The notes under the pieces were generated by a model. That model saw only the letters and a program-made list of their open reading frames with translations. It searched no databases and had not been told where the DNA came from. DNA of 64,000 bases from a virus (Duplodnaviria; Caudoviricetes): positions 1-64,000 of the IMG/VR virus record IMGVR_UViG_3300028833_000087, one strand, 5' to 3'. Positions 1-64,000 of the stretch are shown one piece after another; the first letter of the stretch is position 1, and every line of letters starts with the position of its first letter. Position numbers and translations under genes: made by a program.

Positions 1-20
1 CCGCTTTTGTCTTTCGGCTG

Positions 21-530
21 TCATCTCTTTTTACCTCTCGTTACTTTTCTATTTTCAGTTGCTACATATGTGCTACTATATAATGCAATAATTCTAAATT
101 TATTCTCCATAATTCTACTACTAAGAGATACAAATAAAAATTGTGTACCTGCAGGAATTTTTCCTGTAAATTCACATACTAAATATTTTGGTATCTCTAA
201 TAATATAGTATTAGAATTCTTATAACTATCAACATCTAATTTTGCTGATTTAGATTTTACCCTTGGAGCACTGGTATCTTCATATATTATATCATCTTTA
301 TTTATGCTTGGAGTAAGTATTGGAATATAAAATTTACCTATTTCAGATCTATATTCTATTTCTTTTGATCTATAATACTTTACATCAGATTTACTATTCC
401 ATCTATCCCATAGTAATCCATATGAAATAGGAACTGTATCAACTTCAGGTAATATAATATCTTCAGCTAATATAGCTATTTCTACACTTTTTATAGATGT
501 ATTCGAAGAGTTAAAAAAGTCGTTATTCAT
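21..530 (-). CDS. hypothetical protein
   Basis: 169-aa ORF; RBS-like AGGGGG and ACA-N6-TAAT motif upstream. Confidence 0.7.
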   Translation of the reverse strand: MNNDFFNSSNTSIKSVEIAILAEDIILPEVDTVPISYGLLWDRWNSKSDVKYYRSKEIEYRSEIGKFYIPILTPSINKDDIIYEDTSAPRVKSKSAKLDVDSYKNSNTILLEIPKYLVCEFTGKIPAGTQFLFVSLSSRIMENKFRIIALYSSTYVATENRKVTRGKKR

Positions 531-606
531 TTTTTATACCCCCTAAGACATTTCATTAATGTGATGTTTTCGATGATAAATATGTATAGGGGCTAATTTT
601 CATAAT

Positions 607-626
607 AATTATATAATATATTTGTG
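607..626 (+). promoter_or_regulatory. class-1 (putative early) phage promoter
   Basis: AATTATATAATATATTTGTG; one of 10 aligned intergenic copies. Confidence 0.7.
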
Positions 627-664
627 ACACTTATACATATTATATCTTGAAAGGAGATATTAAA

Positions 665-1162
665 ATGAGATTCAATAATTTAGGAGAAATGATGTTTGAT
701 GATGTGTACGAATTGTATTACAATTTGTTCAACGCTATCGGATTGAGTATAAATCATGAAGAAAAACTTTATGATCAAGATTCGTGCAAAGAATTATTAT
801 ATAATAATCATTTTATTAAAGCAGCTACAACACCAAAAGCTGTTTATGCTGGTAGAAATGATATTATATTTGATCCGTATAAAAACTATAATATTATGGT
901 TATGCTGTTTGGATATTGGCTGGATAAAGAGATGGCAGTTAATAATATGAATATTGGCTATTTATCTCAATATATAGAAGATAATAAAGATAATGATGAT
1001 CAAAAACAAAGATTTGTACTTAAAACTGTCAATGGTGAATATGTATCCAAATGGTATTACAATTTGTGGCTTGGTTATGCTGAAATAGTATTAGCTATAA
1101 CAGATAATGTTGCATTGGATTTGTCAAATTTGGATATTATAATGGAAACAGGAGCAATGTAA
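665..1162 (+). CDS. hypothetical protein
   Basis: ATG at 665 follows AAGGAG RBS. Confidence 0.8.
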   Translation: MRFNNLGEMMFDDVYELYYNLFNAIGLSINHEEKLYDQDSCKELLYNNHFIKAATTPKAVYAGRNDIIFDPYKNYNIMVMLFGYWLDKEMAVNNMNIGYLSQYIEDNKDNDDQKQRFVLKTVNGEYVSKWYYNLWLGYAEIVLAITDNVALDLSNLDIIMETGAM

Positions 1163-1163
1163 A

Positions 1164-2369
1164 ATGATTCAAATGAACTATCTACAGCAGAAATATCATG
1201 ATGAAGCAGTAGACTGGTTCCTTAATAGTTCTGAACAATTATTTGAAATATCCGGAGCGGCAGGTACAGGAAAAACATTTTTAATATTCGAGATTCTCAG
1301 GTCTTTAGGTTTAAGACCTGAGAATTATCTCGCTATGTCTTATACTGGTCAGGCTGCTATTGTTATGAGAACTAGAGGATTTATGTCTGCTAGAACAATT
1401 CATAGTTCTTTATATGAAGTAATAGAATATGATGATTATGATAATATAAATAGTAAATTTGGAACACCTGTTAAAAAGAGAATTTTTAAGAAAAGAGATT
1501 TTGTTAGTCCGGAAATTCGTTTATTTTTTATAGATGAAGCCTGGATGGTTCCTGATAATATGGTAAAAGATATAAAATCTTTTGGTATAAAAATTATAAC
1601 TTGTGGAGATATTAATCAATTACCACCTGTTGGAGCTAATCCGGGATTTTTAATAAATCCAGGTATTCATTTATTAACTGAAATAATGAGACAAGCTCAA
1701 AATAATCCTATTGTATATATAGCAAATAGAATATTACAGAATAAGCCTATACATTGTGGAGTCTATGGACAATCTGTATTAGTTATTGAAGAAGATGAAT
1801 TTGATGAACGTATGATAGGATTAGTTGATGTTGTTGGAGTTTGCACCAACAATTCAAGAAAAAGAATTAACTCTAGAGTACGACAGATATGTGGCTATGA
1901 ATCTCCGTTACCTTATAACGGAGAAAGAATTGTATGTAATGTAAATGAATGGCATATAAATTATGATGGTATATCTTTGGCTAACGGTTTATCCGGAATA
2001 ATGTATGGTAATCCCAAAATCAATTCAAAAGAGAAAGATACATTTTTTATGGACTTTATTCCTGACTATAGTAATTATGTATTTCCTAATATACGTACTA
2101 ATATTGAATATTTTGTAGCTTCACAAGATAGACAAAATGAAATGAAGGCTTTAGTAAAAAGCAAAGACAAAATTATAAAAGGTATATTGTTTGACTATGC
2201 TTATGCTAGTACTATATGGAAACTTCAAGGATCTGAATACAACAATGTATTATATAAAGAAGAGTATTTAAATCCTCAAGTAAAGAGAGCTTGTGACTAT
2301 ACAGCTGTAACCAGAGCAAAACAAAAATTAATAATAGTCAAACAAAAAGTTAAACTACATTCCTATTAA
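1164..2369 (+). CDS. SF1B (RecD/Dda-like) DNA helicase
   Basis: GAAGTGKT, DEAWM, GDINQLPPV, LTEIMRQ, QGSEY, YTAVTRAK motifs. Confidence 0.9.
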   Translation: MIQMNYLQQKYHDEAVDWFLNSSEQLFEISGAAGTGKTFLIFEILRSLGLRPENYLAMSYTGQAAIVMRTRGFMSARTIHSSLYEVIEYDDYDNINSKFGTPVKKRIFKKRDFVSPEIRLFFIDEAWMVPDNMVKDIKSFGIKIITCGDINQLPPVGANPGFLINPGIHLLTEIMRQAQNNPIVYIANRILQNKPIHCGVYGQSVLVIEEDEFDERMIGLVDVVGVCTNNSRKRINSRVRQICGYESPLPYNGERIVCNVNEWHINYDGISLANGLSGIMYGNPKINSKEKDTFFMDFIPDYSNYVFPNIRTNIEYFVASQDRQNEMKALVKSKDKIIKGILFDYAYASTIWKLQGSEYNNVLYKEEYLNPQVKRACDYTAVTRAKQKLIIVKQKVKLHSY

Positions 2370-2379
2370 AAAATATTCC

Positions 2380-2399
2380 AGTTATATACTATAAGTATG
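2380..2399 (+). promoter_or_regulatory. class-1 (putative early) phage promoter
   Basis: AGTTATATACTATAAGTATG. Confidence 0.65.
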
Positions 2400-2427
2400 T
2401 ATTAAAATATGAAAGGGGTATTTTTAA

Positions 2428-2613
2428 ATGAAAATTTTCAAGAGTGGGGATTTAGTAATTGTGCAAGGAAAGAAGTATCCTGGTGTTGTAATTAATACAA
2501 ATGGATCTAAAGTATCTGTAAGAACGCATGATAATAGATCTATAGTAAACATTGATTCTGAAAAGGTAGATTTACTCAAAATGGTAAAGAAATTTGAGGA
2601 AGTCTTTACCTAA
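2428..2613 (+). CDS. small KOW/SH3-like protein
   Basis: FKSGDLVIV..G..GVVI...KVSV pattern; RBS AAGGGG. Confidence 0.55.
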   Translation: MKIFKSGDLVIVQGKKYPGVVINTNGSKVSVRTHDNRSIVNIDSEKVDLLKMVKKFEEVFT

Positions 2614-2631
2614 TCAGAGAAAGGTAAAGAT

Positions 2632-3234
2632 ATGGAAAGATCAAGATTCGATTCAGATAATCCAAATTTAGAGAAACCAGTAATATTTTATAATGATGGT
2701 GGTCAGGCTCCGTTAACTAAACCTATCTATAAATTAGATCAGGAAGTTAACGGGCCTGACCAATTCGCTATCACTGCATTAACTGAAAATGGTAAATTTC
2801 TTGTCGGTGGGATGTTAGTTTACACATACAAAGGTGTGCAAATATACACTGACAAGAACAATATAATATTTGTTAATAGAACAAGTGATAGAATATTTAT
2901 ACGAGATGATTCGAAAATAGAAAAGAATTTAAATGTAGTAGATCCTGAACAGAAACAATATATTATTTTATATACAGATGCAGGAGATGAAGAATCTGAT
3001 GCTGAATTTGTATATAGATGGGAAGCTTGTATAGGTAGAACTACGGCTTATGATTATATCAGAACCAATGCACCTATCATAGATATAGATAAATCAATAG
3101 TATTAGTAGAAGATGTAGCATTTAATGATGCATTAACTGTAAGACAGTTTGTGAATTTCTTGAAAAATTCTAATATGGTTGATGAATATGATGGATTTAA
3201 TATAGAAGATTATTACGGATCAGATGAAATTTAA
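2632..3234 (+). CDS. hypothetical protein
   Basis: 200-aa ORF with RBS; two N-terminal LxKP[VI] motifs. Confidence 0.8.
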   Translation: MERSRFDSDNPNLEKPVIFYNDGGQAPLTKPIYKLDQEVNGPDQFAITALTENGKFLVGGMLVYTYKGVQIYTDKNNIIFVNRTSDRIFIRDDSKIEKNLNVVDPEQKQYIILYTDAGDEESDAEFVYRWEACIGRTTAYDYIRTNAPIIDIDKSIVLVEDVAFNDALTVRQFVNFLKNSNMVDEYDGFNIEDYYGSDEI

Positions 3235-3245
3235 AGGAGATAGTT

Positions 3246-3701
3246 ATGGCAAAACAATGTTATTTTGATAATATGAAGCAAATGTATGGGGATAACTGGT
3301 TTGTTGGATTATCTCCTGATAATATTCAGAAGAACTCTAATAGAATCTTTAAAGAAATGGTAAAAGGATACATTGATTATGAGAAGTATGGTAATTATTT
3401 TCTTGATGGAAAATTAACTGACAATCTTATAATCAGTGCTAATAATGAGTTAGAAATAAATACGTTGCTTTTAAGCTCTCTCTCATATTATTACAACGTA
3501 TCTGCTAATATGGACCCTAATGTAAGAAATATTGTGCAGTCATATGGTCCTACGGTAGGAGCAGAATTAACTCATCTTGAAGCTCTGTGTAGAATTTATA
3601 GTGTTTTGATTAGTACTTTAAAAAGTATTAAAGAAACCTATAGTATTGGTTATTTGGCAAATGTAGCAACTTTGCTTTATAATATAAGAAACCATATATA
3701 A
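3246..3701 (+). CDS. hypothetical protein
   Basis: 151-aa ORF, AAGGAG RBS. Confidence 0.8.
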   Translation: MAKQCYFDNMKQMYGDNWFVGLSPDNIQKNSNRIFKEMVKGYIDYEKYGNYFLDGKLTDNLIISANNELEINTLLLSSLSYYYNVSANMDPNVRNIVQSYGPTVGAELTHLEALCRIYSVLISTLKSIKETYSIGYLANVATLLYNIRNHI

Positions 3702-3714
3702 AAGGAGGTTCAAG

Positions 3715-4233
3715 ATGAACACAAATCAAGTTTCAAAAATCATGAGCGCTATAGAAGCAGCTGAAATTAAAGAATATAAAGTTACCAGTACAACTGGATA
3801 TCATCTTCAGAACAACCCTAGTTCAGGTGTTGTTATTGAAGATGATGCTAATGAAATGCTGCATAATATTAGAGCTAAATCTAAAGTGTATGGTGCAGAA
3901 CCTTTTGCAGGAAATGCAGTTGTTGAATCTTTGGATTATGCTGATATTTCTGAATTCACTATTGGTGGAGGATTTAAAGCTATCAAAGACTTCTTTAGTA
4001 ATATGGGAGTAACCCTTACTAAAGAACAGCAAGAAATATTATTAAAAATTGATAGATCTAACTATCAGATAATTCCGGAAACCGGAAATTACCATCCTTT
4101 TAAACCTGTTAGTCAGGAAGAATATGATGCAATGACAGAAGAAGAAAAGGCTGCATATGATGCAGCTAAGAAAGACGACGAAGCTCGTAAGACAGGTATT
4201 AATCAGGGTAGAGCTATCAGAATAACTTGTTAA
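3715..4233 (+). CDS. hypothetical protein
   Basis: 172-aa ORF, AAGGAGG RBS. Confidence 0.8.
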   Translation: MNTNQVSKIMSAIEAAEIKEYKVTSTTGYHLQNNPSSGVVIEDDANEMLHNIRAKSKVYGAEPFAGNAVVESLDYADISEFTIGGGFKAIKDFFSNMGVTLTKEQQEILLKIDRSNYQIIPETGNYHPFKPVSQEEYDAMTEEEKAAYDAAKKDDEARKTGINQGRAIRITC

Positions 4234-4266
4234 TTAGTTATAATTATTAGAGGTAAAACTCTAATT

Positions 4267-4286
4267 AATTATATATAATATTAATG
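4267..4286 (+). promoter_or_regulatory. class-1 (putative early) phage promoter
   Basis: AATTATATATAATATTAATG. Confidence 0.6.
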
Positions 4287-4336
4287 ATATCGTTGACGGT
4301 TTGGGTTGACATATCACGATTGAAAGGAGAAACACA

Positions 4337-5236
4337 ATGTACGACATGAATAATCAGCAGTATCCTCACATGCAGCCGACAGGAGGTTATTATTATCAGG
4401 GGTATCAGGGTCAGCCGGCTCCGGTACAGAAGATCAATAATATCCTTAGTGCTGAACAGATCGATAAGCTTACTTCTCAGGGTGAGTTTGATCTGGGTAT
4501 TTCCGAAGAAGACTTAAACAGAGCTCTTTGTAATCATCGTAGCAAAGATGGTGAAAGAGACACGTTGACGTTTGATCCGGTTACCGGTGTAGCTCGTTGT
4601 ACTATCTGCGGCTATACATTCAGACCTATCGACAGCAATGAAACAGCTGACGAGATCAAATCATCTGTGGCTAAGATCATCGATATTTTGCAGACAATTA
4701 AGATTCTGTATGTTGATCTGCCGCCTCAGGCTCACCGTGATTTCTTCCCGATTCTGGCTATGCTGGAAAAGATTCCGCAGTTGTTTGAGTACGCCTCCAA
4801 GAACTTCTCGAAACATGAGACTTTCAATTGGCAGTATCGTGGTTACAACATGAATGGTGTACAGATGCTTGCTAATCTGAATAACATCTTCAATGGTGGT
4901 GGAATGTATCAGCAGCCGCAGATGATGGGTGGACCGGCTCCTTATCAGTATCAGCAGCCTGGATTCGCTCCTCAGCAGCCGCAGGGAAATCCGTTTGGAT
5001 ATCCGGGAGCACAGCCGCAGCAGCCGATGATGGGTAATCCTTGGATGCAGCAGAATATCTCTGCTCCGACAATGAATGGCAGCGCTTGGACTCCGATGTC
5101 TTCTCAGGCACCTGGATACCAGCCGCAGGCATATCAGGGATTTAATCCGAATCCTGCACAGGCTACCACTCCGGCTCCTACAACGGTTGATACCAAGTCT
5201 GAAACTGCAGAAGTCAAGAAAGACATCATGGTATAA
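4337..5236 (+). CDS. Q/P/G-rich low-complexity protein with putative Zn-binding core
   Basis: CNH...CTIC motif; Q/P/G/Y/M-rich N- and C-termini; AAGGAG RBS. Confidence 0.8.
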   Translation: MYDMNNQQYPHMQPTGGYYYQGYQGQPAPVQKINNILSAEQIDKLTSQGEFDLGISEEDLNRALCNHRSKDGERDTLTFDPVTGVARCTICGYTFRPIDSNETADEIKSSVAKIIDILQTIKILYVDLPPQAHRDFFPILAMLEKIPQLFEYASKNFSKHETFNWQYRGYNMNGVQMLANLNNIFNGGGMYQQPQMMGGPAPYQYQQPGFAPQQPQGNPFGYPGAQPQQPMMGNPWMQQNISAPTMNGSAWTPMSSQAPGYQPQAYQGFNPNPAQATTPAPTTVDTKSETAEVKKDIMV

Positions 5237-5328
5237 GATAAAGTTGATAAAGGGTAAAGTGCTAGCACACCTATGCAACTATAAAATTCTTTCAATTTCG
5301 TGATAAACTCAAATAGATATCAAAGATC

Positions 5329-5363
5329 TGACTCTAGGCTTATAATAGCCTAGAGTCATTTTT
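5329..5363 (+). terminator. intrinsic terminator
   Basis: 12-bp stem TGACTCTAGGCT/AGCCTAGAGTCA followed by T-run. Confidence 0.8.
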
Positions 5364-5423
5364 ATGTATTTATTTTTATCAGCATTATTACTGATTTTTT
5401 ATTTTGAAATTACAAAATTCAGT

Positions 5424-5436
5424 ACTAGATTATAAT
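5424..5436 (+). promoter_or_regulatory. class-2 promoter motif AC[AT]-N6-TAA upstream of gyrB
   Basis: ACT-AGATTA-TAAT just upstream of the RBS. Confidence 0.5.
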
Positions 5437-5461
5437 CCAAAATTTTTAAAGGAGTGATAAG

Positions 5462-6835
5462 ATGGTACAACAACTTACTGAAGAACAAAAAGCAGCTATT
5501 GATAATTATGCGGATGAGATTGCATCATTATCTGGGTTTGTTGAAATCTGTAGATTAAGACCAGGATATCAGTTAGGATCTCTTGGTAATAAAGCTTTAT
5601 TATCAGAAGCAAGAGAAATATTTCAAAATTCTATCGACCAGATAGTAGACAAATCTAGTCCTGCTAACTGGTTTAGATTATCTTATGATGAAAGAACTTT
5701 AGAGGTAACTTGTGAAGATAATGGTAAAGGTATTCCTCTTAATGATCTTATGAGAGTATTTACCAAAGAATATACTTCAAGAAACTATACAAGAAGAAAG
5801 GGTGAATATCCTAGCGGTCTTCATGGTGTAGGTGCTAAAGTTGTAAATGCTCTAAGTTCCGAGTTCTTGGTTCAGAGCTTTAAGTATACTGGAGAAGCAG
5901 CTGAGATTAGATTTAAAGAAGGAATTCCTGTATATAAAGAAGCCAAATCAATTCCAAATAAATCCAAAAAGAATGGTACTTTAGTATCATTTATTCCTGA
6001 TACAAGTATTCTTGGTGATATTGATTTACCTTGGAAAGAATTATTTCATTTTGTAAAGAAAATTATGTCATTGACTCCCATTGGAACTCATATGACATTT
6101 GAAGCTATAGATAAAAATGGTATTAAATATCATGAAGATGTAGTAAATAAAGATGGTATTCTTTATAATATGATTTCCAAAATGAGTAATCCGTTAGTAA
6201 AACCTATTATGTTTGGTGCTGATGATGGTACTCATAAAGTAGAAGTAGTAATTGATTATGACTTAGGTACAAATGGACCTAGCGATATGGAAAATATTAC
6301 ATCATTTTGTAATTTCTGTATTACAAGAACTGAAGGTAGTACTCATGTAAAAGGTACACTTGATGGTATAACTGCATGGTTTACTAAGTACATGAATAAT
6401 ATCTATCTTATTAATCAGAAAGCAAAAGAGAAATTGAAGATTACCAATAATGATATTAAATGTGGACTGAATATCATTATTAATGGTGCTCATATAGAAC
6501 CTGTATTTGAAAATCAGGGTAAAGATGTAATTGCAAATCCTGATATGGTAGACTTCTGTAAAGATACAGTAATTAAGGGATTGGATGATTGGGCAAAGAA
6601 TAATCCTAATGATCTTCAGAAAGTAGCTAAATTCCTTAAGGATGTAGCTGAGAATAGACAGAAGCAAGAAGCTGGTAAAGCCAAGATTGTACAAAAATAT
6701 CAACAGAATATATTAACAGGTTTACCTCAGAAATATGTAAGACCTTTAGGAAAGACTAATATTACAGTGATAATAGTAGAAGGTGATTCTGCTAAAGGAA
6801 ATGTTGTTGAAGGACGAGATCCGAAGACAATGGGT
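5462..6835 (+). CDS. gyrB: type IIA topoisomerase B subunit, exon 1
   Basis: EIFQNSID, DNGKGIP, GLHGVGAKVVNALS, VEGDSA; joined exons give 792 aa. Confidence 0.92.
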
Positions 6836-7285
6836 AGATATGTGCCCCATATTGCAGTAATGCAGTGTGCGTAAACTTTCTAATTGCTGGGAAAGGCTAA
6901 AGCTCTAAACACCTTATCGAATAGAAAAAGGTTGAGGAAACTCAGAAAAAAGATTTAGAGATGGTATATGGTGAAATAAAAGCTTAATATTTTATAAAAT
7001 ATTAGGTCCTAAGTACAGTAAGAAATGTCTAATCAGCAGCTAAGACTTTGTATTTGTTATATTTAAGGAGATATATAATAAATATAAAGTAAAGTTCAAC
7101 GACTATCCCCTATAAGGGACGTGGAAATCGTCAAAAGGAGTAGGGCCTAAGCAGGTGGGTGAAAATCCCTTAAATCAAAATGAAAGTATGCCAGAAATGG
7201 TATTGATATAGTCTCAACTTCTAGCTAACTGCTAGAGAAGTTCATAAGAGAACTGCATAGAGTAGCGACCTATGTGAAGATTTTG
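6836..7285 (+). mobile_element. group I intron 1 of gyrB (no ORF, 450 nt)
   Basis: exon ends in U, intron ends in G; core elements AATTGCTGGGAA, AATCAGCAG, GTTCAACGACTA, GATATAGTC; removal restores KTMG|VYPIRGK. Confidence 0.9.
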
Positions 7286-7471
7286 GTATATCCAATACGT
7301 GGAAAATTAGCTAATGCTTTTAGAAAATCAAAGCATGAGTTCTTTTCAAATGAAGAAGTACAAGGTATTGTACGAATAGTATTTGGTAAAGAATGGAAAC
7401 CTGGAGAGAAATTTACTCTAGACGATTGTAAAGTCTCTAGAGTAGTATTTATGGCTGATGCTGATGTGGAT
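7286..7471 (+). CDS. gyrB: type IIA topoisomerase B subunit, exon 2
   Basis: PIRGKLAN...MADADVD TOPRIM motifs. Confidence 0.9.
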
Positions 7472-7807
7472 AGACTAATACTGTCCTAAAATACTTTTCG
7501 CAAAACCATGCGGGTTATTCAAATGAATAGCTAACGGTAAGAGTGGAATAAGACTACTGATCAAAGCCTAAAGCAGATATCAGTATATATAAAAGACGAA
7601 GTAGCTCTCTAAGAAAGCCTAAGGTCCTGAAATGGATAGCTGGTAATACCGTGGGAATCAATATAATTGAAGCCTGTATCGACTATCTCCGTGAAGGAGA
7701 GTACATCCTCTATTGGTACGAGGGTGGAAAGAGTATTCTCTATTTTAGAGTAAAATATAGTCAGAACTCAAAGGATTATATCCTGATATGAAAATATCAC
7801 GAGTTTG
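7472..7807 (+). mobile_element. group I intron 2 of gyrB (no ORF, 336 nt)
   Basis: P1 GGAU/GUCC with U.G at splice site; P7 CGACTA / TAGTC; terminal G; removal restores DADVD|GGHI. Confidence 0.88.
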
Positions 7808-8626
7808 GGTGGTCATATCTGTAAATTGCTTTTGAGTATTTTTGTAGTATATTTCCCATTTATGATAGAAGCAGGAATGATATACAAAGCTATTCCTCCT
7901 CTGTATTCTGTAAAGATACAAAAGAAAGAAAGATATTTTACAGAACAAATAGATATCGTAAAATATATTCAGAAGATATTTATGGAAGAGCATAAGATTA
8001 CATTCATAGATGGTAAGCCGTTAGAGTCCAAAGATATAACAATATTATTCATGCGAAATGCTGATTATATTTATTATATCGAAAGAATGGCCAATACATT
8101 TGCATTGAATCCTTATTTATTAGAGATGATTTTATTTAATTATATTTCTAATGGTGATAAGGTTGATGTAAATAAATTGCAGAAAACAATCAAATCTGCT
8201 TTTAGATTTATGGATGTGCATAAAATTAATGGTACTATTGTTGTAGAAGGTACTATTGATAAATCTAATGCTGTTCCAATCTCCGATATGTTTATCAACA
8301 CATGTGCTGATCTTATAAAAATTATGAAATCTAATGATCAGTTTTACTATATCGTAGACGGAAAGAAAATGTCATTGTATGAAGTATGTCTTTTGTATAA
8401 ATCATCTACACCTAATGGTATAGATAGATATAAAGGCTTAGGTGAAATGAGTACAGAAAAACTTCAAGAATCTGTATTAAGACCCGATATAGGAAATACA
8501 ACCCTTATAAGATATACATTAGAAGATATTAAGGAAACTCAAGAAATCATTAGATCTTATGAATCTGATCCGAAAAAGATTTTAGGATTAATAGGAACTG
8601 TAACCAGAGATGATCTTATTGATTAA
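7808..8626 (+). CDS. gyrB: type IIA topoisomerase B subunit, exon 3
   Basis: GGHICKLLL, PPLY, RYKGLGEM. Confidence 0.92.
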   Translation, partial: GGHICKLLLSIFVVYFPFMIEAGMIYKAIPPLYSVKIQKKERYFTEQIDIVKYIQKIFMEEHKITFIDGKPLESKDITILFMRNADYIYYIERMANTFALNPYLLEMILFNYISNGDKVDVNKLQKTIKSAFRFMDVHKINGTIVVEGTIDKSNAVPISDMFINTCADLIKIMKSNDQFYYIVDGKKMSLYEVCLLYKSSTPNGIDRYKGLGEMSTEKLQESVLRPDIGNTTLIRYTLEDIKETQEIIRSYESDPKKILGLIGTVTRDDLID

Positions 8627-8651
8627 ATTAGGGGCTTTATGCCCCTAATTT
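8625..8651 (+). terminator. hairpin after gyrB
   Basis: 11-bp perfect stem. Confidence 0.6.
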
Positions 8652-8666
8652 GTGTGAGGTGAATAT

Positions 8667-9080
8667 ATGAGAAAATATTGTGCTATAGAAGAAGTTTTAA
8701 ATGTATATGAACCAAGATCTTGGTATTCTATTCCTGGCTATAGGGGCTATGAAGTTTCCAACGATCATTATGTAAGATCAATGAAACATTTTAAGAAATA
8801 TCCGTTTGGTATAATGATTACTCCAAAGAATAAAGGATCTGAAAATCCTATATTTACTTTATCAAATGATAATGATCAAAGGATTAATATTAGTTTATCT
8901 GAAATATTAGATTTAGTAAATAATAATCCTGTAGAAATAGGTTATCCTAGATCTACAATAATAACAAATAGATCATCAAGAAATCTTAGTATTGTTAAAA
9001 AGAAACCATCATTCTCACCTGATAATAAGTATTATTTGCATTTTGGACCAGACGGTATAACTTATACTAATAATCAATAG
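8667..9080 (+). CDS. NUMOD4-motif protein (homing-endonuclease remnant?)
   Basis: WYSIPGYRGYEVSNDHYVRS resembles NUMOD4; no HNH catalytic motif. Confidence 0.6.
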   Translation: MRKYCAIEEVLNVYEPRSWYSIPGYRGYEVSNDHYVRSMKHFKKYPFGIMITPKNKGSENPIFTLSNDNDQRINISLSEILDLVNNNPVEIGYPRSTIITNRSSRNLSIVKKKPSFSPDNKYYLHFGPDGITYTNNQ

Positions 9081-9091
9081 GAGAAGAGATA

Positions 9092-11467
9092 ATGGCAGAA
9101 AAGATAGTAGATAAAGATTCAATAGCAATGTATGAATCAGATTATTCTAAGTATGCTATGGTTGTAGATCGTCGAAGAATGATTGCAGATACAAGAGACG
9201 GCTTACTTCCAGTACAAAGAAGAGTACTGTATACATTATTTGATTTAGGATTAATAGATAAGATCAATGATAAATCTGCACAAATTACAGGTATTACTAT
9301 GGGCAAGTATCATCCTCATAGTCTTGATGCTGTTTATGGTGCAGCTGTAAATATGGCAGTATGGTTTAAGTCTAAATATCCTTTATGTAGACCTGATGGA
9401 AACTTTGGATCAGTAATGGGTGAGCCTCCAGGAGCTCAAAGATATACACATTTTTCATTATCTAAATTTGGATATGATGTAATGATCGATGATATATCTA
9501 AATCTAGAAATGTAGTAGATTGGATTGAGACTTATAAAAGAAAGAAAGATATGGAGCCTGATTATTTACCAGCAAAATTACCTATGATTTTGGTTAACGG
9601 TGCATTTGGTATTGGTGTAGGTTTTGTAATCAAAGTTCCCAGTCATAATATTATAGAAGTAATAAATGTAATAAAAGGATTATTACAAGATCCAAATTAT
9701 CAATTTACTCTTATTCCTGATTTATGTCAGGAATGTGAATTAATAGCTTCTAAGAAAGATTGGGAAGATATTAATAAATATGGTGCTGGTTGTTTTAAAG
9801 TAAGAGGCAAAATAGTTACAGAGCAAGATAATAAAGGTAATTATACTTTAAGAATTACAAGTCTTCCTGATGATGTTACCACAACAAGTGTATATGATAA
9901 AATTTTATCTTTAATTGAAGATAAACAGCTTCCTATGATTAAAGATATATTTAATTCTTTGGAAGATAAGAAACCTAATATAATTATTGAATTAAAAGCA
10001 GGAGCAAATCCTGAGTATGTAAAGCAAGTAATATATTCAAAGACAGATACACAAAAAACATTTAATGTAAATTTTGAAGCTGTAACAATGAACGGTTTGG
10101 ATATTAAGAGATTCTCTTATCGTGAATATTTACTTAATTTTATTGATATGAGAATGACTACAAAGTTCAGATTATATTGTAATATGCTTCAGCAATATAT
10201 GACAAGACATCATAGAATAGATGCATATATCAAGGTAATGCAATCTGGAGAGATTGATAATATTATCAATATGATCAAGAAGTCTACAAAGAATGAAGAG
10301 CAGCCTATTATTGAATATATTATCAAGCATTGCCATGTAACTGATATTCAAGCTAAGTTTATTATAGATATGAATTTGTCTAGATTAAATAAAGCTTATC
10401 TTAATAATCTTATTGCCGAAAGAAAAGAACTTGATGCTAAGATTAAAGAATATGAAGCTAAAGTTACTGATGATGGTACTCTTATAAAGCAGGATATTGC
10501 TAAAGAATTAGATGAAATAGCAGCTAAATATGGAGATAAGAGATTATGTAAGACTGTTAAATTAGATAATTCTGCAGATATTCCTGAAGGTATGTTTAAG
10601 ATTGTTATTACTGAAAAGAATTTTGTAAGAAAATTGATCGCTACAGATAAAGTAAATATTATCAAGAAAGATAATCCTAAATTTATTATTACTATAGATA
10701 ATAGAGAAGAATTGTTATTATTTGATAATAAAGGCAAAGTATATAATATACCTGTCCATAAGATTCCTGTAACAGACAAATCGTATCAAGGTACAGATAT
10801 TAGATTCTTGATTAGAAATTTAACAGCAGATATTGCTCAGGTAATTCCTGTAAATAAAATTAAAGCTATCACTGAATCTGGTGTTAAATGTTATATGGTA
10901 ATTCTTACTAAGAGCAATCTTATCAAGAAGATGGATCTTGAAGATTTCTTATCAGTAAATCAGTCTGGTTTATTGTATACCAAGATTCGTGATTCTTTAG
11001 ATGAAGTAGTATCAGTAAAATTAGTTCCGGCTGGACTTGATGTAGTTGTATCTGCAGGAAAGAAAGTATTAAGATTCTCTTCTAAAGATATTCCTCTTAT
11101 CAAGAGATCTACATTTGGAGTTAAAGCTATAGATACAACTGAAAATGTAAATAGTATGGTAGAAATGTTTAATGAATCTACAGATATAGTTGTAGTAACT
11201 AAATCAGGAAAATTCAATAAATTTAAATCTGCTATGCTTACTCCACATTCAAGAGGAAGTAAAGGTGCTGGTGTTATTAAGCTTGATGATAATGATGAAA
11301 TCTTTAGTATTCTTGGTTGTAGAGAACAAGACACTGTAAGAATATCTACTTTGGAAAATATCGTAGATATTAAGGTTTCAGATATCAAAGAGAAATCTCC
11401 TATAGCAGCTGGTACCAGAATGATCCCTGCAAATCAGTTGATTGTAAGAGCCGAAGTTCTGTATTAA
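9092..11467 (+). CDS. gyrA: type IIA topoisomerase A subunit
   Basis: RDGLLPVQRR, GKYHPH, DGNFGS, AQRYT (catalytic Tyr), beta-pinwheel CTD repeats. Confidence 0.92.
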   Translation: MAEKIVDKDSIAMYESDYSKYAMVVDRRRMIADTRDGLLPVQRRVLYTLFDLGLIDKINDKSAQITGITMGKYHPHSLDAVYGAAVNMAVWFKSKYPLCRPDGNFGSVMGEPPGAQRYTHFSLSKFGYDVMIDDISKSRNVVDWIETYKRKKDMEPDYLPAKLPMILVNGAFGIGVGFVIKVPSHNIIEVINVIKGLLQDPNYQFTLIPDLCQECELIASKKDWEDINKYGAGCFKVRGKIVTEQDNKGNYTLRITSLPDDVTTTSVYDKILSLIEDKQLPMIKDIFNSLEDKKPNIIIELKAGANPEYVKQVIYSKTDTQKTFNVNFEAVTMNGLDIKRFSYREYLLNFIDMRMTTKFRLYCNMLQQYMTRHHRIDAYIKVMQSGEIDNIINMIKKSTKNEEQPIIEYIIKHCHVTDIQAKFIIDMNLSRLNKAYLNNLIAERKELDAKIKEYEAKVTDDGTLIKQDIAKELDEIAAKYGDKRLCKTVKLDNSADIPEGMFKIVITEKNFVRKLIATDKVNIIKKDNPKFIITIDNREELLLFDNKGKVYNIPVHKIPVTDKSYQGTDIRFLIRNLTADIAQVIPVNKIKAITESGVKCYMVILTKSNLIKKMDLEDFLSVNQSGLLYTKIRDSLDEVVSVKLVPAGLDVVVSAGKKVLRFSSKDIPLIKRSTFGVKAIDTTENVNSMVEMFNESTDIVVVTKSGKFNKFKSAMLTPHSRGSKGAGVIKLDDNDEIFSILGCREQDTVRISTLENIVDIKVSDIKEKSPIAAGTRMIPANQLIVRAEVLY

Positions 11468-11474
11468 TCTCTGT

Positions 11475-11533
11475 AAATATGCTGAACTATAATTATATAT
11501 TATAGATATGATACTTATAGTTTCAGCATATTT
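11475..11533 (+). promoter_or_regulatory. class-1 promoter (11491-11510) enclosed by an ~18-bp inverted repeat
   Basis: AAATATGCTGAACTATAA ... TTATAGTTTCAGCATATTT. Confidence 0.65.
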
Positions 11534-11544
11534 GAAAAGGAGGG

Positions 11545-11910
11545 ATGGGAATGTATGCTGAATTGATAAATCGGACCTGGGCTCGATTCAAAACAAACCA
11601 GGAAAAATTTCAGGCAGTAACTAGTTTTCTGCCTGTTATTGTTTTTATCCTGATGATTTGGATCACCCCAATTCATTGGGATAATATACAATGGGTAGAT
11701 TTAGTACTTCTGCTCATTGTAATAATACCAACGGTAGCTACTGTTGGTATTGCTTTGAGAGCTGATAAGATTTATTTATCTATATCTGCTCGTAAGCTGA
11801 GCTATGATCTCGTTAAGTATCAAAAATGGGACCAGAGCAGCAAAAAATACAAAGAGCAAGCTAAGAAAGAACGAGCAATATTGGCTCGCGCTCTAAAGAA
11901 AAAGAAATAA
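11545..11910 (+). CDS. two-TM membrane protein with basic C-tail
   Basis: two hydrophobic stretches; AAGGAGG RBS. Confidence 0.75.
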   Translation: MGMYAELINRTWARFKTNQEKFQAVTSFLPVIVFILMIWITPIHWDNIQWVDLVLLLIVIIPTVATVGIALRADKIYLSISARKLSYDLVKYQKWDQSSKKYKEQAKKERAILARALKKKK

Positions 11911-11968
11911 GAAATAAAACAAAGAGGACTCTACATCCTTTTTGTTTTTACTTCGAAAGGGGTTAATA

Positions 11969-12175
11969 ATGGTTACAGTATCTTTATGGAGTATTATTTG
12001 GAGATTGTTTATATTTTTATTTGTATATGTAATAATGATAGTTGCAGTAAAAGATGAAATTCCTACAAATCCTTTTGTTCAGATTATAGTTTATTCTGCT
12101 ATTTCTTTTTTATGGATTTATATTACATTAGTATATTTTGTAAATAAATTCGGAAGTTTAGTACTAGTTATGTAG
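11969..12175 (+). CDS. small two-TM membrane protein
   Basis: hydrophobic 68-aa ORF; AAGGGG RBS before ATG 11969. Confidence 0.65.
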   Translation: MVTVSLWSIIWRLFIFLFVYVIMIVAVKDEIPTNPFVQIIVYSAISFLWIYITLVYFVNKFGSLVLVM

Positions 12176-12227
12176 CTTTTTACATTTTTTAAAACCTATA
12201 TATAATTTCTATTAAGGAGGATTAGAT

Positions 12228-13478
12228 ATGGCTAGTACTTTGATTGATCTTGTTGATAAAAAATTAGCTGGTTCTAAAGTTAATGGCGCTAATAACCAAG
12301 CTACATTTGATGTAATGTATCCAACTGGTTTTCTTCACATTGATTATGCTAATGGCACTACAATCTTTGTAGAAGGAAATGGTAAAAGTTTTTCTTATAA
12401 TGCTACAGGTATTGTAGATGGTTCTACAAATACTATTATTGGTAGATCAGGTTCTGGTAAATCTACATTGATGTTTCAGATTGCAGGTCATTTAGCAAAG
12501 CAACATCCTAAAGCTGTTATTTATTGTGATGATATTGAAGGATCACTTCCTGAAGCAAGAAAGTTATTCTTAGTAGGAATGACTGAAGAAGAATGGAAAG
12601 ATAGAGTAAGATATAGAAACGAAGGAATTACTACAGAGAATGTTTATGAAAGAATAAGATCGATTTATGATACAAAGACTCAAAATAGAAAAGATTTTAT
12701 GTATGACACTGGTATGTTTGATATTGTAGGTAATAAGATTAGAAAATTTATTCCTACTATTTATTTGATCGATTCTATTGCAATGCTTTTACCTGAATCT
12801 ATTGAAGATGATGATAGTCTTGGAACAAATATGTCTGGTGGTCAAATTGCTAAGCAGAATTCTATGCTTATGAAGAAGATTTCTCAGCTTTGCAAATCTG
12901 TAAATATTATTATGATCTCTATTAATCATATTACCAAGAATATTCAAACAGGTTATATTCCTAAGCAGTCTCAGGTTGCTGGGTTAGATACAGATGAAAG
13001 ATTACCTGGTGGCGGAACAGCTATTTATCTTGCTAATAATATCTTCAGAGTAGATGATGGTGCTAAGTTAACAGCTGATAAAGATTATGGTATTGATGGT
13101 TCTATCGTTAAGTTTACTATTATTAAATCTAGAACTAATGCTAGTAGAAGAACTATTCCTTTAATCTTTAATAAGACTGAAGGATATTTTGATCCGTTAC
13201 TTTCTTACTTCCATATGCTTAATTCTGAAGGATTAGTAAGTGGTGCAGGTCAAAGAATGTACTTTGAAGGAGCTGAAGATATTACCTTTAGTAAGAGAAA
13301 CTTCAAGCAAGTATTTGCTGATAATCCGAAACTCCAAGAAGTATTTGCAGATGTATTATTTAATCATTTATCTAAGTTCTTATCTGTTACTAAATCTGTA
13401 TCTAAACAGAATAATGCAGCTTTGGATAATCTTAATAATATATTTGCTCAGCGTAGCAACAGTAACTTTGCTGCGTAA
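12228..13478 (+). CDS. recA: RecA/UvsX-like recombinase
   Basis: GRSGSGKST, DIE, LIDSIA, INH, PGG motifs. Confidence 0.85.
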   Translation: MASTLIDLVDKKLAGSKVNGANNQATFDVMYPTGFLHIDYANGTTIFVEGNGKSFSYNATGIVDGSTNTIIGRSGSGKSTLMFQIAGHLAKQHPKAVIYCDDIEGSLPEARKLFLVGMTEEEWKDRVRYRNEGITTENVYERIRSIYDTKTQNRKDFMYDTGMFDIVGNKIRKFIPTIYLIDSIAMLLPESIEDDDSLGTNMSGGQIAKQNSMLMKKISQLCKSVNIIMISINHITKNIQTGYIPKQSQVAGLDTDERLPGGGTAIYLANNIFRVDDGAKLTADKDYGIDGSIVKFTIIKSRTNASRRTIPLIFNKTEGYFDPLLSYFHMLNSEGLVSGAGQRMYFEGAEDITFSKRNFKQVFADNPKLQEVFADVLFNHLSKFLSVTKSVSKQNNAALDNLNNIFAQRSNSNFAA

Positions 13479-13488
13479 TATTAATTAG

Positions 13489-13549
13489 AATTATATATTA
13501 TATTAACGATAAAGATCTAGTGGATTAAAATTTCCACTAGATCTTTATC
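13489..13549 (+). promoter_or_regulatory. class-1 promoter followed by a perfect 17-bp hairpin
   Basis: AATTATATATTATATTAACG; stem 13508-13524/13533-13549. Confidence 0.6.
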
Positions 13550-13606
13550 TCATATTCTTATCAATATTAACAAACTTATTTTTATCTTTTAAGAGAGGGA
13601 AAGAAA

Positions 13607-13825
13607 ATGGCTAATGGCGACAGATTCGAAATGGAAGGGGAAGTTGTAGATTGTATAAAAGGTGGAAAATTTATTGTCCACTTAGATAAACTGGATAGAG
13701 ATGTAGAATGTACATCCAGTGGAAGATTAAAACAGAATTTTATCAAGATTATAAGAGGTGATAAAGTAACAGTTGATATCTCACCGTATGATTTAACCAA
13801 AGGAAGAATAATATGGAGAGGATAG
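13607..13825 (+). CDS. infA: translation initiation factor IF-1
   Basis: 72 aa; EMEGEVV, SGRLKQNFIKIIRGDKVTVDISPYDLTKGRIIWR. Confidence 0.95.
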   Translation: MANGDRFEMEGEVVDCIKGGKFIVHLDKLDRDVECTSSGRLKQNFIKIIRGDKVTVDISPYDLTKGRIIWRG

Positions 13826-13834
13826 GAGACAAAT

Positions 13835-16060
13835 ATGGCAAACTTAAACTTCATTGATAAAGTTAACGAAGCAACTAAAGATATTACAAGTCTTGAACAG
13901 ATTATCGGTAAAGGTTTACTTGAACCATTTAATGGATCTAATGCCGGTGCTAGAAAATTAATGTTTTCTACTCATCATGATCATATTTTCCCACTTATTG
14001 CTGCTGAGAAAGCAGAGATTGAAACAGGATATGAGATAAGATATGGAGATTTTAGTAGCTCTATTACCAAAGCAGATAAAGATTATAAAGTGGTAGCAAA
14101 AGTATCAAAGTTTTCATTTGCTCCTAATCATCATTATTGGTTAATATTGGAAGATGTAAATAAGAAAGAATTGACTGCAATAGAAAGAATCTCATATCAT
14201 CCTACAACAGAGCAGTACGGATATTTATATAATAATTCTTATATGGATTCTCTCAATATTGGAGATATAATTCCAAAAGATACATGGGTTCAGCAATCAT
14301 TAGCATATGATGATTTTAAGAATAGAAAAGACGGAATCAATATGGTTACATGTTATATGGCTCTTGATGATAACATGGAAGACTCGATTATCTTTTCAGA
14401 TGTAGCTGCAGGTAAATTAACTTCTCCGTTAATTAAGCCTGTAAGAATAATGATCAATGATAATGATATTCCGTTAAATATCTATGGAGATGATAAGACA
14501 TATAAGATTATTCCTGATATTGGTGAAGATGTAAAGAATGCTAATCTGATTTCTCTGAGAAAAGAGAAGAAAGATGAATCTTATTATAGTCAGTCTATTG
14601 CTAGACTTGAAACAAGCATTATGTCTGATGAAACTCGTCAGGTCACAGGAAAAGTAATAGATGTCAATATTTATTGTAATAATCCTGAAATATTAGAATC
14701 TCATTATTATGCTCAGCTTAAAATGTATCAGGAAGAATTATTAAGATTTGCTGCAGAATTATTGCAAGTTATTCTTCCATATAAATCTCAAGGTTATAAA
14801 TTAGAGTATGATCTTGAGAAATTATATAATACAATGAGCATGGTTCAGTCCGGTGCTTTGTATACAGATAAGAAACCTTATTCTAATATTATTCTTGATA
14901 TTGTAGTATTAGAAGAACTCAAAATGAATGCTGGTGATAAAGCTAGTAATAGATTTGGCGGTAAAGGTGTATGCTCAAATATATGGCCTCAGAAATGGAT
15001 GCCTAGATACAAAGGTATCAAAGGAGACTATAAATATGTAGATGTAATCTTCAATTCATCTACAATGACTAATAGAGAAAATGTTGGTCAGGTATTCGAA
15101 TTAGAGCTTACACATATTTCTGAAGAGATTCTTAAGTATATTTATAATAATAAGATGACTGTAAAGGAAGCATATGAAATGATTCATAAATTCATTTTCA
15201 TGTGTACTGAATTATATGGTAATTATTTTGAATATAAATGCAGTATGCTGTCAGAAGATGAATTAGCATTCTTTATAGAATCTATTATCGAATCAGAATC
15301 TATTCAGTTATCCATGAAAGCTTTGTCTGAATCTATGGATATTGATAAGCTTGATGCTATATATAAAGCTTTCCCGTTTGTAGAACAGAATGAAGTAGAA
15401 GTTCCTATGAGAGATTCTGAAGGTAATCTCAGATATGTAAAAGCAAGAAGAAGAATGGTTATTGGTAAAGAATATATCTTCAGATTAAAACAGTTTGCTG
15501 AAGAGAAATTCTCTGCTACATCTCTGTCCGCTACAAATATTATTAATGAGAATACTAAGTCTAGAGCTAAGAAAGACTATCGTGAATTGATTCCTAATAC
15601 TCCGATCAGATTCGGTAATATGGAAACAAACAATATGCTTCATCTTGGTGTAGAAGTAGTAATTTCAAATATGATGATCCATTCTCTTTCTCCTTTGGGT
15701 AGACGATTAGTTGAACAAATGTATACAGGAGATCCATATAATATTGATATTAAACTTGATTCTAAATCTTCTAATAGAGCAGCTGAAAAAGCCAATACAT
15801 ATATGAAGACTATTGGTCAGCAGTTATTATTTAAGAAGATCAAGAAGAAGTTTGAGACAGTATTAACAGCTCCTATGACATTTACGCAATATCCTTTTGA
15901 AGTACCTATGAGAGAAATTCCTAAGGATGTTGGAGATAACTATGATGCTGTAAAAGCAACAAAAGAAAGAGAAAAGCTTGAAAAGAAGAAAGCTAAAATG
16001 GATCTTGAATGTCCTGTGAAGTTTGTAGGAAAGAAAGGATTTTTAAACAGAGATGTTTAA
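13835..16060 (+). CDS. RNA polymerase beta-like subunit, C-terminal half (probably non-virion RNAP)
   Basis: ARKLMFS, NMEDSII, GDKASNRFGGKGV, IFN....NREN, PIRFGNMET. Confidence 0.88.
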   Translation: MANLNFIDKVNEATKDITSLEQIIGKGLLEPFNGSNAGARKLMFSTHHDHIFPLIAAEKAEIETGYEIRYGDFSSSITKADKDYKVVAKVSKFSFAPNHHYWLILEDVNKKELTAIERISYHPTTEQYGYLYNNSYMDSLNIGDIIPKDTWVQQSLAYDDFKNRKDGINMVTCYMALDDNMEDSIIFSDVAAGKLTSPLIKPVRIMINDNDIPLNIYGDDKTYKIIPDIGEDVKNANLISLRKEKKDESYYSQSIARLETSIMSDETRQVTGKVIDVNIYCNNPEILESHYYAQLKMYQEELLRFAAELLQVILPYKSQGYKLEYDLEKLYNTMSMVQSGALYTDKKPYSNIILDIVVLEELKMNAGDKASNRFGGKGVCSNIWPQKWMPRYKGIKGDYKYVDVIFNSSTMTNRENVGQVFELELTHISEEILKYIYNNKMTVKEAYEMIHKFIFMCTELYGNYFEYKCSMLSEDELAFFIESIIESESIQLSMKALSESMDIDKLDAIYKAFPFVEQNEVEVPMRDSEGNLRYVKARRRMVIGKEYIFRLKQFAEEKFSATSLSATNIINENTKSRAKKDYRELIPNTPIRFGNMETNNMLHLGVEVVISNMMIHSLSPLGRRLVEQMYTGDPYNIDIKLDSKSSNRAAEKANTYMKTIGQQLLFKKIKKKFETVLTAPMTFTQYPFEVPMREIPKDVGDNYDAVKATKEREKLEKKKAKMDLECPVKFVGKKGFLNRDV

Positions 16061-16066
16061 TCACAA

Positions 16067-16090
16067 GCTCCCCATAGAAATATGGGGAGC
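16067..16090 (+). terminator. intrinsic terminator
   Basis: GCTCCCCATA-GAAA-TATGGGGAGC then T-rich. Confidence 0.75.
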
Positions 16091-16122
16091 ATTTTATTTG
16101 AAATTTACAAGAGGTATTTCAA

Positions 16123-16785
16123 ATGATATTCATGAGTAATAAAAATAAAAATGATGCTCTTTATATAGATTATGAATCTATAGTATTATGTCCTGGATCT
16201 AGAGATATTATTACAGAAGAAATGACAGAAGAACTTGAAGAAATTCCTGATTTTATAGAGGAAGTTTTACGTTATATATATGCTCCATTTATATATGAAA
16301 TAAACGCTTTTTATGATAATTATCCTAAATCTGTACCAAAATCTAATAAGTTTATTATAGACTGGTTTTTATATAATTTTCATAGTATTATGAAAAAATC
16401 TAAATATTATGAAAATATAGCAGGAGATTTTTGCGATGCATTTAATTCTAACAAATATTATCATTTATATATGTATATTGATAGTATAGAGCTAATGGTA
16501 TATGATAATAATAAAAAAGAATTTTATATTAGAGATGAAAATGATAAAGAAACTAAAATTATTACATATACTGAATATAAGAAAAGAAATAAAAATGAAA
16601 ATAAATGGATTTGTAATAATGATATTTTTGAAGAAAGACAAGAAATATTTGAAAGAAATTTAGCATTGGCTAAAAGTAAAAAATTAAATAAAGATCTTAT
16701 GTTTATAGTGATATTTAAATTTGCTTGTACTATAAGAAATTATCCTATGACTATTATAGATTCTAGAGATCTAAAAATTAATTAA
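16123..16785 (+). CDS. hypothetical protein
   Basis: 220-aa ORF, GAGG RBS. Confidence 0.7.
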   Translation: MIFMSNKNKNDALYIDYESIVLCPGSRDIITEEMTEELEEIPDFIEEVLRYIYAPFIYEINAFYDNYPKSVPKSNKFIIDWFLYNFHSIMKKSKYYENIAGDFCDAFNSNKYYHLYMYIDSIELMVYDNNKKEFYIRDENDKETKIITYTEYKKRNKNENKWICNNDIFEERQEIFERNLALAKSKKLNKDLMFIVIFKFACTIRNYPMTIIDSRDLKIN

Positions 16786-16804
16786 ATTATATAATATAAT
16801 AGTG
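16785..16804 (+). promoter_or_regulatory. class-1 (putative early) phage promoter
   Basis: AATTATATAATATAATAGTG. Confidence 0.65.
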
Positions 16805-16809
16805 GAAGG

Positions 16810-19164
16810 ATGGTGAATATAATGAATGAGCTTGAATTTCTGGACGAACTTTTGAAAGGAAATGGCAGTGTAATTATTGACAATAATATTTACATGCTAA
16901 ATAATTCTGCAATAGAATTATATGGCAAGCCTGAACTTTCAGAAAATGAAGTTCAGAGGCTTAAAGCCATAATTATGGCTTGTAATATATTGTATAATCG
17001 TACTGATATGACCATACAGGTTATAGAAGACGGTTTTTATGATATATTGCTGGAGAAGTATAAGAAATATGATCCAAACTTCCAAGTTGGATCAGCAATA
17101 GTAGATTTTAAGAATCTACAGAAGAATGAAATACACCAAGAACTGGAAGTACCAATGAGGATGATTGTGCCGGTTGAGCGCGATGAAATTCATCAGAAGA
17201 TATGCGATGACATTAATAAGTCACGCATGGATTATATCGATAAAAGAGATTTTTGTGAAATACCTATTCGATTAATCAATTCTGATATTTCAAAGCGAAC
17301 TCATGATACCGAGCACAATCATCCTGATTTGGTTGGTACTTTGGACAAGGCAAAGTTCGTTTTTTCTTATGAAGCTGAACAGGCTGGTGTATTAAACGAT
17401 CCAAATGTAGTTGTATTAGAACGAGATTTCTTTGGAGATCATGTAAAGAAAGGAATCTTGGATCCTAATAGAATTATAAATGTAATTTGTGAATTAAAGT
17501 ATGATGGTATCTCTGTAGAAGCAGATTGTAATTTCTCAGTTCAATCAGCAAGAACAAGAGGAGATACCGGTATTGGTAAGGCATCTGATTTATCACCATT
17601 ATTACAAGGCTATATATTCAAGCATGCTGATTGCATGATTGGAGAAAAGCCTGTAGGTGTTAAATTTGAAGCAATAATGACTAAAACAAATCTGGAGGTG
17701 TTTAATAGACTAAGAGGAAAAGATTATAAGAATTGTAGAACTGCTATCGTCGGATTATTTGGAGCCTCTGATGCATATCAATTTAGAGATCTGATAACTC
17801 TAATACCTCTAGCAGTAGATCGTAATGATGTTCCAGCTATAACAAATAGACTGGAAGAAGTAGAATTTTTAAATAAGGTATTTATATCACATGGAGAACC
17901 TTTAAGATATTGTATTCTTCAAGGCAAACTTCATGAGATATTATATATGATCAAGGCTTTCTGGGACGAAGCAAAACTTGCACGAGATCATCTGAATTTT
18001 ATGTATGATGGTATTGTAGTATCCTATCTCGATGAAGATATCAGACGAAGATTAGGTCGCGTAAATTTCATCAACAAATACAGTATGGCTGTCAAGTTCG
18101 ATCCACTGGAAGCCCAAAGTATATTTAGAGGATATTCATATGAGATAGGGCAAAATGGACAGATCACTCCGATGATTCATTATGATCCGGTATGCTTCTT
18201 AGGAACAATTCATACGAAATCCACAGGATCAAGTTACGAGCGCTTTAAAAATCTAGCATTAAGAAAAGGTGATTATGTCAATATCAAATACGTCAACGAT
18301 GTCATGCCATATGTAACCAAGCTAGATTGTGATCATAATCGTAACAATAATAATCCTTTAGAGGAATTTCCAACTGAATGTCCTTGTTGTAGAACCAGGT
18401 TAATCATAACTGATTCAGGGAAGACTGCCGTTTGTCCAAATATAGAATGTCCGGCAAGATCTCTACAGAGAATGGTTAATATGATGGCTAAACTTAATTT
18501 AAAAGGATTTGCTGATGCTTCATTTGAAATGCTAAATATAACACATTTAGCAGATTTGGTCAAGTTAACACGAGATCAGATGATCAATAAGATTGGAGTA
18601 GCTGATGGTAATAATCTATATAATTGTCTGCAGGTATTGAAATCTAATCCTTTGCATGATTATATTATTATGGGTTCATTAGGATTCAGCGGAATAGCTT
18701 CTAAAAAATGGAAGACAGTACTCCAAAAGATTACATTAAAAGAGTTATATGGTAATTTTAAAAGTCGCAATTTTAAAGATTTCCAAGTATTTGTATATGG
18801 TGTAATCAAGCAAGAAGCTACAGCAAATGTAATAGCTACAGAATTCGGATTCTTTGAAAGAGATATAGAAGAAATATTATCTTGGAATAATCTTATAGAT
18901 TCTTTTGGATCAGAATCTAGTAGTAAGTTGCAGATAAGATTCACTGGATGTAGAAATAAACAATTAAGTGAACTTTTACTTAATAACGGCTATGATGCCG
19001 ATGATTCGTCGAGTGTGACAAAGAAAACAAATATTCTATTGGTACCTTATGAAGGATTCAGATCTAATAAAACAGATAAAGTAAGCGATACATGTAGGAT
19101 TATTCCTATAGATAGATTCATTACGAATATGAACGAGATTTTGAATGATAATATAGTACAATAA
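16810..19164 (+). CDS. ligA: NAD-dependent DNA ligase
   Basis: ELKYDG, TRGD, DGIVV, AVKF, Cys4 Zn finger, C-terminal BRCT-like domain. Confidence 0.92.
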   Translation: MVNIMNELEFLDELLKGNGSVIIDNNIYMLNNSAIELYGKPELSENEVQRLKAIIMACNILYNRTDMTIQVIEDGFYDILLEKYKKYDPNFQVGSAIVDFKNLQKNEIHQELEVPMRMIVPVERDEIHQKICDDINKSRMDYIDKRDFCEIPIRLINSDISKRTHDTEHNHPDLVGTLDKAKFVFSYEAEQAGVLNDPNVVVLERDFFGDHVKKGILDPNRIINVICELKYDGISVEADCNFSVQSARTRGDTGIGKASDLSPLLQGYIFKHADCMIGEKPVGVKFEAIMTKTNLEVFNRLRGKDYKNCRTAIVGLFGASDAYQFRDLITLIPLAVDRNDVPAITNRLEEVEFLNKVFISHGEPLRYCILQGKLHEILYMIKAFWDEAKLARDHLNFMYDGIVVSYLDEDIRRRLGRVNFINKYSMAVKFDPLEAQSIFRGYSYEIGQNGQITPMIHYDPVCFLGTIHTKSTGSSYERFKNLALRKGDYVNIKYVNDVMPYVTKLDCDHNRNNNNPLEEFPTECPCCRTRLIITDSGKTAVCPNIECPARSLQRMVNMMAKLNLKGFADASFEMLNITHLADLVKLTRDQMINKIGVADGNNLYNCLQVLKSNPLHDYIIMGSLGFSGIASKKWKTVLQKITLKELYGNFKSRNFKDFQVFVYGVIKQEATANVIATEFGFFERDIEEILSWNNLIDSFGSESSSKLQIRFTGCRNKQLSELLLNNGYDADDSSSVTKKTNILLVPYEGFRSNKTDKVSDTCRIIPIDRFITNMNEILNDNIVQ

Positions 19165-19179
19165 AAAGGAGACACAGTT

Positions 19180-19783
19180 ATGAAAATTCTTGAATCTAGT
19201 TTAGCAGATATCATTTCCAAAGGATTGATTGAAGATAAGAAATATGATCTTCCTCCCGAGTTTATTCCTCGTCTGTATACTATTGCATTCTTTGGTGTTT
19301 CTCATCTGTTAGCTAAGAGACGTAAAGAAAATAATAATGGTAAGCCTGTTGCATTTGTCATCGATGATATGTATGGTAAGACTGTAGCTTGCGCGGTTCT
19401 TCAGTTGATCGATGGTGCTGAAGCATCTCTTCCTGATTCTTGGAATCTTGTTTGGTCTTTTGATCCGGCAGATATTCCTGAGAATGCTGATGTAGCACAT
19501 CTTACCAATGACAATTGTCATCCTATCTTTGAAGTTGTTGCTCACAAGATGTGCAATGCAGAATTCAAGACTGGATCTCATTTGGTATCTGCTTACTTAC
19601 ATCTTTGAGATGCTTCGTAGATGGCTCGATGAGAATGCAAAGGAAAACGAAGTAGTTTCTATCGAGCAGGATGGTGTATTTGAAGCTCGCGTTGCTGTAG
19701 AAAATGGCGAGAAGGTATTCGCTATTGAACCGGCAGGTGAAGTGAAGATCATCATCAAGGATGATGCTGCAATCGAGAAGTAA
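19180..19783 (+). CDS. hypothetical protein interrupted by a +1 frameshift near 19590-19608
   Basis: frame 0 ends at CTT TGA; +1 frame continues with the same codon bias and has no RBS of its own. Confidence 0.65.
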
Positions 19784-19829
19784 ATTATATACTATATAAA
19801 GGAACCAGGCATCAGTCTGGTTCCTTTTT
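19783..19829 (+). promoter_or_regulatory. class-1 promoter overlapping a terminator-like hairpin
   Basis: AATTATATACTATATAAAGG; hairpin 19798-19827. Confidence 0.55.
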
Positions 19830-19845
19830 AATCAAGGAGGCAAAA

Positions 19846-20532
19846 ATGGAATTGAAATTGCCTGAATTTAATATTAAAAGATGTGTATATAATGGTCAAA
19901 CTATGGATATTCTTGATTATAAAAGTTATGGAGAAAATCCTGAATTAGCTAGAACAGCTCCTGGCAGTACTGTTATAGAAATGACAACTGAATCTGGTAA
20001 AGATATAGTATTACCTTATAAAGGTAAACGACCTATTTCTGAAACTGTTCCTGGTATTTATGACTGTGGTCCAATGGATGTAGTCATAATGCCAAAGGAA
20101 GAATTTGAAAATGACTATATTCCCAACGATGTTGTTATTTTTAATAGCAAAGACGGAATCAAGAATATCCAAGATAAACAAGATAAGCTAGCTAAGTTAA
20201 CTGAACCATGGATTGTAAACTCTGATAATATTACAGTGGTTGGAATTGAAGATACTAATCAGCCTGAGATGGTAGGATTAAAGACAGCTATAAATGAAAA
20301 ACAAATCGATCTCGATAAATATGCATCGAGATTTGGTGAAAATTTTCCTAATGATAAACGACAGCTTAAAAATGATTCTTTAACTTTGAAAATTCTTAAA
20401 AGGTTTTGTACTAATCTGGATATTGAAGCTGAATTGGTTTTCAGAGACAAGAATCCGAATGTTCCTAATCCTATTAATAGAGAAATTGTAGTATCTTTAA
20501 CAGAAAACTATGAAGATGATGAAGAGGGATAA
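19846..20532 (+). CDS. hypothetical protein with possible C-terminal XRE/Cro-like HTH
   Basis: LKTAINEKQIDLDKYASRFG...LTLKILKRFCTNLDIE. Confidence 0.55.
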   Translation: MELKLPEFNIKRCVYNGQTMDILDYKSYGENPELARTAPGSTVIEMTTESGKDIVLPYKGKRPISETVPGIYDCGPMDVVIMPKEEFENDYIPNDVVIFNSKDGIKNIQDKQDKLAKLTEPWIVNSDNITVVGIEDTNQPEMVGLKTAINEKQIDLDKYASRFGENFPNDKRQLKNDSLTLKILKRFCTNLDIEAELVFRDKNPNVPNPINREIVVSLTENYEDDEEG

Positions 20533-20537
20533 CAACC

Positions 20538-22355
20538 ATGGAACAATTGACACAAGCAGCTCTAATGAGAGAATTTAACGATAAGACAAGAGAACAGTTT
20601 AATCCTGAATTGTTCGAAAGAGATACTCATGATATTGTAGACTCTATATATAATATCGTTAAATCTTGTGAAAGAGATAGATATTTCACTTTAAAACTTA
20701 CAAATTTTGAAGTGATAGAAAATTATACAGATATTATAAATGCTTTAAGAAAGCATGAAGATGATCATAAGAAAAAGAATGATAAATCTCCGAATACATA
20801 TGACTTTATTCAGATAAAAGATACAGATGTAATGCTTATAAAACTTAATTGGTTTATTAGGCATAATGATATGGAAAGACAAGAAATTGATGGTAAGACT
20901 GTAGAAGTTATAAATCCATCTACAAATCTTGAAGTACTTATTGCTGTTCCTAGATTTATGAGGAAATATTATTTCAAGATTTCGGGTAACTATTATTCAG
21001 CAGTATTTCAGATTGTTGATGGTAGTACTTATAATAATAGCACTTCATCTCAGTCGAAAGTGGATACAGTTACCACAAAAACAATGTTTACACCTATAAG
21101 AGTATTTCGTGGATTTACTGAAATGAAAGATCTTGTAACGGGTTGTACTCTTAAAGTTATAGAATATAGTACAATTATTTTTAATAATTCCGTAAATGCT
21201 ATATATTACATGCTTGCTAATATGGGATTATATGGAGTATTTGATTTCTTAGATATTCATTGTGTTTATCTTACAAATCATATGGTTGAAGATCCTGGTT
21301 ATGTATGTTTCCAAAAACATAATATTTTTATCAGCACTCCGGTATATGCATTTGCTGAACCAATGGTACAATCTTTGTTAAGTACTCTCTATAGAGCTAT
21401 CGGAAAGGATACAACTATTAATGAATTATTCGATATTAGATATTGGATAAAGAGTTTAGGTGGTGCCTTTAAGAATGCTTCTATAGATAAAGGATTATTT
21501 GTATTGGATTCTATAGACGGTACTTATGATAATATTACAAAAAGAGATCTGCATCTTCCTGAAGAAGATAAAGCTGATATTTTCTGTCTATTAAGATGGA
21601 TACTCAGAGAATTTTCTGCTCTTAGAGCAAAGGAAAATGTAGATGTAAGAACTAAGCGTATTCGTATTGCTGATTATATTGGTCAGTGTTATGCCACAAG
21701 ATTGAATAAAGGTATGTATAGAATATCAGATCTTGGAAGAAGAGTAACTTTAGCGAAGGTAGTACAGGCCGTATATACTCAACCAATGTTTTTGATAAAT
21801 TCTATATCTACAATGAGCAATCTTATCTCTTATAGAGACAAAGTAAACGATAATGATGCATCGAGTGCATTGAAATTTACTTACAAAGGTATATCAGGTT
21901 TAGGAGAAGATGGCGGCAGTATTCAAGATATCTATAGATATGTAGATCCTACACATATAGGTATATTGGATCTTGATTCTAGTTCAAATTCTGATCCAGG
22001 AATGTCTGGTATGTTATGTCCTATGGCTAAATTGTACCATGATAATTCTTTCTCTGATTATGAAGAACCTAATAGTTGGAGAGAAAACTGGAAAGCAACA
22101 AAAGATAAGTTTTATAAAGGATTAGAACAGCCAGTAAAAATCGTAGATCCTGATAAAGAAGTTAATCCTTATAAAGATTTAAGAAATAATATTATTCAAA
22201 ATGAATTGGCTATAAATAAGCTGGAATGCCCAATTATGTTTACTGATCTTGAAATAATTCATAATCAGGAAATTGATTGGTCAGAGGATTCAGAAATAAA
22301 TAATAGTATTTTCAAATCAGTAGAGGAATCTGTTAAGTTAAAAGAAGAAGATTAA
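20538..22355 (+). CDS. RNA polymerase beta-like subunit, N-terminal half (probably non-virion RNAP)
   Basis: FKISGNYYSAVFQ, KRIR, GISGL, YRYVDPTHIGILD..SS.SDPG (cf. RDVHPTHYGR.CP.ETPEG). Confidence 0.85.
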   Translation: MEQLTQAALMREFNDKTREQFNPELFERDTHDIVDSIYNIVKSCERDRYFTLKLTNFEVIENYTDIINALRKHEDDHKKKNDKSPNTYDFIQIKDTDVMLIKLNWFIRHNDMERQEIDGKTVEVINPSTNLEVLIAVPRFMRKYYFKISGNYYSAVFQIVDGSTYNNSTSSQSKVDTVTTKTMFTPIRVFRGFTEMKDLVTGCTLKVIEYSTIIFNNSVNAIYYMLANMGLYGVFDFLDIHCVYLTNHMVEDPGYVCFQKHNIFISTPVYAFAEPMVQSLLSTLYRAIGKDTTINELFDIRYWIKSLGGAFKNASIDKGLFVLDSIDGTYDNITKRDLHLPEEDKADIFCLLRWILREFSALRAKENVDVRTKRIRIADYIGQCYATRLNKGMYRISDLGRRVTLAKVVQAVYTQPMFLINSISTMSNLISYRDKVNDNDASSALKFTYKGISGLGEDGGSIQDIYRYVDPTHIGILDLDSSSNSDPGMSGMLCPMAKLYHDNSFSDYEEPNSWRENWKATKDKFYKGLEQPVKIVDPDKEVNPYKDLRNNIIQNELAINKLECPIMFTDLEIIHNQEIDWSEDSEINNSIFKSVEESVKLKEED

Positions 22356-22361
22356 TATTAT

Positions 22362-22387
22362 AGCCTAGGGATTTTATTCCCTAGGCT
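22362..22387 (+). terminator. intrinsic terminator
   Basis: AGCCTAGGGA/TCCCTAGGCT stem. Confidence 0.7.
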
Positions 22388-22408
22388 TATTATTTGAGGA
22401 GAAAAGTT

Positions 22409-22540
22409 ATGAATAAATCTAAGATGAATATTAAGCCCAGAACATCAAATTATTGCGTTTCTAATAAACCGAAGAAAGTAAATAAAACTATTGTTATTTC
22501 CTCTGCTAATAGAAAAATTTATAAGGAGATATTAAAATGA
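22409..22540 (+). CDS. 43-aa basic protein (absent from the ORF track)
   Basis: GAGGAG RBS; stop overlaps next start (ATGA). Confidence 0.6.
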   Translation: MNKSKMNIKPRTSNYCVSNKPKKVNKTIVISSANRKIYKEILK

Positions 22541-22776
22541 AAAAGACAGATTATGTATATTTTTTCTACTCTGATGAGCAAATCAAAGAGAAGAATGAAA
22601 TATTAAAAAGTTCTAGTAAAAAATTTGTAGAAGGAGTAGTTGTTGTAAATGGTAAAAGGCAAAAATACTCCCAGTTAACTACAAATAAAAATGCTATGTC
22701 TAGGTATGTTGATGCATATGTAGTATGCGAAGGTATATTAGGTGATCAGACATATACATTACCGGAAGAAACCTAA
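22537..22776 (+). CDS. hypothetical protein
   Basis: 79 aa, AAGGAG RBS. Confidence 0.8.
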   Translation: MKKTDYVYFFYSDEQIKEKNEILKSSSKKFVEGVVVVNGKRQKYSQLTTNKNAMSRYVDAYVVCEGILGDQTYTLPEET

Positions 22777-22788
22777 GGAGATATAATC

Positions 22789-23652
22789 ATGGCACTTGTA
22801 TTTGATATATCTGATTCAAACCAAATTTTTAATTGGTCAGATACTATAGATATAGAGCAGGCATTCTCTAATGCTTATATCAGATTATATAAATGCGATT
22901 TATTAGCATCATTATTATCTGGAAACGATAAATTACAGATGAGTGATTTTAGAAAAATAAATCGTTTATCTGTAGAAGAGGAAGTTACTCTTAAATTAAT
23001 GAATCTGACCGATGATCAAATAATAAAAATAAGAAATGATTCAATACAGTGTGAAAATTTTAGATTATTACCGTTAGGTATATCAAGAAATATGCCATCT
23101 CCAATAATGACGTATAAATATGGAGAAGAAACATTAACTTCAGTATTTTTATATTCAGATACAGATGATTATAATAAAGAATCAGAAATAATAAATATTA
23201 ATAGGACTAATGCTACTATATTTAATTTGATAGAAAATATCATTACATTTTATTTATCAGAGCATTACAATATTCCTATAAGTACAGATGCTACAAATAT
23301 ATGTATGAATAGATCAGTTACAATATCTGATTGTAAATTCATATTATATTACTATTATTATTTACTCTATACTTTATCATCTTATCTCTCTAAAAATAGC
23401 ATTATGCAAATATTTGAATATAGAATAAATAATTCAGATAATGGTCATGCTATTATACCTGGTAAAGAAGTAATAGAAAAAATACTTAATATGATATATG
23501 AAACTGATAGGTTGGAGATATCAAGAGATAGAGAAGTAGAATTGATAATAGATATTTATAATAGTTGCAATTTATTATCAGATATAATAGACGAGTATGA
23601 ATTATCTTTGTTTGACTATGAAGTTGAAGGGAGCGATCAAAATAATGATTAA
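22789..23652 (+). CDS. hypothetical protein
   Basis: 287 aa, AAGGAG RBS. Confidence 0.8.
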   Translation: MALVFDISDSNQIFNWSDTIDIEQAFSNAYIRLYKCDLLASLLSGNDKLQMSDFRKINRLSVEEEVTLKLMNLTDDQIIKIRNDSIQCENFRLLPLGISRNMPSPIMTYKYGEETLTSVFLYSDTDDYNKESEIININRTNATIFNLIENIITFYLSEHYNIPISTDATNICMNRSVTISDCKFILYYYYYLLYTLSSYLSKNSIMQIFEYRINNSDNGHAIIPGKEVIEKILNMIYETDRLEISRDREVELIIDIYNSCNLLSDIIDEYELSLFDYEVEGSDQNND

Positions 23653-23962
23653 ACTCGGAGTAGATCTAAATTTTGAAATACAGCCTATCGAATATCCTAT
23701 AACAATTATAGGAGAAAATATTTGTCTTCATTGTGGATCTTCTGGATCTCTGCGAACGGTAAATATCTTCGGTAAGCCTGATCCCACAGGAATAAGACCT
23801 TTTTCTCATATCGAATGCAATTGCTGTGGAAGAATATTTTCTATCAAATGGACGCAAACAAGTGACGGAAAAATGATTCCAGTAGCAATTAGTCCATCAG
23901 TAAAAAATGAAATATTAAATTTGTTTGGTGACAAATCAAACAAAGAAAATACATTAATGTGA
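23645..23962 (+). CDS. Zn-ribbon protein
   Basis: CLHC...CNCC. Confidence 0.7.
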   Translation: MIKLGVDLNFEIQPIEYPITIIGENICLHCGSSGSLRTVNIFGKPDPTGIRPFSHIECNCCGRIFSIKWTQTSDGKMIPVAISPSVKNEILNLFGDKSNKENTLM

Positions 23963-23973
23963 GGGTGAATACA

Positions 23974-24231
23974 ATGGCTAAATCAACCAATAAAATTTTA
24001 AAAGATAATGCTAAATATTTTCTTGAATCAAAAGATAAGAAAGAAAAGAGATGGCAGAAAACTCCTACAAGAGAAGAAATTAATGATGCTAATTACAGGG
24101 CTGATTTAGCCAAACATCCTGTAGTAATAAGCGAAAAAGGTGACAAATTAGTACCTATTAAACAGATTTATGAAAAGAATAAAGCCGAAGCTAAGAAAGA
24201 ACTTTTAAAAGACGCGTTGGTTAAAAGATAA
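23974..24231 (+). CDS. hypothetical basic protein
   Basis: GAGGGTG RBS before ATG 23974. Confidence 0.7.
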   Translation: MAKSTNKILKDNAKYFLESKDKKEKRWQKTPTREEINDANYRADLAKHPVVISEKGDKLVPIKQIYEKNKAEAKKELLKDALVKR

Positions 24232-24266
24232 ACCCTAAAGGACTTCTCTATAAAAAGGAGATAATC

Positions 24267-26975
24267 ATGAGATATACTTTTGCATCTTTTACAGGATATG
24301 CAGGTTTCTTTCATGGTTTGGGTTTAAGAACTTTTGAGATAGACTTTACCAGATGCATATCCAATATAGTACTTATCGTTGGAAAGAATGCATCTGGTAA
24401 GTCTACCTTAATGAATTCATTAAACCTATTCCCTGATCCTTCTTTAAATTTTTTATCTGATATGGATGCTGAGAAGAAATTATCTTTATTTGATAATGGT
24501 AATACATATAATATTCAAATACAATCTCCATTAGACGGAAAAGGCGCTCGGAAGGTAACGAAAGCTTTTATACAGAAAAATGGATTAGAGCTTAATCCTA
24601 ATGGAAATGTAAGTTCATATAAAGATATTATTTTCTCTGAATTTGATCTGGATTCAAATTTCATATCTTTATCAAAATTATCATCTAATGATAGGGGTTT
24701 AGGAGATAAAACACCTGCAGAAAGAAAGAAATTTGTTGCTAATATTATTGAAAATCTTGAAGTATACAATAATATTTATAAGACTTTGAATAAGAAATCT
24801 CTTATTTTTAAATCTCATATAAATACTTTGTCTACCAAGATTCAAAGTACTGGCAATATTGAAGTTATAAATTCTACTTTAGTTAATCTAAAGAGACAAG
24901 AAGATGAAATAAATAAAGCTATTCTTGATTTAAATAATAGAATAGTTGCTATACAAGCAAAAAATTCTATAAATGAACAAGAAGCAAAAGAAATTCAAGA
25001 TGCTAATAATTCTAGAGAAAATTTATTAAATCTTATTACAGATACAAAAACTAATATAGATATTATTTGTAATAAGAATAAAATAAAAATATCAGAAATA
25101 GATAAATTATTAGCCGAAAGTATTGAATTATCTGAATATTATAAAGAGCAATATACTTCGAATAAAATATTATGGACAGAAAAATCTAATAGATTATCTG
25201 AAATACAGAATTCTATAAATAATTTTACTGCAGAATTAGAAAAGTATAAAGAAAATACTAAAAATTCTGTAAACGATTTACTAGATAAATCTAATAAAAA
25301 TCTCAAAGAGATTAAATCTGAACTCAAAGAGCTCAAAATTGATTATTCTGATCCAAATGCTATTTTGTCTAAGATACAAATGGCGAGAATTGAGTTTGAG
25401 TCGTTTATAAAATTTATAGACTATTTATACGGATTTGCTACTCCATCAATGCTTGAGTTTATTTGTAGTGAAGATACAGATTTGCAGATCAAAAATATAA
25501 ATGATAACTTTGCTAATTTGGAGTCTACTATATCTAATAATTGGGATAAGATGAAAGAAATAGAATCACAGATGAAATCCCTATCAACCTTAGAAAATAG
25601 ACCTACTAAATGTAAAGTTGACGATTGTCCTTTTATATCTGAAGCATTAAAAGTCAAAGCTATAATTAAAGATAGAGATCTTATTGCTGAATTTGAAAAA
25701 TTAGAATCAAAAACTAATGAATTGTCTAATCAACTTCAAAAATGTAATGATTCTATAACATCTATAAATTCCTATCTTCCAATGAAAGCTAAACTGGATG
25801 CTGCTTTGCAATCTATTTCTAAAGTATCTTCATTTAAATCTTTGGTACCATCATATTTAGAAGATAAAAATACTGTTATAGAAATGATAAAGAATATGAA
25901 TTATTTTAATGATATGAGAACTTTGGAAAAACTTGATAGAATTTTCGAATTAATCACAGTTCTTATTTCAGAAACTGATAATAATAAATATCTTCAGGTA
26001 GAATTTAAAAGATATACAGATAATGTAAATATGCTTAATTCTACAAATAATATGATAGGTAAACTTAAAGAAGAATATAACGGCTTATTGAATGATATTT
26101 CGACTTATAAAAACGAGTATAATAAAAATGAGCAATTATATAATGAAATAGTACCAAAGATAGAGGTTTATAAAAATCTTATTGATTTATTGAATAAGAA
26201 GAAAGATCTCGAAGTACAGTTAGAATCAGTTGACAAAATATTAAAGAACTATCAAGACAAAGCTGATGTAGCTGCTTCAATGGTAATAAAGATACAAGAA
26301 TATAATAATAGTATAGAAGGATATAAACAAACATTATCTTCTACACAAAGAGAAATTTCAGAGTTAAATGGACGACTTATATTATTAAATTCTTATTATG
26401 AAGAATATAATAAATATAATGATAAATATAATCTCATAGAAACTATTAAGAAATATTGTTCACCTACAGGTGGTGGTATTCAGACAGTATTTATGCAGTT
26501 ATATATGTCTAAAACTCTGGAATTATCAAATCAATTATTAGGTATGCTATTCCAAGGAGAATATAAACTTCTAGATTTCATTATCAATGAGAATGAATTT
26601 AGAATACCTTTTATGGATTCTTCAGGATTACCTATAGAAGATGTAGCATTTGGTTCTAATGCTCAAGTATCTATGATTGGTTTGGTAATAAATCTTGTAT
26701 TACTTTATCAGGCTAGCTCTCATTATAACATTGCAAGATTAGATGAAATTGGATCTTCTTGTGATAGCTATAATAGATCTCAGTATATCCAAGTATTAAA
26801 TGCTGTAATAAATATATTACATATGGATCAATTGTTTGTAATCTCTCATGATATAGATTTAGACAATACTATGTGTGATATTATAAAGCTCAAAGGATAT
26901 GATGGTTTTGATAATAGTTCTTTGCAAGGTAATGTAATATTTGATTATGATGAAATTATTAAAGGAGGTAACTAA
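24267..26975 (+). CDS. sbcC: SbcC/Rad50-like SMC ATPase
   Basis: GKNASGKST, long coiled coil, central CKVDDCP hook, RLDE, VISH. Confidence 0.88.
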   Translation: MRYTFASFTGYAGFFHGLGLRTFEIDFTRCISNIVLIVGKNASGKSTLMNSLNLFPDPSLNFLSDMDAEKKLSLFDNGNTYNIQIQSPLDGKGARKVTKAFIQKNGLELNPNGNVSSYKDIIFSEFDLDSNFISLSKLSSNDRGLGDKTPAERKKFVANIIENLEVYNNIYKTLNKKSLIFKSHINTLSTKIQSTGNIEVINSTLVNLKRQEDEINKAILDLNNRIVAIQAKNSINEQEAKEIQDANNSRENLLNLITDTKTNIDIICNKNKIKISEIDKLLAESIELSEYYKEQYTSNKILWTEKSNRLSEIQNSINNFTAELEKYKENTKNSVNDLLDKSNKNLKEIKSELKELKIDYSDPNAILSKIQMARIEFESFIKFIDYLYGFATPSMLEFICSEDTDLQIKNINDNFANLESTISNNWDKMKEIESQMKSLSTLENRPTKCKVDDCPFISEALKVKAIIKDRDLIAEFEKLESKTNELSNQLQKCNDSITSINSYLPMKAKLDAALQSISKVSSFKSLVPSYLEDKNTVIEMIKNMNYFNDMRTLEKLDRIFELITVLISETDNNKYLQVEFKRYTDNVNMLNSTNNMIGKLKEEYNGLLNDISTYKNEYNKNEQLYNEIVPKIEVYKNLIDLLNKKKDLEVQLESVDKILKNYQDKADVAASMVIKIQEYNNSIEGYKQTLSSTQREISELNGRLILLNSYYEEYNKYNDKYNLIETIKKYCSPTGGGIQTVFMQLYMSKTLELSNQLLGMLFQGEYKLLDFIINENEFRIPFMDSSGLPIEDVAFGSNAQVSMIGLVINLVLLYQASSHYNIARLDEIGSSCDSYNRSQYIQVLNAVINILHMDQLFVISHDIDLDNTMCDIIKLKGYDGFDNSSLQGNVIFDYDEIIKGGN

Positions 26976-26976
26976 A

Positions 26977-27270
26977 ATGACTGAAGAGAATAAAGCTAAG
27001 GTCAAAGGTATCAATGAAAGAATTGATCGTTTAAAAGAACTTATCAAGAATTGTTATAACAATTCAGAACGAGCAAGACTTGATAATGAGATCAAAAAAT
27101 GTAGAGAAGAAATAGCTTCTATCAAAGATTTAGACAAGAAGCCAATGAAAACTGTAACCAGAATTGATGATCCTACAGTTCTTGAAAGAAAAAATCGTAA
27201 TAATGCTGTCAATGTTGGTACAGGCAGTATAAAGAAATTAGGTGGCGGTAATTTCTCTATTTCTCTGTAA
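26977..27270 (+). CDS. hypothetical coiled-coil protein
   Basis: AAGGAGG RBS before ATG 26977. Confidence 0.75.
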   Translation: MTEENKAKVKGINERIDRLKELIKNCYNNSERARLDNEIKKCREEIASIKDLDKKPMKTVTRIDDPTVLERKNRNNAVNVGTGSIKKLGGGNFSISL

Positions 27271-27369
27271 TACATTGGTAAGTCAACAAACCGCTCAGAA
27301 GGATAATATCTCAAGGAGGGCATAAAACTTTTAAATCTACGAAATAAAGATTTAAGTAGAGCCAATTAA

Positions 27370-27399
27370 TATCCTCTACGGAGAAATCCGTAGAGGATA
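27370..27399. terminator. bidirectional terminator between convergent genes
   Basis: 13-bp stem, GAAA loop. Confidence 0.8.
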
Positions 27400-27403
27400 A
27401 TTT

Positions 27404-28546
27404 TTAATACATATTGTTTACTTTGTTCTCATTAATAATTACTAGCGGGAATGTCTGATTAAGATTCTGGTTCTTTGCTATCATATGATCTCTATCTACC
27501 GTTGTATCTTCAACAATATTTAAATCATATGTAGGCATATTAGGAATAATTTCACCAGTAGTTACATTCATGTATTGGAAGAATTTATTTCCTGTAGCAT
27601 CATCAAATACAAGAACTTGCTGTATAGCAGGATTATCTTCATACATCCAAGAATTCTGTTCAGGTGTAAGATTGGACTTATAATTCATATAGGAAACATC
27701 TACAGGCATATTACCTTGCATTTCCATAGGAGTTGTTGCTCTTACCACACCAGATCCAAACATAGCCACATCTACAGGAGAATAGCTTGGTTGAGCAGGA
27801 TTCATCATAGGATTATTTACAAAAGATCTATACATGTCAGCTACATACTTATCATCGTTCATATCAGCTTGAGCTGCTTTAATATCTTTCATCTTCTTAT
27901 AATCCATTTCATTAGATTTAGAAATGGAGTTGTTAATTTCTTTGATGATAGATACTTTAGTATTAAGCAATGTAGCCACATTTTCAGATATACCAACCAA
28001 AACATTATACTTATTCTTCATAGTACGATTATGCTTTACATTGGTAAACTCTTGCATTAATTCTGCATTAAGAGAATCAGTTTGTCCAAGAGTAGTACGA
28101 AGCATATTCGTGGTTTCCGCATAAGTATAAGCAGTAGGCATTTCTACAATATCATTTGCAGGATTATTATCTGGCGACAATGTATCTGAAATTGCTACTT
28201 CGGTTGATTCTTTCCTCTTCTTTGCCTTTTTAGCTTTAACTTCTTCTCTTTCCATGTCAGGAATATCTCTATCAATTTTTATTGTAGTAGAACTAGAACC
28301 TGACATAGGTGGTTTAAAATGAAATTTACCATCATTTGAAGAAGAAGTTTTGATCTTAGGTGTTTCAAATGCTCTAGGATCAATCATTTGCTGTTTAACA
28401 GCTTGAGGAATTTGCTCTGCATTTGTAAATGGATTTTGCCCTACAGGATATTGTACCTGAGGAGTACTAAATACAGGTTGAGCACCTAATGGTACAGGAG
28501 CATATTGTCCAGCATAAGGTGAATTTACAGGTTCAAAAGTACTCAT
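27404..28546 (-). CDS. hypothetical protein (P/Q-rich N-terminus, coiled-coil middle)
   Basis: 380 aa; AAGGAGG RBS; ACA-N6-TAAT at 28576-28588. Confidence 0.8.
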   Translation of the reverse strand: MSTFEPVNSPYAGQYAPVPLGAQPVFSTPQVQYPVGQNPFTNAEQIPQAVKQQMIDPRAFETPKIKTSSSNDGKFHFKPPMSGSSSTTIKIDRDIPDMEREEVKAKKAKKRKESTEVAISDTLSPDNNPANDIVEMPTAYTYAETTNMLRTTLGQTDSLNAELMQEFTNVKHNRTMKNKYNVLVGISENVATLLNTKVSIIKEINNSISKSNEMDYKKMKDIKAAQADMNDDKYVADMYRSFVNNPMMNPAQPSYSPVDVAMFGSGVVRATTPMEMQGNMPVDVSYMNYKSNLTPEQNSWMYEDNPAIQQVLVFDDATGNKFFQYMNVTTGEIIPNMPTYDLNIVEDTTVDRDHMIAKNQNLNQTFPLVIINENKVNNMY

Positions 28547-28641
28547 AAATTTGTACCTCCTTTTATTATATTTTGATTAATATTTTGTAGATGATTTGGA
28601 TATTTACAATAGCTAAAACAGTAGGTTAAGGAGGATTCATT

Positions 28642-30162
28642 ATGATTCCAGAACTATTACAAAGGTATCCAATAGGATCAGATATCACAATTATGAATAC
28701 TTATTATCAAAGACCAATTTGGGAAGATGGTAAGAAAATATGTGATGATTTTATTGTTTTGGTATTTAAAGAAAACAAAACAGGAATAAAAAGAAGAGCT
28801 ATATTAAAGAAGCCTAATTATACATATTATATGTCTAAGCCTGGAACAGAATTAGATTATTGTCAGTTATATGTAGATAAAAATCTTGTAGATGAAATTA
28901 ATGTTCCGTTTACTGATTTGCTTAAAGATATAGCAGAAAGAACTGATAATAAAGAATTTTGGAAAAATAATATTCAGAGCAGAAATAAAGAAGCAAATGA
29001 AGAATTACATAAACAACCAAATGTATTCTTTTCTGATGTAAATATTGAAGATCATTATAGATTTAAGTTTGCGATGAATTATACAAATAATATCACCAAG
29101 CTTAATAAGGGATTTTTCGATATTGAAACTGATATTATAGATTGTCCGACAGATTTTCCTGAGAAAGGTAATTGTCCTGTAAATGCAGTTACGTTCTTGG
29201 ATGAAAAATCTGATACATCTTATACTTTCTTATTAAGAGATCCAAGAAATCCGTTGATACAGAAGTTTGAAGATAAGATAGCTTCAGGTCAATTTAATCT
29301 TGATACAATAAGAAAGTTTGTAGAAGAGCATACAAGAGATAAAAAAGGAAAATCTCAATTAAAGAAGTTTGGTTTAGAGAATACAGATTATAAGATTAAG
29401 TTTTATGATGATGAGTTACAATTATTAAAAGAATTATTTGCTACAATGCATGCATGTAGTCCTGATTTTATTGAGGGTTGGAACTCATCTGCATTCGACT
29501 TACAGTTTATAATTGATAGATGTTATATGTTGGGAGAAGATCCAGTAAATGTTTTATGCGATCAATCTTGGCCTGTAAAAGTAGTGCGTAATTATGTAGA
29601 TATGAAGAACTATAGTAATCTTCCAGAAAGAGGAGATTATACTTTTATATCAGGATTACCAGTATTTATAGATCAAGAGATTCAATATGCATCTAGAAGA
29701 AAATCTAAATATGGATCTATTAATAGTTTCAAGTTAGATGATACAGCTTGGAGAGAAGCTCAGATTCATAAATTAGATTATCATCATATTACAAATGATT
29801 TGGGTAAACTTCCTAGATTAGATTATGAAACATTTGTTTTATATAATATCATGGACGTTATTGCTCAGAAAGCTATTGAGAAAAAGACTCAGGATCTTGA
29901 ATATATATTTGCTAAATGTGTTGTAAATAATACAGTATATAGGAAAGGTCACAGACAGTCTGTATATCTTATAAATCGTATGGCATCTGATTGGTATAAG
30001 AAGGGCTATATTATTGGCAATAATATAAATAGAGCTGCTAAGAAGAAACCTCCTAGATTCCCTGGTGCAATGGTTGGCGAACCTACAAGGACTAATGATT
30101 ATGCTAAACATAAGATAGATGGTCGAATGATATGGATATGCGATAACCTACAGGACTACGAT
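28642..30162 (+). CDS. family B DNA polymerase (N-terminal polypeptide), exon 1
   Basis: ExoI DIETD, ExoII WNSSAFD, ExoIII YNIMD, PGAMV; ends at DYD. Confidence 0.88.
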
Positions 30163-31400
30163 AAACAATATGTCGCGCAGGCTAGGAATGGTCTGTTGAT
30201 AAACCACTTAATTGCTGGTAAGTCGAGGCTTGATGAGCTACAACGTAATCTGAAAAGATCAGCGTGAATGCGGTCGAAAGACAGAAAAAATCATCAAGAG
30301 GATATATGACGATAGTAAGTCTAAGTATCAAGTTTAACCGGCGATCAGCAGCTATTTAGAAAATCACATGAATTATTTGGTTAAGGAGGTGATACTTCTT
30401 GCCAAAGAAATTTAATAAATTAAATCCTTTTGGATTTTGTGATGTAGAAACATATATGATGGAACTGTTTTTGCCTATTTCAAATTTAGTTTTACCAGGT
30501 ATTTATGATTATTATTGTATAAGCACATATGGACGAGTATGGCATAGATATTTATGCAAATTTATAAGTCCAGGAATAAATGGTGCTGGTTATCCATTTT
30601 TCATGGCTTCTACAGAATCTGGTCCTAAACCTGTCCAGATTCATAGAGCAGTTATGATTACTTTTAATTATATAAGTAATCATGATGAATATGAAGTGAA
30701 TCATGAAGATGGAAATAAATGTAATAATCGTATAGATAATCTTACATGGATGACTCATAAAGAAAATGTAGATCATGCTTATAGAACTGGTTTACAGAAA
30801 AACAATGAGAATCATTGGAATTCAACTATAACAAATGAACAAGCTGTACAAATCTGTGAACTTCTTCAAGAAAATAAATATTTTCAAAAAGAAATAGCAA
30901 ATATAGTTGGATGCAATGAGAATGTAGTTTCTAGTATAAAGAAAAGAGAATCATGGGCAAATATATCTCAAAACTACATTTTTCAATCTAGACCTGGAAA
31001 ATTATTTGATGAAACTATGATTAGAAATATTTGCATATATTTCGAAAATAATCATATAGGTAACTTAACAGTTAATGATCATTGTAGAAATGCTTTGAGT
31101 TTCTGCGGATACGATAATAGTGAAAAATTTGTAGATACAGCAAGAAAAATTTATACAAGAAAATATTATACAAATATTTCATGTGATTATAAATTCTAAG
31201 TAGTTCAACGACTAGAGAAAGCAAAATATAAACCGTTTGAAATAACGGGGAAGCAAGTATCGTAGAGATGAAGTCATCTCGAAATGGTGGTTACCCCAAC
31301 ACATGAATTTGTAGTGGGTAGTGATATAGTCTAGTATCTCTCTGAAGAGAGGAAGTTCATAAGAGAACTGTGCAGCCTAACGAACTGCATGAATACAACG
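30163..31400 (+). mobile_element. group I intron in DNA polymerase, encoding an HNH endonuclease
   Basis: P1 CGAU/GUCG; AATTGCTGG, ATCAGCAG, GTTCAACGACTA, GATATAGTC; terminal G; splicing restores DYD|YKSLYPS. Confidence 0.92.
30399..31199 (+). CDS. intron-encoded HNH homing endonuclease
   Basis: IHRAV...VNHEDGNKCNNRIDNL.W....EN..HA plus HTH; TTG start after AAGGAGGT. Confidence 0.9.
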   Translation: MPKKFNKLNPFGFCDVETYMMELFLPISNLVLPGIYDYYCISTYGRVWHRYLCKFISPGINGAGYPFFMASTESGPKPVQIHRAVMITFNYISNHDEYEVNHEDGNKCNNRIDNLTWMTHKENVDHAYRTGLQKNNENHWNSTITNEQAVQICELLQENKYFQKEIANIVGCNENVVSSIKKRESWANISQNYIFQSRPGKLFDETMIRNICIYFENNHIGNLTVNDHCRNALSFCGYDNSEKFVDTARKIYTRKYYTNISCDYKF

Positions 31401-32042
31401 TACAAGTCCTTGTACCCTAGTATTATTCTCGAATTTAATATTGCATCTAATACTCAGATTGGTCGTCTTGATATCTTTAATAAATGGAAAGTTCTTGATA
31501 AAGAGTCTGGAAATATCTATTATATTAAGGATGCTGGTAATGCTTATGACTTTGAGTGGGCAGATATTAAAGAAGGAAATAAGATTGTTAAAATTAGAAA
31601 GCAAGTTAGTCTATATGAAGATGAAGATTTCACAAAGCCTGTAGCAGAAAATATAGATTATGTAGCTGAAAAATATGAGACAATCGAATATAAGAGAATC
31701 TATGAGCATGAAAATGCCTTTAGATATGAAAAACAATCTAGAGGTGGTGAATTTATAGAAAATATGGTTACAGATAATGTAATTGAATTTTCTAAGAGAT
31801 GGCTTGGTCTTGCAGGATTTAAAGAGATTCTTGAAGATATTAGTGAATATTATATGATGAAAACTAATATGCCTTTCGTAGATGATTGGATGCATCCTAT
31901 TAGACCTACTACAAAAGAACTTACTGTTCCAATGTATGAATCTACGACACCTAATGGCCATGTGAAACCTATGACATTAGTTGATCGTAAACAGGAAACA
32001 AAGGAGTATTATCATGCAGATCCAAGAAAATGGCTCAATTAA
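31401..32042 (+). CDS. family B DNA polymerase (N-terminal polypeptide), exon 2
   Basis: YKSLYPSII...NI; spliced product 720 aa, lacks motifs B and C. Confidence 0.85.
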   Translation, partial: YKSLYPSIILEFNIASNTQIGRLDIFNKWKVLDKESGNIYYIKDAGNAYDFEWADIKEGNKIVKIRKQVSLYEDEDFTKPVAENIDYVAEKYETIEYKRIYEHENAFRYEKQSRGGEFIENMVTDNVIEFSKRWLGLAGFKEILEDISEYYMMKTNMPFVDDWMHPIRPTTKELTVPMYESTTPNGHVKPMTLVDRKQETKEYYHADPRKWLN

Positions 32043-32622
32043 TAAATTATGGATGAAGTATGCTAAGGGGATTTTGAAATCTAATGAAATCCCCAATGCA
32101 TATTTTATTGTAAATGATAATATACTGTTAATAGTATTACATTCAACGATATTATATTCTGTTACATTACCAGAACACACAGGAATTTATAAATCATTTA
32201 CAGCTTTTATAGATGATAATAAAGAAATGATTCCTGTAGAATTAAATGAGAATTATAATATAAATATAAACAAAACAAGAGAATATTATTATAATTTATA
32301 TTATAATTTTAATCAGTATCAAATAATGTATTCTGATTTTAATGTAACAGAAAATCCTAATTATAAAGAATTAATGGATCTTAAAGCTGCAGACGGTATG
32401 AGATTATATAAAATACATGCAATAATAGCTTTAGGTATGGTTCATGTATGGTATGTACCTGTATTTTCAGGATTTCCGTCATTAAATAAATCTGATACAG
32501 CAGATATTCATATTAGAAAGTCTAATATGAAAGATAAATATTATATAGTAAATTATAAGATTCATAAAGCAAAAATAAAAACAGATGTAGATATGTGGTT
32601 TACAGCTGTAGAATTGGGGTGA
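32014..32622 (+). CDS. hypothetical protein
   Basis: AAGGAG RBS before ATG 32014. Confidence 0.7.
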   Translation: MQIQENGSINKLWMKYAKGILKSNEIPNAYFIVNDNILLIVLHSTILYSVTLPEHTGIYKSFTAFIDDNKEMIPVELNENYNININKTREYYYNLYYNFNQYQIMYSDFNVTENPNYKELMDLKAADGMRLYKIHAIIALGMVHVWYVPVFSGFPSLNKSDTADIHIRKSNMKDKYYIVNYKIHKAKIKTDVDMWFTAVELG

Positions 32623-32626
32623 TCAT

Positions 32627-32923
32627 ATGAGAAATCCTGTTATTGTAGATCCTATAAGTTTTATTCAGAAATTTCTTGATAAACAAGAAAAAACCAGAAT
32701 ATATATTTATAAAGAATTACAAATACTACACGATATAGACATAGATAATAGCTACAAAGAACAATATCTGAATACTATGTTTACAGAATTATATTTTAAA
32801 TGCGCTAATAATACTGTAAGAACTAAATGTCTTAAATGCAAATATTCAGAAGAATGTGATAAATATAGGTCTGAAGCATTACGCACTTTAGAAATTCCGC
32901 AATTTAATCCATATGAAATGTAG
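32627..32923 (+). CDS. Cys-rich small protein
   Basis: YFKC...CLKCKY..EC.K. Confidence 0.7.
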   Translation: MRNPVIVDPISFIQKFLDKQEKTRIYIYKELQILHDIDIDNSYKEQYLNTMFTELYFKCANNTVRTKCLKCKYSEECDKYRSEALRTLEIPQFNPYEM

Positions 32924-32931
32924 GAGGAAAT

Positions 32932-33300
32932 ATGCTTCTTTACCAACGAATGTTAATAAAAGATATACAAATACATGGAATAAAAGAATCTAAAATAGAT
33001 GAATCTTTAAAAGAAAAAGTTCTTTTGGATATGTATTATAAATGCTCATTAGAAACTACTGAACAAGAATGCAATGAAACTTGTTGTAGATATAAAAATG
33101 AATGCTATAAAATGAGAAAAGCAGATATGGAAGAATATATGAAGGTTGTTAATGAGAATGGAAATATTGCTGATCAAGAAGGTAAATGTGATATTTTAAC
33201 AGGTGAAGCGCCAGAAGCATCAAGATATAATATTACTTGTTGTAAAAATTGTTATAGATTTCATATTTGTTTAAGAGCAGCAAATAAGGAGAAAGAATAA
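32932..33300 (+). CDS. Cys-rich small protein, paralogue of the upstream ORF
   Basis: YYKC...C...CCRY..EC.K plus second Cys cluster. Confidence 0.7.
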   Translation: MLLYQRMLIKDIQIHGIKESKIDESLKEKVLLDMYYKCSLETTEQECNETCCRYKNECYKMRKADMEEYMKVVNENGNIADQEGKCDILTGEAPEASRYNITCCKNCYRFHICLRAANKEKE

Positions 33301-33957
33301 TGGGATACTATTTTAATCTTATAAATGATTGGTTTGGTAAAAATAAATTTAAAATTTCGTTTTATAAAAGAACTTCTGTTATGATTAAACCAGGACTTAC
33401 AGTCCTGGTTGGATGTAATGGTATTGGCAAGACAACTTTTCTTCAACAATTAGAATGTGATCTTAAAGAAAAGAAAGAGAAATATATATTTTATAATAAT
33501 CTTTTAGATGGTGGAAACAATGCAAGACAAGCTGCATTAAATAGAGATGATATAGAATTTGTTATGACTTCAGCTGTATCTAGTGAAGGAGAAAATATAC
33601 AGCTTAATATTGGTAGGCTTGCTGGAAGAATTGGATATCTAATACATAATAAATTGGAGCAAAAAGATAAAAAAAATATTTATATTGCTCGATGCAGTTG
33701 ATTCTGGATTAAGTATAGATTATATAGATGAATTAAAAGAAAAACTGTTTCAATTTATAATAGATGATTGTAAGAAAAAAGGTATAGATATATATTTTGT
33801 AGTATCTGCTAATTCATATGAGATGGCTAGAGAATCAGATTGTTTTGATGTATATGAAGGCAAGTATAAAAAGTTTAAAGATTATGAAGAATATAGAGAG
33901 TTTATCTTAGAAAGAAGAAAAATAAAAGAAATGAGGTATGGTGATGAAATTGATTAG
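33300..33957 (+). pseudogene. ABC-type ATPase frameshifted at A8 run (33669-33676)
   Basis: Walker A GCNGIGKTT and SSEGE in frame 0; Walker B/D-loop IFILLDAVDSGLS in +1 frame. Confidence 0.75.
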
Positions 33958-34873
33958 TTACGAATCTTCGTTAGAAAGATCAGATCACATGTTTAAGAAT
34001 ACATTAATAAAAATTTTACTTAATGGATCAAAGGATATTAATCCTAGACCTAAATATGCAGATGGCACACCTGCTCATACAATAAGCATTAATGGTGTTG
34101 TAATGAAGTATGATTTATCTAAGGGAGAATTTCCTTTAATTTCATTAAGACCTATAGCATATAAGTCTGCTATTAAAGAGATTTTATGGATTTATCAAGA
34201 CCAGACATCTGATCTTAATATATTAAGAGATAAGTATGGAGTTACTTGGTGGGATGAATGGGCAGTTCCCGATCCTGTATCTCCTAATGGATTGATGAAA
34301 ACTAGTTCTTCTATAGGATCCTGTTATGGTCATACCGTTAAGAGATATGATATGATGAATAAAATTCTTGATGGATTGAAGAATGATCCTGATTCAAGAA
34401 GACATATTATAAATCTTTGGCAGGAAGAAGAATTTAAAGAACCTCATGGATTAAAACCTTGTGCTTTATATACTCAGTATATTGTAAGACATAATAAGAA
34501 TGAAGAGACAGGAGAGAATACAGATTATCTTGATGCTATTCTTATGCTTAGATCTTCAGATTTTATTATGGCAGGTACAATTAATGCAGTTCAGTATGCT
34601 GTATTATTATGCTTAGTTGCTAGGCATTGTGGTTATGAACCTGGTGAGTTAACTGTAATGTATAATAACTGCCAGATTTATGACAGGCATATAGAAGCTG
34701 CTAAAGAAATGGTTAATAATAGAAAAACTGTACATGGTAATCCCAAAGTGGTATTAAATCCTGATAAGACAAATTTCTATGATTTTACAATAGATGATAT
34801 TACTATTGAAGGATATCCTATTAAAACTATAAAAGATCAGAATCCTCAGTTTAATTTAGATATTGGTATTTAA
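33944..34873 (+). CDS. thyA: thymidylate synthase
   Basis: WDEW, YG, PDSRRHI, LKPC, RSSD, N of INAVQY, IYDRH. Confidence 0.92.
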   Translation: MKLISYESSLERSDHMFKNTLIKILLNGSKDINPRPKYADGTPAHTISINGVVMKYDLSKGEFPLISLRPIAYKSAIKEILWIYQDQTSDLNILRDKYGVTWWDEWAVPDPVSPNGLMKTSSSIGSCYGHTVKRYDMMNKILDGLKNDPDSRRHIINLWQEEEFKEPHGLKPCALYTQYIVRHNKNEETGENTDYLDAILMLRSSDFIMAGTINAVQYAVLLCLVARHCGYEPGELTVMYNNCQIYDRHIEAAKEMVNNRKTVHGNPKVVLNPDKTNFYDFTIDDITIEGYPIKTIKDQNPQFNLDIGI

Positions 34874-34903
34874 ATAAAGGGAGCTACGGCTCCCTTTATT
34901 TTT
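34873..34903 (+). terminator. intrinsic terminator
   Basis: AATAAAGGGAGC-TACG-GCTCCCTTTATT then T-run. Confidence 0.8.
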
Positions 34904-34950
34904 ATTATCATTTAAACACGAGTATAATGATAATAAGGAGGTACCATAAA

Positions 34951-35682
34951 ATGGATTTAAAAGCTAGATACCTACATTTAGAAACTAAACAAACTCCTAT
35001 GGAAATTCCATACGATCACAATAGAGCTGTATATCAAGATTCATATCCTGAACAAAATCAAGAATTTTTAAATAAAAGATTTAATCTTACATTTAGAGAT
35101 CTTAGACAACCTGATACAATTCTAGAGGAATTTGAAGAAAAAGAAGTAAGACAAAGAATATTTAAATGTATAAGATGGGATGTTTCTGAACCTAAAAGAT
35201 GTGTATTTGTTTCTGAAGATTTTGAGTATATTGTACAATTTACTGTAGAAAATGTCCATCCGTTTTCTGTAGATGTATATAACGATACAGAAGGATATTT
35301 ATATACTGTAAGAATTATTAATTCAGTATATGAGCAAGTTGCAGCATATCCTGAGCAAGAAATAAATGTAATAGGATTGGCAGGCACAATTCAATATGGA
35401 TGGATATTTAATGATAGAATGCTTAAAGAGGATACTAATCCTCAAAAAGCTATCGTATTAATGTCTACTTTATCTGAACCTCTTAGTGATATATTTATCA
35501 CTATTAATGATGAAGATAATACTTTTAAGGTATATGATGGCTCTGAAGTATGGTTTAAAATTGATGAGGATTTTGTTCCTCCACAAGAGTTACAGAATTT
35601 GCCAAGTACTCAAAAAATCGTAAAATATAGAGAGTATTATTTTAGAGGGAGAGTACCTTATGGAATACATGAAGATAGCTGA
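34951..35682 (+). CDS. hypothetical protein
   Basis: AAGGAGG RBS; ACA-N6-TAAT at 34916. Confidence 0.8.
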   Translation: MDLKARYLHLETKQTPMEIPYDHNRAVYQDSYPEQNQEFLNKRFNLTFRDLRQPDTILEEFEEKEVRQRIFKCIRWDVSEPKRCVFVSEDFEYIVQFTVENVHPFSVDVYNDTEGYLYTVRIINSVYEQVAAYPEQEINVIGLAGTIQYGWIFNDRMLKEDTNPQKAIVLMSTLSEPLSDIFITINDEDNTFKVYDGSEVWFKIDEDFVPPQELQNLPSTQKIVKYREYYFRGRVPYGIHEDS

Positions 35683-36565
35683 TTTTAAAGAAAATAAAAT
35701 TATAATAAAGAAATCTGATAAATTTGTAATAAATAATCTTATGCCTGTAGGATTTAGAGAACAGGAAAAGAATAATTTTATTTTTCTTTTTTTAGCTAAT
35801 CAAGATTTTGATGATACCAATATATATTTACAGTTGTTCTTTTCTGCTTCAAATCAGTTTGAATATGATTCTATAAAAAGGCATCCTAATTATATAAAGA
35901 ATTATAAAAATAATCCGGATTCTCTTGATATGTATAAAAAGATGATATCTAATATAAATAAAGATAATTTATATATTACAGATTTTTATATGACAAGAAA
36001 TCCGGATTTCCCGTTATATTATAATTCTTATGCTTATAAAGTCATAAATGATACTGATATTGAGAAGATGAATATATTTATTCCAAGGAATACTTTTGTA
36101 AAATTGAAGTGTTTATTGGGAAATTATAATATATTATCACCATTGCTTCCTACATCTTTAATGTATAAATTAAATATACAGAATATAAAATTTTCTCTTG
36201 TTAGCAGAATAAAGAATATTGGATCTACAATGGTTAGGCACAATGAAATTGATTATATAGATACTCATTATGTAATAAGAGCCGATAATAAAATCTACGC
36301 TATAAATTATAGATCCAAACCAAAACCTCATTTTCTTCCAATGAATATAATGGGACAAGATGATTTTTCTAAATATAAAAATGATTATTATTTAGAATAT
36401 ATATTTACATTTGAAGATAAAGTATATATTATATATCCTGAAGAAAATGATAATAAAGTGATTCTTATAATTGACAAGGATCAAATAAATAATACAAATT
36501 TTATAAATCCATATAATACGATTTACAAGGAGGAAAAGAGAAATGAGAGCACTGAAAATCAATGA
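35660..36565 (+). CDS. hypothetical protein
   Basis: 301-aa ORF. Confidence 0.75.
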   Translation: MEYMKIADFKENKIIIKKSDKFVINNLMPVGFREQEKNNFIFLFLANQDFDDTNIYLQLFFSASNQFEYDSIKRHPNYIKNYKNNPDSLDMYKKMISNINKDNLYITDFYMTRNPDFPLYYNSYAYKVINDTDIEKMNIFIPRNTFVKLKCLLGNYNILSPLLPTSLMYKLNIQNIKFSLVSRIKNIGSTMVRHNEIDYIDTHYVIRADNKIYAINYRSKPKPHFLPMNIMGQDDFSKYKNDYYLEYIFTFEDKVYIIYPEENDNKVILIIDKDQINNTNFINPYNTIYKEEKRNESTENQ

Positions 36566-37550
36566 CATGTTAAAGCATGATAGTACGATGCTTTATAATC
36601 AGAATTATTATGATAATAAGGAAAAATCTTCTGATACTGAAGAGAAACAGATTGCTGGATTAAATATACCTTCTGATCTTGATGTAAATAAATTTATTAA
36701 ATCTGATGATGATAAAATTATTAAAAGTATTACACCTTTGACTTTATATAATTATAAAGTATCATATCATGATTATGTGCAATTATCTTATTTAGTAAAA
36801 AATGCTACCGGAAAAATATTTATTATTTCTACAATATATGATGCTGTATATGAAGGGGATGATAAAATTTTAGATTTTATTAAAAATCATGTATCATTTT
36901 ATGATGATAAACAATATATAGATAATAAATCCAGGGAGCTTGTTAATAAAACATTAATAAATACATTACCTAATTTTTATTTTGATGGAAATATTGATTT
37001 TGTTGGCGAAAATACATTTTCTATAAATGCAGTTGTAGGTGACGGTATCTATGAGAATGAGGTACAATTTACATTCGATATTGCTATTGCAAATACTATT
37101 AAATTTACTCAGGTTTATATTAGTGAATGTACTTTAAATAATCATGATATTGTATTATGTAATATTCATGGCTCTAATGATACTGAAATGAATTTGTTTA
37201 TAGTGGATAAGGTATTAGATATTATTAATATTGCCACTGTGAATGAACAAAAGACTGCTATATCTATAATGCTTAAAGTTGCTGATAAAGAAGGCAATGA
37301 ATCATTTGTATTATTCTTATGCAATTATGTAAATAATAAAATTCTTAGCAAAGTTAATAGTACACTTGATGATATTTCTAATATGTATAATAATAACGAG
37401 GATTATTGGTTAGCTGAATTCTTCTATAGTACAAAAATAGGAGATGATGGTTGTGTAATTTATTCTACTAAGAATAACAAGTGCAAATATACAACCTTTA
37501 TATTCAATAAAGAATCTGTAGATCAAATTGAAGTATTATTAAATAAATAA
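36543..37550 (+). CDS. hypothetical protein
   Basis: 335-aa ORF, AAGGAGG RBS. Confidence 0.8.
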   Translation: MRALKINDMLKHDSTMLYNQNYYDNKEKSSDTEEKQIAGLNIPSDLDVNKFIKSDDDKIIKSITPLTLYNYKVSYHDYVQLSYLVKNATGKIFIISTIYDAVYEGDDKILDFIKNHVSFYDDKQYIDNKSRELVNKTLINTLPNFYFDGNIDFVGENTFSINAVVGDGIYENEVQFTFDIAIANTIKFTQVYISECTLNNHDIVLCNIHGSNDTEMNLFIVDKVLDIINIATVNEQKTAISIMLKVADKEGNESFVLFLCNYVNNKILSKVNSTLDDISNMYNNNEDYWLAEFFYSTKIGDDGCVIYSTKNNKCKYTTFIFNKESVDQIEVLLNK

Positions 37551-37688
37551 AAAAGAGTTTGGTCCTAGGGGATATGCCCCTAGGACCAAACTCTTTATGG
37601 TAAACACTAAATTTATTGCACTTTAGAAAGGTAGGTATTTCTGAATAAAATTTGCTCTAGGAGGTAACAAACTTTACAAGTGCAATTT
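37547..37688 (-). ncRNA. candidate sRNA with anti-SD loops
   Basis: class-2 motif at 37686-37698(-), 9-bp closing stem, two hairpins, terminator, no ORF. Confidence 0.5.
37552..37596. terminator. 20-bp perfect hairpin, bidirectional terminator
   Basis: AAAGAGTTTGGTCCTAGGGG-ATATG-CCCCTAGGACCAAACTCTTT; U-run on minus strand. Confidence 0.8.
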
Positions 37689-37738
37689 ATAATATAGTTA
37701 AACTTATAAATAAACTATTTATAAGGAGAGCTAAAATC

Positions 37739-38218
37739 ATGATTTATCCAGCTAAAATAAGCTCTTTTCTGAATAAACACCCATTATATGTTCCATATAA
37801 AATATGTAAACCAAATGAACGATTAAAATATTATAGAAGATATTGGTTTGAAGATAGACAGGAAATTATAAAGGTTTTAGAAATATATGAAATAGATGAC
37901 ATTGAATATTATTTTATAAAAATAGGGACAAGTTTATATGGATCAATACCTTATCCAGTAAAAGAAGCTACATATGAATTGGTGCCAGATACAAAAGATT
38001 TATTTTCAAGAGATAATATTATAGGAGATAATAATTATTATACAGGAGCAGAAATAAAATTTTGGTTCTTTTTACATAAAGAGATTTTAAGAAAATATAG
38101 TAAAGATATAGTATCTTTTATAGATCCAGATAGTAAAAATGTATTAAATGATAATATATATTATAAACTAGAATACTATAAAGAATCAATAAAAATAAAT
38201 AAAAAGAATATCCCCTGA
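37739..38218 (+). CDS. hypothetical protein
   Basis: 159 aa, AAGGAG RBS. Confidence 0.75.
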   Translation: MIYPAKISSFLNKHPLYVPYKICKPNERLKYYRRYWFEDRQEIIKVLEIYEIDDIEYYFIKIGTSLYGSIPYPVKEATYELVPDTKDLFSRDNIIGDNNYYTGAEIKFWFFLHKEILRKYSKDIVSFIDPDSKNVLNDNIYYKLEYYKESIKINKKNIP

Positions 38219-38243
38219 GGCATAAACCTCAGGGGATATTCTT
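38204..38243. terminator. bidirectional terminator
   Basis: 17-bp perfect stem. Confidence 0.8.
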
Positions 38244-38279
38244 CAATTAGGAGAAAATATATAAACAATGAAAACAACC

Positions 38280-38894
38280 TTAGCTCATATCGTCCGGATT
38301 GTATTTGTATCTCTCACTAGCAATAACAATCTTGTTAGCACGACATACAATACTATAGGACAGCTTCGGATATTTACCAGGTTCATCCTTTGCATAAGAA
38401 ACAGTAGTTGCAAAATAGCAAGGATAGTATGCAACTAATTCTGCAAGTAATTTAATTTCATCTGTATTCAGATCTTCATCCTGTCTATCTTCATCGTTAA
38501 GAATATGAAGAATCTCAAGCAGTCTATCAGCCTGCTCTTTAGGAAGATCTATATCTGATCTTACAAAAATATACGTTGTATATTCCTTGTCTTCATTAAA
38601 CCAAGCCAAACGACTCTTGGTAAAATATTCAGAAAGCAACGGAATAGATGTTAATGATACAGGTCTAGAATCCAGACATTTTCTTACCACAGTAATATTT
38701 TGATTATTCAGTAATGAATCAAGACGATCTGGATCTACAGTAAAAGCTAAGTCTCTAGATGCTTTGTCATTTCTCTTAGCAGATTTTTCAATTGCAAGCT
38801 TGATATCATTGTAGTCAATAGTATACGGACGTACATTACCATGCTTGTCATTACGCGGTGTGGACTGCTGCCCATCAGTGTTAGGATTAGCCAT
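38280..38894 (-). CDS. hypothetical protein
   Basis: 204 aa, AAGGAG RBS; ACA-N6-TAAT at 38957-38969. Confidence 0.8.
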   Translation of the reverse strand: MANPNTDGQQSTPRNDKHGNVRPYTIDYNDIKLAIEKSAKRNDKASRDLAFTVDPDRLDSLLNNQNITVVRKCLDSRPVSLTSIPLLSEYFTKSRLAWFNEDKEYTTYIFVRSDIDLPKEQADRLLEILHILNDEDRQDEDLNTDEIKLLAELVAYYPCYFATTVSYAKDEPGKYPKLSYSIVCRANKIVIASERYKYNPDDMS

Positions 38895-39036
38895 CTTTTC
38901 AGTCTCCTTTTCTTTTTATTAGATTTGATAAATAAATTAGCTCTCATCAAATGATGATTAATGTAATGTATAGAAAATCATTAAAAATAACAAGCATATT
39001 TAACTCTCATATAATCATATTATAGGAGGTTATACA

Positions 39037-39765
39037 ATGGAAACTGTTATAGATGAATATGGTATTAAACTTATAAAGAAAATTGAAAAGTGTCATTTAA
39101 CTGCAGTAAAATCTCCTTTTGGAAATATTATAGGATATGGACATAAATATTCAGATAAAGAGAAAATAACTCAAGAAGAAGCAGAAGAATTATTAAAATT
39201 AGATTGGATAATTTGTGCAGATTTTGTTTATAATAAAGAATATGTACCATTTATAGATTTATTAAATAAAAATCAAATAAATGCTTTAATATCATTTACT
39301 ATGGATTGTGGTGTTGTAAGTTTAAAGAAATTATGTGTAAGACCTTTATCTAAAATTCCAAATGCTATGCTTGGTTTTATTTCTGTTGAAGGAATTCCAA
39401 ATGAAGAAAAAGCTAAAAGAAGATTTATAGAACGTGCTATATTTTTATCTACAGAAGATAATAAAAATATAGAGAATATAAAAGAAATAGATCAAGCAAT
39501 GCTTAATAGACTATTTGATAAAAAATATGTAAATAAATTTCCGGTTCCTGATAAAGAATTTTCAAGAAATAAATGTAATCTTGATCAAACAAAATGGTTA
39601 CAGACAGCATTAAAATATGTAGGCTATTATAATGGAAATATTGATGGTGTATTTGGTTCAGATACATATAATGCTGTAAAGTTGTTCCAAAAGGAATATA
39701 CTTTTAAAAAGCCAGATGGTATTATGGATTTAGAATCTATAAATATATTACAAAAATTAGTATAA
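39037..39765 (+). CDS. GH24-like lysozyme domain plus peptidoglycan-binding domain
   Basis: GIKLIKKIE...IGYGH, NQINALISF, RRFIE; WLQTAL...IDGVFG..T..AVK.FQ...DGI. Confidence 0.8.
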   Translation: METVIDEYGIKLIKKIEKCHLTAVKSPFGNIIGYGHKYSDKEKITQEEAEELLKLDWIICADFVYNKEYVPFIDLLNKNQINALISFTMDCGVVSLKKLCVRPLSKIPNAMLGFISVEGIPNEEKAKRRFIERAIFLSTEDNKNIENIKEIDQAMLNRLFDKKYVNKFPVPDKEFSRNKCNLDQTKWLQTALKYVGYYNGNIDGVFGSDTYNAVKLFQKEYTFKKPDGIMDLESINILQKLV

Positions 39766-39769
39766 ATAT

Positions 39770-39796
39770 ATCCTCCAGGAAAAATTCCTGGAGGAT
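39770..39796 (+). terminator. intrinsic terminator
   Basis: ATCCTCCAGGAA/TTCCTGGAGGAT. Confidence 0.75.
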
Positions 39797-39809
39797 TAAT
39801 TTTCTTTAT

Positions 39810-39829
39810 AATTGTATATTATAATTATG
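39810..39829 (+). promoter_or_regulatory. class-1 (putative early) phage promoter
   Basis: AATTGTATATTATAATTATG. Confidence 0.6.
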
Positions 39830-39866
39830 GTAAATACATTAAATTTATACCGAAAGGAGAAACAAA

Positions 39867-40091
39867 ATGAAAAGTATTTTAAAGAAAGTTGCAACAGATG
39901 ATGAATTTAACGAAAGGAATGATATTGACCAGAACGGTGAATATATAATAGCCGAAGGTGATATCAAAGATCTTATTATTAAAGCAAAATCTATTTCTGA
40001 TGCTTGTAATGGTGAAGAAGTAGAAATGCGAATTGTAGATAAAGATGGTACAACAAGACATACATTTGATGAAAATGGAATGGTAAACTAA
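39867..40091 (+). CDS. hypothetical protein
   Basis: 74 aa, AAGGAG RBS. Confidence 0.75.
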   Translation: MKSILKKVATDDEFNERNDIDQNGEYIIAEGDIKDLIIKAKSISDACNGEEVEMRIVDKDGTTRHTFDENGMVN

Positions 40092-40105
40092 GAAAGGAAA
40101 TAAAA

Positions 40106-40363
40106 ATGATTATACATGGTACAGTATCAAGAAGACCAAATGAAAGTGATAAAAATCAATATCTTGTTAACAAAGTAGTAGGTATATCTACAGATCATAC
40201 TCCGATTGAACGGCCTTTCCAAATCTTTAATAGTAAAGAAATACTTGAATTATGGTGGGAAGGACTTGAAGAAGATCGTAAGAAAGATATGATTATTTAT
40301 CGTTTTTGTGACGGTAAAAATCCTAAAATGTATACTATTAAAACAAATAAAAAAGGAGAATAA
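40106..40363 (+). CDS. hypothetical protein
   Basis: 85 aa, AAGGA RBS. Confidence 0.75.
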   Translation: MIIHGTVSRRPNESDKNQYLVNKVVGISTDHTPIERPFQIFNSKEILELWWEGLEEDRKKDMIIYRFCDGKNPKMYTIKTNKKGE

Positions 40364-40365
40364 AA

Positions 40366-41580
40366 ATGGGTAAAAAGAACGATGTAATGAAGAAGTACAA
40401 TGCAATTTCTATGTATGGTGGGAGAATTCTGTCTTCTAGATATGTAGAAAATATCAAGAATGACCTGGTTGATCTGGTTAAAAACAAGGTCAAAGATCAT
40501 TTTGGTAAGGAATTTTATATTACAGATTCTCTTACCAATAGTCCGAATAATAAGTATTTATTCGACTGGCTGAAGAAGTATGACAAAGATTTTGAAGTGC
40601 ATTATTCTAAGCATTCTGAAACTATTACAGATTTTATCAAACTGATTCCGGTAACAAAAGATACATTTATCTATATTGCAACCGGTAACAAGATCGATAG
40701 ATATAATATCTACAATCTGATCAATACGAAAGAGAATCGTAAAGATTATGATATGTATGTATATATTGGCGGTAAGAAAGCCAGAAAGTATATCAGAGAA
40801 TTTGAAAAGATGATGGAACTTCGCAATACAATGAACCGTTCCAATAAGATCTATATTGTAAACGAGGTATCAAATTCTGGATATTCTAATATCAATGTTA
40901 TCGATCTTAAGAAGCGCGAAACAGATACATTGTATTTCTCTAATGGGGAAATGGATCGTATCATTAAGCATATCGATCATTTCGAAACAACCAAGTCAAT
41001 GTATACTGATAAGCAGCTTCTGTACAAGACAGGTATTCTTCTTTATGGAGAGCCCGGTACAGGTAAGTCTTCTCTTGCCAATGCGATAGCTACAAAATAC
41101 AAAAGATCTATTATCACTATCAGTATGAATAAGGTATCTGAGATTGATTTTGGTCAGTTAACTCTTTTGATCAATAATGATGATCTTGATACTTATATAA
41201 TTCTGATGGAAGATATCGATACTCTGTTCTTGAATCGTGAAGATGAGAAAGCAACTGATAAGAATTATAATGATATCATCAATCAGCTGCTTCAGTTCCT
41301 TGATTCAAATACATCTCCGAATAATGTAATCTTCGTAGCTACTACAAACCATGTAGATAAGCTCGATGCTGCATTGCTTCGTGAGGGTCGCTTTGATCTT
41401 AAGATTGAAGTAAAAGGATTAAATAATGATTCGGATATTAACAGAATGATAAAATCGTTTGGTATATCTGAAGATAAAATTCCTTCGATCCTTAAAGATT
41501 ACAAGAACTCTGTGGATAATTTTGACGGAGTATATAATCAATCAAAATTACAGAGTATCATTATTAAGTATATTGAATAA
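40366..41580 (+). CDS. AAA+ ATPase (BCS1-like)
   Basis: GILLYGEPGTGKSS, MEDID, TTNH...LDAALLREGRFD. Confidence 0.88.
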   Translation: MGKKNDVMKKYNAISMYGGRILSSRYVENIKNDLVDLVKNKVKDHFGKEFYITDSLTNSPNNKYLFDWLKKYDKDFEVHYSKHSETITDFIKLIPVTKDTFIYIATGNKIDRYNIYNLINTKENRKDYDMYVYIGGKKARKYIREFEKMMELRNTMNRSNKIYIVNEVSNSGYSNINVIDLKKRETDTLYFSNGEMDRIIKHIDHFETTKSMYTDKQLLYKTGILLYGEPGTGKSSLANAIATKYKRSIITISMNKVSEIDFGQLTLLINNDDLDTYIILMEDIDTLFLNREDEKATDKNYNDIINQLLQFLDSNTSPNNVIFVATTNHVDKLDAALLREGRFDLKIEVKGLNNDSDINRMIKSFGISEDKIPSILKDYKNSVDNFDGVYNQSKLQSIIIKYIE

Positions 41581-41614
41581 GACTAATTCTCTTTATTCGT
41601 ACCTTTCTTTCCTT

Positions 41615-41642
41615 AGGGGATAGGCATAATAGCCTATCCCCT
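41615..41642 (+). terminator. intrinsic terminator
   Basis: AGGGGATAGGC/GCCTATCCCCT. Confidence 0.7.
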
Positions 41643-41664
41643 TTGGTATGTTAATTTATTTTTT

Positions 41665-41684
41665 AATTATATAATATAAGTATG
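41665..41684 (+). promoter_or_regulatory. class-1 (putative early) phage promoter
   Basis: AATTATATAATATAAGTATG. Confidence 0.7.
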
Positions 41685-41812
41685 ATAATGAGTGTTTCAT
41701 CATTTTCACTCGTTATTAATCAATCATCTTATCCATTTTAGGGGAGATCGGTAGCCTCCCTAATAAAGGCCGAAATAAAGCAGAGTTCTCAAGCCCCTCT
41801 GCTTTATTTTTT
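41684..41812 (+). ncRNA. candidate three-hairpin sRNA
   Basis: promoter directly upstream, three hairpins, last one a terminator with T-run; no RBS-led ORF. Confidence 0.55.
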
Positions 41813-41849
41813 CTTCAGACCCACATTTTATTAATCGGAGGTGATTATA

Positions 41850-43034
41850 ATGGCTAATTATTCTCATAAAGTTGGTAATGTTTTATGTATTAATTTATAT
41901 AAAAAAGTATCTGAATCATTAGATAAAAATACAAATAATTTTATTGGTAATATATCTAAATTTATGAATAAAAATCATGAAAAAATTCATGATATAGCAC
42001 CATATGATAATATCTATTTTACTAAATATGATATAGATGATATGTTTAATTCTTTAAATTTATCTCAACAAGAAGTAGATACTATTATGAAAGATTGTTA
42101 TTTTTATAATGTACCTATTAATCCTGAATGTGTAAAAGAACCGTATGTAGAAGTATTAATTCAAGCTATAAGATATTTTGTAAAAACAAATCAATCTAAG
42201 AGAGCCGAATTGACAGCTATTTATTTAACATTTTCAGGTAAGTTTTATGCTTCTATATTCCAAAGTGCATTTCCTTCAGCTCCTCCTTCTAAATATAGAG
42301 CTATAATGGATTATGTAGTAAATAATATGCTTACAGATAAATTTGATCTTAAAAAAGAAGGAACTGTATTCGGTGCTATAAAATCTATGTGTGTTACTTG
42401 GCTTAATACTTATAATAAGTATTTTACAAGCAATACTTCAACTGATGAAGATATGAAAATGATTATTCAGCAGCTTAGAGATAGATTAAAATCATTTATT
42501 CATAATATAATGGAGCTTTATTATGAAGCATATAATAATAAAGCATATATGAATTATGAGACAGATTCTGTAGATCCAGATGATTTTCACTTAGCAGATA
42601 ATGATGCTGCAAAAGCTGCTAGATTAACAGAAAATGTAATGAATTATATGACTTCAAATAAAGTATCTTTGCAAATTTGCAATAAATGTAAAGATCAATA
42701 TGTAAAATCTACTGAAATTTGTGCTATAATGGAAGCTATACTAGGGGATAATAATAATCTTCCTAATGTAAGAAGAGCTGTTAATATTATTATCTGTGAT
42801 TATTTAAGAAAATATCCCGGAGGCTCTATTAAATCAGTAGACTTCGTATCTTATACAATTAAGGCAAAACCTAATAGTAAAGATGAATATCATATAGAAT
42901 TAAAGAAAATATTAAGTGATTTCTTAGATGCAAATTCAGTAGCATATAGGCGCAAATCTGAAGCAAGGAAAGCATCGTATTATAGATCAATACTTATGTA
43001 TTTTGCATTTGTAATTAATAAAGTTGCTAATTAA
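41850..43034 (+). CDS. hypothetical protein
   Basis: GGAGGTG RBS; ACA-N6-TAAT at 41823. Confidence 0.8.
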   Translation: MANYSHKVGNVLCINLYKKVSESLDKNTNNFIGNISKFMNKNHEKIHDIAPYDNIYFTKYDIDDMFNSLNLSQQEVDTIMKDCYFYNVPINPECVKEPYVEVLIQAIRYFVKTNQSKRAELTAIYLTFSGKFYASIFQSAFPSAPPSKYRAIMDYVVNNMLTDKFDLKKEGTVFGAIKSMCVTWLNTYNKYFTSNTSTDEDMKMIIQQLRDRLKSFIHNIMELYYEAYNNKAYMNYETDSVDPDDFHLADNDAAKAARLTENVMNYMTSNKVSLQICNKCKDQYVKSTEICAIMEAILGDNNNLPNVRRAVNIIICDYLRKYPGGSIKSVDFVSYTIKAKPNSKDEYHIELKKILSDFLDANSVAYRRKSEARKASYYRSILMYFAFVINKVAN

Positions 43035-43054
43035 AAATAAAAGATCCCTGAGGT

Positions 43055-43912
43055 TTACACCTCAGGGATTAATAATTCTCTTGTATAGATATAATTATCT
43101 GATGTTATTATAAGTTTTTCTTTTACAATAGCTTTATCTATTAATTCGTTACGTGATATATCAAATTTATCTAAGAATAAGAAATATGTAGATTCTATAG
43201 ATACATCACCAATATAATTTGTTTCAGCTTTATACAATGCTCTATTTTCAGTATCATTATCCTTATATATTTCTTTTACAAGTCCATACTCATCATAATT
43301 AATAGTAAGCGTATATAATAATTTTTCTTTTTCATAAGCTTCAACAATTTTAGGCTGCTCTTTAAGGAAAATTATATCATCGCCACCATCTCTAAGATCA
43401 TGAAAATCATAATGTTTATTTTTTACAGTAAGAAACATTTTCTTTTCTAGAAAATAATCTGTACTAAATAAAATATTATTTTTTATTTTATGAATCTCTC
43501 TTATAGAATTATAATTAGTAACTCTATTAGGACCAGTAACATTATACACTGTAGCTATAAATTCTGAAGGATATCTTCGTTTATTTACAGTAAATTTATC
43601 TGTAAGTCTTATTTTATATTTTCCTTCAGATATACAATCAATAGTAGATATATCAGGAGTTCTAGCACTATCATAATTAGCAAGCCAGTCTATATCTTTA
43701 TTAAGATATTCTCTTCCTTTTGTTATTTTCCTAATCTGAGGACAAGTACCTCCTTTGATTTCTAATTCCCAGAAGTTAAATCCAGGTACATTATTATCAC
43801 ATTCTTTACCATCTGCTATCAATTCAAAAGCTTGATCTTTATATACAATTTCATCAGTATCCAGTTTTTTGTTTTTAATATAATTATACCTGTAAATAGT
43901 ATTTGTATTCAT
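43055..43912 (-). CDS. hypothetical protein
   Basis: 285 aa, AAGGAGG RBS; ACA-N6-TAAT at 43930-43942. Confidence 0.8.
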   Translation of the reverse strand: MNTNTIYRYNYIKNKKLDTDEIVYKDQAFELIADGKECDNNVPGFNFWELEIKGGTCPQIRKITKGREYLNKDIDWLANYDSARTPDISTIDCISEGKYKIRLTDKFTVNKRRYPSEFIATVYNVTGPNRVTNYNSIREIHKIKNNILFSTDYFLEKKMFLTVKNKHYDFHDLRDGGDDIIFLKEQPKIVEAYEKEKLLYTLTINYDEYGLVKEIYKDNDTENRALYKAETNYIGDVSIESTYFLFLDKFDISRNELIDKAIVKEKLIITSDNYIYTRELLIPEV

Positions 43913-43946
43913 ACTTTATCCTCCTTTAAATTAAAAATGTGTTAAA

Positions 43947-43975
43947 ATACTGGTAGGAGTTAATCCTACCAGTAT
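43947..43975 (-). terminator. intrinsic terminator
   Basis: 12-bp stem, T-run on minus strand. Confidence 0.75.
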
Positions 43976-43980
43976 ATAAA

Positions 43981-45408
43981 TTATAAATTATTCATTGACT
44001 TTCTATATTCAGTTGCAGCATTTGCAAATTTAGTAGCACCTGTTTTATCACCATTACGTCTTTTATTTTCCATATCATAAGTCATCTTTCCATAGCTTAC
44101 ACTAAGTTCATGATAAACTTTTTGCTCATCTTTCTTAGTAAGATGCTTAGATATAAGTGAACAGAAATCAGGAAGCGTTCCTTTTTGATAAAAGCTCTTC
44201 TTACTATTAATAGATTTCTTATACATTTTAGAAACTCCGATAGCATGCTTTGCTAATTCTTTCGAAAGCTTGTCTGTTTCTTTTATAGATGTATAATGCT
44301 CAATAAGTTTCTTTGCTCTATTAATTAAAGAAGCTTTAGATTCATAATCTACAGGTTTGATTTTAGCATCTTCAGGAACAGAAGCTTTCTTTAATAGAGT
44401 TTCTTTAATAATCTGAGCTTCCTTACTAGTCCAATTATCAAAAGATTCTCTATATTTATCTACAATGAAATCAGAACCAAGATTAATAATCTCTGTAGAG
44501 AATTTAATCATAGAATTACCACAAATCTTTTCAATCTGCTTTTGATTTACAAGATAAGCACCAACATATGTAGCAACCAATACACTTGCAAAACTGGTAA
44601 ATAATTCACTTGCATACATTGCAGAAGGAGTAAAAGCATAAGCCCACTTTGATACAAATACTTCTGTAGTTAATCCTTTGAGCTTAAAGTTTTCAGCAAT
44701 AGCAGTTACAAAATTATCTATATCATTAAAGTTTTCTTCTTTATAATACAGATCATATGCATTGATATTACCAACAGGAACTCCTGCAATTTTAGCTGCT
44801 ACATTCTTACTATATTGATCAAGCTCTTTACCCATGATATTTTTCATATAGTATAATACTGATAAATATGCAATCTTAGTTTTGTTCTGTTCATAGCCAA
44901 CAATGCGCATATAATCAATAATATAACTAAACATTGCTGAAAAACATTCTGCACCACTAATGGTAATATTAGAATTATTAAGCAATCTTGTAGTATCAAA
45001 TTCGTATAAATAATAACAAAGAGCCTGGAATAAATAAGTAATTAAATATTGAGGGTTTTTACATACATAAAATCCGTCTTTAAGATTTAATATTCCAGTA
45101 AGGTCAATAAATACTTTACGTCTAGCATTTTGACCTTCTCTTAAATCTTTAGCCATAAATACTTTAAATGCTCTAGGCATTTCTTTATTATTAACGCATA
45201 ATACTACATCATCTTTCATCATGAGAGAATATAATACATTAGATCTCTGTAATCTTTTAATTTCTTCTGCAACTCCATTAAATTCAGAAGATCTTTTATC
45301 TTCAATACGATCTGCTTGAATAATAAACTGAGATAATAATTGATTGTGTTTCTTTTGTTCAAGATTATATAAATAACTATCATTATATGATTTTTTAGCG
45401 ATTTGCAT
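43981..45408 (-). CDS. hypothetical protein
   Basis: 475 aa, AAGGAGG RBS; ACA-N6-TAAT at 45435-45447. Confidence 0.8.
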   Translation of the reverse strand: MQIAKKSYNDSYLYNLEQKKHNQLLSQFIIQADRIEDKRSSEFNGVAEEIKRLQRSNVLYSLMMKDDVVLCVNNKEMPRAFKVFMAKDLREGQNARRKVFIDLTGILNLKDGFYVCKNPQYLITYLFQALCYYLYEFDTTRLLNNSNITISGAECFSAMFSYIIDYMRIVGYEQNKTKIAYLSVLYYMKNIMGKELDQYSKNVAAKIAGVPVGNINAYDLYYKEENFNDIDNFVTAIAENFKLKGLTTEVFVSKWAYAFTPSAMYASELFTSFASVLVATYVGAYLVNQKQIEKICGNSMIKFSTEIINLGSDFIVDKYRESFDNWTSKEAQIIKETLLKKASVPEDAKIKPVDYESKASLINRAKKLIEHYTSIKETDKLSKELAKHAIGVSKMYKKSINSKKSFYQKGTLPDFCSLISKHLTKKDEQKVYHELSVSYGKMTYDMENKRRNGDKTGATKFANAATEYRKSMNNL

Positions 45409-45515
45409 GACAGGAACCTCCTTATACAGTCAATATTAATACGATGTTCCGCTGTGCACAATTACTATATATAATTATATTTGACATCATTATAATCTAT
45501 AAAGGAGGTTATAAT

Positions 45516-46283
45516 ATGACTGATTTGGAATTAACAAAAATAAAATTCTTTATATTAGGTTATACACAAAATGTAATTAAGAATTTCTTTCCTGATATTA
45601 TTGATTGTGAGGAAATTGATAAGCATCATTTGCCAAAGAAAGATCCATATTTTAGATTACAATGGTGGTTTTATGAAGAATACAATAAAATTTATATTCA
45701 TTTCGAAGTAATGAATAAAGGTAATATTGGACCTGATTGGGACCCTGATCCGGAACATGATTATATAGGTTTATATCAAGAAATAAATAGAATAATACTT
45801 AGAGATTTTTATAATGATTTAAAAATATGGCCAGAAATTATAGGTCCTTCTATAAATCATTATTTGTATACTACAGAAGGGGATGCTCCGTTTGTAGATG
45901 AGTCTATGAGAATAACAGCTAATACATTTACTTGGTGGCCTATTTTTGATGATGAATCATTTTATTTTATAAATGATCAGCAAGTAAATATTCATGCATT
46001 TGCACCTTTTGTTACTGGAGCTGAAATAGATAATGCTTTTGGCAGAAGACGAGTTGAAGAATTATTAGAACTGTCTAATAGATATTATGATATTTGGAAA
46101 ACTGATCCTGAAGAATATATTAGAGTTTTTCCTGATTATTTTGAAGAATATCGCACTATGTATAATAATGATTTTCATTGCACTTTATTTAATATGGATG
46201 AATATGAAAGTAATCATGAAAATTCCGGTATTCATTATGAGTATCTCAGTATGGAATTTCCAAAACCTCCTCCTAAACCATAA
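45516..46283 (+). CDS. hypothetical protein
   Basis: AAGGAGG RBS before ATG 45516; ACA-N6-TAAT at 45484. Confidence 0.8.
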   Translation: MTDLELTKIKFFILGYTQNVIKNFFPDIIDCEEIDKHHLPKKDPYFRLQWWFYEEYNKIYIHFEVMNKGNIGPDWDPDPEHDYIGLYQEINRIILRDFYNDLKIWPEIIGPSINHYLYTTEGDAPFVDESMRITANTFTWWPIFDDESFYFINDQQVNIHAFAPFVTGAEIDNAFGRRRVEELLELSNRYYDIWKTDPEEYIRVFPDYFEEYRTMYNNDFHCTLFNMDEYESNHENSGIHYEYLSMEFPKPPPKP

Positions 46284-46306
46284 TATTTTTATTGATTATA
46301 CGAACA

Positions 46307-46332
46307 AGGTCTGCTAGGAAACTAGCAGACCT
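46307..46332 (+). terminator. intrinsic terminator
   Basis: AGGTCTGCTAG-GAAA-CTAGCAGACCT. Confidence 0.7.
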
Positions 46333-46403
46333 ATTATATATTAATTTACAACAATATAAACTTTTTAATAACTAGTGAAATTAAATAAATTGAGGAGGTA
46401 ACA

Positions 46404-47285
46404 ATGAATCATAAAGCGATTATAGAGAAAGATAATACTATTATCAATTTATCTAATACAGATAATTTTCCTTGTATAAAAAGTACAGCTTTGGAAGATT
46501 GCTATACTCTTAAAAATATATCAGAAAATCAAAGAGATAAAAGATTTAGTTATTATGATTTTTATGGTGTACCTGTTCCAAGAGTATCAGAAATATTAGA
46601 ATATTGTTCTGATCAATCTAGTATTATTAAATGGGCGGCAAACTGTGGATATAAATATAATAAAATAAAAGATGATGCATTAAATATTGGTACTATGGTT
46701 CACGAAGCTATAGAAAAATATTTAAACAGAGAATTAGATATCGGAGAATTAGATACAGAATTTGGAAATAATAAATTATCACAGCAAGCAAAAACAGCAT
46801 TTAAAAATTTTATATCTTGGCAAAGATCTTTGGAATTTGCTGGATTTTATTTTGAGCATATATATGCTATAGAAGAAGTAATGTCTTGTCCTTATTTTGG
46901 TGGAACATGTGATGCTATTGTAAGAATTAATGGAGCTGATTATGTAATAGATTTTAAAACTTCTAAGCAAATTAATACAAATTATCTTGTTCAATTATCT
47001 GCATATTATTGGTTAATAAATAATGGATATTGCAAAGTTATTAATCATGTAGATGGTGTAGGTGTTATTAGAGTAGATAAAAACTCCAATAATACATATG
47101 AAGATTTCTTTTTAAATGCTCATATTCCTTGGCAAAATGAATCATTAAATGTGTATATAGAAACATTTGGAGCATTCTGTAATGCTTACTACCATGGTAT
47201 AAATTCTATGGTAGAATATAATAGCACCAAACGATCTGTAGCTAAAACTGTCTATAATACTTTAAGAGGTGAGGACGTATGGTAA
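46404..47285 (+). CDS. PD-(D/E)xK exonuclease (RecB/lambda-exo-like)
   Basis: GTMVH, GTCD, IDFKTS, QLSAY. Confidence 0.85.
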   Translation: MNHKAIIEKDNTIINLSNTDNFPCIKSTALEDCYTLKNISENQRDKRFSYYDFYGVPVPRVSEILEYCSDQSSIIKWAANCGYKYNKIKDDALNIGTMVHEAIEKYLNRELDIGELDTEFGNNKLSQQAKTAFKNFISWQRSLEFAGFYFEHIYAIEEVMSCPYFGGTCDAIVRINGADYVIDFKTSKQINTNYLVQLSAYYWLINNGYCKVINHVDGVGVIRVDKNSNNTYEDFFLNAHIPWQNESLNVYIETFGAFCNAYYHGINSMVEYNSTKRSVAKTVYNTLRGEDVW

Positions 47286-47839
47286 TGATAGATTTGGACA
47301 AGAATAGAATTATAGGTGACTTTTTAGAAATAAATGCTGAAATATCATATAATGAATCTACAGCTAAAGGATTCTTTAAAAAGTTATTTATAAAAAGAAA
47401 GAGTAAGAAATATAGAAAAAGATTGATAGAGTTATTGCAAGATTTTGTTAATTCTGATTATATTCTTACTAGAGATAATTTATATGAGGCTTTTGTATAT
47501 TTTTATGATAGTAAAGATATTTATACTCCTAAATATCTTAAAGTATATAAGCCTGATAATAAAGATGATGATATGTCGTCACGTATAGAAGGATTAATAA
47601 ATTATAAACATACATTATGTCTTATTCATTTAGATTCGGACAGAAACGATTTTGATTTAAATGTAAAATACAATGATCCTATTGGAGAAATGTCTAAAAT
47701 TGCTGTTACGAGATCTGAATTGAAGAATGATTTTATTCTTAGCATGGAAGTAGCAGCTATAAATAAATATCTTAAAGCGGAAATAGCAGATTTCATAATG
47801 TCTCAAATGGAACCATTCATGAAGGGAGAAACAAAATGA
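47279..47839 (+). CDS. hypothetical protein
   Basis: 186-aa ORF. Confidence 0.75.
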   Translation: MVMIDLDKNRIIGDFLEINAEISYNESTAKGFFKKLFIKRKSKKYRKRLIELLQDFVNSDYILTRDNLYEAFVYFYDSKDIYTPKYLKVYKPDNKDDDMSSRIEGLINYKHTLCLIHLDSDRNDFDLNVKYNDPIGEMSKIAVTRSELKNDFILSMEVAAINKYLKAEIADFIMSQMEPFMKGETK

Positions 47840-48657
47840 ATGATAAAAAATTCTATTTACCGATGCTAGATGATGACTATGTAAATTATAAACCTAGTGC
47901 TAAATTGATTAATGCCTATATTAATACAATTGAATTGTCTGAATATATTAAAAGAAAGCAAAAAACTGATATTATATCTTTTGAAGATGGAGAAGATTAT
48001 GTTATTGATGAATTCTTCTCTAATAAGCTTTCTAAAGTATTAGAAGTATATGATCAATATCAGAATTTGTTTAGTAATCCGGAATTTGATTCTCAAAATA
48101 TAAATGATTATTTTGGAAATTATTTTACTGCGATAGAAAAATTTATAGATCTTGTGATATTTATAAATGATACAACTTATCATGATAGTAAAATGGAATT
48201 TGTAAGGTATAATGAATCTAAGAAAGCTTTATTATTTGATCATTATGTAATAGAATTTGAATCTACAGCTATAAATTTAGATTATGATTCTCTTTTAGAT
48301 GCATTGGACAATAAGCCGAATTTAAAGTTAGTAAAAATCAGGAATAAAACCACAGAGCTATTTAACTTCATACAGGGATATGAACCTGAATTTAATGATA
48401 TGGAATCTGTGATTTTATTTAAAAATATTATGAGAGCTACTTGTATTGAAATTGCATGCAAGCTTGAAGAGATTTTTATGTCAGCTTTAGATTTTGCCAT
48501 TATTGGTTTAGATATTGATGAAATATTTAAAACTTTATTCATAAATAAAGGAGAATTATATATCTATGATGAAGAATCAGCAATGCAAAGACAGAATAAT
48601 ATCAATACACCTGTCAGACGTCCATTTTGGCGCTTTCGATCCAAAAATTCAGTATAA
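47836..48657 (+). CDS. hypothetical protein
   Basis: 273-aa ORF, ATGA-coupled to upstream gene. Confidence 0.75.
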   Translation: MNDKKFYLPMLDDDYVNYKPSAKLINAYINTIELSEYIKRKQKTDIISFEDGEDYVIDEFFSNKLSKVLEVYDQYQNLFSNPEFDSQNINDYFGNYFTAIEKFIDLVIFINDTTYHDSKMEFVRYNESKKALLFDHYVIEFESTAINLDYDSLLDALDNKPNLKLVKIRNKTTELFNFIQGYEPEFNDMESVILFKNIMRATCIEIACKLEEIFMSALDFAIIGLDIDEIFKTLFINKGELYIYDEESAMQRQNNINTPVRRPFWRFRSKNSV

Positions 48658-49681
48658 TATATTATCAGAACAATTTATAACAAAATTATATTGTCTTCCG
48701 TCTATAGATATTGTCTCTATAGACGGAGATTTATTTGATAAAAAATATATGGGTAATTCTGAACCAGTATTATATGCAAATAAGTTTATAGACGATATAG
48801 TTCAGATAGCCAGAATAAAAGGATTCTCTATAATATGTCTTAAAGGAACTCCAAGTCATGACGATAATATGCTTCAATTATATTATCATTATATGGAAGA
48901 TCCGTCTATAGATTTTAGAGTTGTAGAATCTATTCAATTTATAGAAGTAAAAGGAATAAGAATATTATGCATTCCGGAATTACATTCTTTAGATGAAGAG
49001 ATCTACAAACAAGTATTCTTTAATTCTGGTTGGTATGATGAAGCATATATTCATGGTACATTTAAAGGAGCTTCTATTGCTAGACCTACAGAAAGAGTAT
49101 TAGAACCGAAAGATTTTATGTATCTTACAGGTCCAGCTATAGCAGGTCATGTACATAATGGTGGATGCTTTAATGGTTTCTTTTATTATAATGGATGCCC
49201 ATATAGATGGAAATTCGGTGAAGAAGAAGACAAAGGTTTTCTTATAGTAACTCACGATATAAATTCAGGCTTATATTGGACTCAATTTGAAAAGATTGAA
49301 TCTTTTAGATATATTACTATATATCTTGATGAATTAGTAAGTACTGATCCTAAAATTATTATTGAGAATATTAATAGAATAAAAGAAGAGCAAGCTATTG
49401 ATTTTATCAAGATAAGATTTAGGTGTAAGGTGGATGGTGGAAATAAAACTATATTAAATAATTATTATAGAAATAATCCTACCACTAAAATAGAGTATTT
49501 AGACGTAGAAGAAGCTGAAGAACAGAGAAAAGCAGAATTACAAGAAAAGGAAGAGCAATATTCTTATCTTACAGATAACTCGATTTCTGATCTTGAGAAA
49601 CTTGTACGATATATCAATACTTCAGAAGGATCTGAATTTATAACAGTACAAAAAATAACAGAATTACTAAATGAGTTGTAG
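48566..49681 (+). CDS. sbcD: SbcD/Mre11-like metallophosphoesterase nuclease
   Basis: SDVHFG, GDLFD, GTPSHD, HG, GHVH. Confidence 0.85.
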   Translation: MMKNQQCKDRIISIHLSDVHFGAFDPKIQYNILSEQFITKLYCLPSIDIVSIDGDLFDKKYMGNSEPVLYANKFIDDIVQIARIKGFSIICLKGTPSHDDNMLQLYYHYMEDPSIDFRVVESIQFIEVKGIRILCIPELHSLDEEIYKQVFFNSGWYDEAYIHGTFKGASIARPTERVLEPKDFMYLTGPAIAGHVHNGGCFNGFFYYNGCPYRWKFGEEEDKGFLIVTHDINSGLYWTQFEKIESFRYITIYLDELVSTDPKIIIENINRIKEEQAIDFIKIRFRCKVDGGNKTILNNYYRNNPTTKIEYLDVEEAEEQRKAELQEKEEQYSYLTDNSISDLEKLVRYINTSEGSEFITVQKITELLNEL

Positions 49682-49732
49682 GTTATAAATGGTTCAAAAA
49701 CTTTAATTTAATCTCAAATTAAAGGAGAAAAA

Positions 49733-51526
49733 TTGATGGTTATTCAGAGGAAACAATCTAAATCTATAAATCCTAAGAAGAAACCTATATCTTTAAATTT
49801 AGATCTTTCAACTCTTGACATTCTTTGCAGATATATTTTACAATCTCATGTATTTGTAAAAGTGGAGCATCTGGTTAATCTTAGAAATTTATTAATCAGT
49901 ATAGATCCGAAAACTTATGAGAATGAGCAAGAGAAATTTAAAAGATTTAATTTTCTTTTTAAGGGTTTAGAAGCTAGAATAGAAGAGAAACTGGAAGATA
50001 GAGATATAGTATTAAACTATATCAATGGTGGATTAACATATAAACTTGATTTTATCGATTATAATAGATTAACTTTATCTCAGCAAGAAATATTTCATAT
50101 ACATAAATTGGTTGCTGATATATTAAAATTCAAGTTTATGTATATTGATGCAGATGAATATCTTGATATATTAACAAGATTTAAAACTTGTGATTTTGAG
50201 AATAGAGGAAATATAATTAATGAGTTTGAAAATCTTATTGATAGAACCAAGAATAATTTCAGAAATGCCAGAATAGAAGATAATGCAATAAATATGACAT
50301 TTAGTTTAAGAGATGGAATATTTGAAAATTGTATTACAAATGCTTATAATATCCTTACAGATTCTAACAGAAGACTTATAACAGGTATGCAAGGATTTAA
50401 TGAGATAGTTGGTGGTGGATTAGAAGATGAGCGAGTATATATGTTATCCGGTACAGCTGGAACAGGTAAATCATTTGCTCTACTCAATATAATATATCAA
50501 ATAAAGAAATATAATCCATATTACAAAACCAAAGATCCAACGAAAAAACCTTGTATTACATTATTGACTATGGAGAATACAGTTGTAGAAACAATTGCTC
50601 GACTGTTTGCTATTATAAATGATCATGGCGGTGGTAAAATGGCTAACTATTCGTTAGAGGATGTATTAAGAATCATGAGAGAAGAGGGCCAATTATATCT
50701 CAACGATAGTTCTCCAATTGATATAGTCATAAAATATAAACCAAATAAGTCTGTAGATACAAGTTATTTATATACTTTATATGATGATTTATCAGATGAA
50801 GGATATGAAATGATATTGTTAGCTCAAGATCATATTAAGAGAATCAGATCTATTTATAATGGAAATGAACTTAGAATTGAGCTTGGTGATATCATGAATG
50901 AATTTAAAACCTTTGCTATAGATAAGTCTATACCTGTTATGACAGTAACTCATCTTAACAGAGAGGCGACTAGAGTTCTTGAAGAAGCTGCTAAGAAGGG
51001 AAATCAGGATACAGGTAGATTGGTTGGAGGATATAATATCGGTGAATCTATGCTTTTGATCGATAATGTTGATTGTAATATAAATATTACTAAAGACCAT
51101 GATACAGATGGTAATATGTATATGTGTTTCAATTCAACGAAGATGAGAGATGATAGCATGAAGAGTTATATTTGTCAACCATTTGCCGTTGGTTCTAAGA
51201 TAAGATTACTTGAAGATATTGGTGGACCTCCACAGTATAAAGAATCTATACATATTGCTCCTGAAATGAAGAGACATCCTGGAATAGTAAATTCACCTGG
51301 AATGTCAATGTTTGAGTTCAATAATGTATTGGATTCTTCTGATAAAAAAGAGGATAATCCATTCGACAAGGATTCTTACGCATTGAATTCAAGCTCAGAA
51401 ATACAAGATAATTTAGATGATATCAGAAATGTTCTAGGATTAGAAAATTCCAATGATGATATTATCTGTCCTGTAAGATTTATAGATGAATCTATAGAAA
51501 GCTTTAAATTACCCTCTAGGCAGTAA
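49733..51526 (+). CDS. dnaB: DnaB-like (SF4) replicative helicase
   Basis: TGMQGFN..GG, GTAGTGKS, TMEN, QDHI, THLNR. Confidence 0.85.
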   Translation: MMVIQRKQSKSINPKKKPISLNLDLSTLDILCRYILQSHVFVKVEHLVNLRNLLISIDPKTYENEQEKFKRFNFLFKGLEARIEEKLEDRDIVLNYINGGLTYKLDFIDYNRLTLSQQEIFHIHKLVADILKFKFMYIDADEYLDILTRFKTCDFENRGNIINEFENLIDRTKNNFRNARIEDNAINMTFSLRDGIFENCITNAYNILTDSNRRLITGMQGFNEIVGGGLEDERVYMLSGTAGTGKSFALLNIIYQIKKYNPYYKTKDPTKKPCITLLTMENTVVETIARLFAIINDHGGGKMANYSLEDVLRIMREEGQLYLNDSSPIDIVIKYKPNKSVDTSYLYTLYDDLSDEGYEMILLAQDHIKRIRSIYNGNELRIELGDIMNEFKTFAIDKSIPVMTVTHLNREATRVLEEAAKKGNQDTGRLVGGYNIGESMLLIDNVDCNINITKDHDTDGNMYMCFNSTKMRDDSMKSYICQPFAVGSKIRLLEDIGGPPQYKESIHIAPEMKRHPGIVNSPGMSMFEFNNVLDSSDKKEDNPFDKDSYALNSSSEIQDNLDDIRNVLGLENSNDDIICPVRFIDESIESFKLPSRQ

Positions 51527-51537
51527 TGCCTAGAGGG
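51512..51537. terminator. bidirectional terminator
   Basis: CCCTCTAGGCA/TGCCTAGAGGG. Confidence 0.75.
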
Positions 51538-51544
51538 ATTTTTC

Positions 51545-52438
51545 TTAATAATAAATTCTGTAAATAAATCTTAAGCCAGAAGTTAAGCTTTGAAGCAATC
51601 TGTAGCTAAAGTTAAGTTTAGTATAAGGGGTAATATTAAAGTACCACTTATAACCTGTAACTTCGTCAGTTCTACTATAAGCATGAACCAAACTAATACT
51701 ACTTACTCTAGCTTTAGGCCATGTAAGAATTTGCTCAAAATAGTCTTTAAAATCATCTTTATTAATTACTAACTGAGTTTCAATATAAACTTCACAAGCT
51801 TGCGTTGTAGCCACTCTATAAATATTTTCACCTACAACCTGGGTTCCATCTGCATATTGTACATGTAACTGAGGCTGAGTAGAAAATTTCTTAAAGTAAT
51901 AAGCTACTTTATTCTTATAAGCATCAGGAACTCCTGTATCAGGATACTGCTTTCTACCAAAATAATACTGTCTTAAATCTGGAGAAATATCATGAGTTGC
52001 ATCTACAAATTTAAACGGGAAAATCTTATCTGATGCTATATTTTCAAGATCAGCATCTGTAGAAGGTTTAATCCTGTCAATAAAATTAGCTACATAAATA
52101 TCGTCCGGATCATTACCACAACCAGAATCATCGCAACAAAACAGACATACAATATCATCTATCTTTTCTCCCGGAGTAGGACCAACACCAATATCAAGAT
52201 CCATTTCTTCATTATATGTAGGAGTATGAATAGGAGAATCAACACCAAAAAGCTTTAATGCATTATGCATTGCTCCTGTAACTACTACACGATTAGAAAC
52301 TGTTTCTTTTAAAACATCATCTTCGTAGATATCGATTTCTGTCCTTGTAGGACCTCCTTTGAGTCTTTCTAACAAAGGTACCTCTTTAAGGTATTCTTTA
52401 ATCTCAGATCCATCTGATAATACTATACCATCTAACAT
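51545..52438 (-). CDS. putative virion (baseplate/tail) protein
   Basis: NRVVVTG start, AYYFKKF, ends FIYRIYY; resemblance only. Confidence 0.45.
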   Translation of the reverse strand: MLDGIVLSDGSEIKEYLKEVPLLERLKGGPTRTEIDIYEDDVLKETVSNRVVVTGAMHNALKLFGVDSPIHTPTYNEEMDLDIGVGPTPGEKIDDIVCLFCCDDSGCGNDPDDIYVANFIDRIKPSTDADLENIASDKIFPFKFVDATHDISPDLRQYYFGRKQYPDTGVPDAYKNKVAYYFKKFSTQPQLHVQYADGTQVVGENIYRVATTQACEVYIETQLVINKDDFKDYFEQILTWPKARVSSISLVHAYSRTDEVTGYKWYFNITPYTKLNFSYRLLQSLTSGLRFIYRIYY

Positions 52439-52452
52439 TTTATTTTCCTCCT

Positions 52453-55400
52453 TTAAATATCATCAACTATCCAAACAATTATTGGATTTGGATCAGGTGC
52501 TACCCAAGTAGTTATAGGATGAGTTATTTCATAATCATGATTTGCTATCTTATATTCGTGTACCTGTTTAAATAATTTATCTCTATAATAATCATGATCA
52601 TTATAATGATAAATCTTATAATCAGGTTCATCTGCAGCTTGATCACAATATTCAACCCATCTTCTATATAGATTATCATCATCTAATAATTCTATATTCT
52701 TAGTTATCATTACGCAGTACCAGTCTATAAATACTTTGTAATCTCTAAGATCCTCAGGTGTCATATGTTCCCAATCATTTTCCCAATCCAACCAAATATT
52801 ATTCATGCTATAACCGCTATCTTCAGTATCAGGAACCATATTGACATACATAAATTGAGACATTCTTTCTGATCCGCCTTTACGCTGTCTATCTATCATT
52901 CGTGTAATACCTGTTACAGCTCTAAATAATCTGGTTGTAGGATAACCTGCATTCTTATCTGATATAAAATGGCTAATGAAATAATCTTTGCGAATATAAT
53001 CACTAGGATGGAAAGGATATCCGCCGTTGATATCAAATATATCTGCATTAGGATTTAATTCAGCACTACCGCCATTAAGATCCCATAAATCTAATCTACC
53101 GGAAGCACTAGAATCACCGCCATCTACCATTTTCCAAGGTATACATTTGTTAGGATCAGCTAAACCACCATCTACCATCTTATAATTTCTTTTATCAGAA
53201 GCGTCTCCTCCATTGTAATCATGATTATCATCTAAATCAGGTTCATATACTTCAAACATATCAATTACCTCTTTAAATGACTCAGAATAATTATAGTGGA
53301 AAGAATATTCTAACATTTCTACGTAAGCTGTATCAGTAGTTTTTTCTTTATCCCATCTTCCGTATACAGATTCTAATGTATGATACTGATCCCTAGCATA
53401 ATCACCATTATTTAAAGGATCTCTGTTATTTACTATAACATTAGGCATAGGATCAAGAAAACTTACTTTATATGATTTAAAGAAATTAATCATTAAAGTA
53501 ATATAATTTATAACATCTTGTACACCATTGGTTGCTGTAAAGGAAAATATATAATCTAATCCATCAGCAGATAAATAATACTCTAAAGTAGTAACAATAT
53601 CAGATATTACATTTCTAATATTATCACGTCTAGTTTCAATATTAGGTTCAGTATTAATTCTATTGAAGAAAGTATATAATACATAATCTCTATGTAATAA
53701 TATTTCTTCATATTTATTCATTTTGTGACCATTATAAGTGAATCTTTCATAATCAAAAGTCTTAGTAAATAAATAGCTAAATACAAATTTTACAACTTCA
53801 TATTCATAATAATCTTTATCAAATGCAGTATTAGGATCATCAGGAGATACTTTATTATATCCATAAGACATAAGATCTCTTAAATGATCATATATAGCTT
53901 TATTGTTGTTATATATTTCATTTAATTCATCTATAGAAGTTATAGTTACCGGAGGTATAAAATTTTCAACTCCTAATTCTTCAAGTGTATATCCTCGTTT
54001 AAAATTAAATTCACTATGTCTTTCATAGCCAATGACATCTTGTAGCCATTCAAGATCAGCTTCCATATTAAATCCAAATACTCTATGATGCTCACTTTCA
54101 TTATTAAACATAGTAAACATCTTTTCATTAATCCAAGTTAAATATTGACTTTGATCAATTATACCATAAACTTCCCAGAACATATAATTTTTATCTATAC
54201 CAATATCAAATAATTGATTTTCGGTAATAGATCCTTCAACTGGTTCATCATAGTATATATCTGGACCATAGTAATCTATATTTTCATCAAAGTATTCTAG
54301 TAATTCGCCTTGAGTATAGTATTCTACAAATTCATGATCAGGAGCTTCTATAAATTCTCCATTTAATATTAATAGAGGTTCATAATCCGGAAATGGCTCG
54401 GTTTTTTCTTCCTCTATATCATTAGGAACTTTTATAGTTGTATCCAAATCATCATAACTATAACTAAGCGCTACCAATAAAGTAAATAAATCAGACAGAT
54501 TAAATATTTTTTCAGGATCAATACTGGGAACCATTATCTGTTGCTCAGCACTCTGGAACTCTATATTTGTTCTAGAATCTGTAATCATGCCAACAAAATA
54601 TGACATCTGAAATGCATATTCACTTAAAGAAATATCAGATTCAAGAGTCATTAATTTTGTAGGTTCAATAATGAAATCTCGTATAAGATGCTCTTTATAT
54701 ACAGCTTGATGCTGATTATATTGATCATCAAAATCAAAGAATTCTCCGTCCCAATATTTATCAGCATATGTCATTTCATCATAGCTGTATCTATAAGCTG
54801 GATCTTTAATATGATCATCATATGTACCATCTATTTCTGTCTTGATAAATTCAAGATCAAAAGCATTCAACTGACTATCAGGATCATCAGGATTAAATTC
54901 AACATATCCTCCCAATCCATCTGGACGCTGCTTTTTAAATAAATAATATTTATAGATTTTGGTATCTTTCATACCAAATATATCTATAATATCAAAATTA
55001 TTTTTATTAGAAGATTTATATTTAATAAGTTTATTTAAAGATTTTACAATTCTTACTTGATATCTTAAAGGTATATTTTTATAATAGTCTACACCGTAAG
55101 ATTCCAAGAAATATTGAACAGATCTCATATCAAATATATCTCTTCTAATGTACCATTCAGGTACATCAACAATCATATCAGCAAAAGTTTGAGCTATAAG
55201 ATTTATAATCATGATAGCACTATAATATTCATTATTGAATTCATATGCTTCTTGATCATATCTATCGATATAAATCTTTCTATTATATCCATATAATTCG
55301 CTATATCTATCTTTTACCAATTGATCTACAGACGGCATATATAATATTTCCCATTTAAAAGCTCGTCTTATAGCAACATCATCAAGACTTTTATCTCCTA

Positions 55401-55983
55401 AATGTCTCAGATATTTATAACTAAATTGATACTTATATTTTTCAATAAGTTTATCAATAACACCAAATGTAGATAATACAGATATAACTTCAACAGATTG
55501 CTCATGTAATGGCTTAGAAAAATCTATATCTGATGTATCATAATCATCAGGAAAATCATTTTTGGTAATATAAATATTATATTCAGTAGTACCATATGGA
55601 GGTAAACCTATTAAAGATCTATAATAATTATTCTTTTCCTCATAATTATCTTCAATATATTGACAAGCATAATCTAATAATGGTTGTCTTTCTTCTACAG
55701 GTATCTTGCTTCTATCATACAGATACTGATATATTTCATCATAAGAAAAATGACCATAAGTTTCCAGCATCTTATAGGTAAAAGGGCATAACTCAAATGT
55801 CATTCTGCCATCAAGAACCATCATATAGTATGTAGCATCATTTAATGATTCTTCTGTTTCATAGTAATTGGCCAAAGTATCATTTTTAATAACTATATTG
55901 GCTAAAATAATTTTACAGTTATAGACAATTTCGTCCATAAGAGCATGCTCAGTATATACTTTGCCGTTTACAGAATAGCTCAT
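52453..55983 (-). CDS. large putative virion (baseplate) protein
   Basis: acidic ~1176 aa; GGAGGTG RBS before ATG 55983; C-terminal [DN]GG repeats. Confidence 0.55.
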   Translation of the reverse strand: MSYSVNGKVYTEHALMDEIVYNCKIILANIVIKNDTLANYYETEESLNDATYYMMVLDGRMTFELCPFTYKMLETYGHFSYDEIYQYLYDRSKIPVEERQPLLDYACQYIEDNYEEKNNYYRSLIGLPPYGTTEYNIYITKNDFPDDYDTSDIDFSKPLHEQSVEVISVLSTFGVIDKLIEKYKYQFSYKYLRHLGDKSLDDVAIRRAFKWEILYMPSVDQLVKDRYSELYGYNRKIYIDRYDQEAYEFNNEYYSAIMIINLIAQTFADMIVDVPEWYIRRDIFDMRSVQYFLESYGVDYYKNIPLRYQVRIVKSLNKLIKYKSSNKNNFDIIDIFGMKDTKIYKYYLFKKQRPDGLGGYVEFNPDDPDSQLNAFDLEFIKTEIDGTYDDHIKDPAYRYSYDEMTYADKYWDGEFFDFDDQYNQHQAVYKEHLIRDFIIEPTKLMTLESDISLSEYAFQMSYFVGMITDSRTNIEFQSAEQQIMVPSIDPEKIFNLSDLFTLLVALSYSYDDLDTTIKVPNDIEEEKTEPFPDYEPLLILNGEFIEAPDHEFVEYYTQGELLEYFDENIDYYGPDIYYDEPVEGSITENQLFDIGIDKNYMFWEVYGIIDQSQYLTWINEKMFTMFNNESEHHRVFGFNMEADLEWLQDVIGYERHSEFNFKRGYTLEELGVENFIPPVTITSIDELNEIYNNNKAIYDHLRDLMSYGYNKVSPDDPNTAFDKDYYEYEVVKFVFSYLFTKTFDYERFTYNGHKMNKYEEILLHRDYVLYTFFNRINTEPNIETRRDNIRNVISDIVTTLEYYLSADGLDYIFSFTATNGVQDVINYITLMINFFKSYKVSFLDPMPNVIVNNRDPLNNGDYARDQYHTLESVYGRWDKEKTTDTAYVEMLEYSFHYNYSESFKEVIDMFEVYEPDLDDNHDYNGGDASDKRNYKMVDGGLADPNKCIPWKMVDGGDSSASGRLDLWDLNGGSAELNPNADIFDINGGYPFHPSDYIRKDYFISHFISDKNAGYPTTRLFRAVTGITRMIDRQRKGGSERMSQFMYVNMVPDTEDSGYSMNNIWLDWENDWEHMTPEDLRDYKVFIDWYCVMITKNIELLDDDNLYRRWVEYCDQAADEPDYKIYHYNDHDYYRDKLFKQVHEYKIANHDYEITHPITTWVAPDPNPIIVWIVDDI

Positions 55984-56072
55984 GCCTATTTTCACCTCCC
56001 TTAAGTATTAAGTTTATATAGATGTGAAAGTATATAGGGAATAACTTAAAAGTAATTTGGGAGGTATATTCA

Positions 56073-56807
56073 ATGGAATCAATAGTATTAAGAAATGAAT
56101 TTAACCAATATCCTGATATTATTAGTTATGACGAAAAGAATCCGACATTAACTTCTCCGTATTCAGATACAGATTGTCCTTTCTATATGACAAAAGATAT
56201 GCTTATAGATGTAGATTTATTTAGAAGCTTTGTAAAGAATGCCGAAGCTAGTTTTAGAGCTTCTCATGAATATAAACTTTATAAATCTTATCTTATAGAA
56301 TATTTAGGAATGAATAGATGCCAAATATTTGGTAATATAACTAATGAAGATGCTAAAATAGAATTACATCATAATGTAATTGGACTATTAGATATGTGTA
56401 TTCTTATAACTTCTCATGTAGTAAATACTGTAGGATATATAACTACATTTGATCTAGTTACAATGCTTATTCAAGAACACTATGCAAATAATGTAGGTGT
56501 AGTATTTTTATCTACCACAGCTCACCAATTATATCATCATGATGATGAAGGATATTTACCACCAGAAATGACATTTGGTAAATGGTGGAATTTATTATCT
56601 AAATATAAATATGGTATTACTTTTGACTTAGCAAACAAGATAGTAAATTATTTAACTAATTATTCTAATAATAAGGTAATAACAGTACATCCTAGACTTA
56701 ACGATGTAATATATAGCTATGCTAATTTTAATGAATATTGCAATGTAAGTCCTCAGGAAGCTGGATATTTACCTGATATGAGCGAATTTATGGAGGAAAT
56801 ACAATGA
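56073..56807 (+). CDS. HNH-like nuclease-fold protein
   Basis: IELHH...LSTTAHQLYH. Confidence 0.55.
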   Translation: MESIVLRNEFNQYPDIISYDEKNPTLTSPYSDTDCPFYMTKDMLIDVDLFRSFVKNAEASFRASHEYKLYKSYLIEYLGMNRCQIFGNITNEDAKIELHHNVIGLLDMCILITSHVVNTVGYITTFDLVTMLIQEHYANNVGVVFLSTTAHQLYHHDDEGYLPPEMTFGKWWNLLSKYKYGITFDLANKIVNYLTNYSNNKVITVHPRLNDVIYSYANFNEYCNVSPQEAGYLPDMSEFMEEIQ

Positions 56808-57250
56808 TTAGAGATATTATGAATATTTGGATTGGTCTTATAATGACTTCAGTTGTAGTACTATTATATTATAATACTATAATAAATGAGAAAAAGAAGA
56901 ATCTTCTAAAAGAAAAAGAATTAGAAAATCAAAAAATGGAATTAATGATGAAGATTGATACTAAAGCTGCAAGAGCTGAAATAGATTCTTTAATTGAAAG
57001 ATACTTTGGAGAATATACACTATATAATTTTGTAGCTCAAAAAGTAGTATATATTAAGAAAGAAGACGCCGAATTAGCTGTAAAGGAAATTACTAAAAGA
57101 ATTATAATGAATATGTCTGAAACTTATATATTCTATATGAAGATACTATATTTTATTGATGATGAAGACGGACTTTTGGAAAAAATTACTGATATGGTAT
57201 CTGAGCAGATGATTTCTTATATGGTAGAATATAACAGACCAAAGGAGTAG
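56804..57250 (+). CDS. single-TM membrane protein
   Basis: N-terminal hydrophobic helix then coiled coil. Confidence 0.7.
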   Translation: MIRDIMNIWIGLIMTSVVVLLYYNTIINEKKKNLLKEKELENQKMELMMKIDTKAARAEIDSLIERYFGEYTLYNFVAQKVVYIKKEDAELAVKEITKRIIMNMSETYIFYMKILYFIDDEDGLLEKITDMVSEQMISYMVEYNRPKE

Positions 57251-57266
57251 GGCTAAGCCCTACTCC
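57244..57266. terminator. hairpin containing both convergent stop codons
   Basis: GGAGTAGGGC-TAA-GCCCTACTCC. Confidence 0.7.
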
Positions 57267-57925
57267 TCTTTATCGTTAAATAATTCTAACAAATGTCTTA
57301 CAATAGTATCTTTACCAGAAGCTGTTCTACCGACAATACATATGATAGCTTTAGGATCATAATCTTCAACTATTTTACAGAAAATATTAGATACTGTACC
57401 ATTAAGATAAGGATTATCATTAATAAAAGATGTATAAGGAATAGAAGCAGCTTCAAAATCGGTAAATTGTTTATCTTCTGATGAGTCTCTATCCTTAAAT
57501 TTCCACATATCTTTAGCTGTACATTCTAACCCTAATCTTTGCATATATCTTCTATATCTATTATTGAAAGAACAAGTAATGTGATAAATATTAAGTTTAA
57601 CTTCAGGGTGTCTTTCTTGAATATCTTTAATACCATTAGGATCGATAATATAAACATTATGATCTTTCATTTGATCGGTTAAAGTAAAATATCTACGATT
57701 ATTGATCTCAGTATATGCAAGAATTTTATCTTTATCTTTTAAAATTTCATCAGCTTTTTCTTCAGAAATAAATAAATGTTCCACTCCATCTGTTTCGCCT
57801 AATCTTTGAAGCCTTGTTGTATAAGATATAAAAGGAATAAATTTCTTATCTGATATTAACTCTTTTACTGATTTACCGGTTTGCTCTTTTATTAAAAGTT
57901 TTACTGTTTCTTTATCGTATATCAT
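57260..57925 (-). CDS. gmk: guanylate kinase-like protein, circularly permuted
   Basis: SYTTR..R.GETDGVEHLF, IIDPNG; P-loop GRTASGKDT at C-terminus; AAGGAGG RBS. Confidence 0.8.
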   Translation of the reverse strand: MIYDKETVKLLIKEQTGKSVKELISDKKFIPFISYTTRLQRLGETDGVEHLFISEEKADEILKDKDKILAYTEINNRRYFTLTDQMKDHNVYIIDPNGIKDIQERHPEVKLNIYHITCSFNNRYRRYMQRLGLECTAKDMWKFKDRDSSEDKQFTDFEAASIPYTSFINDNPYLNGTVSNIFCKIVEDYDPKAIICIVGRTASGKDTIVRHLLELFNDKEE

Positions 57926-57942
57926 AGTTTTATCCTCCTTTA

Positions 57943-58118
57943 TAAAAAATAAAAAGTCCCGGGAATTATTCATTCCCGGGGGCAACAAAATGAGTGTAAA
58001 GTATATAGAATTCGTGATGGTTTGTGTGCTATCTGGGGGATAAGCGTTGTATGTATAGTTTAATATTTTCAGGGGTGGGTTATTAAACTATTTTGTAACG
58101 AATCTATATACTTTACAC
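57943..58118 (-). ncRNA. candidate structured RNA (sRNA or gmk leader)
   Basis: 21-bp closing stem, two inner hairpins with C-rich loops, terminator 57958-57980. Confidence 0.6.
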
Positions 58119-58123
58119 ATATG

Positions 58124-58915
58124 TTATTCATTACTGTAAAATATTATTGGTATCTCTAGTTCTTCTTTTTTATTATCTTCTATCATTGGAAGCATATAAT
58201 TATTACTCTTTAATACATCTATTCTATTATGCATATCTTGGTTAATATTAGTTATTTCCGGCAATCTATAGTTTTCATTTTTAATATCCACATTGACTTT
58301 ATTATAATTCAAAATATCATTATTTAATAACTCATTAGATTGTTTTGCTGTATAATTTTCTATTCTCTCTAAAACATCTATCTGTTCATCTGTAATAAAT
58401 GGACGATAGTATGTAACGAATAGGTCATATCTTCCTAAAACTGTATTTATAGGAATAAACAATCTATGAGCATGTACCAATTCATGAACTGTCTTAGATA
58501 AAGGAATAAGTCCTATCATATTTTTATAATGCAAAGACATTATTTCTTTAGCAACCATCCATACAGATACATTTTCATTATAATAACAGCGTTTCTTATA
58601 AACTATATTTGCTATATCATCTAATGAAAATGGATAATGATGTATCTCTATGCGGATATCAAATCCTTCAGAATTACTTACTCCTTCTATGAAACTATCT
58701 TTATTCATTCCATATTTATCTCTGATAAAGTTTATATATCTTCTATATTCAAAAGACTTTCTTACAACTTGTTTTATAGTAAGTATATATTTATTAAATT
58801 CTTTATCATCATCAAGATTAAATGGATTTACATTTTCTATTTCAGGTACATCTTCTAAAGCTATATAATTTTGTAAATTATGATGCTGAGCTTGTATAGC
58901 ATCAGGATCTATCAT
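58124..58915 (-). CDS. HNH-like nuclease-fold protein, paralogue of 56073-56807
   Basis: IEIHH...LSKTVHELVH. Confidence 0.55.
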   Translation of the reverse strand: MIDPDAIQAQHHNLQNYIALEDVPEIENVNPFNLDDDKEFNKYILTIKQVVRKSFEYRRYINFIRDKYGMNKDSFIEGVSNSEGFDIRIEIHHYPFSLDDIANIVYKKRCYYNENVSVWMVAKEIMSLHYKNMIGLIPLSKTVHELVHAHRLFIPINTVLGRYDLFVTYYRPFITDEQIDVLERIENYTAKQSNELLNNDILNYNKVNVDIKNENYRLPEITNINQDMHNRIDVLKSNNYMLPMIEDNKKEELEIPIIFYSNE

Positions 58916-58940
58916 AGTACCACCTCCAAAAATACAATAT

Positions 58941-58960
58941 AATTATATATTATAAATCTG
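58941..58960 (+). promoter_or_regulatory. class-1 (putative early) phage promoter
   Basis: AATTATATATTATAAATCTG. Confidence 0.7.
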
Positions 58961-58975
58961 TAAAGGAGATCAATT

Positions 58976-59527
58976 ATGACTTTAAAATTTACAATAACAG
59001 TATTTGGAATATCTTTATTTTTAGGAATTGTTATATATTCTATAAGAGTATTACTAAATGTATATAAAGTGTACTCTAAACCAAAATATGAATCTTCTAA
59101 AAAATATTTTAGGGAATTATTATTACTTTTGCAAGATGAAGCTTTAAAATTAAGAGATAATACTGATCAAAATACATTACTTATAGAATTTGATGGTACT
59201 AAAGATATTATATTTTATTTATATAATAAAAGACCTAAAATAGATATAGATGGCGAAATATTCGTTTATATAGGCATAATGCCTTTTGGTAGAGTAATAA
59301 GCTATAGAGATTTAGATCCTATTTATATATTTGATACAGCAACTGGTAAAGAATATTGCAAATATAATAGATCTGTTTATAAAAGAATAGATAAAATGCG
59401 CAAAGTATTATCATCAGATGATCCAAATGTAAATGTGAATGTAACTTGGACAACAGAAGATAAAAAAGTTCAAGATATAAAAAGAGATTTTGTATTGGAT
59501 AATTTAGAAAGGGGAAGATTACCATGA
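58976..59527 (+). CDS. single-TM membrane protein
   Basis: N-terminal hydrophobic helix; AAGGAG RBS. Confidence 0.75.
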   Translation: MTLKFTITVFGISLFLGIVIYSIRVLLNVYKVYSKPKYESSKKYFRELLLLLQDEALKLRDNTDQNTLLIEFDGTKDIIFYLYNKRPKIDIDGEIFVYIGIMPFGRVISYRDLDPIYIFDTATGKEYCKYNRSVYKRIDKMRKVLSSDDPNVNVNVTWTTEDKKVQDIKRDFVLDNLERGRLP

Positions 59528-60063
59528 ATGGTATTGATAAAAGCGTTTTATCTGTATTGATAAATATGAAATCTATAGGTATAGTCTATGATGAAAAGAA
59601 GGTGGAACCTATGGTTATTAAACCCATGGAAAATTATTTAGAGATTACTTTAGATAGAAGAGAAAGAAAACTGTTTAGTTCAGATTGTATGAGTAGTTAT
59701 ATATGTGATATAGCTATAAAGAATACTATATGTAATCAGGAAATCCATATGAAAACTGATGAGATTATGATGTCTGTATTTATAGATACAATGTATTATG
59801 CAGAGAATAATCCATCTACAGGTTTATGTTTTAACGATATGAATATAGCAATAACTAACGATGGTAAAATAGTAACCATGAATATTCATACTTTATTTAA
59901 TAATAATCCTTTACAGCAGACAGTTACATTTACTACAGATTCATTTGAATATTTTATAGATTGTTGTTACTTTATGTTTCTTATAGATATAGATGATGGA
60001 GATATGACAAAATATTATAATCATTATTACCAAGAGATGATTGAATGTAATGGAGGATTATAA
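59524..60063 (+). CDS. hypothetical protein
   Basis: 179 aa, coupled to upstream gene. Confidence 0.75.
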   Translation: MNGIDKSVLSVLINMKSIGIVYDEKKVEPMVIKPMENYLEITLDRRERKLFSSDCMSSYICDIAIKNTICNQEIHMKTDEIMMSVFIDTMYYAENNPSTGLCFNDMNIAITNDGKIVTMNIHTLFNNNPLQQTVTFTTDSFEYFIDCCYFMFLIDIDDGDMTKYYNHYYQEMIECNGGL

Positions 60064-60482
60064 TGATAATAGGAGAATATAAAACAAAAGAAAATTATAC
60101 AGTATTAATATCTGCTGGATCATTATATCCTTTAATAAATATAAATATATTAGATTGCCTTGGACTTACTGTAACTTCTTTTATGATGTCTCAAGATATG
60201 ATAAAAGAATTTTTTAACGATGTAGATCATTGTATCAGCGAAGCAGACTCATTTATATTTAAAATACCATATAATGGTATAAGAGATATGATGATTAATC
60301 TTGTATATAATGATGAGGATAAAATTGTAATACGATTAGCTGATACAGATGGAATTTGTATAAATCCTATAATAATGATGAATACAGATACTGAGCATTT
60401 AAAATTATTCTCTGCTCAAATTGAAAACGATATACATGATAAATATAATTTTTATAATGATTATATACAATATATATGGTAA
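60063..60482 (+). CDS. hypothetical protein
   Basis: 139 aa, GGAGG RBS. Confidence 0.75.
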   Translation: MIIGEYKTKENYTVLISAGSLYPLININILDCLGLTVTSFMMSQDMIKEFFNDVDHCISEADSFIFKIPYNGIRDMMINLVYNDEDKIVIRLADTDGICINPIIMMNTDTEHLKLFSAQIENDIHDKYNFYNDYIQYIW

Positions 60483-60520
60483 TATAAAACTATTCAATTT
60501 ATTATAGGAGGTAATTTTAA

Positions 60521-60862
60521 ATGCATGACGGACTTTTAACAAAAGTACAAGAAGAAGGCGATCCGAATTTCGATCCGAGAATGCCGTATGTTAAGAAAGA
60601 TACTGTACAGCAGATGCAGAATCTTGCACAGCAATTTAAGTATTCATCATGTGATGAGATGTTTGGTATTTTGGATGTTTTAGAAGAAAATATTCAAGAT
60701 ATTAAAAAATACATGGAAGAATATCAGATCGCTGATGCCAATTTTGCTAATGGATCTATCGACAAAAAAGATTTATCTAAATCGAAAGAAAATGTCTTGG
60801 CAAATATTAGCAAAATGCAATATCTTGCACAGAAGCTTACAGGAATGAGCGCGTATCTGTAA
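60521..60862 (+). CDS. hypothetical helical protein
   Basis: 113 aa, AGGAGG RBS. Confidence 0.75.
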   Translation: MHDGLLTKVQEEGDPNFDPRMPYVKKDTVQQMQNLAQQFKYSSCDEMFGILDVLEENIQDIKKYMEEYQIADANFANGSIDKKDLSKSKENVLANISKMQYLAQKLTGMSAYL

Positions 60863-60869
60863 ACAATAA

Positions 60870-60893
60870 CCCCTGGTTCATATGAACCAGGGG
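60870..60893. terminator. bidirectional terminator
   Basis: CCCCTGGTTC-ATAT-GAACCAGGGG. Confidence 0.75.
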
Positions 60894-60903
60894 AATTTTA
60901 TTT

Positions 60904-63900
60904 TTAAACTTTTGAATCATCATAAGGTATTCCCATAATATCTTTTACAGATCTATCAAGTTCAATCATAAGCTTATTAATAGATCCAATCAAAGGAATA
61001 CTGGTAACAATACGCTTATCAATACTGGTATTACCTACGAATGCAGATACATGCTCATTAGGTCTGAAAGCAGTATAAGGTTCTTTACCCAAAGGAATCA
61101 AGTTTTTCTCAACACCTTTATTTGCAGCAAAATATACAATCTTATCACCGATACCTAATGTATCATAGTATTCTACATAATACTCTACAAGTATAGCATC
61201 TTGTGCTCGTTTCATTTTACCTGTAGGAGGTAACTTATAATGAGCAGGAAGCTCATTAGCATTAATACCATTATCTTTGTAGATTTTAGCTCTAGCCTTA
61301 ATAGGCTTCTCATACTCATTAACCATTTTAGCCATAGAAGGAGTCATCTCGTCTATGTCAATAGTTCTGAATATCTTAATGGCAGTAATAGTACCTGTTA
61401 CTTCAGATATAAGTTTCTTTTTACCTAACTCAGATACTTCATCTTTAGAAAGAGTTCTCATAAGAGAGTCAGCATCTTCATCTTTAAAAGGAACTTGCCA
61501 AGACATAAGAACATCGCCACATTCTACATGATTCCCTACTTTCAAATAGTTTACGATATTAACTTCTTTATCTAATACTGCTTTATATTGTAAGTCAATT
61601 CTTGTAGCCAAAGCCTTTGCCATTTCTTCTGTAATAACACCAGAGTCTTCAAAGTTCTCATCAGAGTTAATAATAGCTACTTTAGCTAATTTACCTACAT
61701 TGAAAGCAAGATTATCAGATTCACCCAAGCTATTAGAGAAACTAAGTTTATCATATGCTAATACTTGATTAGCTTTAAACTTCATTCCTACTTTTATTTT
61801 TTCATCAGCATCAAGTTTAAGAGGCACAAAATAACCACCATCAGAGTTATGCTGAATATTTTCTTGCAAATCAATATAATCTTTGGTACCATCTTTATAT
61901 TGTACAAGAATATACTTATTTTCAACATACTCTACAACTTCTCCATCTTGTTTAGACTTATAAGCAAATCTATTAGATGTCATATAAGGCATAGCTTCAT
62001 CTGTACCATTAGTAACCAATAAAGGATCTGATTCTTCCGTACGAACCTGATGTTTACATGTTTGAATGAATGTCATACCAACACGCATTGGCGAATCATG
62101 TGTAGATACAAAAGGAGTAATACCCTCAGTTACAGTAAGAGAATTAGTTGTATTCATCTTATCTGTAGAACCATCCGATGCTTTTACAAATCCTCTTTCA
62201 GGATCTACATTAGCATTCATAGTAAGCTGTCTAGTTACACCAGCATTACCAGCGAAACCTGTAGACATACCTAATACATTAAGCATAGTTTCATCATATC
62301 CACGCTTATCAAGTGAATAAGCTCTATCAGAATTCATACCGGAAGGCCCTTTAAAGGTAACTGCATTAGTAGCATCAATTTCATTTAAAGCATTAATACA
62401 AGAATCGGTAGCAGATACAGAATCAGTTAAGAATTTATCAATAACTGCAGTCTGCTTTATCGTAATACCAGGAGCATTTCTCTGATGTCTTATAGCATTA
62501 GCATAAGCTGCATAAGCATCAGCCATTACTTTATAGGTATAAGCAGCTACTAATTCATATCTTCTAAGTCTTCTAGAAGATGTATCTGTATGCTTGATAA
62601 ATTTATTATCACAAAGCAAACTATTAGCATATAACAATACAGAAACATAGTCTGTAGGCATCTTATACTTCTGAAGAATCTCTTCAGTAATAGGATCAAT
62701 AAGAAGATCTTTGAAGTTATCAAGACCATCAGCTTTCATTCTAGAAGCAAATTGATCCAAGAATTCCAAATATAAGTTTCTGGAATCTACTTCAGTAATA
62801 GAATGCGATTCTGTATCACATGCTTTAAGTCCATTAAGTAACAAACTAGCATCATAATCATTAGCATTGAATACTACAAATCCATCTTTAAATTTGATCC
62901 AATCGTAATTTAAATTAGCTCTATCTGCAGATGTTATTTTGTCTACTATCTGATATTCAATCTTACCTTTTTCAAGTGTACTTCTTAATCCTTCATGTAA
63001 TCCACAGATTACTATAGTAGGAATAAGACTACTCATTATAGAGCATCTAGAATAAGTACAAGACTTACTTGCTGATTGAGATCTTAATAAATCTAAGAAA
63101 TCTTTCCAATCATGCTTTTCTTCTAAGAGTACCAGTAAATAATGAATGAATGATTCTCTAGCATCATTAGCCATATAAATAATTCTATCTTCTTCTTTAT
63201 CATGAGCAAAAGGAATACCTTTAGTATCATCAATCTTATATTTAGCTCTAATATCATCTTGATTAAAATATAAAGTTAATGATTTGGATTCAATTCTATC
63301 ATAGACAGAACCAATATCAATATAATCTATAGGAAGATTATATTTATTAGATACTTTAATAGTATTACCAACCATAAACTTAATATTTCTACCCTGATAT
63401 TTATCAGCAGCTTTTAAGAATCTAGATACATTAGCCATAGATCTACCAGTCTGAATCTTATTAGCACCACGAGGTCTATTATAAACAAAGATTTTATTAT
63501 AATTAGATATAATCTGCGCAGCATTTACTTCAGTTTTCAATATAGGCATATTAAAGAACTGATTCTGTAAGCTATAATAGTTGCCTCTAAGAAGGAATCT
63601 ATTATCTACCATAATAGGAATATCTAATTTAATAGTAAATCTTTTACCTCTAAAGTCTTCCATTTCTACAGTATAAGTTTCAATTCTATCTTCAGAATTA
63701 GTAGCATCTTCTACAGAAATATTTCTAATACCAATAGGAATTGATGTCTTAGTAAAATGCTTAAAAATATTAATAATATCTTTATCAATATTATAATGCT
63801 TATCAAATTCAGGATATTTCATATCTTTCCAAAGATCAGCATTAGGACCACTTACAGGAATATCAATAGTAGTAGCCTTTGTATCTACAGTTTCCTGCTT

Positions 63901-63999
63901 TAATATCTCATCTATAGTTTTACCTTTAATAGTTTTATTATTTAATTCTTCATCAAGTTTATTTAATCTTGTTGATCTACCAGCAGTCAAATCGATATT
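60904..63999 (-). CDS. second RNA polymerase beta-like subunit (probably virion RNAP), 5' end beyond window
   Basis: FLLRGN, FKGPSG, PFVSTHDSPMRVGM..Q.KHQ, NFEDS, GDKIVYFAANKGV; frame open to window edge. Confidence 0.85.
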   Translation of the reverse strand, partial: NIDLTAGRSTRLNKLDEELNNKTIKGKTIDEILKQETVDTKATTIDIPVSGPNADLWKDMKYPEFDKHYNIDKDIINIFKHFTKTSIPIGIRNISVEDATNSEDRIETYTVEMEDFRGKRFTIKLDIPIMVDNRFLLRGNYYSLQNQFFNMPILKTEVNAAQIISNYNKIFVYNRPRGANKIQTGRSMANVSRFLKAADKYQGRNIKFMVGNTIKVSNKYNLPIDYIDIGSVYDRIESKSLTLYFNQDDIRAKYKIDDTKGIPFAHDKEEDRIIYMANDARESFIHYLLVLLEEKHDWKDFLDLLRSQSASKSCTYSRCSIMSSLIPTIVICGLHEGLRSTLEKGKIEYQIVDKITSADRANLNYDWIKFKDGFVVFNANDYDASLLLNGLKACDTESHSITEVDSRNLYLEFLDQFASRMKADGLDNFKDLLIDPITEEILQKYKMPTDYVSVLLYANSLLCDNKFIKHTDTSSRRLRRYELVAAYTYKVMADAYAAYANAIRHQRNAPGITIKQTAVIDKFLTDSVSATDSCINALNEIDATNAVTFKGPSGMNSDRAYSLDKRGYDETMLNVLGMSTGFAGNAGVTRQLTMNANVDPERGFVKASDGSTDKMNTTNSLTVTEGITPFVSTHDSPMRVGMTFIQTCKHQVRTEESDPLLVTNGTDEAMPYMTSNRFAYKSKQDGEVVEYVENKYILVQYKDGTKDYIDLQENIQHNSDGGYFVPLKLDADEKIKVGMKFKANQVLAYDKLSFSNSLGESDNLAFNVGKLAKVAIINSDENFEDSGVITEEMAKALATRIDLQYKAVLDKEVNIVNYLKVGNHVECGDVLMSWQVPFKDEDADSLMRTLSKDEVSELGKKKLISEVTGTITAIKIFRTIDIDEMTPSMAKMVNEYEKPIKARAKIYKDNGINANELPAHYKLPPTGKMKRAQDAILVEYYVEYYDTLGIGDKIVYFAANKGVEKNLIPLGKEPYTAFRPNEHVSAFVGNTSIDKRIVTSIPLIGSINKLMIELDRSVKDIMGIPYDDSKV

Positions 64000-64000
64000 A

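Follow-up and report, generated by a model that had tools for sequence, protein, structure and literature searches.

PCNA, the beta clamp and T4 gp45 recruit polymerase, ligase, junction resolvase, SF2 helicase and transcription machinery via linear motifs. The beta-clamp-binding motif (Q-L-[SD]-L-F or Q-L-x-L-x-L) is short and hydrophobic, occupies terminal or loop positions in polymerases, ligase and enzymes of repair, and brings many unrelated clients to one partner, some of them with multiple or degenerate copies. The PIP-box clients of PCNA (Pol B, Lig1, Fen1, the Hjc resolvase and Hel308) also bear their motif at termini, and the ligase carries it in the N-terminal region. In T4 (gp45 with gp43, gp33 and gp55) and in Mu (MuC with the host clamp), the transcription machinery and the replicative polymerase share a docking peptide, and late transcription is thereby tied to replicating DNA. 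Both are precedents for phage transcription using a clamp (T4, PMC2988020; Mu, PMC12867686). The phiKZ-like jumbo phages have a PolB split into exonuclease and polymerase chains, and their missing processivity factor is an acknowledged open question (PMC3201878). In phages that build a nucleus, known import relies on surface patches of folded cargo and not on terminal signals (PMC12908238). Chimallin has been reported missing in PBS1/AR9-type phages (bioRxiv 10.1101/2023.02.24.529968), and the literature describes none in PBS1 or PALS_2. No clamp is annotated in AR9, and jumbo phages that combine multisubunit RNA polymerases of their own with a split B-family DNA polymerase lack a recognisable sliding clamp, as pointed out for the phiKZ-like phages (PMC3201878).

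The window analysed here, a 64 kb stretch of DNA, is the start of a 121 kb fragment (G000) of an uncultured jumbo phage, a distant relative of Bacillus phage AR9. A short peptide motif recurs in its DNA-acting enzymes and is probably a genuine linear docking motif for one common hub, added to these enzymes by AR9-related jumbo phages and following a logic like that of clamp-binding motifs. The motif-bearing clade consists of uncultured, AR9-related jumbo phages of the gut and rumen. Motif positions were compared in six IMG/VR relatives; the relatives compared are ~55-60% identical, and one is a complete 201 kb genome (G005). Carriers were named via Pfam and AR9 orthology, and disorder of the flanks was inferred from their unalignable, indel-rich sequence.

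The initial annotation had described the repeat as L-E-x-P-[VIM]-x-hydrophobic, and all the sites it cited are present in real ORFs, in frame and at the coordinates given. The P-[VIM] part of that definition stands, and the L-E prefix turned out to be confined to this phage's lineage, the family-wide core being P-[IVM]-x-F. P-[IVM]-x-[F>I,M] forms the conserved core, and ahead of it stand two residues that are aliphatic or acidic and then a small one. Written out in full, the pattern is aliphatic, aliphatic or Glu, small, core, and another aliphatic residue or a Pro often follows closely. Across the family, the profile reads x-x-[SC]-P-[IV]-x-F-x, in which Pro is near-invariant and usually comes after Ser or Cys. 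Two copies are found in ORF 2632-3234, three in the RNA polymerase subunit beta-C (ORF 13835-16060), two in the ligase LigA (ORF 16810-19164), two in beta-N (ORF 20538-22355), three degenerate ones in the PolB part 1 tail (ORF 31389-32042), one in DnaB (ORF 49733-51526) and one in ORF 58124-58915 on the minus strand. Since codons vary from copy to copy, the repeat is a peptide-level and not a DNA-level one; indeed, no off-frame or DNA-level repeat explaining the copies was found.

Three non-virion RNA polymerase subunits, beta-N, beta-C and beta'-C, are carriers. The residue counts for beta-C refer to 98 distinct tails.

15863..15886, + strand: beta-C tail site 1; Pro in 93/98, Ile or Val in 93/98, Phe in 98/98
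15896..15919, + strand: beta-C tail site 2; Glu at +3 here, Phe in the family; Pro in 96/98, Phe in 87/98
16004..16027, + strand: beta-C tail site 3; Pro and Phe each in 95/98, Gly two residues past Phe in 95/97
22122..22145, + strand: beta-N tail site 1; aligns with S-P-[IV]-x-F in four relatives
22221..22244, + strand: beta-N tail site 2; C/A-P-[IVL] kept in relatives

Over all three beta-C sites, Pro and Phe are retained in 87-100% of the tails. Conservation in this tail reaches beyond the three sites, and part of it may form a folded element instead of a free linear motif. The second beta-N site is less conserved because the relatives lose Phe at +3, and the whole beta-N tail is absent from AR9 gp104. 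The motif positions in the beta'-C tail are conserved in relatives.

Further carriers are PolB part 1, DnaB, an SF2 helicase, LigA, RusA and a few proteins of unknown function.

17143..17166, + strand: site 1 in the N-terminal insertion of the NAD-dependent DNA ligase LigA, residues 112-119
17254..17277, + strand: site 2 in the LigA insertion, residues 149-156; aligns with P-[IV]-x-F in L001-L003, degenerate in L004
31890..31982, + strand: PolB part 1 C-terminal tail, three degenerate copies (31890-31910, 31920-31943, 31959-31982)
51461..51484, + strand: C-terminal tail of the DnaB-like helicase; independent match outside the seeds
2668..2691, + strand: ORF 2632-3234 copy 1, N-terminus, residues 13-20; also present at residues 9-16 of the G005 orthologue h47942
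2713..2736, + strand: ORF 2632-3234 copy 2, N-terminal region; weaker, Lys at +3, no clear conservation in G005
58136..58159, - strand: ORF 58124-58915, extreme C-terminus; same place in the G005 orthologue
32642..32665, + strand: candidate extra copy (PSSM match) at the N-terminus of the small ORF 32627-32923, residues 6-13

The N-terminal region of LigA that precedes the AR9-alignable part is ~77 aa longer than that of the AR9 ligase. PolB part 1 comprises the exonuclease and N-terminal part and is AR9 gp131-like, its exon lying in ORF 31389-32042; its copies align with P-I-I-P, S-P-I-E-F and S-P-I-I-F in the polymerase tail of G005. In the DnaB tails of four relatives, nothing can be aligned but the motif, which each tail carries once or twice. 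In the SF2 helicase, the motif lies in the tail at positions conserved in relatives, and RusA carries it at the N-terminus. The 200 aa product of ORF 2632-3234 has no known function and ends in an acidic tail. The product of ORF 58124-58915, labelled HNH-like in the initial annotation, has no match to an HNH family and is instead an AR9 gp241-like protein (phrog_12252) of unknown function. These motif-bearing proteins of unknown function, among others, can provisionally be assigned to DNA transactions.

The motif thus behaves as a short linear motif, a conserved island of 3-10 residues in diverging non-domain sequence that recurs across unrelated proteins. The first proposal, that it lies in tails or an insertion away from the conserved folds of DNA-acting enzymes that are not homologous to one another, was borne out, and in the six relatives the motif positions are kept where the flanks have diverged. 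No clear copy was seen in the subunits of the virion RNA polymerase, in gyrase, UvsX, Dda, SbcCD or primase, or in structural proteins. The lysin, as already observed, and thymidylate synthase also have no clear copy, so that neither structural proteins nor the metabolic proteins checked bear a clear copy. In the AR9 and Staphylococcus phage SA1 orthologues, the carrier tails and the motif are absent.

Outside-fold position, conservation, terminal enrichment, confinement to certain clients and the lack of fit to clamp or PIP motifs are what a docking motif for a shared partner would be expected to show. The features of the motif thus agree with the single binding partner suggested at the outset. 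Searches for a clamp, a clamp loader and a nuclear-shell gene all came back empty. DNA_pol3_beta gave no match in G000 or G005, and the gp45-like and loader families PF02916, PF09116 and PF13177 gave none at E<=1 in G000 and the complete G005, a threshold that very divergent clamps could escape. The sole over-threshold match to PF00004 is a G000 ATPase without conservation in G005, and PF00705 (PCNA) yielded only a sub-threshold 10-bit match inside GyrA. A chimallin search of both genomes with phiKZ gp54 returned nothing at E<=1, although a single-sequence search is weak for such a fast-evolving protein. A PhuZ-like tubulin is encoded in G000 at ~90.8-91.9 kb, but the complete G005 has none. 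The most probable partner is a protein specific to the clade, encoded by the phage and without detectable similarity to known clamps, and three putative candidates lie in the window.

4337..5236, + strand: putative hub or scaffold, 299 aa; zinc-ribbon and helical core at ~residues 30-165
19846..20532, + strand: putative hub, 228 aa; N-terminal beta domain and XRE-type helix-turn-helix
27404..28546, - strand: putative hub or scaffold, 380 aa; N-terminal Q/P/G/Y-rich region, adjoins the polymerase gene

In ORF 4337-5236, which is clade-specific, Q/P/G/Y/M-rich low-complexity regions flank the core. ORF 19846-20532 lies between the ligase and beta-N genes and belongs to a large phage family, and ORF 27404-28546 has >220 homologues in metagenomes.

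Under the docking reading, the clade would have appended one to three copies of the motif to the termini or a surface insertion of DNA-acting phage enzymes. The alternating hydrophobic positions suggest a strand, and the motif may bind as a short extended strand with the +1 and +3 side chains in a groove on the common partner. Several copies per client would provide avidity. Transcription, replication and recombination enzymes would in this way be held together on or near replicating phage DNA, by the logic of a sliding-clamp 'tool belt' or a replication factory. A more specific form of this scheme can be proposed only tentatively: a non-clamp, clade-specific hub, perhaps of the ORF 4337 or ORF 27404 type with a folded core and prion-like Q/P/G/Y-rich arms, might read the linear tag and bring the phage's own RNA polymerase together with its replisome and its recombination enzymes in a factory or condensate bound to DNA. 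If so, the motif would be the first described case of a linear signal that recruits or targets clients to a phage replication compartment, and it might bear on the missing processivity factor of phiKZ-like jumbo phages. A new hub or condensate scaffold would also represent a new principle of phage cell biology.

Several features speak for the alternative that the copies have no common function and reflect composition-driven chance, or structural elements that arose separately in each protein. The AT-rich genome makes Ile, Phe and Lys frequent, enrichment with a loose regex is just 2- to 4-fold, and some cited copies are weak (the second beta-N and second ORF 2632 sites are poorly conserved). 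The conservation data largely refute it, however. Pro and Phe retention in the beta-C tails and persistence of the motif in otherwise unalignable DnaB tails are hard to reconcile with chance, as is its frequency. The context regex matched 15 times in this genome against 4.3 expected in shuffles (z 5.1) and 19 times against 6.6 in G005 (z 4.0), and reversed and permuted control patterns showed no enrichment. In G005, 17 of the 29 P-[IVM]-x-F matches lie <=45 residues from a protein end, compared with 4.6 expected, a count reached by 0/300 shuffles. When ~48,000 three-residue patterns were counted without bias in the termini of G005 proteins, P-I-x-F ranked 7 (13 vs 2.25, p 8e-7), and only low-complexity and zinc-finger patterns ranked above it. 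In this genome alone, strict Phe at +3 gives 8 terminal matches against 3.5 expected, which 10/300 shuffles reached; exact-pattern enrichment is modest here because the lineage uses a more degenerate motif. In the shuffle comparison proposed at the start, the motif is thus above chance, and the absence of a common function is very improbable. Hubless co-assembly, in which the copies bind one another or low-complexity proteins as strand-forming 'stickers', can also be considered highly unlikely. Clients do carry several copies, up to six over the polymerase subunits, the G005 low-complexity protein h105378 itself bears the motif, and the RusA and gp241-like proteins of G005 have a longer identical stretch around it. 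Nevertheless, an invariant Pro at a set distance from Phe points more to a fitted pocket than to loose sticker contacts, and a repeat-rich self-associating context was not seen.

The clamp parallels bear on a further alternative, namely that the motif is a divergent ligand of the host beta sliding clamp (DnaN), with which a clampless phage tethers its polymerase, ligase, resolvase, helicases and late RNA polymerase, as in the Mu precedent of MuC (PMC12867686). Neither genome has a detected phage clamp or loader, and the client list resembles that of clamps. The locations are also those of clamp ligands, i.e., tails (beta-N, beta-C, beta'-C, PolB-1, DnaB, SF2 helicase), the RusA N-terminus and a ligase insertion, and the residues after Pro (aliphatic, x, aromatic, often aliphatic) loosely resemble L-x-L-F of the bacterial motif. 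In contrast to beta-clamp ligands, Pro is near-invariant here, Phe stands at +3 and Gln is not enriched. Q-L-[SD]-L-F does not fit because the invariant Pro replaces Gln and an acidic residue (Asp or Glu) is frequent at +4. Unlike those of the beta clamp, the clients here extend to DnaB and to three subunits of a multisubunit RNA polymerase, and AR9-type relatives are also clampless yet do without the tails. T4 encodes the gp45 clamp and the gp44/62 loader and carries its motif at the extreme C-terminus of small adaptors, whereas here the RNA polymerase subunits carry it directly and the search for gp45-like families gave no match. PCNA has a near-identical client spectrum, but the PIP box (Q-x-x-[LIM]-x-x-[FY]-[FY]) forms a 3-10 helix. 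The early judgement that the motif does not look like the beta-clamp or PIP-box motifs agrees with these misfits, and binding to the host clamp is unlikely; if it occurred, it would define a new class of clamp-binding motif and a new example of transcription-replication coupling. Similarly doubtful is a targeting or import signal into a phage-made compartment, be it a shell, vesicle or condensate with a selective gate. As in the Chimalliviridae (PicA/Imp1), jumbo phages with multisubunit RNA polymerases would selectively gather their DNA and RNA enzymes. All tagged proteins are DNA-acting, several Q/P/G/Y-rich low-complexity proteins in the family could build a condensate, and G000 encodes the tubulin. 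However, Chimalliviridae import uses surface patches of folded cargo (PMC12908238), and the tubulin is missing from G005. The gate idea is weakened further because no clear copy is seen in gyrase, UvsX, Dda, SbcCD and primase, all of which such a gate would also have to admit, and because the complete relative has no chimallin match, a weak test.

The preferred reading, docking to a common hub, has a practical consequence: a tag common to the polymerase, helicases, ligase, resolvase and three RNA polymerase subunits offers a direct experimental handle on the organising partner. Docking to PPP phosphatases (PP1 R-V-x-F, calcineurin P-x-I-x-I-T) offers a further resemblance, with its [VI]-x-F or P-x-I-x-I core that is read as an added beta strand; unlike there, the preceding basic residue is inconsistent here. 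We know of no PPP phosphatase partner in these phages. The SSB C-terminal tip (D-D-D-[IL]-P-F) was rejected as a model: here Pro stands before the aliphatic residue instead of after it, most copies are tail-internal and an acidic run is lacking. The DnaB of AR9 ends in G-I-P-F.

A short peptide motif in the tails and insertions of DNA-acting enzymes of this phage is real and conserved. As far as literature searches show it is undescribed, since they returned nothing comparable for jumbo phages. All sites listed in the initial annotation are in frame and lie in long ORFs at the coordinates it reported. The underlying codons differ between copies, and the other five frames hold nothing comparable. 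It is therefore the peptide that recurs, and a DNA-level repeat is ruled out.

The window covers the first 64 kb of a single virus contig of 121,433 bp with 29% G+C (G000). No near-identical or near relative was found among GenBank phages. Its proteins (25-35% identical) and its local gene order relate it to Bacillus phage AR9/PBS1 and the Staphylococcus jumbo phages. IMG/VR holds six relatives with about 55-63% protein identity, one of which, G005 (200,990 bp, rated complete), served as whole reference proteome. Searches of metagenome proteins add hundreds of members of the family, encoded on contigs as long as about 300 kb, which places the phage in a large uncultured jumbo-phage clade. The samples are presumably of gut or rumen origin, as read from IMG/VR sample numbers and one match named Erysipelotrichaceae MAG. 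When about 60 window ORFs were searched against Pfam and PHROGs, most clade-specific proteins remained without a family, and PHROGs contributed almost nothing. The following genes were named in the window:

13835-16060: non-virion RNA polymerase beta, C-terminal half (beta-C), match to AR9 gp088
16810-19164: NAD-dependent ligase
20538-22355: non-virion RNA polymerase beta, N-terminal half (beta-N), match to AR9 gp104
28642-30267 plus 31389-32042: PolB part 1 (split B-family polymerase, gp131-like)
49733-51526: DnaB-like protein

The PolB part 1 gene (28642-32042) is broken by an insert, probably an intron, with an HNH-endonuclease-like ORF (30399-31199). The second part of PolB (AR9 gp151-like) lies in three pieces at about 78.6-81.5 kb of the contig, and no gp151-like gene was detectable by tblastn in G005. 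GyrB is also in pieces (5462-6874, 7274-7489 and 7805-8626, within 5462-9080), and an ORF with a NUMOD4 motif (8667-9080) follows the last piece, before GyrA; together they suggest introns or homing endonucleases. A classical AAA ATPase (40366-41580 (+); PF00004, E 7e-27), not conserved in G005, has at its N-terminus a domain of unassigned function, about 220 aa long.

The motif is commoner than chance would give. A context regex matched 15 times in G000 compared with 4.3 times in residue shuffles (z 5.1), and 19 times in G005 compared with 6.6 (z 4.0); reversed and permuted patterns showed no enrichment. A profile built from eight seed sites recovered the DnaB copy as an independent match, at a score where about 0.17 chance matches are expected. 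In G005, 17 of the 29 matches to P-[IVM]-x-F are at most 45 residues from a protein end (4.6 expected), a count reached in 0 of 300 shuffles. Moreover, when about 48,000 patterns of three residues were counted in the termini of G005 proteins, with no prior choice among them, P-I-x-F ranked seventh (13 vs. 2.25 expected), and all patterns above it were low-complexity, transmembrane-like or zinc-finger signal. With strict Phe at +3, counted from the motif Pro, the enrichment in G000 alone is modest (8 terminal matches vs. 3.5 expected); in its lineage, position +1 is frequently Met and position +3 frequently Ile or Met.

At the level of aligned sequences, conservation is the strongest evidence for the motif. 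Among the IMG/VR relatives, all three sites of beta-C, the first of beta-N and both of the ligase share alignment columns, while the residues around them vary and indels build up.

Conservation of the three beta-C sites among 98 distinct metagenome tails
Site 1: Pro 93/98, Ile or Val 93/98, Phe 98/98
Site 2: Pro 96/98, Phe 87/98
Site 3: Pro 95/98, Phe 95/98

In the DnaB tails of four relatives nothing aligns but the motif, in one or two copies close to the end. Copies are kept in the beta'-C and SF2 helicase tails of three relatives, and the three degenerate copies in the polymerase tail of G000 match clear G005 copies by alignment. The G005 beta'-C, as a single-protein query of IMG/VR, returned only its own record. 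The consensus is also revised. The motif had been proposed as L-E-x-P-[VIM]-x-hydrophobic; its P-[IVM]-x core holds family-wide, but the L-E prefix is peculiar to the G000 lineage. Across the family the core reads P-[IVM]-x-F. A Ser or Cys and two aliphatic residues usually precede it, and an aliphatic or acidic residue and a Pro often come after. Sites reading P-I-S-F were seen in the related sequences L003 and L006.

Proteins bearing the motif in G000 and G005 combined, with names from Pfam matches and AR9 orthologues
Non-virion RNA polymerase beta-N: 1-2 copies
Non-virion RNA polymerase beta-C: 3 copies
Non-virion RNA polymerase beta'-C: 1 copy
PolB part 1: 2-3 copies
DnaB: 1-2 copies
SF2 helicase, AR9 gp155-like: 2 copies
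LigA: 2 copies, in the N-terminal region, which exceeds that of the AR9 ligase by about 77 aa
RusA: 1 copy, N-terminus
AR9 gp241-like protein: 1 copy, C-terminus
ORF 2632 family: 1-2 copies, N-terminus
Several further proteins of unassigned function, among them a G005 protein that has a long Q/P/G/Y-rich stretch

GroEL, thymidylate synthase, the lysin and the structural proteins have no clear terminal copy, and the dCMP deaminase of G005 has one borderline copy near its C-terminus. Clear terminal copies are also lacking in the virion RNA polymerase subunits, GyrA/GyrB, the UvsX-like recombinase, the Dda-like helicase, SbcC/SbcD and the primase. Two other explanations were rejected. A virion-packaging signal is ruled out, as clear copies occur on the non-virion RNA polymerase subunits and none on the virion ones, and a tag for assembling split subunits is ruled out by the unsplit DnaB, LigA and RusA that bear the motif.

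The gp241-like protein (58124-58915 (-)) and a gp260-like protein (56073-56807 (+)) are paralogues of one family (phrog_12252), and only the former has the motif. In G005, RusA (153042-153527) at its N-terminus and the gp241-like protein (124125-124946) at its C-terminus have an identical P-I-S-F-D-P-S-L-I around the motif, which suggests an extended motif or a recent module transfer. PDB sequence searches with ORFs 2632, 3715 and 19180 gave nothing meaningful.

The AR9 orthologues stop before these tails or bear unrelated acidic tails, as does the Staphylococcus phage beta-C. The tag therefore arose within this clade. The DnaB of AR9 (NC_031039.1 3583-5268, locus L024) ends in D-S-G-I-P-F, like the C-terminal tip of bacterial SSB, and with this G-I-P-F end the cultured relative may have solved docking in another way.

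A conserved island recurs, in one to three copies, in the free-evolving ends of unrelated proteins, and only on enzymes acting on phage DNA. Such a pattern is the mark of a docking motif that a single partner reads. From the alternating hydrophobic positions after the invariant Pro, an extended strand would seat +1 and +3 in a groove of that partner. The closest known logic is the 'tool belt' of sliding clamps. Classical clients of PCNA include B-family polymerase, ligase, junction resolvase and SF2 helicases. Late transcription is tied to the sliding clamp through docking peptides in both T4 (PMC2988020) and Mu (PMC12867686). The motif itself, already judged unlike the beta-clamp and PIP-box motifs in the initial annotation, fits none of the bacterial, PCNA or T4 consensus sequences, and Pfam models of beta clamp, PCNA, gp45 and clamp loader found nothing credible in G000 or the complete G005. 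For these reasons, the motif probably docks its carriers on a common partner, for which a clade-specific, non-canonical phage hub is favoured. A puzzling absence of processivity factor was described in phiKZ-like phages with split PolB by Kazlauskas and Venclovas (PMC3201878).

Binding to the host clamp DnaN would retain the tool-belt logic and is one of the two main rivals, but it appears unlikely for a motif outside the bacterial consensus. The other, an address for a phage compartment, is improbable as well. A PhuZ-like tubulin encoded outside the window (G000:C1, about 90833-91930; locus L031 1498-2595; Pfam Tubulin E 2e-12; phrog_4733 'tubulin PhuZ' E 1.5e-13) speaks for it, though the tubulin is absent from the complete G005. 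Against it, gyrase, UvsX and primase have no clear copy, and a single-sequence search, which is a weak test, found no chimallin match in G000 or G005. The docking motif is best classed among the hub-docking linear motifs of DNA-transaction enzymes, with a new consensus. There is a realistic chance, though well short of even, that its partner is an organiser of a new type. The motif is of high interest as an immediate bait for learning how these clamp-less jumbo phages organise replication and transcription.

Candidates for the hub were sought among motif-free proteins that the clade conserves and that even a profile search does not find in AR9. Three were considered:

4337-5236 (+): ORF 4337, 299 aa
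19846-20532 (+): ORF 19846
27404-28546 (-): ORF 27404

A complex prediction with the beta-C tail (residues 668-741) and all three together (ORF 4337 core, ORF 19846 and the C-terminal part of ORF 27404) scored 0.00, with no verdict, and weighs neither for nor against binding; a run with four chains differs from the cases on which the tool was calibrated. ORF 19846 is modelled with two domains (pLDDT 91), a beta domain and a predicted XRE-type helix-turn-helix that the fold search matched over residues 135-204 (Z 3-5); the fold search with the N-terminal beta domain was empty. Its family is a large phage one (281 representative clusters, 0 annotated), and the ESM Atlas returned only unnamed viral clusters for ORFs 19846 and 27404.

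ORF 4337 is clade-specific, with 62 metagenome homologues. Its confidently modelled core, a predicted zinc-ribbon plus helical region at about residues 30-165, gave no known fold in fold searches, only weak zinc-ribbon and generic helical matches. The core is flanked by prion-like disordered arms rich in Q/P/G/Y/M, and the extreme C-terminal tip is conserved, a layout that recalls the core, disordered linker and tip of bacterial SSB. Similar Q/P/G/Y-rich low-complexity regions occur in ORF 27404 and in a G005 protein (105378-106769) which also has the motif, at its N-terminus. This resemblance hints that the phage family may have scaffolds of the condensate type.

Follow-up and report, generated by a model that had tools for sequence, protein, structure and literature searches.

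A gap of 188 bp between two plus-strand genes (36543-37550 and 37739-38218) of an uncultured phage poses the question of whether its minus strand specifies a small RNA of its own and, if it does, how such an RNA could act. The window, i.e. the whole stretch of DNA analysed, comprises the first 64 kb of an IMG/VR record for a virus (IMGVR_UViG_3300028833_000087:1-64000) that is 121 kb long, and has about 29% G+C. ORF 13835-16060 matches RNA_pol_Rpb2_6 and represents a beta-like fragment of a multisubunit RNA polymerase; the nearest sequences are beta subunits of AR9 and PBS1 (Bacillus phages) and of Staphylococcus jumbo phages, at 28-29% identity. Judged from its sequence, the window is part of a low-GC, AR9/PBS1-like jumbo phage, the AR9/phiKZ-type polymerase being recognised in it on one subunit, this beta-like fragment. 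Gyrase, family B polymerase, ThyA and endolysin are also encoded, ThyA marking a difference from AR9, and a 236-kb contig encodes a protein identical to one of this phage. A search for tRNA and tmRNA genes found none.

The upstream flanking gene codes for 335 aa, and its stop codon abuts the terminator described below; its product has six homologues with 57-70% identity and no Pfam or PHROG family. The downstream gene codes for 159 aa. Its product could likewise be assigned to no family, and it served as the marker by which syntenic relatives were found.

Direct reading of the minus strand of 37547-37698 shows, at its 5' side, a late-type promoter-like motif, AACT-ATATTA-TAA (37687-37699), with a predicted transcription start at A37688, 2 nt ahead of a closing stem. 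This stem belongs to a three-way junction (37615-37686) composed of 9 closing base pairs (AUUGCACUU, 37686-37678, with AAGUGCAAU, 37623-37615) and two hairpins. Hairpin 1 joins 37677-37666 with 37656-37645 in 12 pairs and displays the loop ACCUCCUAG (37665-37657), while hairpin 2 joins AGAAA (37642-37638) with UUUCU (37629-37625) in 5 bp around the loop UACCUACC (37637-37630). A linker of 18 nt, the UAAAUUUAGUGUUUACCAUA region (37597-37614), is unpaired in the fold and connects the junction to an intrinsic terminator (37543-37596), comprised of a GC-rich 20-bp hairpin (37552-37596) followed by TTTATTTATT. The U-run (37543-37551) overlaps the stop codon of the upstream gene. The predicted RNA measures 134 nt from A37688 to the U-run and about 140 nt in total. 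By direct reading and folding, the promoter motif, closing stem, both hairpins and terminator with U-run listed in the original prediction are all in place on the minus strand, as is the reported lack of an ORF: none of at least 30 aa is present in 37551-37738, and the longest minus-strand frame with a start codon in the gap has 15 codons (TTG..TAA) and no Shine-Dalgarno (SD) sequence.

The three-way junction is the minimum-energy fold and also the centroid fold. With the terminator removed, the 81-nt core of the minus strand reaches z = -4.88, a value equalled by none of 200 shuffles; the plus-strand core, which loses hairpin 1, reaches z = -2.57. Three of the 12 pairs in hairpin 1 are G.U and turn into A/C mismatches when read on the plus strand, in agreement with the earlier observation that G.U pairs favour the minus strand. 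No terminator hairpin in the 121-kb record is more stable than that of this unit (-32.2 kcal/mol), which the terminator scan reports for the minus strand only, the 10 nt past it containing 8 T on the minus strand versus 2 T on the plus strand. Rfam cmscan gave no matches for the window at gathering thresholds, and for 37400-37850 at E <= 10 the best matches (E ~0.01) were terminator-driven noise.

We have also addressed the question of the class to which the promoter-like motif belongs. Two motifs recur upstream of genes in this phage, an early one, TTATATATTAT-N6-G, and a late one, AAC[AT]-N6-TAA. The first is close to the AR9 early consensus AAATATATATTAT-N6-G (PMC5312081), and its weight-matrix matches are almost all intergenic and point towards genes. 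The AR9 late consensus is AACA-N6-TA/G, with transcription starting at that A/G (PMC5312081); the late motif of the clade studied here differs in having A or T as the fourth base and in extending to TAA. Within 80 nt upstream of genes of this phage, AAC[AT]-N6-TAA occurs 16 times in the sense and 2 times in the antisense orientation (1.8 expected), and most copies in intergenic DNA are located 25-45 nt ahead of a start codon. Enrichment in sense orientation upstream of genes was observed in all six genomes compared, for example with sense, antisense and expected counts of 16, 1 and 1.4 in this phage, of 28, 4 and 2.4 in G001 and of 35, 6 and 3.0 in G004. When scored with a weight matrix derived from 15 sites close to genes, the site of the element gets 8.7 bits, which falls inside the range of those sites; their leave-one-out mean is 6.4. 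Motif statistics and analogy to AR9 suggest that the motif at 37687-37699, whose fourth base is T and not A, belongs to an AR9-late-like class. The start is predicted at A37688 because, under the AR9 late rule, transcription begins at the A after T. The late motif has only seven fixed bases, and the surrounding DNA is AT-rich.

A second late-type motif, AACT-TATAAA-TAA, lies back to back with the first on the plus strand (37701-37713), separated from it by 1 nt. It is located 38 nt upstream of the ATG of gene 37739-38218, which it appears to serve, and the SD of this gene, AAGGAGAG, comes after it. Two other promoter readings were rejected. The string TATATTAT inside the minus-strand motif scores about -13 bits as an early promoter, compared with 13-31 bits for real early sites, and matches to Sigma-70 promoters are no commoner than in shuffled sequence, AR9-like phages using their own polymerases.

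To find out how far this organization extends, relatives were searched for in several ways. DNA and single-protein searches disclosed no close relatives among INPHARED phages, IMG/VR or GTDB genomes, a loop-pattern search found nothing, and the sole match in one metagenome scan was a 1-kb contig that stops at the start of the homologue of the upstream gene. An alignment search with the family of the 159-aa protein revealed six IMG/VR loci in five distinct phages, with 25-39% identity, and when IMG/VR was searched again with a broader alignment of proteins, the same six loci were returned. Two of these relatives have near-complete genomes of 201 and 225 kb. The gene order is the same in the five phages: first a gene of 300-400 aa on the plus strand, then, after a gap of 230-380 nt, the homologue of the 159-aa protein, and next a minus-strand gene of about 200 aa.

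In the gap of every relative, the minus strand has AAC[AT]-N6-TAA together with a 5' hairpin beginning 1-3 nt from the predicted start, a stretch that is open and rich in pyrimidines, and a strong minus-oriented terminator. Four relatives have 115, 112, 112 and 113 nt between the predicted start and the U-run, and the fifth has 215 nt. With this phage included, all six phages have the U-run of the terminator on the minus side, and in five of the six the minus-strand fold is the better one. Since only 2-5 gene-free motif-to-terminator units exist per genome, five coincidences at one locus are very unlikely; a rough estimate for five chance recurrences at one locus and strand is about 1e-9. The six RNA bodies are not alignable; only the promoter aligns. 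Short words common to the units (CUACC, UUGCAC, CUUGGU) are suggestive only.

A nearer relative, P0009, gives a view of part of the element at closer range. Its homologue of gene 37739 (88% identity) bears an N-terminal extension of 25 residues, a mis-call in which the upstream 75 nt are read in frame as protein, and in which one arm of hairpin 1 is visible. There is no net indel between P0009 and this phage across those 75 nt. Of the 12 triplets in the block 37682-37717, which spans the two promoter motifs as well as the outer closing stem, 10 are unchanged; of the six across the 5' arm of hairpin 1, none is. Some of the changes in hairpin 1 fit the fold (U to C opposite G), and others would need compensation on the arm outside the visible stretch.

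An independent small-RNA unit on the minus strand, as predicted from motif, fold and synteny, is well supported because the same motif, hairpin, pyrimidine stretch and terminator recur in the corresponding gap of five relatives, and we hold its existence to be probable. The stand-alone minus-strand RNA of about 140 nt that had been proposed is thus strengthened by an enriched motif class, by the orientation of the terminator, and by syntenic units in five relatives. The predicted RNA is probably regulatory, with an open CCUCC loop able to cover ribosome-binding sites. As a whole, the explanation we favour, a non-coding minus-strand unit whose most likely action is base pairing in trans, is put forward tentatively, at close to an even chance; ribosome-binding site occlusion as the mode of action, suggested by analogy, is possible and more doubtful.

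Under this explanation, the non-virion RNA polymerase would start at A37688 from the AR9-late-type promoter AACT-N6-TAA, by analogy to AR9, and the nascent RNA would fold at once into the 5' three-way junction. The transcript would stop about 140 nt on, at the 20-bp hairpin with its U-run. Its 5' stem may shield it from 5' exonucleases, a stabilisation established for RNAs sensitive to 5' exonucleases in Firmicutes. The exposed loop ACCUCCU, possibly joined by the weaker loop CCUACC, would then pair in trans with purine-rich SD regions of phage or host mRNAs, and this pairing would hinder binding of the 30S subunit, as in the case of sRNAs with C-rich or anti-SD loops.

The anti-SD character of the loops was examined with respect to both strings and energies. 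By string comparison, the loop motif ACCUCCU is the core of the 16S anti-SD, and ACCUACCUUUCUA equals the 3' end of Firmicute 16S with one inserted A. Both likenesses noted originally are therefore present as strings. In hairpin 2, the UUUCU of the 16S-like string lies in the stem, so that only UACCUACC is exposed. Against 148 initiation regions of the phage, loop 1 pairs with a mean of -10.4 kcal/mol, compared with -6.5 for CDS interiors and -7.4 +/- 0.7 for shuffled loops. For loop 2 the corresponding means are -7.25 and, after shuffling, -6.1 +/- 0.8, an unconvincing difference. The proposal that the RNA mimics the anti-SD twice is thereby reduced to loop 1, loop 2 staying near its shuffled controls. 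Pairing with a 16S-complement probe gave p = 0.01 in this phage and p = 0.03 in L007 (GCCUCCA), and about 0.009 with the six units pooled, while individually it was not significant in four of the six. When the loops were followed across relatives, CCUCC was found in two of six phages, with weaker pyrimidine tracts (CCUCU, CUUCC or CUUCUU) in the others, and nothing similar to UUUCUA is kept in relatives; what persists is a pyrimidine tract, not the loop sequence.

The first genes behind late-type promoters have stronger SDs than those behind early-type promoters, and they also pair better with loop 1 (-13.2 vs -9.9, p = 0.018). Because late-promoter first genes pair better with the loop, shut-off of early messages is disfavoured, and the early-to-late switch suggested at the outset does not fit an RNA which itself has a late-type promoter. 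Exact matches of at least 12 nt to the phage number 5, with about 8 expected, and were treated as chance; the 12-nt matches include the ribosome-binding site of gene 46404 and codons 10-13 of gene 37739.

Several known systems invite comparison. The Firmicute sRNAs RoxS/RsaE (RF01820) and Staphylococcus aureus RNAIII use pyrimidine- or C-rich unpaired loops which pair with G-rich SDs and block initiation, as proposed here, and in RNAIII it is the C-rich hairpin loops that act on SD regions. They share with the predicted RNA a 5' stem, an intrinsic terminator, and a low-GC Gram-positive setting. The RF01820 covariance model of RsaE is not matched by the element, however, and is absent even at E <= 10; RsaE/RoxS have several unpaired CCCC/UCCC regions, whereas the loops ACCUCCUAG and UACCUACC have no CCC run and present CCUCC instead. 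Unlike RoxS and RNAIII, the element is encoded by a jumbo phage of virulent type, apparently behind a phage-polymerase promoter. In alphaproteobacteria, the alpha-r14 or "cuckoo" sRNAs (NfeR1, CcsR1-4) expose an anti-SD motif in several hairpins, and occlusion of ribosome-binding sites has been shown experimentally for them (PMC10746234). Function resides in their loops, with an ultraconserved CCUCCUCCC in three hairpins, and the stems are free to vary (PMC10746234). The element differs from them in having one ACCUCCU and one imperfect CCUACC loop without CCUCCUCCC repeats, in a motif which is not kept in relatives, in its phylum, in being phage-borne, and in having no Rfam match. By analogy, it resembles sRNAs with C-rich or anti-SD loops in its proposed working but belongs to none of these groups, since no Rfam model matches, the loop motifs differ, and its own motif is not kept in relatives.

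Among phages, the jumbo phages 201phi2-1 and phiKZ have gene-free start-to-terminator sRNAs shorter than 250 nt, whose position by homologous genes is conserved in related giant phages (PMC11512511). These are RNAs of Pseudomonas phages seen by ONT-cappable-seq, while the element is predicted, of the AR9-like branch, and unrelated to them in sequence. Late units of AR9 are like the element in promoter-like motif and spacing, in the start at the A after T, and in strong hairpin termination; the features of such units present here are the 5' promoter motif (in its variant with T at position 4), the GC-rich hairpin with U-run, and the absence of an ORF inside. Some late promoters of AR9 drive antisense transcripts which are not mRNAs (PMC5312081). 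The transcription study of AR9 mentions antisense RNAs but describes no small RNA of this kind (PMC5312081).

The alternative that survives best, which we nevertheless consider rather unlikely, accepts the unit as real and denies its RNA a target in trans. The strong hairpin would terminate the upstream plus-strand operon as well as the short minus-strand RNA, and this RNA would be a by-product of a divergent promoter pair or else a cis-antisense partner. In the cis-antisense version it would be fully complementary to plus-strand read-through from the upstream operon, with whose 3' end it shares the terminator hairpin, and cutting of the duplexes would uncouple gene 37739 from that operon. The two late-type motifs standing back to back, 1 nt apart, are in accord with this alternative, as is the plus-strand side of the hairpin, which with only 2 T in 10 nt makes read-through plausible. 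It is also consistent with a unit whose position and length are conserved while its sequence is not, and with searches that revealed no conserved target in trans: the initiation region of the adjacent gene is not favoured (Fisher p = 0.68), and in a comparative search of 55 shared orthogroups in six genomes the best p = 0.007 was not significant after correction. For mere insulation, however, a promoter would be superfluous, as would a structured 5' domain whose length is conserved. Relatives also show the 5' hairpin and open pyrimidine stretch, and the minus-specific G.U pairs together with the folding asymmetry point to selection on the RNA itself.

The RNA could, alternatively, bind a protein and pair with no mRNA, its loops resembling the 16S tail serving to titrate a factor that recognises the 16S 3' end or pyrimidine-rich RNA. 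The candidate factors are an initiation factor or ribosomal protein, a phage RNA-binding protein, and a host nuclease or toxin directed against the anti-SD region. We regard such a decoy as unlikely. It would account for the exact 7-nt anti-SD core in loop 1 and for loop 2 with its stem, which reproduces the Firmicute 16S end with one inserted base; it also agrees with open pyrimidine-rich stretches that recur despite sequence drift and with the lack of a specific mRNA target in the searches. But the 16S-like strings are exactly what relatives fail to conserve (CCUCC in two of six, UUUCUA-like strings in none), and the locus offers no candidate for the binding protein, neither flanking gene product having a family. 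A broader idea has little probability in our estimation: a mimic of the 3' tail of 16S, expressed late, clade-wide and not gene-specific, that would compete with 30S for strong SD sites or titrate a factor reading the anti-SD.

That there is no functional RNA at all, and that a fold, an AT-rich motif and a terminator have come together by chance, with CCUCC as the reverse complement of relic SD-like strings, seems improbable. A promoter motif of seven fixed bases can be met readily in AT-rich DNA, orphan GGAGG strings in intergenic DNA are not rare (12 in the record), and the local GC skew predicts more C than G on the minus strand. These points have to be set against the finding that five distant phages have a motif-plus-terminator unit, otherwise rare, in this very locus and strand, and against a core fold with z = -4.9; in addition, neither GGAGG-like string of the plus strand is followed at SD distance by a start codon.

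Reading the element on the plus strand, as the original prediction allowed, would make it a structured leader or stand-by site ahead of gene 37739, showing GGAGG/GGUAGG loops to ribosomes or to a CsrA-like protein. AGGAGG and AAAGGUAGG do occupy the mirror-image loops, but the plus strand folds weakly (z of -2.6 for the core and -0.7 to -1.25 with flanks, with hairpin 1 lost), and those of the relatives fold far worse than their minus strands, the plus strand being the poorer one in five of six phages. In addition, the late-type motif of gene 37739 is downstream of the element, and the terminator is at the 5' side of the element in this orientation. Sponges of the CsrB/RsmZ type have many GGA loops in a stable fold, whereas the plus strand offers one AGGA and one GGUAGG loop and, with flanks, folds no better than shuffles. 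This reading is therefore highly improbable. Least credible of all is a micro-peptide, for which the TTG..TAA frame of 15 codons here and frames of 13-25 codons in relatives would be examples. Every unit does contain a short frame, two of those in relatives look hydrophobic and an AUG stands 6 nt past AGGU in L004 (both by eye), but SDs are absent in this phage and most relatives, the peptides share neither similarity nor length, and the frame of this phage runs through paired stems.

Regulatory RNAs of phages are barely charted, and the AR9/PBS1-like branch transcribes with two RNA polymerases of its own. A unit which keeps its place in six very divergent genomes, with a late-type promoter motif of the phage itself, suggests that riboregulators are a regular part of the programme of such phages. 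The locus itself represents a compact natural cassette of promoter, stabilising stem and terminator for this clade. If a 16S-tail mimic of the broader kind considered above were true, it would re-weight translation globally in the late phase of giant-phage infection. If the CCUCC loop acts on ribosome-binding sites, the element would be a phage counterpart of control by RoxS/RsaE, RNAIII and NfeR1, and it would offer a handle on how giant phages, which carry no ribosomes, tune translation.

A second unit built in the same way as the main element, the predicted minus-strand small-RNA unit at 37547-37698, is found on the minus strand at window positions 57947-58125, where it carries the late-type motif AACA-TATGTG-TAA. 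Its closing stem, roughly 20 bp long, encloses two hairpins whose loops are rich in C (ACCCACCCCUGAAAA and CCCCA); a linker and a terminator follow. The SD and ATG (57925) of a gene named gmk in the original prediction are located directly downstream, and the unit may represent either an sRNA or a leader/attenuator. A third gene-free unit with a late-type motif, of about 79 nt, was located on the minus strand of G000, the 121-kb record that includes the window, at 65776-65865, about 1.8 kb past the window end. It carries AACT-ATAAAG-TAA, with a small hairpin at the 5' end and then a strong terminator, and a large minus-strand gene (60904-65718) lies downstream of it.

The early-type motif, TTATATATTAT-N6-G, is sharply defined throughout the record and very closely resembles the early promoter consensus of AR9. 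Examples are the sites at 11494, 13492, 39813 and 58944 in the window, and at 68153, 69162, 71899 and 81535 in G000. With few exceptions, its best-scoring matches in the whole record lie between genes on the plus strand. A further small-RNA candidate, in this case of the early class, is positioned on the plus strand at window 41668-41815. Here an early-type motif scoring 21 bits with the early matrix precedes a terminator, and the intervening stretch of about 126 nt contains no ORF.

In addition, two plus-strand early-type motifs, at G000 65884-65920 and 91977-92010, are each followed immediately on the 3' side by GAAAGGAGGTTAA. No ATG, GTG or TTG was found at SD distance from this sequence at either location, and the two copies are strong SDs without a start codon, placed right at predicted 5' ends.

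The gene at 37739-38218 (plus strand), which flanks the main element downstream, has a perfect early-type site, TATATATTAT-N6-G, inside it at 38155 (plus), just before a minus-oriented 19-bp terminator (38197-38244). This terminator is assigned to the convergent gene 38280-38894, and part of it coincides with the final codons of 37739-38218. The homologue P0009 (88% identity), derived from an 848-bp contig in ENA, has an N-terminal extension of 25 residues, which is the non-coding upstream region read in frame; its start codon was therefore probably called too far upstream, and we used the extension as a view into the intergenic DNA of a relative.

The studied phage carries a thymidylate synthase gene (window 33938-34873), and its polymerase and promoters resemble those of AR9 and PBS1, in whose DNA uracil replaces thymine. 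Among its late motif variants, AACT is commoner than AACA. Comparison of 27 first genes of transcription units throughout the record showed that SDs are stronger behind late-type than behind early-type motifs (anti-SD pairing of -11.2 vs -9.4 kcal/mol, p = 0.011).
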